A DNA stretch of 52,638 nt from Desulfobacterales bacterium (GTDB taxonomy: Bacteria; Desulfobacterota; Desulfobulbia; Desulfobulbales; VMSU01). The notes beneath the pieces are model-generated. The model was not told where the DNA came from. It saw nothing but the letters and a program-made list of their open reading frames with translations, and did not search any database. A program made the translations under genes and the position numbers. The DNA lies in contig DRPV01000292.1 in assembly GCA_011330685.1 (NCBI GenBank), positions 1 to 52,638 on the forward strand, given 5' to 3'. Of the stretch, positions 1-52,638 are shown in pieces (the stretch's first letter is position 1; each line of letters opens with the position of its first letter).

Positions 1-135
1 ACCCGAAAGGGATAAAGGTGACAGATGAAGAACTCAAAACGATATTAATTAAACGGGATGAGTTTCACGGCGAATGGAATTATTCAATCCATCCAACTTG
101 ACAGTGAATGGCCATGTTAATAATTTACAGATCCT
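1..135 (+). mobile_element. Right end of an ISAzo13-family insertion sequence (transposase C-terminus 3..101 plus probable terminal IR)
   Basis: Frame from nt 3 reads PKGIKVTDEELKTILIKRDEFHGEWNYSIHPT*, matching the typical ISAzo13 transposase C-terminus (GIKV..E...FHGEWNY.I.P). The element end near 135 is approximate. Confidence 0.8.
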
Positions 136-162
136 TAGCTCGTTTTTATAGTTAAATGCCTT

Positions 163-313
163 GTAACTATTCAGCGGGGGCAACAAATTCCCCTAAACTG
201 GTAGCCGTAACTGTTCAGCAGTGCTCCAGGTTTGTTCATTTAGGACTTTGAAGCATACTGTCGTATTCGAAAAGGCCTAAATGGACAAAGATGGGGTGCT
301 GCTGAATAGTTAC
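163..313 (+). mobile_element. MITE-like element, GTAAC subfamily, full length (151 bp)
   Basis: TIRs GTAACTATTCAGC / GCTGAATAGTTAC; internal end motif GTAACTGTTCAG at 207; degenerate 8-bp flanks AATGCCTT / AGTGCCTA. Confidence 0.85.
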
Positions 314-363
314 AGTGCCTAATTTATTTTCTGGAGGCATAAGAGAAAAGATTTTTATAACTG

Positions 364-2634
364 TTACATAGACTTCAGCACCTTAGCGGCATCTTGCCTC
401 TCAGGAAAGTCCTTTATTTTAAGGGCGGCTTTAAGTTCCTTACGGGCCTCATCAATTTTTCCCTGACCCTTGAGGGCCAGGGCCAGGTGATAGCGAAAGG
501 CTGGATTATCCGGGGCTGCAGCCACCGCTTGTCGCAACTGGCTGGCAGCCAAAACGTATGAATGACGCTGCAGATGAATCCAGCCCAGGGTATCGGCAAC
601 ACTTGGATTGTCGGGCCTGGCATTTTTGGCGATGAGTCCTAAACGCAGCGCCTCACCGAGATCCGGCTTCGGTTCATGACTGATAATCCAAGCCAAATTG
701 TTGGCCGCTTCCGGCAACTCAGGATTGAGTTTAAGGGCATGCTGATAGAGGGTCTTGGCCCCCTTTATATCTTTCTCATCCTCCAGGACAGACGCAAGAG
801 ACATAACAGCAGGCAGATAATCAGGATTCAAACGTAAATAGTCCTGATACATGACCGCCGACTCCCGGCTCCGTCCCTGGGATTTTAAAATAGAGGCCGC
901 CAGCATAAAGGCCCCGGCTCCCCGCGACCGCAGGGTACGTACCCTCTTACAAATGTCAAGGGCCTCGGAATATTTATGATTGACGGCCAGTAAATTGGCC
1001 AACAGCAATAAGTCACCGGGATTATCCGGCTGACTGCGCAACTGTTCACGCACCCTCGTTATGGCACCCGGCAAATCACCATCAGCGCTCATTATCCTGG
1101 CCACTCCGGCAAGAGCGCGGCTGTTCACGGGCTGCAGAGTTAAAATCTTCTCCAGCATTTCACGAGCCCTGGCCGGCTTCTTAAGCCCCAGATAGGTATC
1201 AGCAAGATTGGCATATATTTCGGTATTATCCGGCAGCATTTTAGACATTTTTTTGAACAACTTCAGAGCATTACGATATTCTTTCTTCCGGATCAGGGAC
1301 TGGCCTATAATTACGGCCGCCCGAAAGTCATATGGCTGCAGACGCAAAGCGACAGCAGCCTCTCTCGCTGCCCCGTCAAAATCGCGGCTTAACAAGTTAA
1401 GCTGGCCCAGCAGGGTATGGGCTCCGGCGAGACGAGGATCAGCCGCCACCGCCGCGGCCGCCTCTTTACGAGCCAGCTCCAGCTTACCCATACCGAAAAG
1501 GGCCATACCCTTTTGATAAAGAGCCTCGGCCATTCGCGGCTGCTCTTTAAGCAGGGCGTTCAAGATATCCAAAGCCTTTTGCCCCGAGTTGTCTTTAATC
1601 AACAACTTGGCCCGCACCAAACGGGCCAGGGGCTGTTTATTATCAACCTTTAAGACCTCGGCACTCTCCCGCGCCGCCTGTTTAAATTTATGGCGTTCAA
1701 AATGAAAATCGGCCAACGCCGCCTTGATACTCAACGATTTCGGATGCCTGTTCAAGGCCTGCGTCAAGGCGGCCTCGGCCTCTTTAAATTTGCCCTGATG
1801 TTTATAAAGAGCGGTGAGCAGGAGATCAAATTCAGTTTTGGCCGGGAAAGCCCTGCGGGCTGATTTAATACAGTCCTCAGCTTTACTCAGACGACCGGTC
1901 TCCATGTAGAGCGCGGCTAACATCATGTACGGCCTGCCTGATTTTTTAAAGATATCCCGCATAGCCTTGATCTGTTTCTCGGCCTTATCATACTGCTTGT
2001 TCCTCATATAGAAAATGGCCAGGGCCTGCTCAAAACCAAAATTATCCGGCTGTAGTTTAACGGCCCGTCTCAGGGCATTTTCAGCCTCGGCAGCCTTGCC
2101 GGCGGCCATTAAGACCCTGGCCTGAGTCAGATAGGCCCGGCCCAGGTCAGGCCGCGCGGTCAGGGCCTTGTTAATGGCGGCTTCAGCCCTGGGAATATTT
2201 TTGGCCAGAAGCTCAAGATTAGACAAAACGACAAGGGCCGGGGCATAATTAGGCTTGCGAGCCAGAATTTTGTTTATCCGGCTCCGGGATTCATCAATTT
2301 TATGACTTAGAAACAGGATTTCCGCGGTCTTGAGCTGGGCATCGAGGTTAGCCGGGTTCAAAGAAGCAGCCCGTGACAATTCCCTGAAGGCCTTACCTGG
2401 ATCATTAAGTTTGAGATACAAAAGCCCTAATTGATAACGGGCCGGGGCGTATTTAGGGGCAACTTGCGCCGCATTTTTAAACTCAATAACAGCCGCTTTA
2501 TCATCACCCTTTTTGAGGTAACTCATACCCCGTTCATAGGCCGCCTGTTTCTGCTTTTCCTTATTGGCACAGCTGACAACCAACAGGCACAGAGCCAGCA
2601 TAATTATCACATGCTTCCATATTTTATATTTCAT
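364..2634 (-). CDS. TPR-repeat lipoprotein, PrsT-like (PEP-CTERM/XrtA system)
   Basis: Lipobox VVSC; many TPR repeats; C-terminal NNLAW...DTLGW motif; GGAGG RBS before ATG at 2634; divergent from the EPS operon. Confidence 0.85.
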   Translation of the reverse strand: MKYKIWKHVIIMLALCLLVVSCANKEKQKQAAYERGMSYLKKGDDKAAVIEFKNAAQVAPKYAPARYQLGLLYLKLNDPGKAFRELSRAASLNPANLDAQLKTAEILFLSHKIDESRSRINKILARKPNYAPALVVLSNLELLAKNIPRAEAAINKALTARPDLGRAYLTQARVLMAAGKAAEAENALRRAVKLQPDNFGFEQALAIFYMRNKQYDKAEKQIKAMRDIFKKSGRPYMMLAALYMETGRLSKAEDCIKSARRAFPAKTEFDLLLTALYKHQGKFKEAEAALTQALNRHPKSLSIKAALADFHFERHKFKQAARESAEVLKVDNKQPLARLVRAKLLIKDNSGQKALDILNALLKEQPRMAEALYQKGMALFGMGKLELARKEAAAAVAADPRLAGAHTLLGQLNLLSRDFDGAAREAAVALRLQPYDFRAAVIIGQSLIRKKEYRNALKLFKKMSKMLPDNTEIYANLADTYLGLKKPARAREMLEKILTLQPVNSRALAGVARIMSADGDLPGAITRVREQLRSQPDNPGDLLLLANLLAVNHKYSEALDICKRVRTLRSRGAGAFMLAASILKSQGRSRESAVMYQDYLRLNPDYLPAVMSLASVLEDEKDIKGAKTLYQHALKLNPELPEAANNLAWIISHEPKPDLGEALRLGLIAKNARPDNPSVADTLGWIHLQRHSYVLAASQLRQAVAAAPDNPAFRYHLALALKGQGKIDEARKELKAALKIKDFPERQDAAKVLKSM

Positions 2635-3017
2635 CTTTACCTCCATTTTGACACCTAATAAAAAGTCTAATTTGCCACGATGACGTTATTCCTGTACCGA
2701 GAGTAATCCATTTGAATCAAATGATGATAGCTTGGAATATAGACTTAGCTCCGGCTCAAGCCCGGCTGCCCAGACATAACGGAAATAATCTGCCTGTAAT
2801 TACTGGTAAATTTTACTATAACCGTTTAATTACTATTGCATAAAAAAATAAAATTTTATAGTGTATTTATCAAATAGAAAGATATAATCCCCATATTGCC
2901 AGGTAAATTTTGTAATACCAGACCAGACATGAGCCCTCCTTTATGAGTTCTTTTAAAAATATCTCTAAATTTACGCTTTATATGGAAGATATCAGATACC
3001 TGAAAGCCACCTGCCAA

Positions 3018-3032
3018 TGGTATCGGCCTCGC
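3018..3032 (+). promoter_or_regulatory. Possible sigma54 (-24/-12) promoter for the EPS operon
   Basis: TGGTATCGGCCTCGC gives GG-N10-GC about 77 nt upstream of the wza-like ATG; imperfect -12 (TCGC instead of TTGC). Confidence 0.3.
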
Positions 3033-3108
3033 CGCGGCTTTCATTTTTCGTTGTGCCGGGGCAGCCGGGCATAGTCGTTACTGCCAACATACTACGGAGA
3101 CAGTTAAT

Positions 3109-3741
3109 ATGATCAACTACGCACTACCATTTAAACGAATACCACTATGTCATATATGGGCTCTGCTTGCGCTTATTTCCCTGTTTCCCTTAATGAATAC
3201 GGCCCAGGCCTCACCAAAGGCCATCAGCAGCAATGCCGCGTCTCCTGCCACTAAAGGCATGGAATATATAATCGGTCGGGGCGACCAGTTACAGGTTATG
3301 GTCTGGAAAGAAAAAGATCTATCACAAGCCATGAGTGTCCGCATCGACGGCCGCATCTCCCTGCCCCTGATTGGTGACGTAATGGCCGCCGGTAAGACCA
3401 TCAGCGGTCTGACTCATGAGCTGGAAAAACGTTTTGCCAGCGTGGTAACCGACCCCGCCGTCTCGGTCATGCTTATTCAAAGCAAAAGCTGGCGTTATTA
3501 CATCATCGGCAAGATAAATAAGCCTGGCGAGTTCCCCATTGATTTTCCCATCACCATTCTCCAGGCCATAGCCAAAAGCGGTGGCTTCACACAGTGGGCC
3601 AAGAGCGATAATATTTCTATTCTGCGCCAGACCAACGGCCATGATAAACTGCTTAAATTTAATTATGATGCCGTAACCAAAGGCAAGGATCTGGCCCAGA
3701 ATATTCAGATAAAACCAGGTGATACAATCATCGTTCCCTGA
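3109..3741 (+). CDS. Polysaccharide biosynthesis/export protein (Wza/OPX family, short form)
   Basis: YIIGRGDQLQVMVW...VRIDGRISLPLIGDV poly_export motif, SLBB domain, ends PGDTIIVP. Confidence 0.9.
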   Translation: MINYALPFKRIPLCHIWALLALISLFPLMNTAQASPKAISSNAASPATKGMEYIIGRGDQLQVMVWKEKDLSQAMSVRIDGRISLPLIGDVMAAGKTISGLTHELEKRFASVVTDPAVSVMLIQSKSWRYYIIGKINKPGEFPIDFPITILQAIAKSGGFTQWAKSDNISILRQTNGHDKLLKFNYDAVTKGKDLAQNIQIKPGDTIIVP

Positions 3742-3758
3742 AAAAAAGGTGAATCAAA

Positions 3759-5195
3759 ATGGCAAACAAAGAAAAAGTAATCCCAGCTCTTATTTTATGC
3801 GCTTTCATCTCCACAACCGCCGCGGCCCGGCAGACGACCTTTAACGGCAGTGTGGCCATTGGCAGCGACTATGATTCCAACGTCTTTCAGACCGACAACA
3901 ACCGTACCGATGAGTGGTTGAACACTCTTGAGACCAAGATGGCTCTTGAGTCCAAGGGGTCAGACAACCTGGTGAGCCTCTCATACAACCCTACCTTCAC
4001 CTATAACAACCGCCGTGAAACCACATCGAAAAGGCATGATTTGGACATGAAGGTTCAACGAGACATCTCTGAACGTTGGCAAATGACCCTGGACAACGCT
4101 TACTCCTATCGGGACAGTCCCAACTTTGAAAGTAATGCCGCTCTCTCCCTGGCCCGCCAGTTTCAAAGGGCCGACGATTTTACCCAAACAGAGGTTGTCC
4201 GTCTCCTCTTTCCGGAAATTGTCTGGGAACCACAGCAATTAACTTATGTCCTCTCCGACATATCGACCCGCTATCAACAGGCTACGACTCAAGATCAGAA
4301 TACTGTGCGTAATCTGCTGAATACCAACGACGGTCAAGGCCGCCAGCGCTATTTCACAAACGATCTCAGCCTGACCTCCATTTACAAATTCGCTGAAGAC
4401 AGCCAACTCGTTATGGGTTACAGCCTGAAGACGCTGGATAACAGAACCGGCATCCAGGCCGACAAAACCGGCCATAACCCCACCATTGATCTGACCTGGC
4501 GTCTCAATAAGTCATGGCTATTCGAGGGAGGATACAACTACAGCTACAAACATTTCGATACTACGGACAACAGCACCACCAATAACCCCCACCTCCGGGC
4601 CAGCTATAATTTTGCGGCAAACAACAAATTGACCGCCGGCTTTGATTATGAGGATATCACCTATGACGGCAATACCGCCTCCTCAACCAATCAGACGTTC
4701 TCGCTCTCCTGGGATAAAGGCTTAGATCGACTCACCACCATAGACAGCGGCCTGGATTTATCATATAATAATCGAGAAAGAGCCGGTGATGAACGAGAAC
4801 TGGCCGTGAGCCTGGGGATAACCCGCCGGATTGACCGTGGCAGCATCTCCGTAAGCGGCGACAGTTCATGGACGGCAAGCAATGGAACCGGCTCTTGGAA
4901 TGATCTCCGCCAGGCCTGGGGCTTGACGACTTCCGCTAATTATCAGTTTCGACAAGACCTTAATTCTACGGCCGACATCTCCTATGAACGCCGTTACGCC
5001 TGGGACAACCAAGGTAAAACCACCTATAACGATCTGAAGGCCGGGGCAGGTCTGAGCTGGAATTTTTACCGCTGGTTTTCTTTAGATCTCAATTATGATT
5101 ATAAATTATTAGACAGTGATTCTACATATCTCGACGATTACAATGAGCACTTGATTACCATCAAGTTATCCGCCGCCAACCAATGGCAACTGTAA
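3759..5195 (+). CDS. Outer-membrane beta-barrel associated with EPS export
   Basis: Signal peptide, YDSNV N-terminal motif, amphipathic Tyr/Asn-rich strands, located between the OPX and chain-length genes. Confidence 0.75.
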   Translation: MANKEKVIPALILCAFISTTAAARQTTFNGSVAIGSDYDSNVFQTDNNRTDEWLNTLETKMALESKGSDNLVSLSYNPTFTYNNRRETTSKRHDLDMKVQRDISERWQMTLDNAYSYRDSPNFESNAALSLARQFQRADDFTQTEVVRLLFPEIVWEPQQLTYVLSDISTRYQQATTQDQNTVRNLLNTNDGQGRQRYFTNDLSLTSIYKFAEDSQLVMGYSLKTLDNRTGIQADKTGHNPTIDLTWRLNKSWLFEGGYNYSYKHFDTTDNSTTNNPHLRASYNFAANNKLTAGFDYEDITYDGNTASSTNQTFSLSWDKGLDRLTTIDSGLDLSYNNRERAGDERELAVSLGITRRIDRGSISVSGDSSWTASNGTGSWNDLRQAWGLTTSANYQFRQDLNSTADISYERRYAWDNQGKTTYNDLKAGAGLSWNFYRWFSLDLNYDYKLLDSDSTYLDDYNEHLITIKLSAANQWQL

Positions 5196-5216
5196 CTCAC
5201 TACGGCCCCGGCAGAT

Positions 5217-5235
5217 TCATGCTATAATAGCATGA
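5217..5235. promoter_or_regulatory. Inverted repeat overlapping an extended -10 motif
   Basis: TCATGCTA-TAA-TAGCATGA contains TGcTATAAT, 36 nt before the 5272 ATG. Confidence 0.4.
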
Positions 5236-5271
5236 GCAACAACACGTCACTACACTCATAAAAGGAATTTT

Positions 5272-6897
5272 ATGGAACAGCAGCAACGTCAGCAAACCAG
5301 GAAATATGTCAGTCTGCTTCTCCGCCGTAAAAAAATAATTGTATCATTCGTGCTGCTCAGCCTCTTCGGCGGCCTGGCCTTTTACCTTAGGAGTCCCAAG
5401 GTCTATGAGTCCACCGCTCTTCTTATCTATGAACGGGCCAAAATTAATCCCGGCAGCATGACCCCCCATGTCCAGACCCGCACCAGGGAGATGATCGCCA
5501 CCCTTACCCAGCAGGTTACCAGCCGTTCCAGCTTAGAGGCCATCATCAAACAATTCAATCTCTATCCCGGAGCCCGCCGTAAACTGCCGATGGAGGACGT
5601 AGTCGACCTCATGCGCAGCAACAATATCATTATAAAGCCGGAGAAGGGCGATGTCTTCGAAGTTACCTTTCAAGGGAAAAACCCCCAGCAGGTAATGCAG
5701 GTCGCCAATGCCCTGGCCGCCAAATTCATTGAAGAGAACCTGCGCTACCGTGAAGAAAGAGCCACCGAGACCTCAGCCTACGCCTCTGACGAGATGAAGA
5801 TGTCCCAGGCCACCCTGAGCAAGAAAGAGGCGGCCATGCGGGACTATAAGCTTAAATATTATAACGAGATGCCCCAGCAGTTTCAGAGCAATATGACCCG
5901 CCTGAGCGCTCTGCAGGATCAACTGCAAAAGAACGCAGACAGTATCCAGAATCTGGAGCGTACCAAGGTCATGATTCAGGAGCAGATAACTAAACGCAAA
6001 GATGCCCTGAACCAGCTTACCATGCAGGCTCAACAGCTTGGAGGAACCATCAGCCCCAGCGACCAGGCCCTGAATGCCGACTCACCTTTAGCCTCCGTCA
6101 TTAATAATATCAACCGTAGCAAAGCGGCTCTCAGCAACCTTCTGCTCCGCTACACAAGCCGCCATCCAGAGGTCAAACGTTTGAAGAAAAAACTGGCGGA
6201 ATTAGAAAAGAAAAAAGCGGAATTAGAAAAGGAAATGCCGCCTTCCGCAACCGGTAAAAATGGCGCGAACCAGAACTCAACCGACTCAATACTATACAGC
6301 AGGGACAAACAGCTGTCGCAATTATATCTCCAGCTCACCGAGGCCTCATTTAACATCAAACTTATGCGCAAAAACGGCAAAGATATCCAAAAACAGATCA
6401 AACAATACCAGAAATGGATCGCCAAGACCCCGGTTCGCGAAGCAGAATGGACAGCCCTGACCAGAGACTACAAACAGCTCTACGATCATTTTCAGAAGTT
6501 GTTAGTGCGCAATCTGGAGGCAGAATCAGCCCAAAGCCTGGAACGGCGGCAAAAAGGCAGCCAGTTCAAAATTGTTGACTCTGCCTTTTATCCGGGTAAA
6601 CCGACTAAACCTGATTTCAGGAGAATCATGTTCGTGGCTCTGGGCTTAGGCCTGGCTCTTGGCGGCGGGCTGACTCTTTTTCTCGAAATGGGAGACACCT
6701 CCTTCCGCGATGCCGAAGATCTGGAAAACTTTTTAGACCTGCCGGTTGTCTGCTCTCTACCCCTGATTGTTTCAGAAAAGGAGAAAAAATTAAGCCGACT
6801 AAAAGCAATTGGCTGGTTTACCTTCTTCTTGATCGGCTTCGCCGCTCTAACGGCTGTCATCCTGCATTACTATAACAACGGCCGCATTATTCTCTAA
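5272..6897 (+). CDS. Polysaccharide chain-length determinant (Wzz/GumC, PCP family)
   Basis: N-terminal TM + PKVYESTA, long coiled coil, YTSRHPEV motif, C-terminal TM segments. Confidence 0.9.
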   Translation: MEQQQRQQTRKYVSLLLRRKKIIVSFVLLSLFGGLAFYLRSPKVYESTALLIYERAKINPGSMTPHVQTRTREMIATLTQQVTSRSSLEAIIKQFNLYPGARRKLPMEDVVDLMRSNNIIIKPEKGDVFEVTFQGKNPQQVMQVANALAAKFIEENLRYREERATETSAYASDEMKMSQATLSKKEAAMRDYKLKYYNEMPQQFQSNMTRLSALQDQLQKNADSIQNLERTKVMIQEQITKRKDALNQLTMQAQQLGGTISPSDQALNADSPLASVINNINRSKAALSNLLLRYTSRHPEVKRLKKKLAELEKKKAELEKEMPPSATGKNGANQNSTDSILYSRDKQLSQLYLQLTEASFNIKLMRKNGKDIQKQIKQYQKWIAKTPVREAEWTALTRDYKQLYDHFQKLLVRNLEAESAQSLERRQKGSQFKIVDSAFYPGKPTKPDFRRIMFVALGLGLALGGGLTLFLEMGDTSFRDAEDLENFLDLPVVCSLPLIVSEKEKKLSRLKAIGWFTFFLIGFAALTAVILHYYNNGRIIL

Positions 6898-6926
6898 TTG
6901 TCCAGCCCCTTTCAGACCAGGCTATC

Positions 6927-7943
6927 ATGTACACCAAATATTACGGTTTAGCGAACAAGCCATTTTCCATAGTCCCTGATCCGGATACCGTATACATGAG
7001 CGAAGGGCACCAGGAGGCCCTCGCTATCCTGCGCTACGGGGTTATTGACCGCAAGGGCTTTCTCATGCTCACCGGCGGAGTCGGCACCGGCAAGACCACC
7101 CTGCTGCAACTATTACTGAAATCTCTGGACAGCAATATCCATGTTTGTCTGCTGGCCAATCCGACCCTGTCAATAGACGATTTTTATTATTACCTTGCGG
7201 CCAAATACGGGCTCCGGGAATTTGAGGGGAACAAGGCAAAATTCATGCTTGATTTTGCCGCTTTCCTTAAAAAATGCCGTCGGCAGAATGAGCGGGTACT
7301 GTTAATTGTTGACGAAGCCCATGCCATGCCTGTTGAACTCCTCGAGGAAATAAGACTGCTCTCCAACCAAGAATACCAGGAGTATGGGATCATGAGTATC
7401 TTTCTGGTCGGCCAGCCGGAATTAAATGACCATCTGGCCCATGAACGGCTTCTCCCCCTTCTGCAGCGCATCGGGATCCGTTACCATCTTCAACCCTTCT
7501 CTTGGGAAGATACAGGGAAATATATCCTTTTCCGGCTCACCAAATCCGGCGGCCAAAGTGCCGAAATATTTACCAGGCAGGCGATTGAACGAATACATGA
7601 ACACAGCAAAGGGGTACCGCGGCTGATTAATATAATCTGCGACCAGGCCCTGCTTTCAGGTTTTGCCGAAGGCGCACCGGTTATTGAGGAGGAGATGATC
7701 CAACAATGTATTATGGATCTTAATATATACAATTCCAGCAACCCGCCGCCTCCGGCATCAAAGAAGGCCGCCCTGAACCACTCCTGGCTTGTCTTCAAAA
7801 ATCTTTTGCTTACAAGTCTGTGGCTTTTGATTATCATTGTTGTTGTGATGGCCGCTCTTTTTGTATTTTGGGACATAAATCCCATTGGAATCATCAACAA
7901 GGCCGGCAACTGGCTGCTGGACTTTATTTTTAAATTGTTTTGA
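6927..7943 (+). CDS. ExeA/GspA-like AAA ATPase (PEP-CTERM system associated)
   Basis: PFSIVPDP, Walker A GGVGTGKT, Walker B LIVDEAH, GQPEL, SKGVPRLIN; C-terminal TM. Confidence 0.9.
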   Translation: MYTKYYGLANKPFSIVPDPDTVYMSEGHQEALAILRYGVIDRKGFLMLTGGVGTGKTTLLQLLLKSLDSNIHVCLLANPTLSIDDFYYYLAAKYGLREFEGNKAKFMLDFAAFLKKCRRQNERVLLIVDEAHAMPVELLEEIRLLSNQEYQEYGIMSIFLVGQPELNDHLAHERLLPLLQRIGIRYHLQPFSWEDTGKYILFRLTKSGGQSAEIFTRQAIERIHEHSKGVPRLINIICDQALLSGFAEGAPVIEEEMIQQCIMDLNIYNSSNPPPPASKKAALNHSWLVFKNLLLTSLWLLIIIVVVMAALFVFWDINPIGIINKAGNWLLDFIFKLF

Positions 7944-7956
7944 AGGGAGAACAAAC

Positions 7957-8829
7957 GTGGGCAAGGTATTCAAGGCATTAAACAAGGCTATGTCCAATCC
8001 GGAAGAGAGTGCGTCCCCTCCTCCATCCACACCCGAGCCCTCAGTAAAAACAGAGCGGCAGCCAACACCTGCAAAGCGCGAGATTCCCACTGTCAACGTT
8101 ACGGGAAGCATGGATAACACCTCCGGGGTCAATAACTGGGATGAAAAATTAGTAGCTTTTTCGGCCCCCTCCTCAATTATTACCGAAAATATACGCCATC
8201 TACGGAACCGGATATTACATCCGCCTTCCGGCGGTCCCGCCCTGCGCCGGGTTATGACTACCAGTGCCCTGCCGGGCGAGGGTAAAAGCATGCTCTGCTC
8301 CAACCTCGCCATCTCCATGGCCCAGGGTCTTGAACAGCACGCCCTGCTCGTTGACTGTGACCTGCGGCGTTCCAGCCTGGCTCAAATGCTGGCAGTAAAC
8401 AACAGCCAGGGGCTGAGCAATTATCTCCAGCATGACCGTGAGCTTGGGGAGGTAATCCGCCAGACTGGACTACCGAAATTATCCCTCCTGCCCAGCGGCC
8501 CCAGACCCATGAACCCCGCCGAGCTTTTGGACTCTAAGCGGGTTGGCGAGATGTTTGATGAACTGTCTAACCGCTATGATGACCGTTTTATCATTATCGA
8601 CACCCCGCCCCTGCCGATGGCCGCCGAGACAACCGTCCTGGCCGAGCAGGTGGATGGTATCATTATCGTGGTACGCTGGGGCAGAGCCGCCCGTGAGCAG
8701 GTCAAACAGATGACGGAAAACCTGAATAAAGACAAAATTATCGGAATAGTATTCAACGCCTTTGAAAAAGATATATTAAGCGCTAAACTTACCGGTTACG
8801 AGCCTTACGGTCATTACGGAGGCTATTAA
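7957..8829 (+). CDS. Bacterial tyrosine autokinase (CpsD/CapB family)
   Basis: GTG start after GGGAGA RBS; Walker A GEGKS, DCDLRR, IDTPP; C-terminal Tyr cluster GYEPYGHYGGY. Confidence 0.9.
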   Translation: MGKVFKALNKAMSNPEESASPPPSTPEPSVKTERQPTPAKREIPTVNVTGSMDNTSGVNNWDEKLVAFSAPSSIITENIRHLRNRILHPPSGGPALRRVMTTSALPGEGKSMLCSNLAISMAQGLEQHALLVDCDLRRSSLAQMLAVNNSQGLSNYLQHDRELGEVIRQTGLPKLSLLPSGPRPMNPAELLDSKRVGEMFDELSNRYDDRFIIIDTPPLPMAAETTVLAEQVDGIIIVVRWGRAAREQVKQMTENLNKDKIIGIVFNAFEKDILSAKLTGYEPYGHYGGY

Positions 8830-8835
8830 AGATCC

Positions 8836-10218
8836 ATGCCCTATATTTCAGGCCAATATTACCCAATCCGCCGAATTGTTTTCTTTTTAGGCGAGGGAGC
8901 CTTAATTTTCATAGCCATCTTTTTCATGCATATGTTCTTCATGGGCCGGGAAAGCTTTCTGCTCCATGAAAGCCAGAGCCTGCTCAGAACCTCGCTCGTT
9001 ACCATAGTGTTCATGCTCTGCCTCTATTTTTTTGATCTCTATGACTTAGATGTCTATTCATCCATGGCCGATACCGCCACCCGCATGACCCAGGCCTTTG
9101 GTTTCGGCTGTATTATATTAGCCGTAATTTATTACCTTTTTCCCTCCAGCGTCATTCCCACCCGCATCTTCCTGCTGGGTTATTTATTAGTCTGCGTACT
9201 GCTGGCCCTGTGGCGCTTCATTTACATCACCGCCTTAAATAAACGGTTACTGGCCGAGCCCATTATTATGCTGGGCAGCGGCAAACTGGCCGCCGACATT
9301 GCCGACGTAATAATGAACCGTATTGACGCCGGTTACCAGATCGCCGCCTTTGTCGGTCGTGAGCCGCCACTCTTTCCCATTGACGATATCCCGTTTTATA
9401 AACACGATAAAACATTAACGGATATCTGCCTGCGGCATAAGTCAGAGATAATTGTAGCAGCCCTTGACGAGCGCCGCGGCACAATGCCGATTCATGATTT
9501 AATTAACTGCAAACTTAACGGGGTGCGGATATTGGCTGGTATCAGTTTTTTTGAGAAACTAACCGGCAAAATAATGGTTGAACGAGTCAACCCAGACTGG
9601 ATTATCTACTCCAGCGGCTTCAGCACCGGCCGGCTTTTAAACGCTGTAAAACGGGGAATAGATATCCTGCTGGCCTCCCTGGGACTGATTTTATCGGCGC
9701 CCATAATGCTGGCAAGCGCTATTATTATCAAACTTGAATCTCCGGGCCCCGTCTTCTATCTTCAGACTCGAGTTGGTCTGCGCGGTAAAAATTTCAAGGT
9801 AATAAAATTTCGTTCAATGCGCCAGGATGCCGAAAGCAACGGGGCAGTCTGGGCCGCGGCCAACGACAACAGAGTAACCCGCTTTGGCGGCTTCGCCCGC
9901 CAGGTGCGTATTGATGAACTCCCCCAACTATGGAATGTCCTGAAAGGCGAAATGAGCTTTGTGGGGCCGCGTCCGGAGAGGCCTGTCTTTGTCGAGATAC
10001 TGAGCAAAAAAATCCCTTACTACTCTCTGCGCCATAACATAAAACCGGGGGTTACCGGCTGGGCTCAGATATGTTACCCTTACGGAGCCTCGGAAGAGGA
10101 TGCCCTGCGTAAGCTGGAGTTTGACCTCTACTATCTCAAGAATATCTCCTTGTCTCTCGACAGCTGGATCATATTTAAAACCATCAAGACGGTATTATTC
10201 CGCAAGGGTGGACGGTAA
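8836..10218 (+). CDS. Priming polyprenyl-phosphate sugar transferase (PEP-CTERM/XrtA-associated type)
   Basis: N-terminal TMs; KFRSM, RIDELPQLWNVLKGEMSFVGPRPERP, KPGVTGWAQ motifs. Confidence 0.93.
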   Translation: MPYISGQYYPIRRIVFFLGEGALIFIAIFFMHMFFMGRESFLLHESQSLLRTSLVTIVFMLCLYFFDLYDLDVYSSMADTATRMTQAFGFGCIILAVIYYLFPSSVIPTRIFLLGYLLVCVLLALWRFIYITALNKRLLAEPIIMLGSGKLAADIADVIMNRIDAGYQIAAFVGREPPLFPIDDIPFYKHDKTLTDICLRHKSEIIVAALDERRGTMPIHDLINCKLNGVRILAGISFFEKLTGKIMVERVNPDWIIYSSGFSTGRLLNAVKRGIDILLASLGLILSAPIMLASAIIIKLESPGPVFYLQTRVGLRGKNFKVIKFRSMRQDAESNGAVWAAANDNRVTRFGGFARQVRIDELPQLWNVLKGEMSFVGPRPERPVFVEILSKKIPYYSLRHNIKPGVTGWAQICYPYGASEEDALRKLEFDLYYLKNISLSLDSWIIFKTIKTVLFRKGGR

Positions 10219-10224
10219 TTTTTT

Positions 10225-10247
10225 TGCCCCTGCTGGTTTCAGGGGCA
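10225..10247. other. Intergenic stem-loop before glmS
   Basis: TGCCCCTG-N7-CAGGGGCA, preceded by a T-run. Confidence 0.45.
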
Positions 10248-10283
10248 CTCACCTTTAGCTTTACAAAACAAAAAGAGGATACA

Positions 10284-12122
10284 ATGTGCGGTATTGTCGG
10301 TTATATAGGCTCAAGAAGAGTTGTTCCCATAATTATTGAAGGCCTGAAAAGGCTGGCCTATCGGGGTTATGACTCCGCCGGGCTGGTCTATCTTGATAAC
10401 GGCCATCTAACCAAACACCGGGCCGCCGGTAAGCTCAGCAACCTGGCGGAGATCATGGAGGAGATCAATGCCGACAGCCGCATGGGGCTGGGGCACACCC
10501 GCTGGGCCACCCACGGTTCACCCACCGAGGACAACGCCCATCCCCACAGTGACTGTAAGGGTGAATTGGCTATTGTCCATAACGGTATCATTGAAAACTA
10601 CCATTCCCTGCGCCGTGACCTGATTAAGAGAGGCCATATATTCACCTCAGAGACCGACACCGAGGTACTGGCCCATCTTATTGAGGAAAATCTTGCCGGC
10701 GACCTGGCCGCCGCCGTCCGTCTCGCGGTGAAGCAGGTGGAGGGTTCTTTCGCCCTGGGGGTAATCTGGGCCGCTCAGCCGGATCAACTGGTGGCGGTGC
10801 GGCACCAAAGTCCTCTCGTTCTTGGAGTTAAAGAGGGCAGCGGTCATTTTATGGCCTCCGATATCCCCGCCCTCCTGCCCTATACCAACCGGGTCATCTT
10901 TTTAGAGGATGGCGATCTCGCCGTCCTCCAGCGGGATTCCTGCCACATAAGCCGTTTGACAGATGCGGGTGCCGTGGAGCGCCCCTGGCAGGAGATTTCC
11001 TGGAATACCAGTATGGCTGAGAAGGGGGGCTACAGGCACTTCATGCTCAAGGAGATATTCGAGCAGCCCCAGGCTGTTTTAAACACCTTCCGCGGCCGTT
11101 TCGAACCGGAGACGGGTACCGTTGATCTACCCGAGATAGGGCTTTCGAGCGCGGAAATAAAGGCCGTCAAACGGATATCTCTCGTGGCCTGCGGTACCTC
11201 ATGGCACGCGGCTCTCGTGGCAAAATACTGGTTGGAGAAATGGGCCGCCATTCCCGTTGATGTCGATATTGCCTCGGAATTCCGCTACCGCCGCCTGCTC
11301 CTTGACGAAAACTCCCTTGTTATCCCCATTTCGCAGTCCGGCGAAACCGCCGACACCCTGGCCGGAATGCGTCTGGCCCGCACCATGGGGGCCAAAATAA
11401 CCGCCATATGTAATGTAGTGGGCACCACTGTCACGCGAGAGGCGGACGGCACCATTTACACCCACGCCGGGCCTGAAATCGGCGTGGCATCCACCAAGGC
11501 CTTTACCTGCCAGTTAACGGCTCTTTTCCTCCTGACCCTCTATCTCGGTCAGGTCAGGGGTACAATCTCCCAGGAGGAATCCCGTTCTTTAGGCAATGTC
11601 ATGCTGGAGCTTCCAGCCATTCTCGAAGCGGAGATGCCGCGTCTGCAAAGAGATATTGAGCCAATTGTGGCAAAGTTCATTAACTGTCGTGACTTTCTGT
11701 ATCTGGGCCGGGGGGTGAATTTTCCCATCGCCTTAGAGGGGGCCCTGAAGCTCAAGGAAATCTCCTATATTCATGCCGAGGGCTATGCCGCAGGCGAGTT
11801 AAAACATGGCCCCATCGCCTTAATTGATCAGGAGATGCCGGTGCTGGCCTTAGCGCCGAGGGACGGGGTATACGCCAAGGTAATCTCCAATGTTGAGGAG
11901 GTGAAGGCCAGAAACGGCCGTCTGATCCTGGTGGGCAGCACCGGAGATGATAATCTGGCCCGCATCGCGGAGCATGTTATCCAGCTGCCGGAGATTCACG
12001 AAGACCTTAATCCCATTCTCTACGCCATTCCCCTGCAACTCCTGGCTTACGGTATTGCCAACGCCAGAGGATGCGATGTTGACCAACCAAGAAACTTAGC
12101 TAAAAGTGTCACGGTTGAATAA
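10284..12122 (+). CDS. glmS: Glutamine--fructose-6-phosphate aminotransferase
   Basis: Starts MCGIVG after a GAGG RBS; GHTRWATHG; ends DQPRNLAKSVTVE. Confidence 0.98.
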   Translation: MCGIVGYIGSRRVVPIIIEGLKRLAYRGYDSAGLVYLDNGHLTKHRAAGKLSNLAEIMEEINADSRMGLGHTRWATHGSPTEDNAHPHSDCKGELAIVHNGIIENYHSLRRDLIKRGHIFTSETDTEVLAHLIEENLAGDLAAAVRLAVKQVEGSFALGVIWAAQPDQLVAVRHQSPLVLGVKEGSGHFMASDIPALLPYTNRVIFLEDGDLAVLQRDSCHISRLTDAGAVERPWQEISWNTSMAEKGGYRHFMLKEIFEQPQAVLNTFRGRFEPETGTVDLPEIGLSSAEIKAVKRISLVACGTSWHAALVAKYWLEKWAAIPVDVDIASEFRYRRLLLDENSLVIPISQSGETADTLAGMRLARTMGAKITAICNVVGTTVTREADGTIYTHAGPEIGVASTKAFTCQLTALFLLTLYLGQVRGTISQEESRSLGNVMLELPAILEAEMPRLQRDIEPIVAKFINCRDFLYLGRGVNFPIALEGALKLKEISYIHAEGYAAGELKHGPIALIDQEMPVLALAPRDGVYAKVISNVEEVKARNGRLILVGSTGDDNLARIAEHVIQLPEIHEDLNPILYAIPLQLLAYGIANARGCDVDQPRNLAKSVTVE

Positions 12123-12130
12123 TCATCGTA

Positions 12131-12199
12131 GTAAGCGCTCCTGAAACGCTTACAGTTAGGGGGGGATATGAAGTTGGGTGTAGTTAATTGATTACTTAC
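12131..12199 (-). mobile_element. MITE-like element, GTAAG subfamily (69 bp)
   Basis: GTAAGCGCTCCTGAAACGCTTAC...ACTTAC; flanks TCATCGTA / TCATCGCA (7/8 TSD); homologous to 25615 and 30210. Confidence 0.8.
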
Positions 12200-12298
12200 T
12201 CATCGCAAGAGCCATACCCAATCACCCCGGCAAACAACGTTCATAGAACAAAAACAACAAAACCATGAGACAAGTCATGGGTAATTCAAGGAACCGCT

Positions 12299-13306
12299 AT
12301 GCGTAAAATTCTCATCACCGGAGCCGCTGGTTTTATTGGTAATTTTTTAAGTCAGGCCCTGCTGTCCCAGGGCTGGGAGGTAACCGGCATTGATAATTTA
12401 AATGATTATTACGATCCAGCCTTAAAACGCGACCGGCTGGCCCAAATACCACCAGCCGCGCCCTTCACCTTTATTCAGGGTGATATCGCCGACCGGCCGT
12501 TGATGGCCGAATTATTTGCCAAGCATAAATTTGACGTTGTGGTCAACCTAGCCGCCCAGGCGGGGGTACGCTATTCCCTTGAGAACCCCAACTCCTATGT
12601 GGATGCCAATGTAGTGGGCTTTGTTAATCTTCTCGAAGGCTGCCGCCACTCCGAAGTGGGGCATTTTGTCTTCGCCTCCTCAAGCTCGGTGTACGGCGGC
12701 AATGTCCGCACCCCCTTTTCAGTACACGACAATGTTGATCATCCTGTCTCCCTGTACGCCGCCACCAAGAAGGCCAACGAGCTCATGGCCCACAGTTACA
12801 GCCATCTGTACGGTCTGCCGGCTACCGGCTTACGCTTCTTCACGGTTTACGGCCCCTGGGGACGGCCTGACATGGCTTATTTTCTCTTTACCAAGGCCAT
12901 ACTGAGCGGCAAACCCATCAAGATTTTTAATAATGGTAAAATGAAGCGTGATTTTACCTATATTGATGATATAATAGAGGGAGTAGTCAGAGTCATCGAT
13001 AAACCACCGCGACCAAATCCGGAGTGGGATAAAATGAATCCTGATCCGGCCTCCAGCTGGTGCCCTTATCATATTTATAATATCGGCAACAACCAGCAGG
13101 AAGATTTAATGCGTTATATAGAGGTATTAGAGGACTGCCTGGGCCAAAAGGCGGTCAAGGAATTCCTGCCCATGCAGAATGGCGACGTTAAGGAGACCTT
13201 CGCCAACGTGGATGATCTGGTACAAGCCATTAATTTTAAACCGCGCACCTCCATTGAAGAGGGACTGCGGCGCTTTGTAGACTGGTATAAAGCTTATTAC
13301 ATTTAA
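12299..13306 (+). CDS. NAD-dependent epimerase, UDP-glucuronate 4-epimerase-like
   Basis: GAAGFIG, NLAAQAGVRYS, YAATKKANE, GPWGRPDMA motifs. Confidence 0.92.
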   Translation: MRKILITGAAGFIGNFLSQALLSQGWEVTGIDNLNDYYDPALKRDRLAQIPPAAPFTFIQGDIADRPLMAELFAKHKFDVVVNLAAQAGVRYSLENPNSYVDANVVGFVNLLEGCRHSEVGHFVFASSSSVYGGNVRTPFSVHDNVDHPVSLYAATKKANELMAHSYSHLYGLPATGLRFFTVYGPWGRPDMAYFLFTKAILSGKPIKIFNNGKMKRDFTYIDDIIEGVVRVIDKPPRPNPEWDKMNPDPASSWCPYHIYNIGNNQQEDLMRYIEVLEDCLGQKAVKEFLPMQNGDVKETFANVDDLVQAINFKPRTSIEEGLRRFVDWYKAYYI

Positions 13307-13307
13307 T

Positions 13308-13330
13308 GCAAGCGCCCCTGAAACGCTTAG
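13308..13330. repeat. Remnant of GTAAG-subfamily element
   Basis: GCAAGCGCCCCTGAAACGCTTAG vs consensus GTAAGCGCTCCTGAAACGCTTAC. Confidence 0.65.
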
Positions 13331-13407
13331 ACCCCGGCGGATGATCACCTGCCACTGTGATTTATTGATCGTTTGCCCATTTAATAGACAAAAAATAAAA
13401 AAATAAA

Positions 13408-14712
13408 ATGAATATAACTATGATTGGTACCGGCTATGTAGGGCTGGTAACTGGCTCCTGTCTGGCTGAATTCGGCCATCAGGTAACCTGCATGGACAAG
13501 GCAACGGAAAAGATCCAGGCCTTAAACAAAGGGCAGATCCCCATTTATGAGCCCGGCCTGGAACAACTGGTAGCCAATAACGTCAAAGAAAAACGTCTGC
13601 GTTTCACCACAGATATGAAAGAGGCGGTTGAATCGGCGCAAGCGGTGTTCATCGCCGTCGGCACCCCGGCTTCGAGACGTGGTGACGGCTACGCTGATCT
13701 GACATATATCTATGCCGCGGCCCGAGAGCTGGCCCATTATCTTAAAGATTACACGGTGGTAATTGACAAAAGCACAGTCCCGGTGGGTACCGCCAGTCAA
13801 GTGGCACGGGTTATCCGGGAAGAAAACCCGACAGCGGATTTTGATATTATCTCCAACCCGGAATTTTTGCGGGAGGGGGCGGCTATTAATGATTTCATGC
13901 GGCCCGACCGGGTGGTAATCGGCAGCGAGTCGGCCAGAGCAACCGAGGTCATGCGCGAGGTTTACAATCCTTTATATCTTATCTCAACCCCCATTGTAGC
14001 CACCAATCTTGAGACAGCGGAGCTCATCAAATATGCCGCCAACGCCTTTCTGGCCATCAAAATTTCTTTTATCAACGAAATTGCCGGTATCTGTGAAAAG
14101 GTGGGTGCCGATGTAGTTGACCTGGCCCGGGCGGTGGGTTTAGACGGCCGCATTGGCAGTAAATTTCTTCATCCCGGCCCCGGATACGGAGGTTCATGCT
14201 TCCCCAAAGACACCATAGCCCTTTTGCGTATTGCCCAGGAAAACGGGGTTGCCGCCCGTCTCGTGGAGGCTGGAGTAGAGGTTAATGCCGCTCAGAAAGC
14301 CCGCATGGTGAAAAAGATCATCGATACCATGGGCGGCTCGGTGGCCGGTAAAACCATTGCCGCCCTGGGGTTAACCTTCAAGCCGGAGACCGATGACCTG
14401 CGGGAGTCCCCGGCCATGACCATCCTGCCCCCCCTGTTAGAGAGAGGCGGCCGCATTCAGGTTCACGACCCCCAGGCCATGCCGGAGGCAGCCCGGCTGC
14501 TGCCGGATTTTCATTATACCAACTCAGCCTATGAAGCCTGCGAAAATGCCGATGCCGTGGTACTCTTAACCGAGTGGAATCAATACCGGGCCCTTGACCT
14601 TGAGCGGCTCAAAAAAATAATGAAACAACCGGTTTTTATTGATTTACGTAATGTATATGAACCAGAGGCCATGCGGGCCGCGGGTTTTATCTACAGCAGT
14701 ATAGGCCGCTGA
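13408..14712 (+). CDS. ugd: UDP-glucose 6-dehydrogenase
   Basis: GTGYVG, KSTVPVGT, NPEFLREG, GYGGSCFPKD catalytic motif. Confidence 0.95.
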   Translation: MNITMIGTGYVGLVTGSCLAEFGHQVTCMDKATEKIQALNKGQIPIYEPGLEQLVANNVKEKRLRFTTDMKEAVESAQAVFIAVGTPASRRGDGYADLTYIYAAARELAHYLKDYTVVIDKSTVPVGTASQVARVIREENPTADFDIISNPEFLREGAAINDFMRPDRVVIGSESARATEVMREVYNPLYLISTPIVATNLETAELIKYAANAFLAIKISFINEIAGICEKVGADVVDLARAVGLDGRIGSKFLHPGPGYGGSCFPKDTIALLRIAQENGVAARLVEAGVEVNAAQKARMVKKIIDTMGGSVAGKTIAALGLTFKPETDDLRESPAMTILPPLLERGGRIQVHDPQAMPEAARLLPDFHYTNSAYEACENADAVVLLTEWNQYRALDLERLKKIMKQPVFIDLRNVYEPEAMRAAGFIYSSIGR

Positions 14713-14719
14713 CCGCAAA

Positions 14720-14772
14720 CTAACCGTTCAGGAAAGCGAAGACTCCGAGATGGGGTGCAGGTGAACGATTAC
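14720..14772 (+). repeat. Short internal unit of GTAAC-subfamily element
   Basis: TAACCGTTCAGGAAAGCGAAGACTCCGAGATGGGGTGCAGGTGAACGATTAC; matches the reverse complements of 28099 and 37532. Confidence 0.75.
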
Positions 14773-14791
14773 GGACTTTGTATAAACACAA

Positions 14792-16312
14792 ATGACAAAC
14801 ACGCCCACAAACAAGAATAACAGCACGGAACTGCATAAGTCCAGAGCCGAAGTCAAGCGGCTAGTCAAGAACTGGCGTTCCCTGCTCGATATAATGCCGA
14901 TTATGGTTTTGTGCATCCGCAATGACAAAGTCATTGAATACCTTAACCAGAGTGCCCAAAAAACCTTTGGCAATGTCCGCGGCCAGACATGTTCCCAGGC
15001 CCTCTGCGGTGGTAATAACTGCCAGGATCAATGCCCGATGAATACGCCCGCCCAAAGCCGTGACACCATTGAGGCCAAGATAGCGGACATGTATGTTGAA
15101 TGCACCACCGTCCCCTTCGCGGGCTATAATGGTGATAATTTAACCATGATTTTGCTGCGGGACATCTCAAAACGTAAACAACAAGAGAACGAACTTAAAT
15201 CTTTCAACGAAAATATTGATCACATACTACGCCTGAAAATTGACGAACTAAAAGAAAGTGAGACCCTGCGTAACAAGTTGGCGAGGGAGGTTAATCTTTT
15301 AAAGCAAAAGGTTGAGATCAAGCAGAATAACGGCGGGATAATCGGCAGCAGCCGCAAGATGCGGGAACTGTTAGACACAATCCAGCAGGTAGCTGGTACA
15401 GATGCCATTGTCTTAATTACCGGTGAATCAGGTACCGGTAAAGAGCTGGTAGCCGACCTCGTGCGCCGTAACAGTCAGCGGCATGACAAGATATTTTTAA
15501 AGGTAAACTGCAGCGCCATTAATGAGAATCTCCTGGAAAGCGATCTCTTCGGCTATGAAAAAGGGGCCTTCACCGGGGCTGCCATGCGTACTAAGGGTAA
15601 ATTTGAAATCGCCGACGGCGGCACCATCTTCCTTGATGAAATCGGTGATATTTCGCCCCGCATGCAGAGCGCCCTTCTCAGAATATTACAGAGCGGCGAA
15701 CTTATCCGGGTGGGAGGAACCACACCCGTAAAGGTCGATGTCCGGGTCATTGCCGCCACCAATGTTGATCTCGCCAAGGCCGTAGAGAAAGGCACCTTTC
15801 GGCTGGATCTCTATTACCGCCTGAATATTATCCGGATATCTCTACCGCCTCTCAGGGAGCGGAAGGAAGATATTATGGAGTTGACCACTCATTTTGTCAA
15901 AAAATATCGCCAGGTATTTAATAAACAAATAGATTTTCTTCCCCACCGGATTATTGATATCCTCCTGCAACATGACTGGCCCGGTAATGTCCGTGAACTG
16001 GACAATGTTATTCAGCGTACCGTATTAATGTCAAAGAGTAACATGATAACTGAAGAAGATATCGCCTTTGAAAATGTCACGGATACAGCAAGCACCAAAA
16101 GCTCCCTGGCCAATTACATCGCCAACAGTTCCAAAAAATCATTGAAAGATATTATGTCAGCCTTGGAAAAAGATCTTCTAACCCATATCCTGCGCGAGAA
16201 TAAGGGCAACGTAGTAGAAGCCGCCAAACAACTTGCCATGGGCAAGACCGCCTTCTACGATAAGCTTAAAAAACATGGCCTTTCTCCTAAATCGTTAAAG
16301 AAAAAAACATGA
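14792..16312 (+). CDS. Sigma54-dependent transcriptional activator (PAS-like, AAA+, Fis HTH)
   Basis: GESGTGKE, ESDLFGYEKGAFTGA, FLDEIG, WPGNVREL; C-terminal HTH; no receiver domain. Confidence 0.93.
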   Translation: MTNTPTNKNNSTELHKSRAEVKRLVKNWRSLLDIMPIMVLCIRNDKVIEYLNQSAQKTFGNVRGQTCSQALCGGNNCQDQCPMNTPAQSRDTIEAKIADMYVECTTVPFAGYNGDNLTMILLRDISKRKQQENELKSFNENIDHILRLKIDELKESETLRNKLAREVNLLKQKVEIKQNNGGIIGSSRKMRELLDTIQQVAGTDAIVLITGESGTGKELVADLVRRNSQRHDKIFLKVNCSAINENLLESDLFGYEKGAFTGAAMRTKGKFEIADGGTIFLDEIGDISPRMQSALLRILQSGELIRVGGTTPVKVDVRVIAATNVDLAKAVEKGTFRLDLYYRLNIIRISLPPLRERKEDIMELTTHFVKKYRQVFNKQIDFLPHRIIDILLQHDWPGNVRELDNVIQRTVLMSKSNMITEEDIAFENVTDTASTKSSLANYIANSSKKSLKDIMSALEKDLLTHILRENKGNVVEAAKQLAMGKTAFYDKLKKHGLSPKSLKKKT

Positions 16313-16500
16313 CCGACGATAAACCATCTTCATGCCCATATTTCTCTAACAACGCTGATTGCCTGATGATCAACGACGGTATTTATATCCCCTTACCGCA
16401 GCATATCAAGATGTTTTGCCAGCGTAGTTCATTCCGCAAATGCCATCATTATATTAATGGCTGCAAGCCTGGCGATCCGGTACGGCATGAAGAACATTAA
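16309..16500 (+). CDS. Small Cys-rich hypothetical protein (63 aa)
   Basis: ATGA overlap with the activator stop; C-x8-C-x18-C-x7-C-x6-C pattern. Confidence 0.6.
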   Translation: MTDDKPSSCPYFSNNADCLMINDGIYIPLPQHIKMFCQRSSFRKCHHYINGCKPGDPVRHEEH

Positions 16501-16552
16501 GCACTTCATGAACACCGCCCTGCACACGTTCCAACCCCGCGATGCAGCTTAA

Positions 16553-17722
16553 TCAGTAATATGTATTGTCACCAAAATTTTCAGCTTTATACCCTGACTC
16601 TAAAAATTTCGCGGTAAGTAAAGACTCGTTAATAATTGCTGCCGATTTAGTCTTGAAAAGCTCCCAGGTTGCGGCATTAAGCGCAAATCTGCTATGCCAG
16701 CGCTCGGTCAGCCATTCAACAAGCCAGCGTTGATAATCAATGTTTATTGGCGCGTTTTTCTGGTACAGGTAAGAGTCGTTATAAATGGATATCCGCAACA
16801 GGTCTGGACAAAGTTCAGCGCGAATTTCCGCCGGCACAAGCCCCTTAAAAACAAACCTGCCAGGCTCACGGGGAAGAGACAGCAAAAATGACTGTGCTGT
16901 CCGGCCCAGACTGTCATCAATCCCCCTGATAAAAACCTCTTCAGAGCAGATATTACCATTATAGGTGACAGCGCGCGGAATTATTCCTAACGGCATATTA
17001 TCAGTGGTTATTATTTCACCTTCAGCGCTAACCAGATCAAGTTTAAACCTCATTTCCCTGGCATAATTATCCCGCAGATCTATTTTTATAGAAAAAGTTC
17101 CATCTTCTAAATCAGCTGGAGTCAGGCATACCCTGGATTGTAAATGCTTGTCGCTATAGTCTCTAACCAGAATATCGTGAATATTATCATCAATCAGAAC
17201 AACTGACTTTAATTGCTCCAGGGCCTTCCGGGGGGCAAAAAAGGCGTTGGTGCAGACCCAGCTTGAAACATCATAGCCGAAAACTCTGTATTGCTGATTA
17301 ACCGTGTCGATTCGACCTATAATTTTATTTCCTTCCATGGATCTTTTTAATATTTCTCTGTTAGAGTAATCTTGTAGAAAAGACGGCCCCGGTTTAAGAA
17401 ACATATCATTTACGATTAACACCAAATCACAATTAAGCTTAAGTAATTTAATAGCTTCGACACCCTTCTGCCAGCCGGAAAATTCCCGCCAGGTATTATC
17501 GCCCCCCATGGTGTAAACATTACCATCCCGCTTAATTTCCTCCTCACTTTTGTTATCTACCCGGAGATAGGTTATCCGGCAGTTCTGAATGGCAGCGAGA
17601 TACCCCTGGAGAATTTCAAAGACCTTATCGGAACTGCCGTCATGGCGCTCGTACTCCACAAAGATCACGGTTAAAAAGATTTTCTTCTTGAAGAGGCGGC
17701 AGAGGTTTTCTATAATCGGCAT
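16553..17722 (-). CDS. Hypothetical protein, possibly glycosyltransferase-like
   Basis: 389-aa ORF; VDN...GDNTWREFSGWQKG...VNDMF resembles polysaccharide-locus proteins; visibly AT-rich. Confidence 0.55.
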   Translation of the reverse strand: MPIIENLCRLFKKKIFLTVIFVEYERHDGSSDKVFEILQGYLAAIQNCRITYLRVDNKSEEEIKRDGNVYTMGGDNTWREFSGWQKGVEAIKLLKLNCDLVLIVNDMFLKPGPSFLQDYSNREILKRSMEGNKIIGRIDTVNQQYRVFGYDVSSWVCTNAFFAPRKALEQLKSVVLIDDNIHDILVRDYSDKHLQSRVCLTPADLEDGTFSIKIDLRDNYAREMRFKLDLVSAEGEIITTDNMPLGIIPRAVTYNGNICSEEVFIRGIDDSLGRTAQSFLLSLPREPGRFVFKGLVPAEIRAELCPDLLRISIYNDSYLYQKNAPINIDYQRWLVEWLTERWHSRFALNAATWELFKTKSAAIINESLLTAKFLESGYKAENFGDNTYY

Positions 17723-17756
17723 GGTTTGTCTCGGCAGAGTATTCTTACATTTAGGA

Positions 17757-17780
17757 GTAACTATTCAGCTGCACCCCATT
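17757..17780 (-). repeat. Solo end of GTAAC-subfamily element
   Basis: GTAACTATTCAGCTGCACCCCATT, nearly identical to the ends at 27119 and 28099. Confidence 0.7.
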
Positions 17781-17829
17781 TTATAGCGTTATTATGAGCC
17801 GGTATCAACTTATAACCGGTTAATCAACC

Positions 17830-18681
17830 TTGAAAAAACTATATCGCGATTTTCAGACAATTTATGGCTTAAATCATCTCTGCCCGCTGTGCGGCAAGGT
17901 GAAAGAGGTGATATGCCGGACGGCAATCGGCGATGACCTTGCCGAAGACTGGCGTTTATCCCCTGAATTGCGCCGCGCCTTTGATTACCGGGAAGGTTGC
18001 TCATGCCGCCATTGCGGGGCAACCACCCGGATAATGAATTTAGCCCTCACCCTGTTAGAGGTGATTAATCTGAATAATTCCACGGGATATCAGTTTGCCG
18101 CTGACGTTGACTGGCAGTCCCTCACCGCATTGCGCCTCGCGGAAATCAATAATTGCGGGGTGCTGCATGACTATTTAGGCAATTTAGCTGGTTTGAGCTA
18201 TTCCGAGTATGGCTCTGCCGACCCGGCAATACGCTCAGAAGATTTAAGGCGGTTAAGCTATGAGGATAACTGTTTTGATATTGTTCTGACCTCTGATGTG
18301 TTGGAACACGTCCCCGACTACCGACTGGCCCTGCACGAAATTTCCCGGGTTTTAAAACCGGATGGTGTTTTTATTCTCACCGTACCATGGCTCCGCCACC
18401 GGAAAACAGTCGTGAAGGCAAAAATTGACCACCAGGGGATGGTTGAGCTGTTGAGCAAGGCCTCTTACCATGGGGATTATAATCTGCGGCTCACGGACTA
18501 TCTGGTTTTTTACGAGTTCGGCTATGATTTTGTCCAGGATTTACAGAATATTTTTGCGGTCGAAATATATTGTCACCACGGCTTTGGAGGCCTGATTACT
18601 TCAGTATTCGTCTGCCGGGGCCGCGCGCCAGGAAATGACTTAACACCCGGCAGGCCCCGGCCAACTGCTCTATCTCGATAA
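17830..18681 (+). CDS. Class I SAM-dependent methyltransferase with N-terminal Cys pairs
   Basis: CPLC...CRHC; FDIVLTSDVLEHVPD; RVLKPDG. Confidence 0.8.
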   Translation: MKKLYRDFQTIYGLNHLCPLCGKVKEVICRTAIGDDLAEDWRLSPELRRAFDYREGCSCRHCGATTRIMNLALTLLEVINLNNSTGYQFAADVDWQSLTALRLAEINNCGVLHDYLGNLAGLSYSEYGSADPAIRSEDLRRLSYEDNCFDIVLTSDVLEHVPDYRLALHEISRVLKPDGVFILTVPWLRHRKTVVKAKIDHQGMVELLSKASYHGDYNLRLTDYLVFYEFGYDFVQDLQNIFAVEIYCHHGFGGLITSVFVCRGRAPGNDLTPGRPRPTALSR

Positions 18682-19705
18682 ATTCATGCGGCTTATGGGC
18701 CGCCTTGTAGTCACCAGGCCCCCACACGAGACAGGTTCCACGGTTTTTTAAACGTGAGCAGTCTGAGGGGAAGGGAACGCCGATTAATTTATCGGGGAAA
18801 TTCCGGGCTCTAATACTGGCCTGAAAGGCCTGAATAAACTGGTCATGAGGATCAGAATCAAGACCAAAGGCCGCGAAAAGGGGGATAACCCGGCCCCGAT
18901 CACCCACCACCTGCTGAATATAAGCGTGAATTTTGGCTGGCTGGTGGTCTGGCAGCAGTCTTATATCAACTAAAATCCGGTCTGTCTCCATACCGGTCTT
19001 CCGGTTCTTATCAGCCGCAATCAAGGTAATGGTCATCACGGCCTTACCAAGCGCGGGGTGGCTCTGGCGATTGATAGCCGCTTTGAGCCGGCCAAGCTCC
19101 TCCTTAATCGCCATGAGGCTCTCAGCGCCAGAGCCCCTCTGAGGTAGAATACGACAGCGATAGACCCCGATATGGGTTGAGATTGGTTGCAGCCTGCTTG
19201 GTTCAAGGGCAACACATAAATCCCAGCCGTTAGGATTATCCCTGGCCAGACGGTCTGAACCAGCCATGCCGCACTCCTCGTCAACACTCCCCACCAAGGT
19301 CACATCATAACCGAGGGGTATCCCCCGCCCGTGCAGACCAATGAGGGTGGAAAAGAGGGCGGCCAGCGGCCCCTTATCGTCACACGCCCCCCGGCCCCAT
19401 ATCTTATTATCCCTGACCTCAGCGAGAAATGGATTCCGCATTCCCTGGGCGCTCACCGTATCCATATGGGCCAGAAAAACAATCCTTGGCGCTCCAGGTT
19501 TGGGAAAGGAGGCAATAAAATTAAAGCGCTCCGGCAGAACCTCCTGCAACTGCCAGGTTATATCATTCATGGCACAAAGCCGTTTTAACACCTCAACAAT
19601 CCCCGCTTCACAGGGGCCTGTCGTGGCCGTTGGCTCAGACGATTCGCTGGGAACAGCTATCAGCTCTCTCGTAAGGTTAACCGCATTCTCGATAATTTCA
19701 CGCAT
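18596..19705 (-). CDS. M20/ArgE-DapE family metallohydrolase
   Basis: AHMDTV, GRGACDDKG, VDEE, LEP, GPG...AHKPHE metal-ligand motifs. Confidence 0.88.
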   Translation of the reverse strand: MREIIENAVNLTRELIAVPSESSEPTATTGPCEAGIVEVLKRLCAMNDITWQLQEVLPERFNFIASFPKPGAPRIVFLAHMDTVSAQGMRNPFLAEVRDNKIWGRGACDDKGPLAALFSTLIGLHGRGIPLGYDVTLVGSVDEECGMAGSDRLARDNPNGWDLCVALEPSRLQPISTHIGVYRCRILPQRGSGAESLMAIKEELGRLKAAINRQSHPALGKAVMTITLIAADKNRKTGMETDRILVDIRLLPDHQPAKIHAYIQQVVGDRGRVIPLFAAFGLDSDPHDQFIQAFQASIRARNFPDKLIGVPFPSDCSRLKNRGTCLVWGPGDYKAAHKPHEFIEIEQLAGACRVLSHFLARGPGRRILK

Positions 19706-19714
19706 TAATGAATC

Positions 19715-19781
19715 GTAAGCGCTCCTGAAACGCTTGCCCTCGGAGGACTATTTTTAGAGCGTGGTTTATTGTAAACGCTCA
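19715..19781 (-). repeat. Degenerate GTAAG-subfamily element
   Basis: GTAAGCGCTCCTGAAACGCTTGC followed by GTGGTTTATTG...CGCTC, resembling the far end of the 30210 copy. Confidence 0.6.
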
Positions 19782-19829
19782 ATAAACACATAGAGTACTA
19801 TATTAGATTGCGGCAGGCCAAATAAAATG

Positions 19830-19858
19830 TTGCATCCTTGAAATTTTCCGGTTATAGT
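19830..19858 (+). promoter_or_regulatory. Sigma70 promoter of the csp gene
   Basis: TTGCAT-N17-TATAGT, about 185 nt upstream of the ATG. Confidence 0.6.
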
Positions 19859-19910
19859 ATCTTTATTCTTGTGTAGTCACTATTTGTAGTTCATTAATTA
19901 CGGAAAAGCT

Positions 19911-19949
19911 AACCGCACAGTCCTCAGTATTCAGGAGTGCGGTTTTTTT
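19911..19949 (+). terminator. Terminator-like hairpin inside the csp 5' leader
   Basis: AACCGCAC..TCCT...AGGA GTGCGGTT followed by a T-run. Confidence 0.6.
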
Positions 19950-20044
19950 GTTTGGACACAATGACTGCCTGCCGGTTAAGATTACCGGCATTTCATCATT
20001 TAAGCGGTTTTAATATAAATCGCGAACAGTAAGGAGTAGTAAAA

Positions 20045-20245
20045 ATGGCTGAAGGTACCGTAAAATGGTTTAACGATTCTAAGGGTTTTGGTTTTATCGA
20101 GCAGGATGGTGGAGCTGATGTTTTTGTTCATCACACCGCAATCCAGGCTCAGGGTTTCAAATCCCTTCAGGAAGGCGCTCGGGTAACATTTGAGGTTGTT
20201 GACGGCCCCAAGGGTCCGGCTGCAGCTCAGGTTGTCCAGCTGTAA
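20045..20245 (+). CDS. cspA: Cold-shock protein (CspA family)
   Basis: [15 protein letters not shown] and DVFVH RNP motifs; AAGGAG RBS. Confidence 0.97.
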
Positions 20246-20267
20246 GATCATTTTTTTGATCATTTAC

Positions 20268-20301
20268 AGGCCCCTCTTTTTTAAAGTGGGGCCTTTTTTT
20301 T
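20268..20301 (+). terminator. Intrinsic terminator after csp
   Basis: AGGCCCC...GGGGCCT followed by a T-run. Confidence 0.75.
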
Positions 20302-20360
20302 AGTTTGGCCTGCTTATCGCCGGGCATAAATAATATAAATACTTAAACAGAGGCAGAATC

Positions 20361-20498
20361 TTGGCCAGAACAAACTATTCATTTGAAAAGCGCCAGAAAG
20401 AATTAGCCAAAAAGAAAAAGAAAGAGGCAAAGAGGCTGCGCAAGGCAGAGAAGAAGAATCACGTCGTTGATCAATCCCCCGCCCCTCAGGAAGATTAA
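20361..20498 (+). CDS. Small basic protein (45 aa) missing from the ORF track
   Basis: TTG start after AGAGG; MARTNYSFEKRQKELAKKKKKEAKRLRKAEKKNHVVDQSPAPQED*. Confidence 0.75.
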   Translation: MARTNYSFEKRQKELAKKKKKEAKRLRKAEKKNHVVDQSPAPQED

Positions 20499-20605
20499 CC
20501 GCTTTAAGTTTCGCCCCACAGAGACTCCCGCGCCACAAAATCCATCTGCTGTTTTTTATCTGTTTTATCTGTTTTATTTTTTTTATTATAAGGATACCAC
20601 CATCC

Positions 20606-22252
20606 ATGATCACCGCTGCCAACATTTCCCTCGCCTATGGCAAGAGAATAATCTTCAAAGATGTCAATATTAAATTTACCCCCGGCAACTGCTATGGCCT
20701 CATAGGCGCTAACGGAGCTGGGAAATCCACCTTCCTGAAGATCATGGCCGGCAAATTAGAACCCGATCACGGCAACATCAGCAAGGGGCCGCGTGAGCGG
20801 ATTGCCATGCTCAACCAGGATCAATTCGCCTTTGATGACTATACCGTTTTCAATACCGTCATCATGGGCCATAAAAAGCTCTACAAAATAATGGCCGAGC
20901 GGGAAATACTATATGCCAAGGCGGACTTTAACGAAGAAGACGGTATCCGCTCCGGGGAACTGGAGGCCGAATTTGGAGAGATGAACGGTTATGAAGCCGA
21001 ATCCGAGGCGGCGGTACTTTTGAACGGCCTCGGCGTTCCGGAGGATATGCGCCAGAAAAAGATGCGGGAACTGGACGGCAGCGACAAGGTTCGGGTATTA
21101 CTGGCTCAGGCTCTGTTCGGCAATCCTGATATTCTGCTCCTCGACGAGCCCACCAACCACTTGGATTTAAAGACCATCAACTGGCTGGAGTATTTCCTCT
21201 CCCGCTTCCAGAATACGGTAATTATCGTCTCTCATGACCGCCATTTTTTAAACCAGGTCTGCACCCATATGGCAGACATAGATTACGGCAAAATCCAGGT
21301 CTATGTCGGCAATTATGATTTTTGGTACCAGGCCAGCAATCTGCGTTTCCACCAAAAAGAAACGGAGAGCAAAAAGGCCAAAGCCAAGGCCGAGGAATTA
21401 AAGGAGTTTATCCGCCGCTTCAGCTCCAACGCCTCCAAGGCCAAACAGGCGACCTCCCGGAAAAAATTACTTGAGAAACTCACCATTGACGAGATGCCTG
21501 TTTCATCCCGCAAATACCCCTACATTGTCTTCAACCCTGAACGCCCCTGCGGCGATATTATCCTTGAAATTGACCGGCTCAGTAAAGAGATAGACGGGAT
21601 TACCATGTTTAAGGATCTGAGCCTTACCGTAAACAAGGGAGACAAAATTGCCTTTGTCGGCCCCAACAGCCTGGCTAAGACAACCCTTTTTCAGATTTTA
21701 ACCGGAGAGTTGGAAGCGGATCAAGGCAGTTTCCGCTGGGGAATAACCATCAGCAATGCCTATTTTCCCAAGGAGAATAATGCCTATTTTGACAACGATG
21801 AGCTTGACCTGGTGGGTTGGCTGCGTCAATACGCCTCCCCCAAAGAGCATGAGAGCTTCATCCGCGGGTTTCTCGGCAAAATGCTTTTTTCAGGCGAAGA
21901 GGCCATGAAAAAGACTGCCGTCCTCTCCGGTGGAGAACGGGTGCGCTGTATGCTCTCCCGCATGATGCTCTCCGGAGCCAACGCCCTGCTCTTCGACGAG
22001 CCGACCAACCATCTTGATCTGGAGTCAATCACCTCGCTTAACAACGCCTTGACGGCCTTTCCGGAGGTCATACTATTCGCCTCCCACGACCATCAAATTG
22101 TCTCCACCGTGGCCAACCGTATTATTGAGATCACGCCGGAGGGTATCACCGACGTAATGATGGATTTTGATACCTACCTCGCCATGAAGGAGGCGGAGAA
22201 CTCCTCCACCTCCAGTAAAGCGGGCAATTATATAGCCGGCCAGGCGGCGTAA
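20606..22252 (+). CDS. ABC-F family ATPase (YbiT/YkpA-like)
   Basis: Two ABC domains (GANGAGKS; LDEPTNHLD and FDEPTNHLD), inter-ABC linker, no TM segment. Confidence 0.93.
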   Translation: MITAANISLAYGKRIIFKDVNIKFTPGNCYGLIGANGAGKSTFLKIMAGKLEPDHGNISKGPRERIAMLNQDQFAFDDYTVFNTVIMGHKKLYKIMAEREILYAKADFNEEDGIRSGELEAEFGEMNGYEAESEAAVLLNGLGVPEDMRQKKMRELDGSDKVRVLLAQALFGNPDILLLDEPTNHLDLKTINWLEYFLSRFQNTVIIVSHDRHFLNQVCTHMADIDYGKIQVYVGNYDFWYQASNLRFHQKETESKKAKAKAEELKEFIRRFSSNASKAKQATSRKKLLEKLTIDEMPVSSRKYPYIVFNPERPCGDIILEIDRLSKEIDGITMFKDLSLTVNKGDKIAFVGPNSLAKTTLFQILTGELEADQGSFRWGITISNAYFPKENNAYFDNDELDLVGWLRQYASPKEHESFIRGFLGKMLFSGEEAMKKTAVLSGGERVRCMLSRMMLSGANALLFDEPTNHLDLESITSLNNALTAFPEVILFASHDHQIVSTVANRIIEITPEGITDVMMDFDTYLAMKEAENSSTSSKAGNYIAGQAA

Positions 22253-22267
22253 GAGGCGGGCCGTTTT

Positions 22268-22771
22268 TCAGGCGGCCGCCTCTTTTACTACCTTACGTAT
22301 TTTTTTCTTCCTCGACTTAGCGGGTTCGGGAGTCTCCGAAACGGGAAGGACACAGATAAGAATCCTGACCCCATCCTTGAAAGTAACCTCTATTTTATTT
22401 GCCGGAATAATTGAGGTAACTACGCCAAGCCCAAAGGTAGGATGATTAATTATCTCGTTTTTGTTGAATATAGAGGTCATGGCGTAGGGCTTGCTTTCAG
22501 AACCGTCCCGCCCCTTCAGCAAGGCCTCGAAGGCGGCTGTTGCCTTCTTCTCTTTCAGAGTAACACCTGCCGCCGCCCTTGAAGCAGTGCTTTTAGCCTT
22601 TGATTTACTCGGTTTAGCGGCCCGATACTTATGCCTGCCGCCACAGACATTACACTGCGCCTTGGCAATCACCCCGTCCGCCATGGCGATAACCATATGA
22701 TTCGTCATGTCTTTACATTTAAGGCAATACGAATCCACCTCACTTCCGGCTGTCAAATCAGGTTCTGTCAT
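22268..22771 (-). CDS. Hypothetical protein with CxxC..CxxC Zn-ribbon and HPTFGLG C-terminal domain
   Basis: YCLKC...QCNVC; GGGAGA RBS before ATG at 22771. Confidence 0.75.
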   Translation of the reverse strand: MTEPDLTAGSEVDSYCLKCKDMTNHMVIAMADGVIAKAQCNVCGGRHKYRAAKPSKSKAKSTASRAAAGVTLKEKKATAAFEALLKGRDGSESKPYAMTSIFNKNEIINHPTFGLGVVTSIIPANKIEVTFKDGVRILICVLPVSETPEPAKSRKKKIRKVVKEAAA

Positions 22772-23092
22772 TTTATCATCTCCCATCTATCATGTTTTAT
22801 GGTCATCTTATTCGCCATAGGCGGCGGTCTTTAGAGCTGGATACACAGTAACAGCCAGGCCCGATCAGCCAGGCACAACAAATTTGTCTTTTGAATTCGC
22901 CTGAAGGCGAGAGGGAGTCAACCGTCCCCGACCGGGGCACTAAATTTCACACGCAGCAAACAACAGGAAGGATTTCGAGTGTTCAGCAGATACCTCAAGG
23001 AATTTAAGCCTGCAAAGGCGATCGGATATTCTATGAGAAAGAAAATAATAGCGAAAAAGGGGATGCGGCTGACACTTCAATATTTGAGCATG

Positions 23093-23120
23093 ATTATACA
23101 ACATTCTCTTATTTTTGCAA
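23093..23120 (-). promoter_or_regulatory. Probable sigma70 promoter for the Zn-ribbon gene
   Basis: Minus strand TTGCAA-N16-TATAAT. Confidence 0.45.
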
Positions 23121-23183
23121 CAAGATTGCCTGCCGCCGGCCCCCAGAAAAGGACACGGCGGAACAGCCATTAGGCCTTCGACC

Positions 23184-24227
23184 TCATTTCAGAGCCGCAA
23201 GTCGTTTTTTAGCCGCCGCCGCCTGTGAACTACCCGCATATTTGGTCAGCAGTTTTTTATAGACAACCGCGGCGGTTTTTTTGTCCTGCAACTTCTCAAA
23301 GGCCAGGCCCTGCTTCAGAAGAGCGGCCGGGGCCTTGGGATTTTTGGGATAATCGGCGATAACCTTCTGGTATTCGAGAATAGCCAGTTCATATTCCTGC
23401 TGGCTGTAATAACAGTCCCCCATCCAGAAACGTGAGTTGGGGGCCAACCGTCCCTTGGGATACAGGGTAATATATTTTTTAAAGGTTCTGTAAGACTCCT
23501 TAAATTTACTCTTCCTGAACAGGGCAAGGCCCTTATTATACAGCTTATTAGCGGCGCTACTCTTAGATATGCTGGTTTTTGCCCCGCCCTTACGGCCGGT
23601 CTTTTCGATTTTTTCGGCTGCCGCCGGAGTCATCTTCCTGTGGGTGGGAATAATCCGCCGCGGGGTATTACGCCGCGCTCTGGCCCGTTTCTTCTCAAGT
23701 TCAGCCACCTTGTTTTCCGCGGCTGTCGCCCGCCGTTCAGCCGCAGCCGCCACCGCGGCCGCCTTCTCCGCCCTGGCTTGAGCCCCCAGGGCCTGGCGGT
23801 TGGCATCCAAAGCGTCCTGAGCCGCCTTTTTTACCCCCTCCTGAGCCTGTGCGAGCCGCTCGTTACTCTGATTCAACTGATCCGTCAGCAGGGCAATCTG
23901 CTCGGCCAGGTCATTGATTTTCTGGTTCAGATTCTTTTTAAGTTCCTTGCTCCTGCCCTGAATAACTACATCGTTATGACTACCGGCCTCCAACTGCCCC
24001 TTGACCTGCAGCATCTGCGTATTCAACTGATCCAGCCTGTTACTCATGGCGGCCTGCTGCCGGAGGATTTCATCAAGGCGGGCGGCACGTCCCTTACCGG
24101 TTGCCCGCAGCTGGTTATTGAGATTTCTGATCTTTAGATCCACGGTGTTGAGATCCCGCGAGGATACACATTGAGTCAATAACGGCAAGACCAAAAGGAT
24201 AATCGCGAGCTTGATAAATTTTGACAT
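23184..24227 (-). CDS. cpoB: Tol-Pal system protein YbgF/CpoB
   Basis: Lipobox-like LTQC, coiled coil, C-terminal TPRs (YPK...APNSRFWMGDCYY...P.ALLKQG); AGGAGA RBS; follows tolB. Confidence 0.88.
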   Translation of the reverse strand: MSKFIKLAIILLVLPLLTQCVSSRDLNTVDLKIRNLNNQLRATGKGRAARLDEILRQQAAMSNRLDQLNTQMLQVKGQLEAGSHNDVVIQGRSKELKKNLNQKINDLAEQIALLTDQLNQSNERLAQAQEGVKKAAQDALDANRQALGAQARAEKAAAVAAAAERRATAAENKVAELEKKRARARRNTPRRIIPTHRKMTPAAAEKIEKTGRKGGAKTSISKSSAANKLYNKGLALFRKSKFKESYRTFKKYITLYPKGRLAPNSRFWMGDCYYSQQEYELAILEYQKVIADYPKNPKAPAALLKQGLAFEKLQDKKTAAVVYKKLLTKYAGSSQAAAAKKRLAALK

Positions 24228-24247
24228 AACCGGATCTCCTGATCGAA

Positions 24248-25549
24248 TTAATAAGGCAGACGGGGCGACCACTGCGGAAAGGTCTGGTTGCCCTTTAAAT
24301 TTTTAAACATGGGAATAACCTTATGCCCTTTAATGAATATACGGCAGAGTTCCTTGCGGCCGCCGCGCTGGCGTGAAAAGACTAACTGTCGGCTGTCCGG
24401 TGACCATGAGGGGGATTCATAATCGCCCCAATATTTGGTAAGCTGCTTGGCCTGACCGCCGTTGGCATTAATTATATATATCTGATGGGTATTATCCACC
24501 CGGCCGGTAAAGGCAATTTCAGTCCCTGAGGGCGACCAGGCGGGCGTGGTATTTTCGGCCCCCTGGTATGTAATCCGGGTGGTAATACCGGTCTTAATAT
24601 CCATGGTATATATCTGCGGGGTACCGCTGCGATCGGAGACAAAGGCGAAATGCCGCCCATCGGGCGACCATGAAGGAGAAACATTAATCCCCTCATTCTT
24701 AGTAATACGGCGGATAATCCGACCACGGGCCGTCAGCAGATATATATCAGGATTACCGTCTTTACTAAGGGTTATAAGCATTGTTTTGCCATCCGGCGCC
24801 CAGGATGGCGCGAGGTTCAGCCCCTTACGCCAGGAAAGCGCCCTGGTAAACCTGCTCTGCGCCAAATTAGTTATATAAAGATCAGGATTACCACGATGAT
24901 AAGAGGTATAGACCAGCCGCCGGCCGTCGGGGGTAAAACGGGGAGATACCGTTATACTGTGATGCCTGGTAATCTGACGCGCCTTGCCGCTCAGAATATC
25001 AGCAACATAAACCTCTTTGTAACCGCTCTTGTCCGAGACAAAGGCAATTTCGGTATTACTGATCCCCCGGCGGCCGCTTAATTTATAAATGACCTCATCG
25101 CAGAATTTACGGATCATCAGTAAGCCCTTTGAGCGCGGGGCATGATAGCGTTTTCCAACAATCATCCGTTTATTGCTGAGATCAATAAAACGGATTTCCA
25201 GCACCAGGCCGGTTTTATCTCGGTTATAGCTGCCTAACATGACAAAATCCGCCCCGGCCTTCTGCCAGTCCACCCCCCGGCCCTCGGCATAACTCCCCGC
25301 CGGGACAATAGAGATGAAACCGTGCAGAGCGAGGGCGCGACCGGCAAGGTCAGCCATGCGGCGGCCCTTGGCGGTTATCTTGTCAGGGGCATTCTTATTG
25401 ACAAAGGCAGGCACAGCCACCGGCATCTGAATCAAATCGGCCGAGGTAATATCAAGATAGACCATGGCCGCGGCGGGCCTGATGCCGCTGATTGTCAAAA
25501 AAAGAAGCGCTAAAATAACGGAACTTATACCACGAAAAAAGCTCATCAT
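24248..25549 (-). CDS. tolB: Tol-Pal beta-propeller protein TolB
   Basis: TolB N-domain plus PD40 repeats (PSWSPDG); operon position. Confidence 0.93.
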   Translation of the reverse strand: MMSFFRGISSVILALLFLTISGIRPAAAMVYLDITSADLIQMPVAVPAFVNKNAPDKITAKGRRMADLAGRALALHGFISIVPAGSYAEGRGVDWQKAGADFVMLGSYNRDKTGLVLEIRFIDLSNKRMIVGKRYHAPRSKGLLMIRKFCDEVIYKLSGRRGISNTEIAFVSDKSGYKEVYVADILSGKARQITRHHSITVSPRFTPDGRRLVYTSYHRGNPDLYITNLAQSRFTRALSWRKGLNLAPSWAPDGKTMLITLSKDGNPDIYLLTARGRIIRRITKNEGINVSPSWSPDGRHFAFVSDRSGTPQIYTMDIKTGITTRITYQGAENTTPAWSPSGTEIAFTGRVDNTHQIYIINANGGQAKQLTKYWGDYESPSWSPDSRQLVFSRQRGGRKELCRIFIKGHKVIPMFKNLKGNQTFPQWSPRLPY

Positions 25550-25614
25550 AATTTAATTAGTGGAGCGATAAAACAAATCATTCCATTCGGTTATCTACCT
25601 GCATTAATCTCAAC

Positions 25615-25680
25615 GTAAGCAATCAATTAACCACACCCAACTTCATATCCCCTAACTGTAAGCATTTCAGGAGCGCTTAC
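25615..25680 (+). mobile_element. MITE-like element, GTAAG subfamily (opposite orientation)
   Basis: GTAAGCAATCAATTAACC...GTAAGCATTTCAGGAGCGCTTAC is the reverse complement of the 12131 and 30210 copies; no clear TSD. Confidence 0.78.
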
Positions 25681-25684
25681 GACC

Positions 25685-26629
25685 TTAAAGCATACCGCCC
25701 GGCATAAAACGAAGACCAATCTCAAGACGCTCTCTTTTGAGATCAGACGGGAACGGAGGCATTGGCGAGGCCTCTTCAATAGTCTTTTTTACGTACTGGT
25801 TAAAATACATATTATCTGATTTTTTTTCAAAAGTTATCTTGGAAACAATTCCATCCCGGCGGATATTAATAACAACAACCGCCTCTAAGGATTTATCCCA
25901 GCTATGAGTCTTCGGCAATGACCAATGCTCGTGTATCCGCAATGAAATAAGCATATAATAACGCCGCAGGGCCAGTTTAAAGCCGGCGGCCTCGGCAGCG
26001 TTGCGGGCCGCCTGGTTAGATTGACTCCCGGCCGAAACCCCTTTGGCCGTATCAGGCGCGGCAGGTGCAACAGGTTTGTTTTTAGGCGGGGCCGGGGCAG
26101 GTTTCGCGGCCTGCAGGTTCTTCACAAGTTCAGCCAAAGCACTTTTTACCTGCCGGGCCTCCTGTTTCGCCTTAAGCCGGGCTCTTATGCCCGCCAGACC
26201 ACGGCGTAACAGCTCGTCGTTAATTTTTTCATGCTTAACTAACGGCGGAACCCTCTTCTTGAGTTTGCGGGGCCTCAAGGATACCACCTTGGCAGGTTTG
26301 GCCGGAACCAGAGACGGCGGCTGGTCAATATTAATTGATTTAACCTCCTTCACCGGCGGAGGCGGCGCCTGGCGCCGGGGCCTGGAAGGACGGCTTACCC
26401 TGGGCGGCGCTGTATGACGGCGGGGCGGCTTGAGCCTTGCCTTAAGTTCAACGGCAGTGAAGAGGTTAATGGTCTGAATTTCCTGAAAATTATGCCGGGG
26501 CCGCAAGAATGAAGGCGGCATAATCAAGAGCAGAAAAACGGCAAGATGCAGGAGCGCTGTTAAGACCAGCGGCATCTTCCAGTACGGGGCCTGAGTCCCG
26601 TTCCCTGCTAAGCTAAAAAATTCAGTCAT
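25685..26629 (-). CDS. tolA: TolA / TonB-C family protein
   Basis: TM with His, Pro/Ala-rich linker, C-terminal TonB_C-like domain; between tolR and tolB. Confidence 0.82.
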   Translation of the reverse strand: MTEFFSLAGNGTQAPYWKMPLVLTALLHLAVFLLLIMPPSFLRPRHNFQEIQTINLFTAVELKARLKPPRRHTAPPRVSRPSRPRRQAPPPPVKEVKSINIDQPPSLVPAKPAKVVSLRPRKLKKRVPPLVKHEKINDELLRRGLAGIRARLKAKQEARQVKSALAELVKNLQAAKPAPAPPKNKPVAPAAPDTAKGVSAGSQSNQAARNAAEAAGFKLALRRYYMLISLRIHEHWSLPKTHSWDKSLEAVVVINIRRDGIVSKITFEKKSDNMYFNQYVKKTIEEASPMPPFPSDLKRERLEIGLRFMPGGML

Positions 26630-26644
26630 GAGGGCCCGGATATA

Positions 26645-27055
26645 TCAGCGTCTTTCTCTGGGCTTGGTCACCATCCCCAGTTTATTGAAGCCGGCGGCCT
26701 TTATATCGGCCATAACCGCCGCCACTACACCATATTGCACCCGGCGGTCAGCCTTGAGATAGACCGGCCGCTTAGTGCCATCGTTTAAAGCCAGTTTCTG
26801 CAATTGCCGGCGCAGAATTTTCTCGCTGCCCCTGACCCGGTTCAGGAAGATATCACCTCGTTTATTAATACTGATAACGATTGGCCTTTCTTTCTGGCGC
26901 AGAGCCCTGGAGGTTGTCTTGGGCAGATCCACATCAACGCCCTGGGTCATCATGGGCGCTGTCACCATAAAGATAACCAGAAGTACCAGCATGACATCCA
27001 CCATCGGCGTGACATTTATCTCCGACATCATACGCCGCTGTCTACCTCGTCTCAT
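26645..27055 (-). CDS. tolR: TolR
   Basis: SEINVTPMVDVMLVLLVIFMVTAP motif. Confidence 0.95.
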   Translation of the reverse strand: MRRGRQRRMMSEINVTPMVDVMLVLLVIFMVTAPMMTQGVDVDLPKTTSRALRQKERPIVISINKRGDIFLNRVRGSEKILRRQLQKLALNDGTKRPVYLKADRRVQYGVVAAVMADIKAAGFNKLGMVTKPRERR

Positions 27056-27118
27056 TTATTTATGCCGCCCTGATTTTTAAAATTCAGCACATTCCACCCA
27101 CTTATTCGCAAACGATCA

Positions 27119-27304
27119 GTAACTGTTCAGCTGCACCCCATCTTCGTCCGTTTCGCCCTCCTCACGTACAAAAAGTACGCTTCGGAGGTCGAAACGAACG
27201 AGGTAAGCGAAGACTCCGAGCTGGGGCACATCCGGAGTCTTCGCTTTCCTGAGCAGTTACGGTTGCGAGTTTAGGGGATTTTATTGCCCCTACTGAATAG
27301 TTAC
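27119..27304 (-). mobile_element. MITE-like element, GTAAC subfamily, longest copy (186 bp)
   Basis: TIRs GTAACTGTTCAG / CTGAATAGTTAC; perfect 8-bp TSD AACGATCA; internal end motif ending at 27260. Confidence 0.92.
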
Positions 27305-27357
27305 AACGATCACAAACCACACCCCGGAAGGCGATCCACCCCCCGAGGTCTAAGCGT

Positions 27358-28062
27358 TTATTCAGCCAAACGGCCAATAACATCACGTTCAATGAGATTT
27401 AAAAAATCGGTTGTAAAACGATCCATGTCATTTTCAAAATAGTTCAACCGGCTGGCAAAATTATTAAAAAATATTACCGCCGGAATGGCCACTGCCAAAC
27501 CGGCGGCGGTGGCTACCAGGGCCTCAGAAATACCGGGAGCCACCACGGCCAGCGAGGCGGAACCCCGCAGGCCGATGCCGTGAAAGGAACTCATTATCCC
27601 CCAAACCGTGCCGAACAGACCAATAAAGGGAGTCGCGCTGCCGGTGGTAGCAAGAAAATTAAGGGTACGGGCCAGATTCTCCATCTCCCCGGCCGCCGCT
27701 CGGTTAACGGCCCGTTTAAGGTTATCCATCCCGGCCAGCCGCATATCGAGGGTATCGTTACCGCCGCCGACCATGGGCCGTTTTTTATTTAATTTCTGCA
27801 ACTCATTATAGCCGCTGATAAAGATATTGGCCTCCGGGCTCAATGGCGTTTCTTCGGCCGGGCCAATGGCATCGCTCAGGTTTTTGCATTGCCAGAAGCG
27901 CTCCAGGAAGAGGGCTGAATCCTGCCGTACCTTTTTGTAAAGAATGAGTTTATTAAAGATAATATACCAGGAGCCGATGGAAAAACTTAAAAGCAGCAGC
28001 ATAACAAATTTTACCGTGGGCCCGGCATTGATGAACATCTTGATAAGGCTTAGGTCTTGCAT
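27358..28062 (-). CDS. tolQ: TolQ
   Basis: LATTGSATPFIGLFGTVWGIM...APGISEALVATAAGL motif. Confidence 0.95.
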   Translation of the reverse strand: MQDLSLIKMFINAGPTVKFVMLLLLSFSIGSWYIIFNKLILYKKVRQDSALFLERFWQCKNLSDAIGPAEETPLSPEANIFISGYNELQKLNKKRPMVGGGNDTLDMRLAGMDNLKRAVNRAAAGEMENLARTLNFLATTGSATPFIGLFGTVWGIMSSFHGIGLRGSASLAVVAPGISEALVATAAGLAVAIPAVIFFNNFASRLNYFENDMDRFTTDFLNLIERDVIGRLAE

Positions 28063-28098
28063 ATATGGCCACTCTGGATAAATTTTTTTAGGAAATCA

Positions 28099-28195
28099 GT
28101 AACTGTTCAGCTGCACCCCATCTTGGAGTCTGCGCTTTCTTGAGCAGTTACGGTTGCGAGTTTAGGGGGATTTTTTGCCCCTATTGAATAGTTAC
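28099..28195 (-). mobile_element. MITE-like element, GTAAC subfamily (97 bp, no cargo hairpin)
   Basis: GTAACTGTTCAG / TTGAATAGTTAC; perfect 8-bp TSD GGAAATCA; internal end motif ending at 28151. Confidence 0.9.
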
Positions 28196-28307
28196 GGAAA
28201 TCAATAAATTACTCAAACTAAGAGAGATAAGCAAATGATTTTTTCCGGCCGCCGGCCCCATATTTTAATTGCCTTTGACCGCAGCTGAGGGCCTTTGGAT
28301 AAAAGGC

Positions 28308-28336
28308 TTGACGCCTCCCATATTTTTGTCGATATT
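28308..28336 (+). promoter_or_regulatory. Possible sigma70 promoter of the histidine kinase gene
   Basis: TTGACG-N17-GATATT. Confidence 0.35.
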
Positions 28337-28425
28337 CAGAGGTCAGAAGACAGAAATCAGTATAGTTAGCGCCTGCGGCGGTTAAAACTAAGGACTGCGG
28401 ACTATTCTATTCTGTTTTCATTGTT

Positions 28426-28489
28426 CGAAGTCTGCGCTATCCGAAGTCTACGCTATCCGAAGTCTACGCTATCCGAAGTCTACGCTATC
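28426..28489 (+). repeat. Tandem repeat, 4 x 16 bp
   Basis: CGAAGTCT(G/A)CGCTATC x4 with no spacers. Confidence 0.95.
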
Positions 28490-28530
28490 TGCAATGCCTG
28501 AATAATCGGGCATAAAGGTTACCAAAAAGT

Positions 28531-30183
28531 ATGAAAAGTTTAACACTCGACACTATTTTCTCCCTGCGCCCGGAAGGCACCTTGTGCTGTGATTTATCAG
28601 GCGAAATAGTCTTCTTCAATCCGGCCTTCAAGATTTTTTTCAAGTCCTTGAGCACTGATGATTTATTTGTTGGGGGCAACATTTTTGACCTGCTTCCCAG
28701 CCGCTACCGTGAACTATGGCGGCTCTATATCGGCCAGCCGACCGGCGAGGATAATATTATCTCGTTAATTCAAGACGACAAGGTAAGATACTGGCAATTA
28801 TCATTTGCCTCATCCCCCGCGGATGATGAGGCCGGCTGGTCATTACTGGTCAGGGATATCACCCCGTTACAGAGCCAGCTAAATGAGTTGCGTGATTCAT
28901 ACCAGGCCCTGGAAAATCAATTTATTGACGGGGCGGATCAGATAGAGACCAACATTATCCTGGCCCGCGAAATATCGGAGAGAAAGATTGCCCAGGAAAA
29001 GCTGTCAGAGAGCAAAGAGCGTCTGAGCCAGATTATTGACGGTAACTCCATCCCCACCTTCGTGCTTGACAAAAATCATCGAATTACTCACTGGAACAAG
29101 GCACTGGCCCGTTTAACGGGGCTCGCCTATGAAGAGGTAATCGGCCGTGATGTCCAGTGGCGGGCCTTTTACTCCCATAAACGGCCCACCATGGCTGATT
29201 TAGTTCTCGAAAAGGCCCCGGAGCGGGAAATAAAACGTTTTTATGACCATAAATACCGGCGCTCAGTTCTGCTTAAAGACTCCTATGAGGTGGAGGATCG
29301 TTTTGAGTGGCAGGGAGAGCATAAATGGCTTTTTTTTACCGCCGCGCCCCTCATTAATCGGGCCGGGGAAATAATCGGGGCAGTTGAAACCCTGCAAGAC
29401 ATCACCGACCGCAAAGAGATGGAAGAAAAGTTCCTGCTCTATCAGGATATCTTGGAGAAAAGGGTCAAAGAGCGCACCACGCAGCTCCAGAAAACCTATG
29501 AGCAGTTACTTCACGCCGAAAAGCTAAGCGCTGTCGGCAAGCTGGCCGCCTCCATCGCCCATGAATTCGGCAACCCCATTATAGGGATCAGAAATTTCCT
29601 CATCGGACTGCATAAAACCGCCATTATGGATCAAGATGACTCCGAGATGTTAGACCTGGCCATTGAGGAATGCCAGCGGGTTAAGGACTTAATCAGCAAT
29701 CTGCAAAACTTTAACCGTCCGACCAGCGGCGCGGCCTCACCCATGGATATTCATAAGGCCATCGATGATATGCTGCTTTTCTGTAAAAAAAGCTTTAAAG
29801 AAAACAAAATCCTTGTTAAGAAAGATTATCAAACTCAAATGCCCCGGGTTGTAGCTGTTGTAGATCAAATCAAGCAGGTTATCTTAAACTGCCTGAACAA
29901 CGCCCAGGAAGCAATTTATCCCGGCCAGGGTATTATCAGTATCTCAACGGAAGTTATCGGCAATATGGCCCTCCTGCATATTAAAGATACCGGCAAGGGC
30001 ATTAAGGAGAACGACCTCATACATATATTTGAGCCATTTTTTTCTACCAAACCAGCGGTGGAGGGTACCGGATTAGGGCTCTCGGTCAGTTATGGAATTA
30101 TGAAAAAACACCGGGGGAATATTGAGGTAACAGAGACCTCGGCACAGGGCACCACATTTACCATCTCCCTGCCCATAAGCTGA
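28531..30183 (+). CDS. Cytoplasmic PAS-domain sensor histidine kinase
   Basis: Two PAS-like regions; H-box IAHEFGNP; N, G1, F, G2 boxes (DTGKGI, FEPFFSTK, GTGLGL). Confidence 0.93.
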   Translation: MKSLTLDTIFSLRPEGTLCCDLSGEIVFFNPAFKIFFKSLSTDDLFVGGNIFDLLPSRYRELWRLYIGQPTGEDNIISLIQDDKVRYWQLSFASSPADDEAGWSLLVRDITPLQSQLNELRDSYQALENQFIDGADQIETNIILAREISERKIAQEKLSESKERLSQIIDGNSIPTFVLDKNHRITHWNKALARLTGLAYEEVIGRDVQWRAFYSHKRPTMADLVLEKAPEREIKRFYDHKYRRSVLLKDSYEVEDRFEWQGEHKWLFFTAAPLINRAGEIIGAVETLQDITDRKEMEEKFLLYQDILEKRVKERTTQLQKTYEQLLHAEKLSAVGKLAASIAHEFGNPIIGIRNFLIGLHKTAIMDQDDSEMLDLAIEECQRVKDLISNLQNFNRPTSGAASPMDIHKAIDDMLLFCKKSFKENKILVKKDYQTQMPRVVAVVDQIKQVILNCLNNAQEAIYPGQGIISISTEVIGNMALLHIKDTGKGIKENDLIHIFEPFFSTKPAVEGTGLGLSVSYGIMKKHRGNIEVTETSAQGTTFTISLPIS

Positions 30184-30209
30184 CCGCCGCCCTTCACCCC
30201 GCCTTAGAG

Positions 30210-30278
30210 GTAAGCGCTCCTGAAACGCTTACAGTTAAGGGGTTACATGAACTTGAGTGTGGTTAATTGATCGCTTAC
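30210..30278 (-). mobile_element. MITE-like element, GTAAG subfamily (69 bp)
   Basis: GTAAGCG...CGCTTAC ends; perfect 8-bp TSD CCTTAGAG. Confidence 0.9.
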
Positions 30279-30296
30279 CCTTAGAGGAGAACTAAC

Positions 30297-31070
30297 ATGC
30301 TGCAAACACTAATTATCTTACTCGCAATCCTTTTCCCCCATGCCGCTTTCAGCGCCAAACCGGCGGCCCCGGTTCTGCTCTTCGACGAGGGCCATAAACA
30401 ACATTTTTTGATCGAGCAGAATAAGGCCCTTGATCTCTCGAATTTAGCGGCAATATTTAAGGGTCAGGGCTTTATTGTCAAATCATCTGACAAGCCGTTG
30501 ACTACTGAATTATTAAGCCGGATATCCACTCTGATCATATCCGGCCCCTTTCAGCCCTACAGCCGGATGGAAATAGCCGCCATCAAAAATTTTATAAACA
30601 AAGGCGGCCAGCTGGTGGTAATGCTTCATATTGCCTCGCCGACAGCCGGGCTGCTGACGGCACTTGGCGTGGCGGTATCCAGTAATATTGTCCACGAAAG
30701 AACTAATTTGCTTGAACCGCCAGGCACTACCAACTTCTACCTGACGGATCTGGCTCCCCACCCGCTGACCAAGGGGCTGTCCCGAATTAATCTTTATGGA
30801 GCCTGGGCTTTGAACACCCGCCTGGCGGCCAATGTCATCGCCCGCACCAGTCAAAAGGCCTGGGTTGACCTTAATCATGACCAAAAACTTGACGCGGGGG
30901 ACGCGGTTCAGGCCTTCAGCGAGATTGTCACCGGCCAACTGGGACACGGCCACTTCATTATCTTTGCCGATGACGCCATCTTCCAAAACCGCTTCCTGAC
31001 AGGCAATAACCGTACCCTGGCTCTTAATATGGCAAAATGGTTGAAACAGGGGAGTTATTACCAGCTATAA
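30297..31070 (+). CDS. Exported protein, DUF4350/GIFT-like (class I glutamine amidotransferase-like fold)
   Basis: Signal peptide; LLFDEGH, LIISGP..YS..EI..I..FI..GG, F.N motifs. Confidence 0.65.
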   Translation: MLQTLIILLAILFPHAAFSAKPAAPVLLFDEGHKQHFLIEQNKALDLSNLAAIFKGQGFIVKSSDKPLTTELLSRISTLIISGPFQPYSRMEIAAIKNFINKGGQLVVMLHIASPTAGLLTALGVAVSSNIVHERTNLLEPPGTTNFYLTDLAPHPLTKGLSRINLYGAWALNTRLAANVIARTSQKAWVDLNHDQKLDAGDAVQAFSEIVTGQLGHGHFIIFADDAIFQNRFLTGNNRTLALNMAKWLKQGSYYQL

Positions 31071-31084
31071 AAAAACAATAACCA

Positions 31085-33124
31085 TCAGTGAACCAAGGGC
31101 CGGACTGTCCCTGTGCCCTTTTGCTTAAGTATCCCTTTTGCCGTAATGGTTACCACGGCTTTGGCCTCGAATCTATCCTTATCAAGAATCCCGTTGGCCG
31201 CGGCATCCACCACGAAATGGAAGACATAACGTCCTGGAGTTAGATGGTTGGGCGCACTGCGATATATTTCATAATGCCGCAAATTAAACAACGGCCCATG
31301 GTAAACCGGGATTTTGTTTTGACTCCAGCCCCTGGCCTTTGACAGCCAAAGTTTATGGCCATCGGGCGTATCGTACCAGAACCAAAAATCAGCCGGAGAC
31401 ATGAGGCCGAAGGTGTGGAGAAAAACCACCATAGACAGCGGTGTCCCCTGGCTTAAACGCAGAGCGCCGCTAAGGGCGTTAATCGTCAGGGTGAGCAACG
31501 GTTTCCGGTTGGTATTTTTCCTGCTTGCCCGCCTGGGCCAGATGAAAAACTTCATGGACTTGGGAAAGTCCTTAACTGTTTTTGGATAAGGGCCAAAGGT
31601 TATAACATGGGCGTAATACATATTTATACTGGTTTCAGTTGCCGACCAATAATCGCCGCCGCCCTGAACATTTTTCACCCCCTGGGTATTCAGCCAGTCA
31701 GCGCTGTTCCGCACGGCGGGATTAACCAGAGTCTCTAAATCCTCAATAGTCGGCAGCTGCCAGTCACTGAAGGTACCGTCATACCCCGCGCACTTATCGG
31801 CGGCAGGTTTATGATTGAATTTTTTAATAACCTTGAATGATTCCGGCCACGACTGCCTGCCAAAGCAATTACCATCGCTGAGCCATGTAATACCGGTAAG
31901 ACGATCCATGCTGGTTCCATCTCCATTACTCATAAAACGTGGATAAGGGGGCCAGGCAATATCATCACTGAACTTCGGGGCCAAAGTAAGGGTATAGGCT
32001 CGCTGATTATTCGCCGTCCTGGCCTTCATGGTGGTGATTCTAACGGGCAGCGGGGTTTGGCTTATCCTCCTAACCAGTATGGCCCCCAAGGGCCTGTCCT
32101 TCGCCTGGCTGACCAGGGCACCGGTGTCAAAGTTAATGGTGTAAGCCTCACGGGGACTGGCAACTGCCGTGGTGGATGTCCAATAATCACCGGAGGGGGT
32201 ATCAGCAAACACCGCTTTGAAGGCGGCAGGAAAATCAGTCTGAAAATTCACCAGACTCATCAATTCCACCCGGTCAGGCAATAACCAGCCCCGATAATTA
32301 CCGTTATAACCCTGGCATTGGGCTTTGGCCTTTACCGAGAAACCGCCCGCCGCCTTCAAGGCACCGGACCAGTTCAATCCGCGCAGACATTGAGTATCAC
32401 GCAGCCACATGAGGCCGCTGCTGATATCAGAAACTGTGCCATCATGATTATTCACGAACCTGGTGCGCGACTTGGAGCCGGCGACCGCCGCGCTCTTAAC
32501 TGCCGGCCGCCCCCCGCGAACCGGTAAAACGAATGATTTTTTGATCTTACTCGCAAATACTATTTTGCCATTACTGAAATCAACCAGCCAGGCGTCTAAG
32601 GGATTCCGGTAAGAGGTGGCACTCCAGTAAGGGCCGGCAAACATTTTAACACCCCGGCTTTTAAGATAATCAGCCGGCACCTTGATGCCGGAATCAAGAA
32701 GGCCGGCCAACTCCTGAACAGTGGCCAGACGCCAGTCCTTATAAGTACCTCTATAGCCCGAACATGCCTTTAATAAGCCACCGTTTAAGGCCGTAAGTTT
32801 TTTCTTTGCCCCTAGCCAGGAATGGGAGTTCAGGCACTTACCATCAGCCAGCCATATAAGCCCGGTTAATTTATCGATAAAGGTGCCGTCGGCCTTAATT
32901 TTGAACCGTGGACTCGGCCACACCACCCCGCGCTGCTGCTCTCCATCCTGCCCGGAGCCTTTACATTCCACAAAGGTGCCTTTGGTACCGTAACAGCTCA
33001 ACTGGCCGCTGCGAGGCAGGGTCAACGAAGAAGAGGTAGCACTTTCCCCTGCCGGGGCGGCCGGGGAAATCCCCGGCGCCGCAAGGCATAAAACAGTAGT
33101 AAATAAAAGTAATATAAGTCTCAT
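31085..33124 (-). CDS. Secreted protein with three DUF1566 (Lcl C-terminal) domains
   Basis: Signal peptide; three RF...DGT..D..(T/S)G(L/I).W...W.L....EL...YWS repeats; distinct C-terminal domain. Confidence 0.85.
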   Translation of the reverse strand: MRLILLLFTTVLCLAAPGISPAAPAGESATSSSLTLPRSGQLSCYGTKGTFVECKGSGQDGEQQRGVVWPSPRFKIKADGTFIDKLTGLIWLADGKCLNSHSWLGAKKKLTALNGGLLKACSGYRGTYKDWRLATVQELAGLLDSGIKVPADYLKSRGVKMFAGPYWSATSYRNPLDAWLVDFSNGKIVFASKIKKSFVLPVRGGRPAVKSAAVAGSKSRTRFVNNHDGTVSDISSGLMWLRDTQCLRGLNWSGALKAAGGFSVKAKAQCQGYNGNYRGWLLPDRVELMSLVNFQTDFPAAFKAVFADTPSGDYWTSTTAVASPREAYTINFDTGALVSQAKDRPLGAILVRRISQTPLPVRITTMKARTANNQRAYTLTLAPKFSDDIAWPPYPRFMSNGDGTSMDRLTGITWLSDGNCFGRQSWPESFKVIKKFNHKPAADKCAGYDGTFSDWQLPTIEDLETLVNPAVRNSADWLNTQGVKNVQGGGDYWSATETSINMYYAHVITFGPYPKTVKDFPKSMKFFIWPRRASRKNTNRKPLLTLTINALSGALRLSQGTPLSMVVFLHTFGLMSPADFWFWYDTPDGHKLWLSKARGWSQNKIPVYHGPLFNLRHYEIYRSAPNHLTPGRYVFHFVVDAAANGILDKDRFEAKAVVTITAKGILKQKGTGTVRPLVH

Positions 33125-34107
33125 TTTTCTTTCTTTTTTACAACTCGTGCCCCGGCAGCGGCTGGTTTCAAACGTTCTTCAACCGCAAAAGTGAAAGCGG
33201 TGGGGGCGAGTCTCCGCGGGGCTTTGTGATCGGAGAATTCAACAAACACCCCTCCCACAAAATCGCCCTCAAGACGCTTACCATTTTTAGCGGTAAGAAG
33301 GCCGTGTCCCTGAAATTTACCATCCACAAACATGCCCCGATACTCCGCGCCGTTATTCATCTTCAAAACACCGTGTCCGGTGATCCGGCCGGCCTTGAAA
33401 TCGCCCTTATATTTGCTGCCGTCTATATTAGTTAATTGGCCGCTGCCTTCATATTTACCGTTTTTAAAGTCCCCTTCGTACCAGGTACCGTTGGGAAAGG
33501 CGAGTTTACCGATCCCCGAATAGCGCCCATCCTTAAATTTGCCCACATAGATCCGGCCGTCAGCCATAATCAGCTTACCTGTCCCATTATATTTGCCGTC
33601 CTTAAATTTACCCACGTATTTATCACCATTGGGCTGCACAAGGGTACCCTTGCCATTAAACAAGGCGTGTTTGTAATTCCCCTCATAACGACGCTTAGAG
33701 GGCTCTATCAACAGACCGTGGCCGCGGTAAAACACCCCGTTACGCCACAGCCCCTTCCAGTATGAGCCATTGCGGAGCTTTTTAGTTCCCTGACCATTGG
33801 CCAGAAAATTATAAAACTGACCTTCGTATCTACTGCCATCCGGCCAGGTCTTAACGCCATGCCCCATACTGATCCCTTTAAGAAAAACGCCCTGAATGGT
33901 GATTCCCGTTTTCAGGATAACAATTCCCGAACCATTGGCAAGTCCCTTGCTGAAGGAACCAATATAGCGATCACCATTTGGCATGAGAAGCATACCCCGG
34001 CCGTTACGACAATCGCCCTTGAGGCATTTACCGGCCGGGGCCGCCTGACCTGCCGCCAAGCATGATGTGGACAGGCAAAGGCTTATTATTAAGAATATAT
34101 AGTACAT
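33121..34107 (-). CDS. Secreted MORN-repeat protein
   Basis: Signal peptide, C..GDC.NG.G, about 10 Y.G.F.DG...G.G repeats; ATGA-coupled to the DUF1566 gene. Confidence 0.9.
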   Translation of the reverse strand: MYYIFLIISLCLSTSCLAAGQAAPAGKCLKGDCRNGRGMLLMPNGDRYIGSFSKGLANGSGIVILKTGITIQGVFLKGISMGHGVKTWPDGSRYEGQFYNFLANGQGTKKLRNGSYWKGLWRNGVFYRGHGLLIEPSKRRYEGNYKHALFNGKGTLVQPNGDKYVGKFKDGKYNGTGKLIMADGRIYVGKFKDGRYSGIGKLAFPNGTWYEGDFKNGKYEGSGQLTNIDGSKYKGDFKAGRITGHGVLKMNNGAEYRGMFVDGKFQGHGLLTAKNGKRLEGDFVGGVFVEFSDHKAPRRLAPTAFTFAVEERLKPAAAGARVVKKKEK

Positions 34108-34119
34108 AATTTTTTGGGA

Positions 34120-34169
34120 CTAACTATTCAGTAGGGGCACCCCCCTAAACTTGTATAACCGTAAGTTAC
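34120..34169 (+). repeat. Internally deleted GTAAC-subfamily element
   Basis: TAACTATTCAGTAGGGGCACCCCCTAAACTTGTATAACCGTAAGTTAC. Confidence 0.7.
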
Positions 34170-34249
34170 GGTGAAAATACACCATAATATCACAAAATAG
34201 AACTGATTTTGTTGTGCCTGAGCAGCCGGAGGTGACCGTCAACCTCCTC

Positions 34250-35884
34250 TTATCGGTCTGATTTACGGCGCATTATCTCTATCCAGTATGGCGAGGACGG
34301 CGGCCAAACTACCGTGGGCTGCCATGAATACCGGCTCTGATTCTGATAAATCTCCACCATACCCACCCGTTTATATTTCTTAAGATAACCAGGAAGCCAA
34401 TTAAATATCAAGGGGTTAGATGTTCGACGCCGGAGCCATGAATAGGAAATATTGACCATAACCAGATATTGCGGCTTGGCCAGCTCCACCTCCTTTATAA
34501 GCTCACGCTGCATCGTCCGGGCAAAAGGCTGATTTTCCATGAGCGGATACATATAAATGTAGCCGCTGGCCGATTTGAGACCACTGTAAAAATACAACTG
34601 CGGCTCCGAGCCGAATACCATAAGCCGGTCATTCTTTTTGGCGTGGGTTCTTAGATAGTTACCAACAGCGAGGGACTCGACAAAGGGATTGGGCCAGTAT
34701 GTCTCCCGTACCACCGCCTCCGGCGTGCTCTCCCACAGAAAATGACGCTGATTATAGAGACTGGCCCCTATAAACACAATGAGCAAAGCTACGGGCAGGC
34801 CGTAGCGCATAATCCTGCCGCGGTTAGCCATTATCCCGCTTAAAAACAGAAAAGGCAAGCCCGCCAGAAGAGCGACTGCCGGCAGAATAAAAATAAAATA
34901 ATGGGGCCGGAAATAACCGCCCATGGCCACCGCCATGGCCGAGAAAACAGTAAAGGAAGAGAGAAACCAAAACAGCTCTGAGCCCCGATAACGCCAAACA
35001 AGAATAATAAATCCAGCTCCGGAACTCAACCAGAGGAGTGGAGAGGCGCTGATAATATCACCCAGCCGGCCGCTTAAAAAGCGCCAGGCATCAGCCCATG
35101 AAAGCATCTCACTGTAACGACTGGCATATTCTATGGTCCAAAACCAGAATTTAGAGAATACCCCGGCCTCATAAAGCCACAGGCAGGTGATGATATAGGG
35201 CAGAAACACTCCCAGGCTGAAGGATAAGGCCCAGGCCCATGGACGATCCCCCGGCCGCCTGGCCAGCAGACAGCGGCCCAATCCGTAACCAGCACCCCAG
35301 AGAATAAAAAATAGACCGTGCTGTTTAATAATAAAGGCGCAGCCAAACATAAATCCCGCCGCCGCCATCCCCCACAGCGCCTGACTGTCAAGGGCCATAA
35401 GCAGCAACAAGACCCCGCTTAGAGACGCCATAATCACAAAATGTTCAGCGTTGGCGAACACCCCCTGCACCGGCTGCCCCATACTCAAAACAGCGAATAC
35501 ACCCGCCGCGGCCACCCCGGCCAGGGCTCCGGCCTGCCGGCGGCCAATGAGAAAAATAAGGATGCTGTTAATGATATTGACCATGAGCAGTCCAGCATGA
35601 ATCCCCCAGGGACTGGCCCCCAGCAGCTTAATCAGCAGGGCATAGAGTACATAAATACCCGGCAGCTTCATATTATAGAGCAGGGTATAAGGTGGAATTC
35701 CCTGCAGTAAAAGCTGACCGCCGTAGGCATACTCCCCTTCATCACGCTCCAGAGCCACGCCAAGCAAATGCCAGCGCAGCCAGACAGTGGCCAGTATAAT
35801 CAGCAGGAGACCAAGCCAGGCCGGCCAGTCAGCGAATTTATTATTTGCTCTCTTAAAATCAGATAACATAATCATCCAAGCCAA
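34250..35884 (-). CDS. GT-C fold membrane glycosyltransferase (ArnT/PMT, GT39/GT83-like)
   Basis: ERDEGEYAY and KLPG motifs after TM1; many TM segments; YF.PHYF. Confidence 0.8.
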   Translation of the reverse strand: MAWMIMLSDFKRANNKFADWPAWLGLLLIILATVWLRWHLLGVALERDEGEYAYGGQLLLQGIPPYTLLYNMKLPGIYVLYALLIKLLGASPWGIHAGLLMVNIINSILIFLIGRRQAGALAGVAAAGVFAVLSMGQPVQGVFANAEHFVIMASLSGVLLLLMALDSQALWGMAAAGFMFGCAFIIKQHGLFFILWGAGYGLGRCLLARRPGDRPWAWALSFSLGVFLPYIITCLWLYEAGVFSKFWFWTIEYASRYSEMLSWADAWRFLSGRLGDIISASPLLWLSSGAGFIILVWRYRGSELFWFLSSFTVFSAMAVAMGGYFRPHYFIFILPAVALLAGLPFLFLSGIMANRGRIMRYGLPVALLIVFIGASLYNQRHFLWESTPEAVVRETYWPNPFVESLAVGNYLRTHAKKNDRLMVFGSEPQLYFYSGLKSASGYIYMYPLMENQPFARTMQRELIKEVELAKPQYLVMVNISYSWLRRRTSNPLIFNWLPGYLKKYKRVGMVEIYQNQSRYSWQPTVVWPPSSPYWIEIMRRKSDR

Positions 35885-37323
35885 AGCGGAGTTAGATGCT
35901 GCAGAAACCAGGGAAAATCACCATAGATAAAAAGCAGAGCCGCCGCTCCGCCCGCCGTCCACTGCCACCAGCGGGGCATCCGGTACAACAGGCCATGAGC
36001 GAGAATTATATATAATGGGGCCAGAACCGGGAAGATATAACGGCCGGTAATGGCCAGGCCCACCATTCCCGTCTGGCTGTAGATACCATAATTCACCATC
36101 TGCATCAGGATGGTGATATAAAACAGGGTGATAAAGAGCGGCGGCCCAAGACCAGGGGGAACGCCCGGCCGCCACCGCCAACAGAACAGGGCCGCAGCCA
36201 GAATAAAAAAGGCATAGTACAGCCTGATGAGACCTGGTTTTTTATACATGGAAAGCTGAGCGGCGACACCATAGGTGCGGGCAAACATATACCTGAGCCA
36301 GGAACGACTGTAAGAGAGCCGGCTCATGGGAGCCGATGGCTGGGCATTCCCGGCCCGCCGGGCCTCAAGGAGCATATTCAGGGCATCGGCCCGGTCGGCA
36401 GGATTCCTTATCCCCAGGGCAAGACGTTGGGCAGCAAGCCAGTCCAGACGGCCATTTTTGAATTCCCGCACCACATACCCTCTGGTAAACAAACGATTTT
36501 GCAGACAGGCATTCAGGGGCAAAACCATATTCATGGTCGGCAGTAATTGGCCGAAACGCAGCAGATTGCCGAGATAAAGGTTGAGGTTCAAGGCCAGCAG
36601 GGTCAAGAGTGCCAGCAGTTTAAGCCAGTTAAGCCAGGAATGGGCGCGCAGACCGCCCGCAATGACCGCGAAAAGAGTTTTCCACTCCCGAGCCGCCAAT
36701 ATAATTACCATGGCCGCGGCATAGGGAAGAAAGACATTTTTGGTCATGGTTCCGGCCAGGGTGAGAACCGCCCAGCCAATAAGGTCGTTATAACCATGCT
36801 CTCTAAAAAAACGGCTCAGATAATAAAGGGAAGTAACAGCCAGCAGGGTGGAAAGGTTATCATAATTCACCGCCCCATAGATAAAGGTCAGCATCATGGT
36901 GCTGGTCATCATTACCATAAAGAGCAGACGCACCGCCGAACTGTCCACAAGCAGAGTTATCAGCCGCCAGGCAAAAAAAATGGCTGTCAGACCAAGAGCA
37001 ACATTGACAAGGCGCAAAAATATAAGATCCGTAAGGGGAAAGACATTTAGGTGCAGAAGCCGCCCCATGAGCCAAAAATAGAGATCAGGTATATGGGTAA
37101 TAAGACCAAGATGATATGAGGCCGCGGAATCGGAGGGCGGCAGAAGGTTAGCGGAGAACAGGCGGCTGATACCGAACCAGGTTGATTCATCGGGAAATAC
37201 TCCCCGGCCGATATTAACCGCCAGCCAGGCGGTTTTAATTCCAAAGCAGACAAAGAGCAGCAAGAAGACAAACTGCTCGCCTCTATGTAGACGGGGCTGA
37301 ATACTTGAGTGGGGAACCCGCAT
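35872..37323 (-). CDS. Polytopic membrane protein, probable GT-C glycosyltransferase
   Basis: PDE after TM1, VNYDNL, GRYIFP motifs; many TM segments. Confidence 0.65.
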   Translation of the reverse strand: MRVPHSSIQPRLHRGEQFVFLLLFVCFGIKTAWLAVNIGRGVFPDESTWFGISRLFSANLLPPSDSAASYHLGLITHIPDLYFWLMGRLLHLNVFPLTDLIFLRLVNVALGLTAIFFAWRLITLLVDSSAVRLLFMVMMTSTMMLTFIYGAVNYDNLSTLLAVTSLYYLSRFFREHGYNDLIGWAVLTLAGTMTKNVFLPYAAAMVIILAAREWKTLFAVIAGGLRAHSWLNWLKLLALLTLLALNLNLYLGNLLRFGQLLPTMNMVLPLNACLQNRLFTRGYVVREFKNGRLDWLAAQRLALGIRNPADRADALNMLLEARRAGNAQPSAPMSRLSYSRSWLRYMFARTYGVAAQLSMYKKPGLIRLYYAFFILAAALFCWRWRPGVPPGLGPPLFITLFYITILMQMVNYGIYSQTGMVGLAITGRYIFPVLAPLYIILAHGLLYRMPRWWQWTAGGAAALLFIYGDFPWFLQHLTPLWLG

Positions 37324-37531
37324 AATTTACTCCTGACCATTGCACTTTATTTTTTCTCACTTTGTTTTTAGCGGGCTGTCGCTATAAAGTCAACCTCACT
37401 TAAAAGCAATAAGCACTGCCGGTAACGACCATGGCCGCTCAGCGAATCCTGACCGTCACCTGCAAGAAACACGCTGCCCTCCAGACCATATGATACTGGA
37501 AATACCATATAATTTATGATAGTCTGTCGGT

Positions 37532-37584
37532 GTAACCATTCAGCTGCACTCCATCTCGGAGTCTACGCTTTCCTGAACAGTTAC
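37532..37584 (-). repeat. Short internal unit of GTAAC-subfamily element
   Basis: GTAACCATTCAGCTGCACTCCATCTCGGAGTCTACGCTTTCCTGAACAGTTAC. Confidence 0.8.
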
Positions 37585-37633
37585 TAATTAAGCGCCTCAA
37601 CCCCCTTTACTATTTACCTGACAACACCATATT

Positions 37634-38530
37634 TTGATAAGTCCTGACAATTTCACCGCCATAACCCATGATTCAATGCCGGAATACCGGCACCATTTAG
37701 ATGCCGCATCTCAGGCCGCCTCGGACTACAGCTTTGTAAATATATGGGCCTGGGCCCAGGAATACGGACTGACCTGGGCCTGGGATAATGATCTGGTCTG
37801 GCTGCGCCAGAGTCTGCCCTATCCCGCCTATTGGGCGCCGGTGGGGAACTGGGAAGCCGTTGACTGGCAGCCCCGGCTGTTGGAACTTACCGAAAAGCTG
37901 CCCATTATCCGGGTTCCGGAAAAACTGGCCGGGCTCTGGCAGAGTCAGGCAGCCCACATTATAACCGGGGAAGAGGCGAGAGATCATTGGGATTATATCT
38001 ATGATACCAGCGAATTAATCACTCTAAAGGGCAGAAAATTCCATAAAAAGAAGAATCTGCTGAACCAGTTTAAAAGTAAACACGACTGGCATTATATCCC
38101 CATGGAACAACCCTTTGTCGACCAGGTTCTAAAGATGCAGTTAAACTGGTGCACATGGCGTAATTGTGAGGCCTCAGCCGGTCTGGCGGCCGAGGACAGG
38201 GTAATCAGCAAGGTTCTCCATAATTACGCCGCCCTGCCCAATCTCCTGGGCGGCGTAATCATGGTAAATGAATTTGATGTCGCGGCCTTTATCGTCGCCG
38301 AGATTATTCGTCCAGACACCTTGGTTGTCCATTTTGAAAAGGGCATGGGAGGCTATAAAGGCATATATCAGGCCATCAACCAGATGTTTTTAGCCGCTAA
38401 CCCGGAATTTGTTTTTGTGAACAGAGAGCAGGATCTCGGCAACGAGGGTCTGCGCAAGGCCAAAATGTCCTATAATCCGGCTGAATTTATTAAAAAATAT
38501 ACCTTTAAGTGGTTGCAGCTCAACTCCTGA
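37634..38530 (+). CDS. DUF2156 / LPG-synthase C-terminal-like GNAT-fold protein
   Basis: DYSFVNIWAW, DYIY...L.GRKF.KKKN, HFEKG, NREQDLG.EGLRKAKMSY.P; start codon uncertain. Confidence 0.85.
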   Translation: MISPDNFTAITHDSMPEYRHHLDAASQAASDYSFVNIWAWAQEYGLTWAWDNDLVWLRQSLPYPAYWAPVGNWEAVDWQPRLLELTEKLPIIRVPEKLAGLWQSQAAHIITGEEARDHWDYIYDTSELITLKGRKFHKKKNLLNQFKSKHDWHYIPMEQPFVDQVLKMQLNWCTWRNCEASAGLAAEDRVISKVLHNYAALPNLLGGVIMVNEFDVAAFIVAEIIRPDTLVVHFEKGMGGYKGIYQAINQMFLAANPEFVFVNREQDLGNEGLRKAKMSYNPAEFIKKYTFKWLQLNS

Positions 38531-38698
38531 AAGTCCATTCCATCCCAAAAAAATTACTCTCCTGCCGATAAAATTAAAATTTTCATGCCCAATGCAGCGC
38601 AAAATTATGCTAAAATCAAGATCAGGCCGGCAATAACTTTTTTCTTGGGGTCTGGCCGAATACCCTGGATATAAGCACAAAAAGATGAGGTATAGAAG

Positions 38699-39040
38699 AT
38701 GCGCTGGTATGACAAATATGAGAAGCTGGGACGCCATATAGACGCAATGAAAGACATGGACAGTAAACGCCGGGACACTTTGCTGCAGGGGATAATGGCC
38801 ATTATCCGCCGCCACAGCCCTGATCTTTTAGAAAAATTTATCCTTGAGTTCCCCTTGGATAATTCCCGCCAGCGCTGGTATGATCGTGACCCTTATCTCT
38901 GGTTAACCATCAACGGCCTCCAGCATGGCCGACCGGATCTCTTAGAGACCGTCGCCCTCTATATGGCAGAAGAGGAGGAAACCGCAAATCAGACAGGCAG
39001 CGCCATTCCCGCTGATACCGCCGCCCCCCTTACCTGGTGA
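38699..39040 (+). CDS. Hypothetical protein with two RWYD motifs
   Basis: GAGG RBS; MRWYDK...[12 protein letters not shown]. Confidence 0.65.
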
Positions 39041-40712
39041 GGCGGCGATATTTAATCCGGTGCGGCTGGCTGGCATCCACCCCGTAACGCCGTTTATAAT
39101 CGGCCTCATATTCCGAATAATTACCATCAAACCACACCACCTCACTATCACCTTCAAAGGCCAGGATGTGCGTCGCGATACGATCAAGAAACCAGCGGTC
39201 ATGACTGATAACCACGGCACAGCCGGCAAAATTTTCCAGGGCCTCTTCCAGGGCTCGCAGGGTATTAATATCTAAATCATTGGTGGGCTCATCAAGGAGC
39301 AGAACATTACCGCCCTCCTTCAACATGCAGGCGAGATGCACCCGGTTACGCTGACCGCCGGACATCAGCCCCACCTTCTGCTGTTGCGCCCGGCCGGAAA
39401 AATTAAACCGTCCCACATAGGCCCTGGAATTAACCTCCCGATCTCCGAGAATTATAGTATCCAGGCCGCCGGAAATAACCTCCCAGATGGACTTTTCCGG
39501 ATCAAGATTATCCCGGCTTTGATCCACATAGGACAGTTTAACCGTCTCACCCAGCCTGATTGTCCCGGAATCCGGTTTCTCCACGCCGCAGATCATCTTG
39601 AACAGGGTACTCTTACCCGCCCCGTTGGGCCCGATAACCCCGACAATACCGCCGGCGGGCAGAGAAAAATTCAAGTCAGCCAGCAGCAGTTTATCACCAA
39701 AGGCCTTACTGACGTGTTCAGCCTCTATAACCAGCCTGCCAAGCCGGGGGCCGGGCGGAATAAATATCTCCACATCCTCAAGACGTTCCTGCCGCCCCTG
39801 ACTCAATAAATCTTCATAGGATTTAATCCTGGCTTTGGCCTTGGCATGCCGCCCTTTGGGGCTCATCTTAATCCACTCCAGTTCCCTGGCCAGGGTCTTC
39901 TGGCGGCTCGACTCATGCTTCTCCTCCTGGCTCAAACGCTTTTGCTTCTGTGCCAGCCAGGATGAATAATTCCCCTTCCAGGGAATGCCGCGGCCCCGAT
40001 CCAGTTCCAGAATCCAGCCCGCGACATTATCGAGAAAATAGCGGTCATGGGTAACGGCAATTACCGTCCCCTTATACTGCTGAAGATGATGCTCCAGCCA
40101 GGCAACGGTCTCGGCATCGAGATGATTTGTTGGTTCATCCAAGAGTAAAATATCCGGTTCCTGCAGGAGCAGACGGCAGAGAGCCACCCGCCGTTTCTCA
40201 CCACCGGACAAGACCTTGATAATAGCATCCGGCGGCGGGCAGCGCAGGGCGTCCATGGCCATTTCCAGCCGCGAATCAAGCTCCCAGGCATTCAGGTGAT
40301 CGAGCTTTTCCTGCACTTGGCCCTGGCGCTCAATGAGATCGTTCATCTCATCATCGTTCATGGGCTCGGCAAATTTATCATTGATCCGATTAAACTCGGC
40401 GAGAAGATCAACCGTCTCCCGTACCCCTTCTTCCACGGCCTGACGCACCGTGTGTTCTGACTCTAATTCCGGTTCCTGAGCCAGATAACCGATGCTGTAA
40501 TCAGCGGACAGACTTATCTCGCCATTAAAATCCTTATCCACCCCGGCCAGAATCCGGAGCAGCGAACTTTTACCCGAGCCGTTCAGCCCCAACACCCCGA
40601 TTTTGGCCCCATAAAAATAGGACAGGGATATATCCTTCAAAACAGGTTTCTGGTCATAATACTTACTGACCCGCATCATGGAATAGATAATTTTATTCGC
40701 CTCTTCCGCCAT
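39030..40712 (-). CDS. ettA: Energy-dependent translational throttle protein EttA
   Basis: [25 protein letters not shown]; ELEWI.MSPKGR; [18 protein letters not shown]. Confidence 0.95.
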
Positions 40713-40819
40713 CTTATATTCCTTTCATTTTTTATCTTTTCTATGCTTACAGCATCACAAACCACACCGTTTTGTAACTTAACAAAGTCCATCCGGCAAG
40801 ACAAGGGCATTAAGACCGG

Positions 40820-41620
40820 CTACAGGTGGTGTTCCGCTATTTTAGTGAACATCATCACCAGACCGGCGCAAAGGGTGAAAATGGATTTAATCTGGAGATT
40901 CACCGCGCAGCATTCGTCAAAGAATATGGTCAATAACGATTCCAGGTCATCTTCCGGGGACTGGTAGCAGATAAGGATAGGAACCTTGGGCAGGGGATGA
41001 AGAATCAGGGCAATATCAGCCTGATACCATTCAACTTCCCGACCGGCAAAAAGTTCGATTATATCCTCTAAGAGATGGGGGTTGTCATCCGCCAATTTAC
41101 GCAGCGGCGTCTCACAGCGGCTCGTAAACAGGCCCTGCCAGTCAATACCGCCCTTTATCTCCCGCAGGGATATCCATCTCCCGGTTATCTCGGCATGTCT
41201 TTTGTTAGTGATATAAGAGAGGAGCGGAGCCTGCACCCAGGGGTTGATATGGCACTCAGAGACTAATGTGCCCTGGCGGCTCACCCTGAAATCCTTGCCC
41301 AGAGAATTAACAATCAGGCAGTCATCTTTAGCGACGGCCCCGATCACTGGTGCCAGAGCCTGGAAATCGGCCAAAGAAATCCTGCTCTGCAATTTATCCA
41401 TGAATTCCGCCTGCTCGAACTCCGAGGCCGCGGAACTGGGAATATCAGCAGCCAGTTCCCCGCCCAGGGCAGGCTCAAGTTCGGGACAGTCCCGCAACTT
41501 TTTTCGACCCTCAATCACCGCCGCGGCAAAAGCCAGACAAGAGGGCAGCAAACACTTGCCGCAATTAGTCTTAGGAAGAATTTTATATATTTCCAGGGGA
41601 TTGCGCGTATTATTTTTCAT
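40820..41620 (-). CDS. Fe-S-binding domain plus DUF3786 protein
   Basis: LPKTNCGKC..PSCLAFA...CP cluster motif, then DUF3786-like region (LP.VP.L.CY). Confidence 0.8.
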   Translation of the reverse strand: MKNNTRNPLEIYKILPKTNCGKCLLPSCLAFAAAVIEGRKKLRDCPELEPALGGELAADIPSSAASEFEQAEFMDKLQSRISLADFQALAPVIGAVAKDDCLIVNSLGKDFRVSRQGTLVSECHINPWVQAPLLSYITNKRHAEITGRWISLREIKGGIDWQGLFTSRCETPLRKLADDNPHLLEDIIELFAGREVEWYQADIALILHPLPKVPILICYQSPEDDLESLLTIFFDECCAVNLQIKSIFTLCAGLVMMFTKIAEHHL

Positions 41621-41689
41621 TGCCTCATTAGGGGGACGTCTATGATTTCATGCGTTTTGATTAGGGGCCGGAGTTAAAACATGCCCCCT

Positions 41690-42667
41690 TCATCGTGATG
41701 AACTATCTGACTTTTTTAGCTTTTCAAGATAATCAATCTCAATTTTCTTTACCCGGTTTAAGGTATCTTCAATTAAACGCCGATTAAAGGAAATAACATC
41801 ACCTAAAAAACCAAGTACCAGAACCTGAAAGCCAATGACCAGCAACGAACTGCCCAGGATCAGGGACTGAATATGACCATCCCCCAGCCCCCGAAAATAA
41901 AAGCTGAAAAAACGCACCATGGGCACAGCGCCGGTGAGCATAATAATGACGCTGATCACAAAAAAATACCTAAGCGGCTGATGCATGGCATACATGCGAG
42001 CCATGGTATTGAGCTGATTAACAACGAAACCGGGAGTACTCTTAATCAATCGAGATTCACGGGTTTTGGGATTGGTACCCACATGAACACTTGATATGGC
42101 CATCGTCCTTTTGCCGGCCTGTAGAATAGTTTCAACCGTATAAGAGTAATGGGTCAGAATATTCAGCTGCATGGCTGCATCACGGCTGAAGGCCCGAAAG
42201 CCGCTCACCGCGTCTGGCAGATCAGTCCCGGATAACACCCGGACAATGGTGCTGCCGAATTTCTGCAGAATTTTCTTGTGAAGCTCAAAATGAGGGATAT
42301 TATCGGTCTGACGGTCACCTACCACGATTTCAGCCCGGCCCGCCAGAATAGGGGCCACCAGTTTGGGAATATCCTGCCCCTTGTACTGATTATCACCATC
42401 CGTGTTAACGATTATATCAGCGCCAAGCCGCAGACAGGCATCAAGACCGGTGCGGAAAGCCGCCGCCAGCCCTTTATTATTGATATGGACAACTATGTGA
42501 TCCACACCTATCTGACGGGCGGTCTCAATGGTACGGTCGGTGCTGCCGTCATCAACAATAAGGATTTCCACCTCGTCAATACCGTCAATCCGGCGGGGAA
42601 TGTCCCGCACCGTCTGGGGCAGAGAATGTTCCTCATTGAGGCAGGGAATCTGGACAATTAATTTCAT
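41690..42667 (-). CDS. GT2 glycosyltransferase (polyprenol-phosphate glycosyltransferase-like)
   Basis: IPCLNEE, VDDGSTD, TDGDNQY, DAVSGFRAFSR; two C-terminal TMs. Confidence 0.9.
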   Translation of the reverse strand: MKLIVQIPCLNEEHSLPQTVRDIPRRIDGIDEVEILIVDDGSTDRTIETARQIGVDHIVVHINNKGLAAAFRTGLDACLRLGADIIVNTDGDNQYKGQDIPKLVAPILAGRAEIVVGDRQTDNIPHFELHKKILQKFGSTIVRVLSGTDLPDAVSGFRAFSRDAAMQLNILTHYSYTVETILQAGKRTMAISSVHVGTNPKTRESRLIKSTPGFVVNQLNTMARMYAMHQPLRYFFVISVIIMLTGAVPMVRFFSFYFRGLGDGHIQSLILGSSLLVIGFQVLVLGFLGDVISFNRRLIEDTLNRVKKIEIDYLEKLKKSDSSSR

Positions 42668-42672
42668 ATTTT

Positions 42673-43905
42673 TTATTGGCAGTTATGCAGCATTTTCAGA
42701 CGCCGGGTGATACTGAGCCGCAGATTTCCCGTGTGTTCCTCCGGCACCCGGCAGGCGGTAAAAACCTCCGGCCAGGTGGCCAGCCGGGCCGCCACCTCGG
42801 TTAGAATCCTGCCGCAGCGCTGCTTAGAGAGACCAAATTTTCTCCCTTCCCGCAAAATATCATCACGATTCAGGGCCTGATGCTTACCATTGACCAGTAG
42901 AATCTGCTCCCCCTGATATATATTGGGCACAATATCATAGGCCGGCGACAGACGCCAGCCTTGCCTGGTATGGAGCATGGCAAAATTCTGCAGATGATCA
43001 TCGGTGTTAACCAGGGCAATATTGACAATCATCTGTCGATAAAGCCCCTCAAGATCATCCTTGGGGCGATGAGAGAAACGGCTGACAATCCCGGCCAAGT
43101 CGGCATATGAGACGCTGTAATGATCCTCCACCCCAATAAGGGTTCTGAAACTCACCAGGGCGTTCCGGCCCTTCGTCGGCGTTACGTCAAAACGACGGAT
43201 AAGGAGAATATCCCGACCGGCCGCCCTCTCCCGCCTTATTTCAGGTACTTCCAACCCGGCTCTACGGGCCAGAATAAGCCCGGCCTCCTCTAAGGCCACA
43301 AATAATTCCGGGTGCGGATCCTGACGACTGGTAAATTTGGCCAGCCACAGATCGTCATCAAGAATTGTCAGAACCTTGGGCCTGGCCCCGCCGGCCGAAC
43401 TGCCACAGGCCAGTAAATGACGCAGTTCGGCGTTATCAACGGCAATGGAATCCTCCAGGGCCGACGCCTCAGTAATTGCCTTGGCAATATCGGCGAAATC
43501 AATACTGCCGCCAACCGACGTAGGCGGCACCTCACTTTCAGAGAACAATAAACGGCCCAGGCCGCTGCCACCGAGAGCAAGAAGCAGATGAGCCGGAGCG
43601 TATGGCGGCTCCAGACCGCCTTTGCGAGCCAGGATATGGCGTCCCCAGGCATCGGGCAGAGAATCATCAAAGACCTCCGGCATGCCAAGTTCACGGTTGA
43701 CCGCAGTAAACACACCGTTATCCAAAGGCAGATGCACCGGATCCAGAGGATAGGCCAGGGGATTCCGAAGATACGCCTCGTCATAACGGAAAAAGCCCTC
43801 ATAATTACCGCGATTATACAGATTCCGCGACAACAAACGGCCCACCAACACGATCCGGCCGTCGGTAAAAAGGGCATGGACGTATAGATTTACCTCGGCC
43901 TTCAT
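42673..43905 (-). CDS. hipA: HipA-family Ser/Thr kinase toxin
   Basis: N-terminal couple domain (DSLPDAWGR), GSSAGGARPK, RRFD, NTDDHLQNF, LSPAYDI. Confidence 0.92.
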   Translation of the reverse strand: MKAEVNLYVHALFTDGRIVLVGRLLSRNLYNRGNYEGFFRYDEAYLRNPLAYPLDPVHLPLDNGVFTAVNRELGMPEVFDDSLPDAWGRHILARKGGLEPPYAPAHLLLALGGSGLGRLLFSESEVPPTSVGGSIDFADIAKAITEASALEDSIAVDNAELRHLLACGSSAGGARPKVLTILDDDLWLAKFTSRQDPHPELFVALEEAGLILARRAGLEVPEIRRERAAGRDILLIRRFDVTPTKGRNALVSFRTLIGVEDHYSVSYADLAGIVSRFSHRPKDDLEGLYRQMIVNIALVNTDDHLQNFAMLHTRQGWRLSPAYDIVPNIYQGEQILLVNGKHQALNRDDILREGRKFGLSKQRCGRILTEVAARLATWPEVFTACRVPEEHTGNLRLSITRRLKMLHNCQ

Positions 43906-44213
43906 CTTTTGCGAACCCGTGTTTTCCGCAGCTTAGTTAACTGCCGCTGCTTTTTATCGTATTCCGCGAATGGGTCTGGCGGAATAACCAGGGCCTGTTT
44001 CCAGGTATCCAACAGCCCCAGAACCGCACTGACCCTGATCCATTTACCAAGAGCCACAGATGATTCCCCCCGCTCCATCCGGGCCAGCAGCTGCCGTGAT
44101 ACACCGGCCCTGGCCCCCAGATCTTCCTGGGTCTCCCGCCTCTCAATCCGGGCCTTCCGCAACCGCAGTCCCAATTCCCGGAAAAAATCCTTTTCATCTT
44201 GATTAAAGTCCAT
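43902..44213 (-). CDS. XRE-family HTH antitoxin (HipB-like)
   Basis: LRKARIERRETQEDLGARAGVSRQLLARMERG HTH; ATGA overlap with hipA. Confidence 0.88.
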   Translation of the reverse strand: MDFNQDEKDFFRELGLRLRKARIERRETQEDLGARAGVSRQLLARMERGESSVALGKWIRVSAVLGLLDTWKQALVIPPDPFAEYDKKQRQLTKLRKTRVRKR

Positions 44214-44232
44214 AATTCACCCCGCATGGTGA

Positions 44233-44262
44233 ACTATATTCATTACATTATCCGCCTGTCAA
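44233..44262 (-). promoter_or_regulatory. Sigma70 promoter of the hipBA-like operon with candidate operators
   Basis: Minus strand TTGACA-N18-TATAGT; inverted repeat TGAA-N5-TTCA over the -10, plus TTCACC..GGTGAA and TATGTT..AACATA nearby. Confidence 0.6.
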
Positions 44263-44304
44263 GGGGTTTATGTTATATAAAACAAACATACTATAAAGTT
44301 GTGC

Positions 44305-44457
44305 GTAACCGTTCAGCCAAGGCAACAAATTGCCCTTAACTGTGAGCTGTAACCGTTCAGATGTGCTCCAGGTTCGTTTGTTTTGGCCACCGAGTCTGTA
44401 CACCCCGTACGTGAGGTGGACAAAACGGACGAAAATGGGGTGCAGCTGAACGGTTAC
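44305..44457 (+). mobile_element. MITE-like element, GTAAC subfamily (153 bp)
   Basis: Perfect TIRs GTAACCGTTCAGC / GCTGAACGGTTAC; perfect 8-bp TSD AGTTGTGC; internal end motif at 44349. Confidence 0.93.
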
Positions 44458-44471
44458 AGTTGTGCCGACCC

Positions 44472-45581
44472 TTATCCTCTCCTCATCCGGCCATAATGGC
44501 TGTCCAGCCAGTTACGGTAACTACCGTCCATCACCGCCCGCCACCAGGATTCATTCTCCAGCATCCAGGCGATGGTCTTGCGAATCCCCGTGGCGAAGGA
44601 CTCCCGCGGGACGTAGCCCAGCTCCGCGCGGCACTTGGCGGCGTCAATGGCGTAGCGACGGTCATGCCCCGGACGATCCTTAACATAGGTAATTAAGCTC
44701 TCCGCCTGACGGCCCACTACCTCAGGAGCAGCCGGAAAGCGGACATTCAAGGCCTCATCACGGGCAAAACATTCATCCATCAGGGCGCAGACCAGTTTTA
44801 CTATATCGATATTTGTCCACTCATTATTGCCGCCGATATTATAAACCCCGCCCACTTCGCCCTTTTTTAAAATCAGATCAATACCACGGCAATGATCATC
44901 CACATAGAGCCAGTCACGGATATTTTGACCGTCACCATAAACGGGCAGGGGCTTGCCGGCCAAGATATTAACAATAATCAAGGGAATCAGCTTCTCCGGG
45001 AATTGATACGGACCATAATTATTGGAACAGTTACTGGTGCTTACCTGCAGGCCATAGGTATGATGATAGGAACGAACCAGATGGTCGGAGGAGGCCTTAC
45101 TGGCTGAATAGGGCGAATTGGGGGCATAGGCCGTGGTCTCGGTAAAGGGTGGATCAGCCGGGCCCAGGGAGCCGTAAACCTCATCAGTGGAAACGTGATG
45201 GAAACGATGTTCCCGGCCGCTGCCGGCCAGCCATACCTCCCGCGCGGCCTTCAGCATAGAGTGGGTGCCGACAATATTGGTCTCAATAAATGCGTCCGGG
45301 CCATGAATGGAACGGTCGACATGGGATTCAGCCGCGAAATGGACAATGGTATCAATCTCATGCTCCCGCAGCAGGCCTTCCACCAGTGCCTGATCAAGGA
45401 TATTGCCATGCACAAAGTGAAAACCAGCCTGCTCTTTCACCGCTTCCAGGCTGGCCGGATTACCGGCATAGGTCAGGGCATCCAGAACCACCAGCACATC
45501 GGCAGGATACTCACCCCGCCAATAATGCACAAAATTGGCCCCGATAAATCCGGCACCGCCGGTAACAAGTATTTTAGACAT
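44472..45581 (-). CDS. rfbB: dTDP-glucose 4,6-dehydratase
   Basis: GGAGFIG, AAESHVDRSI, STDEVYG, YSASK, DRPGHDRRY. Confidence 0.97.
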   Translation of the reverse strand: MSKILVTGGAGFIGANFVHYWRGEYPADVLVVLDALTYAGNPASLEAVKEQAGFHFVHGNILDQALVEGLLREHEIDTIVHFAAESHVDRSIHGPDAFIETNIVGTHSMLKAAREVWLAGSGREHRFHHVSTDEVYGSLGPADPPFTETTAYAPNSPYSASKASSDHLVRSYHHTYGLQVSTSNCSNNYGPYQFPEKLIPLIIVNILAGKPLPVYGDGQNIRDWLYVDDHCRGIDLILKKGEVGGVYNIGGNNEWTNIDIVKLVCALMDECFARDEALNVRFPAAPEVVGRQAESLITYVKDRPGHDRRYAIDAAKCRAELGYVPRESFATGIRKTIAWMLENESWWRAVMDGSYRNWLDSHYGRMRRG

Positions 45582-46437
45582 TTTTTAACTCTGCCAGCAT
45601 TTTTTTTAGATTAAGCCGCCAGTGCGGAGCAGCAACGCCAAATTTTTCCCACAGGATGGTCTTATCCAATACCGAATAAGGCGGCCGCCGAGCCAGGGTG
45701 GGATAATCCTCGCTACGCAGAGGCCTGATAACCGCCTCCCGCCTTAGAATGCCCAGCCTCAGCGCCTCTTCCTGGATGGCGCAGGCGAAATCGTACCAGG
45801 AAGCCACTCCGGCATCCGTCCAATGATAGATTCCAGTCAGTTTTTCAGCCGCCAGCTGCCAGAGGGCCTGAGCCAGACCAGCGGCCCAGGTGGGGCTGCC
45901 GATCTGATCGGCCACAACCCCCAGTTCATCACGCTCGGCCATCAGGCGAAGCATGGTTTTGACAAAATTATTACCATGGGCTGAATAGACCCAGGCCGTG
46001 CGTATAATGGCGGCATCCGGGCATTTCTCAAGCAACATCCGCTCCCCGGCCAGCTTACTCTCCCCATAAATCCCAGTGGGATGTGGGGTGTCCTCGGGCA
46101 GATAGGGGCGGTAATGACAGCCGTCAAAAACAAAATCCGTCGAGACATGAATGACCCCGGCCCCAACAGCCCCGGCCGCGGCAGCCAAATGCGCCACCCC
46201 GTCCCGGTTAACGGCCATGGCTCGTTCCGCCTCATTCTCGGCCTTATCCACCGCCGTATAGGCCGCGGCGTTAATTATTATCTCCGGGCTCAAGCGGCTT
46301 ACAACCTCATCCACCAACCCCCCGTTGGTAATATCAAGCTCCGCCGAATTACAGGTCGTAAGCTCAACTCCCCCCGGCACCACACGCCGCAACTCCCAGC
46401 CTAACTGACCGTCAGCCCCTGTGATTAAGATTTTCAT
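45574..46437 (-). CDS. rfbD: dTDP-4-dehydrorhamnose reductase
   Basis: GADGQLG, NAAAYTAVD.AE, STDFVFDG, YGESK; start at MKILITG. Confidence 0.96.
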   Translation of the reverse strand: MKILITGADGQLGWELRRVVPGGVELTTCNSAELDITNGGLVDEVVSRLSPEIIINAAAYTAVDKAENEAERAMAVNRDGVAHLAAAAGAVGAGVIHVSTDFVFDGCHYRPYLPEDTPHPTGIYGESKLAGERMLLEKCPDAAIIRTAWVYSAHGNNFVKTMLRLMAERDELGVVADQIGSPTWAAGLAQALWQLAAEKLTGIYHWTDAGVASWYDFACAIQEEALRLGILRREAVIRPLRSEDYPTLARRPPYSVLDKTILWEKFGVAAPHWRLNLKKMLAELKNV

Positions 46438-46762
46438 TTTTTGCTTGTGCTGTATGTTCAATATCTCTGGACAGAGATAAATATTCCGAAAGGATCAAGA
46501 ATGCCACATAGCGCGTCATCCCTGGTGAACAATTATGATTCCGACCTGTTACCTGACGACCCCCAAAGGGAGTCGTCTTATTTTTGCGACATTCAATTCA
46601 AGGAGAGAATGATTTTCGCAAATAACGCGAAAAAAATCAGGCAACAAAAAGCCTTCTGGCGACAAAGAATCAACCAAAGACCACCGCAACCAGGCAACGC
46701 TTGCTCTGGCACACAAATTGACTGCCTATGTGCCGGCAATTTTATATTACATAAAACCATCG

Positions 46763-46818
46763 GTAACTATTCAGCGGGGGCAATAAATCCCCCTGAACCG
46801 GCAGCCGTAACTGCTCAG
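46763..46818 (+). repeat. Truncated GTAAC-subfamily element (doubled end only)
   Basis: GTAACTATTCAG at 46763 and GTAACTGCTCAG at 46807; close to 163-218. Confidence 0.8.
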
Positions 46819-46845
46819 CATGACTTTTCCTGATGTCTTGTTTGT

Positions 46846-48507
46846 TTACTGAGCAGCCGGCTTCTGGCTGGAACGACTTCGGAGCTGAAGCGGGAAAGTC
46901 AATACCGTGGAGGTGGCATCGCTTAAGATATTAATTCCGCCGCTGCGCATAATTACCCCCACATAAAGATTAACCGTACCGGCTGAATTCTTATTCTTAG
47001 AGCCGGCGGCTGGTTTTTTAATCGGCCCAAGCTGGTAATCGGCAATATAGCCGTCAATTTTTCTGGTACGCCAAAGTTCAGTAAGGCCTATGCCGTTCCA
47101 GGCCAGGGCATAAATTTCACCGCTGGGATAACTCTTAAGTTTACCCATGATTCGGGAGGCGGAAGACAGATTTCTGTTAATAATTATATCGGGATGCCCG
47201 TCATTATTCACATCACGAACAATTATACGGGCCGGAACATATATCCTGGGCGGCTCATAGGAACCATTTTCCAGATCTTTGTTTATATCATCAAACCCGA
47301 CACCACCGAGATAGGTAGTGGTACCGCCATAATAATCATCACTGACCCACATAACCTTACCGCTGGGACGTAGAACAAGTATTTTATCACCATGACTGAT
47401 AGCCACCACCTCGTTACGGCCGTCACCATCCAGGTCGGCTATGGAAAAATCGAAAAGATTGACCCCATTGACCGGCACCATACCGGCCTTGACAAGCTGG
47501 CCCTTTTTTAGTTTAAGGCGGTAAATGCCGGGAGCAAGCAGAGTTTGAAAACCTCCTTTCTGACCGGCCAGCACCCGCCCCTCACCAGGAATATTAATCG
47601 CCCTTATATACCATCTCTGATTTTCGGCCAGCTTCACAAAATTCTTACCATCCCACTCCAGGATAAAAGAGTTGGGTCGTTTGGCATCTGCGGCACTGAC
47701 GTATATTTCCTGCCGGCCGTTTTTATTTAGATCAGCCATGGTTATGGCGTGAATGGCATAACGTTCAGAGGTCGACATCTGCCATATTTTCTGAAAACGA
47801 TTGCCCTGTCGGCGGTATATTCTGATCTCATGTTTGGCCGCCAGGACAAATTCAGATTTACCATCGCCGTCAACATCGCCAACATCCATAGCCACCAGAC
47901 CAAAACGAAAGTTCTGACTCTTTGAAAATCCAAAGGCCCCGGTAATTACCCCCCGAGGCCGCAGGATATTACCGCCGTAACCACCCTGAAGACCAGCCCG
48001 AAAGGCAAGTTCAGGATTGGCAGTCTGGTAGGGAGAAGCGGCAGCAGCAGGGGCCGCAATTGCCGCAACCCGAGGAGCGGGAGCGCCAGAAGCGGCGGCC
48101 GGTCTCTTTTTGCCAAAGACCTTCGCGGCAATATCCCAGCTCAGAGAATCAACCGCCTTTATAATTCCGCCCTCTGTGGCGGCGGTGGCATAGAATTTCC
48201 TGCCCTGACCGCCCTGGACGGAGGTCAAGGTAACGTCAAGCGAATAACTGCCGCCAAAGACCGTCATACTGCCCTTCAAGGTATAATCGGCCCCAGCCTT
48301 CGTGGGTACTATATTTACCCCGGCGTTGTCAGCGAGACGACTGGCCAGCATTGACCTTATCCCGCTTTTTAAATATGACATATCTTTAGCGGCATTAATG
48401 GTAAACGGCTTAATGACTACCGTTGGCGGAGCCGCCAGCACCGGGATGGCAAAGGAGATGATCAGAACGGCAAGGACATAAATCTGCAGAAATCGTTTAG
48501 AATTCAT
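46846..48507 (-). CDS. Exported FG-GAP/VCBS repeat protein
   Basis: Signal peptide; DVDGDG, DLNKNG, DLDGDG, DVNNDG repeats; TolB-N/CsgG-like N-terminal domain. Confidence 0.82.
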   Translation of the reverse strand: MNSKRFLQIYVLAVLIISFAIPVLAAPPTVVIKPFTINAAKDMSYLKSGIRSMLASRLADNAGVNIVPTKAGADYTLKGSMTVFGGSYSLDVTLTSVQGGQGRKFYATAATEGGIIKAVDSLSWDIAAKVFGKKRPAAASGAPAPRVAAIAAPAAAASPYQTANPELAFRAGLQGGYGGNILRPRGVITGAFGFSKSQNFRFGLVAMDVGDVDGDGKSEFVLAAKHEIRIYRRQGNRFQKIWQMSTSERYAIHAITMADLNKNGRQEIYVSAADAKRPNSFILEWDGKNFVKLAENQRWYIRAINIPGEGRVLAGQKGGFQTLLAPGIYRLKLKKGQLVKAGMVPVNGVNLFDFSIADLDGDGRNEVVAISHGDKILVLRPSGKVMWVSDDYYGGTTTYLGGVGFDDINKDLENGSYEPPRIYVPARIIVRDVNNDGHPDIIINRNLSSASRIMGKLKSYPSGEIYALAWNGIGLTELWRTRKIDGYIADYQLGPIKKPAAGSKNKNSAGTVNLYVGVIMRSGGINILSDATSTVLTFPLQLRSRSSQKPAAQ

Positions 48508-48667
48508 AGTATTATTCTGGTTGTGGTTAACTTTAAAGCAAAAAGACCATTTATGGACAGACACTAACTACGTATTAGCAAATAAACTATTTTACTGCAC
48601 TTGGCAACCAGACAGATCAAATATCCTTTTTTAAACGCCATAAACCTTGACTTGGGTTCAAAACAAG

Positions 48668-48853
48668 ATGACCAGAATAGAAATCGACAAAGACCTGTAT
48701 AAACAACTTCAGGACTGCTCAGTGCCTGCCGGATTTTCTTCCGTTGATGATTTTATTATCCACATTCTGAAAAAAGAAGTCGCCATTTATGAGAATGTCG
48801 ATGATGACCCAAACATCATGGAGCGGCTCAAGGAGTTAGGCTCTATCGCCTGA
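48668..48853 (+). CDS. Small hypothetical protein, ribbon-helix-helix-like
   Basis: RIEIDKDLY..L....GFSSVDDFI.HIL...ERLKELG pattern. Confidence 0.55.
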   Translation: MTRIEIDKDLYKQLQDCSVPAGFSSVDDFIIHILKKEVAIYENVDDDPNIMERLKELGSIA

Positions 48854-48884
48854 ATGAGAATATACCGAAGATCTGCCGAGATAC

Positions 48885-48921
48885 TACAACGCAGTAGATC
48901 GGACTTTTTACGACGTCATCA
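48885..48921. repeat. Possible fragment of a second interspersed repeat family
   Basis: CTACAACGCAGTAGATCGGACTTTTTACGACGTCATCA resembles repeat ends I recall from Desulfobulbales genomes; single copy here, unverified. Confidence 0.35.
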
Positions 48922-48993
48922 TTCTTAATACGCAACGCTAATGTTTGTTCCCTCCCGCCCTGATGGTTATCCCTCATGCTGCCTTATTTAGTC

Positions 48994-49021
48994 TTGCAAT
49001 TACCAGTTTTTTAGTTATAAT
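48994..49021 (+). promoter_or_regulatory. Probable sigma70 promoter of the multiheme cytochrome gene
   Basis: TTGCAA-N16-TATAAT, 78 nt before the ATG. Confidence 0.5.
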
Positions 49022-49099
49022 TCATGGTTAAATACGAACACCACAAATGAACAAATTATAAAATTACTCGTAATATTACACACTTAACGGAGAAGTGAA

Positions 49100-51757
49100 A
49101 TGAAAAAGGTTATCTGCCTGATTAACGTGCTAATTTTCTTTGCTCTCTGCAGTTATGCCGCGGCCTCGGTTATTGATTCTCCTCACAATGAGACCCACGG
49201 CATTAGTTGCGGCGACTGCCATACCTACTCCCTGTGGTGGCAATATTCACCAGCGGCCAATAACAGCACTACCCCTTATTCATCCATTACCGCCGCCGTC
49301 TGTAATAAATGTCACGGTGAGGGAGGTTACGCCCCCAACAAAGTCACCCATTCCGCCGCCTCCATGGGTGCCATGCATGACAAAAATCTCGGTGACTGGT
49401 CAACTAACTGCGTTGACTGCCATGATCCGCATTTCCAAGAGCAGCTCGGCTGGCTGTCCACTGACGAGGCTGCCCTCTATTTAGTAAACGGCAGCATTGA
49501 TCCCGGCTCTATTCAGGTTAATACCACCGCCAATACCACCACCTTTACCTATAACAACGCCGATTCATCCACCTTCTGGAGCGATCCCGCCAACTGGGGA
49601 GCAAAAACCTCCAATGGCCGGGGCCTGATTCTGGTGTTGAGCAAGGACAACCCAGGCAACACCTATGAAATAAACAGCGCCGTACAGACTACCGCTATTA
49701 CCCCCGGTACCCCAGGCGGCACCGGATCAATAACGGTACAGGGTATAATCCCCAGCAGTTATGACGGCAGCACCTTCGGTGTTATTTACGGCCAGTTAAT
49801 TAAGAAGACCATTACCACCCCCAGGCTGGATGCCAAAAACAACAAAATCAAAATGGATGTTAAGTTCTTCGATCCTGACATAACTTACGCCTCCGGAGAG
49901 GTCGGCGGTCTGGCTGATGGTTCCGGTCTGCCGCCCAAGGGTATCTGCCAGGTCTGTCATGCCTCGACCAAATATTATAATTACGACGGCCTGCAGCCCG
50001 ACCCGACAGATCCCAACTATCCCAACGGAGCCAGAATAGCAGTCAGCAAGCACTACAAAACCAAATGCACCGCCTGCCATATAACCCTGCTTGGTTTCAA
50101 GCCCTCATATCCGAATCATAACGTCTTTATTTCCGGCACGGGAACCAGCTGTGTCCATTGTCATAATGCCACTGATATTATCGCCGATACCCATAAATTT
50201 CACTGCGGAGACTGCCACTATCCCGGCCCGCCTACTCTGATTTCGCCCTTCCCCAGCCCCAAATGGCCCACCCCCGCGGGGGCCACCCGCAAAACCGGTA
50301 CCTGTTACGATTGCCACAGCGGTATAGCGGCTGATTTTACATCTCACCCCAACGCCCTTGATCATACCGGCCATGTGGATCCCAATCCCAGATGTACCGG
50401 ATGCCATTTCCACAGCAATAAAAACGTGATTACCGGCATTCATGTCACCAAGGTCTGTGCCACCTGCCACAACCTGACCTATGATGCCGCCACCGGTAAA
50501 TACACCGGCGATGGTGTCCTCATCAGCCTGGCAGCCCAGCACGGCCCCGGCGACTGCACCAATTGCCATACGGATATAGCCGCCAATTTCTTCGCCCATC
50601 CCACTTCCGGAGATCATACCGGTCTGGTGACAGCCACGACGCAATGCGCGGTCTGTCATACCGGCGATCCGGTAAAGAGCGTCCACAACAGTAACTGCGG
50701 CATGTGCCATGCCAACAAAACAGGTCTGCTCTACGGAGTTGCCAAAACCAACGGCCCCGGCGACTGCCTTAATTGCCATTCCACTTACAGTGATTTTGCC
50801 AGCCACACCCCGCCCCCGCACACAAGCCAGGTCAGCGCGGATGCCGCCTGTGTGAACTGCCATTCTAACCCGGATCTGGTTAGTGGTATTCATGGCCGTA
50901 ACGGCTGCGCCACCTGCCATGACAGCAAAGGGGTATTAGTCGGCTCCGCCACCGGCCATAGCGACGGCGGCAATTGCTCGGTTTGTCACAGCACCGAAGC
51001 CGCTGATCTGAGCGGGGGTACTCATCCCGCCACCAGCCACTCTAATACCACCGTTACCTCCATGGTTGACAGCAGCTGTGTGACCTGCCACGGCGGAGAT
51101 ACGGTTTCCATCGTCCACAACAACAATTGTTTAGACTGCCATGTGGCCTTGAATTCCACCCAGATTCACACCCTGAAGGGCAGCGCCGCCGGCCGGGAGG
51201 GCAATACGACCAATACCTGTGTTGACTGCCACACGGCCATTGCCGTCAGTTTCAACAATCACAACGCCTGGTCTCACAGTGTGCGGGTCAGCAGTACCGG
51301 TACCAGCTGCGCCTCCTGTCATCCCGGCGATCCCATCTTCACCATTCATCAGAAAAACGGCTATTGCGTTGACTGCCATGACAGCAATGACTGGCGACTC
51401 ATTGGCAGCGCCGCCGGCAAAGGAACCGGCAAACCAGCGGTCAAAGGTAATAACTGCATGGACTGCCATGGTGGTTTTCCGCTCCACGACTCCTTGAGCA
51501 TTGACTTAAGCCACTCAACCCAGGTCACAGCCACCCCGACATGTATCACCTCCGGGTGCCACGATCAGGTATCCGATCTCGGGGCAAATATTTACGTGGG
51601 TTCTAACAGCGTCCACGCCTCAGATACTTACGCGGGCACCGACAGCTGCGCGGCCTGCCACCTCGAGGACGGCAGCCTGAATCCACCGGCAATAGCAGGC
51701 GGCGGTGACTGCAAGACCTGTCATAGTGATGCCAAATACGACAACACGCCACATTAA
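49100..51757 (+). CDS. Exported multiheme c-type cytochrome (25 CxxCH + 1 CxxxxCH)
   Basis: Signal peptide; heme motifs counted by hand from the translation; GGAG RBS. Confidence 0.95.
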   Translation: MKKVICLINVLIFFALCSYAAASVIDSPHNETHGISCGDCHTYSLWWQYSPAANNSTTPYSSITAAVCNKCHGEGGYAPNKVTHSAASMGAMHDKNLGDWSTNCVDCHDPHFQEQLGWLSTDEAALYLVNGSIDPGSIQVNTTANTTTFTYNNADSSTFWSDPANWGAKTSNGRGLILVLSKDNPGNTYEINSAVQTTAITPGTPGGTGSITVQGIIPSSYDGSTFGVIYGQLIKKTITTPRLDAKNNKIKMDVKFFDPDITYASGEVGGLADGSGLPPKGICQVCHASTKYYNYDGLQPDPTDPNYPNGARIAVSKHYKTKCTACHITLLGFKPSYPNHNVFISGTGTSCVHCHNATDIIADTHKFHCGDCHYPGPPTLISPFPSPKWPTPAGATRKTGTCYDCHSGIAADFTSHPNALDHTGHVDPNPRCTGCHFHSNKNVITGIHVTKVCATCHNLTYDAATGKYTGDGVLISLAAQHGPGDCTNCHTDIAANFFAHPTSGDHTGLVTATTQCAVCHTGDPVKSVHNSNCGMCHANKTGLLYGVAKTNGPGDCLNCHSTYSDFASHTPPPHTSQVSADAACVNCHSNPDLVSGIHGRNGCATCHDSKGVLVGSATGHSDGGNCSVCHSTEAADLSGGTHPATSHSNTTVTSMVDSSCVTCHGGDTVSIVHNNNCLDCHVALNSTQIHTLKGSAAGREGNTTNTCVDCHTAIAVSFNNHNAWSHSVRVSSTGTSCASCHPGDPIFTIHQKNGYCVDCHDSNDWRLIGSAAGKGTGKPAVKGNNCMDCHGGFPLHDSLSIDLSHSTQVTATPTCITSGCHDQVSDLGANIYVGSNSVHASDTYAGTDSCAACHLEDGSLNPPAIAGGGDCKTCHSDAKYDNTPH

Positions 51758-51784
51758 ACAACAATCTTAAAACTCACAAATCAG

Positions 51785-51821
51785 AACCGGCCATGCTTAA
51801 GCAAGCATGGCCGGTTTTTTT
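51785..51821 (+). terminator. Intrinsic terminator after the cytochrome gene
   Basis: AACCGGCCATGCTT-AAGC-AAGCATGGCCGGTT followed by a T-run. Confidence 0.9.
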
Positions 51822-51871
51822 ATTTTTATTGATCACCACTCAATAGAAATCCTAAACTGATAAAAGTTTTT

Positions 51872-51900
51872 TTGACAATTTCCATCCAACTCCTTATGAT
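51872..51900 (+). promoter_or_regulatory. Near-consensus sigma70 promoter
   Basis: TTGACA-N17-TATGAT. Confidence 0.7.
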
Positions 51901-51938
51901 TCAGAAGAATGCTCAAAAAACCAACAGGGGAGGAAATT

Positions 51939-52484
51939 ATGCAGGAAACCGGCTACCTTAAGGAAAACAAAAAGGTTCTTGAACTGCTTAAAAGAATTAA
52001 AAAATTCCAAGCATTTTCCGATGACGACATAGAGGCCTTTCTTGAGGTAGGTAAATTAAAATCCTATGAGGCCGGAGAGACTATTATAAGCAAAGGTGAC
52101 AAGGATCAATGGGTTTATTTTCTGATTTCCGGGCAGGTAAAAATTGTCAAGGGTGAAAAGACCTTCGCGGTCTTAGAGGGCGGCGGCGACCTCTTTGGAG
52201 AAATGGGGGTCATTGACGGCGCCCCACGCTCGGCCAGCGTCTGGGCTCTGGCCAGAACAATGGTCTTAGGGCTGGATTGCAGTAATCTTGACCAGAGACT
52301 CAAAGACAATGCCAGGGTGTTTCAATATGCCGTATTCAGACTCTTCGCCGAAACCCTAGCCGAACGTCTACGGCAGACCGATGAAGAATTGTTAAAACTC
52401 CAGACCGAATTAAAGAAGAAGGATAAACTAATCGCCCAATTAAAAAAATCCGGCGGTCTGGAAGACGAAACTATCTGGGTGTAG
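51939..52484 (+). CDS. Cyclic-nucleotide-binding domain protein without HTH
   Basis: GDLFGEMGVIDGAPRSASV phosphate-binding cassette; coiled-coil tail; GGAGG RBS before ATG 51939. Confidence 0.88.
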   Translation: MQETGYLKENKKVLELLKRIKKFQAFSDDDIEAFLEVGKLKSYEAGETIISKGDKDQWVYFLISGQVKIVKGEKTFAVLEGGGDLFGEMGVIDGAPRSASVWALARTMVLGLDCSNLDQRLKDNARVFQYAVFRLFAETLAERLRQTDEELLKLQTELKKKDKLIAQLKKSGGLEDETIWV

Positions 52485-52494
52485 CCCCCTTTTC

Positions 52495-52638
52495 GTAACC
52501 GTTCAGCCAAGGCAACAAATTGCCCTTAACTGTGAGCTGTAACCGTTCAGATGTGCTCCAGGTTCGTTCGTTTTGGCCACCGAGTCTGTACACCCCGTAC
52601 GTGAGGTGGACAAAACGGACGAAAATGGGGTGCAGCTG
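52495..52638 (+). mobile_element. MITE-like element, GTAAC subfamily, cut by the window end
   Basis: Identical to 44305-44448 except one T/C difference over 144 bp. Confidence 0.93.

Follow-up and report, generated by a model that had tools for sequence, protein, structure and literature searches.

IS66-type MITEs with a three-ended build, a fixed-length leader and a hairpin core in a Desulfobacterales genome

The stretch of DNA analysed here (52,638 nucleotides, hereafter the window) holds many short related repeats, which raises the question of what these elements are and what moves them. A preliminary description counted about 15 related copies or remnants in it, took them for MITEs moved in trans by a DDE transposase outside the window, and could not assign them to a known IS family. 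We found a full or decayed end motif at 15 of these 15 coordinates; genome-wide, there are ~360 loci of two types, A (212 loci) and B (147 loci), which together cover 42.5 kb, or 1.5% of the assembly. Called ORFs contain 3 of the 303 oriented copies. The elements are short, lack an ORF, carry terminal inverted repeats and occur in many dispersed copies, as MITEs do.

The subfamilies with GTAAC.. and GTAAG.. ends were said to share an architecture; they do, and it is more specific than had been claimed. Most elements of both types are three-ended: a leader of 44–47 bp, opening with a terminal repeat, is followed by a hairpin core of ~108 bp flanked by two further terminal repeats, the whole element measuring 153 bp. 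Type B has the same dimensions as type A and a different sequence. The canonical type A element of the window (44305..44457, plus strand, 153 bp; leader 44305-44348, core 44349-44457) is flanked by an exact 8-bp duplication, AGTTGTGC, and a type A copy truncated by the contig end (52495..52638, plus) is 99% identical to it. Another type A element, of 151 bp (163..313, plus; leader 163-206, hairpin core 207-313), has a degenerate duplication with 2 mismatches, while that of 186 bp in the tolQ-tolR spacer (27119..27304, minus; leader 27261-27304, core 27119-27260; exact duplication AACGATCA) holds inserted 17-bp units in its core. Collapsed cores are found in the 97-bp type A element at 28099..28195 (minus; leader 28152-28195; exact duplication GGAAATCA), in the 69-bp type B elements at 30210..30278 (minus; with leader; exact duplication CCTTAGAG) and 12131..12199 (minus; duplication with 1 mismatch), in a 66-bp type B element without duplication (25615..25680, plus), the core of which is 15 bases longer in a related strain, and in a decayed type B element (13308..13376, minus). 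The four perfect and two degenerate duplications reported earlier are therefore all present. Two type A collapsed cores with one 17-bp unit, both without duplication, lie at 14720..14772 (plus; no leader) and 37532..37584 (minus). Among the sites of such units, the labels of 3 and 4 overlap, and these two were counted together. The other copies are a lone type A right end (17757..17782, minus), a decayed type A leader (34120..34168, plus), a type A leader with the inner repeat and nothing else (46763..46818, plus), a decayed type B remnant (19715..19785, minus; far boundary approximate) and a type B right-end remnant (16498..16544, minus). The last of these and the third, inner terminal repeat, 44–47 bp inside one end, are absent from the preliminary description.

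To ends lying at most 400 bp apart we applied an expectation obtained from permuted flanks. Genome-wide, 110 of 588 such end pairs have an exact 8-bp target duplication, versus 0.55 expected, and these cases comprise 107 different 8-bp sequences; exact duplications of other lengths number one each for 5, 6 and 7 bp, four for 9 bp and none for 10 bp. In three-ended copies, taken without preselection on duplication, the exact duplication is at the outer end in 60 of 104 type A and 23 of 41 type B copies, versus 2 of 104 (both mis-parses) and 0 of 41 at the inner one; the corresponding numbers in other genomes are 53 and 0 of 91. The outermost and right repeats alone are used, and the inner repeat is not. 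About 8 of the duplication-flanked A copies here (107 in all) and 2 of 21 in genome G008 consist of the core only; given these, the core alone could sometimes be mobile. The leader is not an independently inserting module, being at both ends in 0 of 143 duplication-flanked copies.

Precise empty sites in orthologous loci, an earlier suggestion for a check, were found in related species and in near-identical strains. The element at 28099 is missing from 4 of 4 congeneric orthologues, 2 of which have a single GGAAATCA, and contigs from two sequencing runs skip exactly 105 bp (97 + 8). At 30210, contigs from one run, of a near-identical strain, skip 77 bp (69 + 8). The search for empty sites in reads covered the window up to position 37000. 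Orthologues of the tolQ-tolR and 44305 loci also lack the elements, but have diverged so far that a single copy of the target is no longer recognisable. The fixed-length duplication and the empty sites are again those of MITEs and, with no transposase between the ends, they bear out the view of elements moved in trans by a DDE enzyme encoded elsewhere.

It should be noted that the family can be assigned after all, because the ends and the duplication length are those of IS66. Classical three-gene IS66 elements (tnpA, tnpB, tnpC) have GTAAGCG…AACC ends and 8-bp repeats (PMC11946415); the single-ORF ISBst12 group has ends GTAACYRYTCAG and an 8-bp duplication, the end of its member ISDge4 being GTAACTGCTCAGCA (PMC12898284). 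Over 12-14 bases and no more, type A ends, GTAACYRTTCAG, agree with those of ISBst12-like single-ORF elements from the same order, and the GTAAGCG…AACC ends of type B agree with three-gene IS66. The GTAA ends (GTAAGCG or GTAAC) and the 8-bp duplication are both what IS66 derivatives should have. Among 70 IS66 loci of the order, 51 have an end pair; 29 are credible by eye, and 15 of these 29 autonomous elements have an exact 8-bp duplication. The 1.7-kb single-ORF elements start with GTAACTATTCAGC/GTAACCATTCAGC, the 2.4-kb three-gene elements have GTAAGCG…AACC ends, as does a three-gene IS66 of the same genus (L004), and the proteins score above the NF033517, TnpA and TnpB cut-offs. In metagenomes, a B-like 23-base end has 129 matches; for 72 of them an IS66 ORF lies no more than 2.6 kb away, and some share 18 identical bases with the outer end of type B. 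Searches of this assembly with PF03050, PF13005 and PF05717 and by tblastn with the relatives' IS66 proteins gave no credible IS66 transposase or remnant, and uncatalogued ends near contig ends formed no IS-like cluster; the assembly is fragmented (95.5% complete, 330 contigs) and may have lost the gene. In genome G128, ~96 doubled ends occur together with a single-ORF IS66 that carries GTAACTATTCAGC at either end.

Judged from sequence, these are gene-less ~153-bp elements with IS66-type ends. It is likely that IS66 transposases move them in trans, and that of the three repeats these enzymes use the two outermost ones. The mover of type A would likely be a single-ORF ISBst12-like or other GTAAC-ended enzyme, and that of type B a three-gene IS66. 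The elements are not autonomous IS66, as they contain no ORF and none of the 3694 end pairs spaced farther apart (0.4-8 kb) has an exact duplication. They are not internal-deletion derivatives of a specific IS66 either: only terminal bases match, with no homology to 30 IS66 loci past the 13-18 terminal bases, and neither the leader nor the inner repeat was found in any autonomous IS66 examined (the order's loci and the metagenome elements), which also rejects the leader as a trait of the parental ends. Eleven 'inner' repeat flags among the metagenome elements are contig-end artefacts. Type A departs from the ISBst12 group in lacking an ORF, in its length of ~153 bp, and in having the third, inner repeat and the hairpin core, neither of which the examined autonomous elements show; unlike three-gene IS66, type B has no ORF, and its inner repeat retains only the first part of an IS66 end. 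No match to the element was found in 72,556 plasmids, and one viral match is not the element. Our search of the literature on IS66/ISBst12 and MITEs, with subscription papers, ISfinder and supplements outside its scope, did not find it. What is new is the conserved three-ended build, i.e., a fixed-length leader and a hairpin core, on a known kind of IS66-type MITE.

The arms of the core are complementary and covary, and their differences are mostly G·U-type pairs on the leader-first strand. This is the strand predicted to fold better in 102 of 102 distinct cores. Selection on host mRNA does not explain the wobble bias, since the better-folding strand is not favoured as the sense strand between co-oriented genes (A, 26 vs 38, p 0.17; B, 20 vs 48, p 0.0009; crude gene calls). 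The replication-strand split, derived from contig GC skew alone, is 55 vs 74 for A and 43 vs 37 for B. Near-identical siblings were detected for 21 of 36 full-length, 14 of 44 long, 0 of 10 short and 2 of 17 leaderless type A copies, the leaderless pair likely being one locus assembled twice. There are none among 22 type B copies, and therefore the amplification argument rests on type A. Recent amplification in full-length forms only suggests that the leader is likely needed for mobility. It would serve as the working left end, and its retention would reflect the failure of elements lacking it to spread. Copies that are short, leaderless or collapsed would have arisen in place by decay, through slippage from one direct repeat to the other, across the hairpin or from one 17-bp unit to another. 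We tentatively propose, at somewhat less than even chances, that the role of the leader is geometric: it would supply an end outside the palindrome, together with the length and bend that bring two ends together. The inner repeat would mainly pair with the right end whenever the leader-first strand becomes single-stranded, be it DNA at a fork or RNA.

The same IS66 MITE could instead be a frozen accident, an ancient composite in which a palindromic element was captured 44 bp inside another left end and spread through the order; template-switch correction and a strand bias in C-to-T change, and not selection, would then lie behind the covariation and the wobble bias. Template switching needs no selection to perfect palindromes, a loose leader pattern common to the genomes makes a single origin plausible, and copies and genomes are related, so that the counts are not independent. 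Of 401 genomes of the order, which is likely Desulfobulbales, 88 have the doubled end, and their leader sequences differ; however, leader length stays at 43-48 bp, even among several leader types within one genome, and in five genomes the period of doubled ends is 41-49 in 389 cases versus 13-40 in 6 and 50-80 in 5. A leader between direct repeats should, moreover, be easily lost, and type B repeats the dimensions of type A in another sequence. We consider such an accident possible, though doubtful.

Alternatively, the leader might be a promoter with its transcription start at the inner repeat; the product would be a hairpin RNA of ~108 nt that has a role in element upkeep. A TAAACT/TATAAC-like hexamer lies 8-16 bases before that repeat, the junction is mostly CT|G, and the strand such a promoter would make is the better-folding one, which is not preferentially host mRNA. 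Yet conservation of the hexamer is weak (T at its first base in 43% and at its last in 37% of 143 leaders), a good -35 box with the proper spacing is lacking, a consensus scan of the 44305 leader gave no promoter, and Rfam gave no match (Rfam 15, window, gathering score: 0; elements at 12 loci: none except one sub-threshold hairpin match), all of which makes an RNA of this kind unlikely. Movement as single-stranded 5'-tailed hairpins by a RAYT (Y1) transposase is very improbable. REPINs (REP doublets), too, are non-autonomous intergenic hairpins that are abundant and show compensatory changes, and a 5'-tailed hairpin resembles their putative intermediate (PMC3116915); the genome has 4 Y1_Tnp matches. 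However, 0 of 3 complete Y1 genes lie within about 1.5 kb of a type A or type B element; they carry different repeats, and our repeats do not flank a cognate RAYT gene. This reading is largely refuted. IS66-type ends and fixed 8-bp duplications of such diverse sequence point to a DDE enzyme. The fourth Y1 match is a 22-codon fragment about 375 bp from one copy. Small dispersed repeats (SDR) of cyanobacteria also have 16-17-bp units, which occur or are lacking at fixed positions and can stand in tandem. They belong to a different host, and are mentioned in PMC3116915.

As IS66 MITEs, the elements are ordinary selfish DNA, abundant and polymorphic between strains. It is rather unlikely, although conceivable, that the mobile form needs both the fixed-length leader and the strand-specific hairpin, which would reveal that IS66 transposition includes a single-stranded or RNA-linked step, and that this design was retained while its ends switched from one of two IS66 transposase groups to the other. 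The 153-bp substrate comes with natural variants that have lost the leader, have a collapsed core, have gained units or carry the ends of one or the other IS66 group, and so offers ready tests of the ends, spacing and structure that an IS66 enzyme needs. IS66 transposition is described as insufficiently characterised in PMC12898284, and given this, the added value is the conserved three-ended design.

All 15 positions listed in the preliminary description bear the end motif, full or decayed, and the 8-bp duplications claimed there (four exact, two degenerate) are present as described. In the source assembly, G000 (2.89 Mb, 330 contigs, 95.5% complete; the window is all of contig C292), these motifs are the most frequent GTAA-led 12-mers. 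Profile searches of G000 found 212 type A loci (GTAAC-like ends) and 147 type B loci (GTAAGCG…AACC ends), which together make up 1.5% (42.5 kb) of the assembly; by crude ORF calls, 3 of 303 oriented copies lie inside an ORF. The copy at 44305 has eight matches elsewhere in G000 at 89-99% identity, seven of them at 97% or more. Among 588 same-type end pairs at most 400 bp apart, 110 carry an exact 8-bp duplication, versus 0.55 with permuted flanks; 8 bp is the sole peak of the duplication-length spectrum, and the 110 targets comprise 107 distinct sequences (70% A+T). Precise empty sites, suggested earlier as a check on transposition, were found at two copies. The 28099 element is absent from all four aligned congeneric orthologues, two of which retain a single GGAAATCA, and vent metagenome contigs of ~98% identity skip exactly 105 bp (97 + 8) at this site in two runs and exactly 77 bp (69 + 8) at the 30210 site in one run. 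The 25615 copy has an allele 15 bases longer in vent metagenome contigs; thus, core length changes in place. At G000:C129:1212-1431, a complete A element is nested within a B element, with a near-exact duplication flanking the whole.

The family, left unassigned to any known IS family earlier, can be placed: the ends and the 8-bp duplication match IS66, and the elements are very probably MITEs driven by IS66. A strong PF03050 match was found in 123 of 401 genomes of the order. We inspected 70 IS66 loci of the order. An end pair could be drawn from 51 of them, visual inspection judged 29 credible, and 15 of these 29 had an exact 8-bp duplication; NCBIfam labels for the proteins were IS66 transposase, TnpA and TnpB. 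The autonomous elements of the order show two end types. Single-ORF elements of ~1.7 kb begin with GTAACTATTCAGC or GTAACCATTCAGC, like type A, and three-gene elements of ~2.4 kb, one from the genus of G000, have the GTAAGCG…AACC start of type B; a 2.4-kb two-ORF element from the same taxonomic family as G000 begins with GTAACTGTTCAG. A B-like 23-base end pattern matched metagenome sequences 129 times, at 122 loci; in 72 cases an IS66 ORF lay no more than 2.6 kb away. Passages in PMC11946415, PMC12898284 and PMC12888890 give the same IS66 ends, 8-bp repeats are stated in passages of the first two and in a table of PMC3281130, and the name ISBst12 for single-ORF members comes from a passage of PMC12898284. 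As proposed earlier, the transposase would come from outside the window: no IS66 gene was found in G000, and none of its 3694 long end pairs 0.4-8 kb apart carries an exact duplication. Mobilisation by RAYT was rejected, the Y1 genes of G000 being unrelated to these elements; three RAYT-like Y1 genes lie on contigs C286, C310 and C269, two with their own short repeats. An end at locus L262:141 (genome G313) starts with GTAAGCGTTCAC, continues into an A-type core arm and adjoins an IS66 ORF; it is possibly a hybrid of A and B ends. Loci L027 and L269-L274 are IS66-like two-ORF elements with an upstream ORF of ~290-310 aa, to which NCBIfam assigned no name in L027, the one tested; the ends of L027 are of the GTAAC kind, with a duplication of 8 bp.

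Most copies have three ends: the leader, 44-45 bp long in A and 46-47 bp in B, opens with a terminal repeat, and two further repeats bound a core of 107-109 bp (A) or 105-108 bp (B), both types centring on ~153 bp in total. Of 143 copies in G000 flanked by a duplication (at most one mismatch), three ends were called in 117, and an extra end on both sides in none. Without preselection on duplication, an exact duplication was found at the outer end of 60/104 A and 23/41 B three-ended copies, and at the inner end of 2/104 and 0/41; the two A cases were rejected as mis-parses of adjacent elements. In searches from the right end, the leader was present by eye in 19 of 21 duplication-flanked copies of genome G008 (script, 18) and 11 of 11 of G016 (script, 7), with 9 and 12 further ends, respectively, lacking a duplication. 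Five genomes gave 389 doubled ends at a period of 41-49; in 6 others the period was shorter and in 5 it was longer. We found the doubled A end in 88/401 genomes and 11/17 families of the order, and type B in 5/251 genomes, four from the genus of G000; the lone match outside the order (1/387 phylum genomes) was discarded as an unrelated tandem repeat. An all-species scan covering 7 of 64 parts gave at least 122 doubled-end loci; the titles of the 80 titled loci among the matches listed mostly name Desulfobulbales groups or unplaced Deltaproteobacteria, and two loci clearly come from other taxa, which makes Desulfobulbales the likely identity of the order. Exact duplications were at the outer end in 56/86 scan loci and 53/91 loci fetched from other genomes (overlapping sets), and at the inner end in none of either. 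The inner repeat was not found in any autonomous IS66 examined (order loci and metagenome elements), and the open-access literature searched did not describe a doubled-end element. In L039 (genome G002), the native sequence at the tolQ stop codon is similar to the terminal repeat, and a different leader-like insert lies at this point of the tolQ-tolR spacer.

The core is a predicted hairpin. Across 29 distinct cores, pairing holds in 95% of cells, and double changes occur at 25 of 43 core pairs, more than in all 500 shuffles and in slid controls; it should be noted that both figures are inflated by kinship and by prediction of the structure from the same sequences. In a strand-neutral alignment of the core arms, G·U-type differences outnumbered A·C-type ones on the leader-first strand (leader to core) by 217:43 in other genomes, 165:7 in A and 157:14 in B; the ratio was 53:11 when 16 divergent representatives were used and the invariant tandem wobble was left out. 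The leader-first strand was the better-folding one in 102/102 distinct cores; in G000, the better-folding strand showed no preference for the host mRNA strand. Since DNA folding parameters also prefer the leader-first strand, both RNA and single-stranded DNA fit. The wobble bias fits selection for a fold as well as strand-biased mutation, and either one implies that the leader-first strand is single-stranded at times. An obligatory single-stranded intermediate is unlikely. A replication-fork context is plausible, because a passage of PMC3971601, which concerns IS66 and not these elements themselves, reports proteins with sliding-clamp motifs and a weak leading-strand tendency.

As for the architecture, the leader may act geometrically as the left end and the inner repeat may serve the fold, a reading that we hold tentatively; leader A tracts about ten bases apart would fit a DNA bend. 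That the three ends are a frozen accident is rather doubtful, and a promoter in the leader, for which there is weak motif evidence, is improbable.

The A core has four or five fixed places that either carry or lack a 17-bp unit (GGTAAGCG-N-AGACTCCG type), whose insertions yield A elements of 170, 187 and 204 bp. The unit is seen with every leader subtype and also in other genomes, where longer variants bear GCGAAGC-type inserts; G000 has 267 matches (181 in or adjoining catalogued loci), and a shuffled genome 15. A third dispersed repeat, older and without IS66-type inverted ends, comprises about 24 copies of ~130-190 bp. Its member at 28330-28525 (minus strand) contains a 16-17-bp variant of the unit as a tandem array of 4-5 copies (28410-28490), and after this member come 7-bp tandem repeats. 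The unit, found in many A cores and in this third family, behaves like a tiny mobile or convertible module, and short forms resemble deletion products formed from unit to unit, across the hairpin, or between the two direct repeats. At the contig start, 60 bp separate the first A element from a fragment of an ISAzo13-family transposase gene (3-101, plus strand; PF07592) that comprises its C-terminal 32 codons; the 44305 element has a HipA/HipB-like pair (42673-44213) as its neighbour, and a large multiheme cytochrome c gene occupies 49100-51757.

Near-identical siblings were found for 21/36 full-length, 14/44 long and 0/10 short A copies, and for 2/17 leaderless ones, whose flanks are reverse-complementary and which are likely one locus; for type B, there were none among 22 full-length copies. 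Type B is older than type A. Because full-length and long A copies have siblings and short ones have none, we infer that the mobile form is the leader-bearing form.
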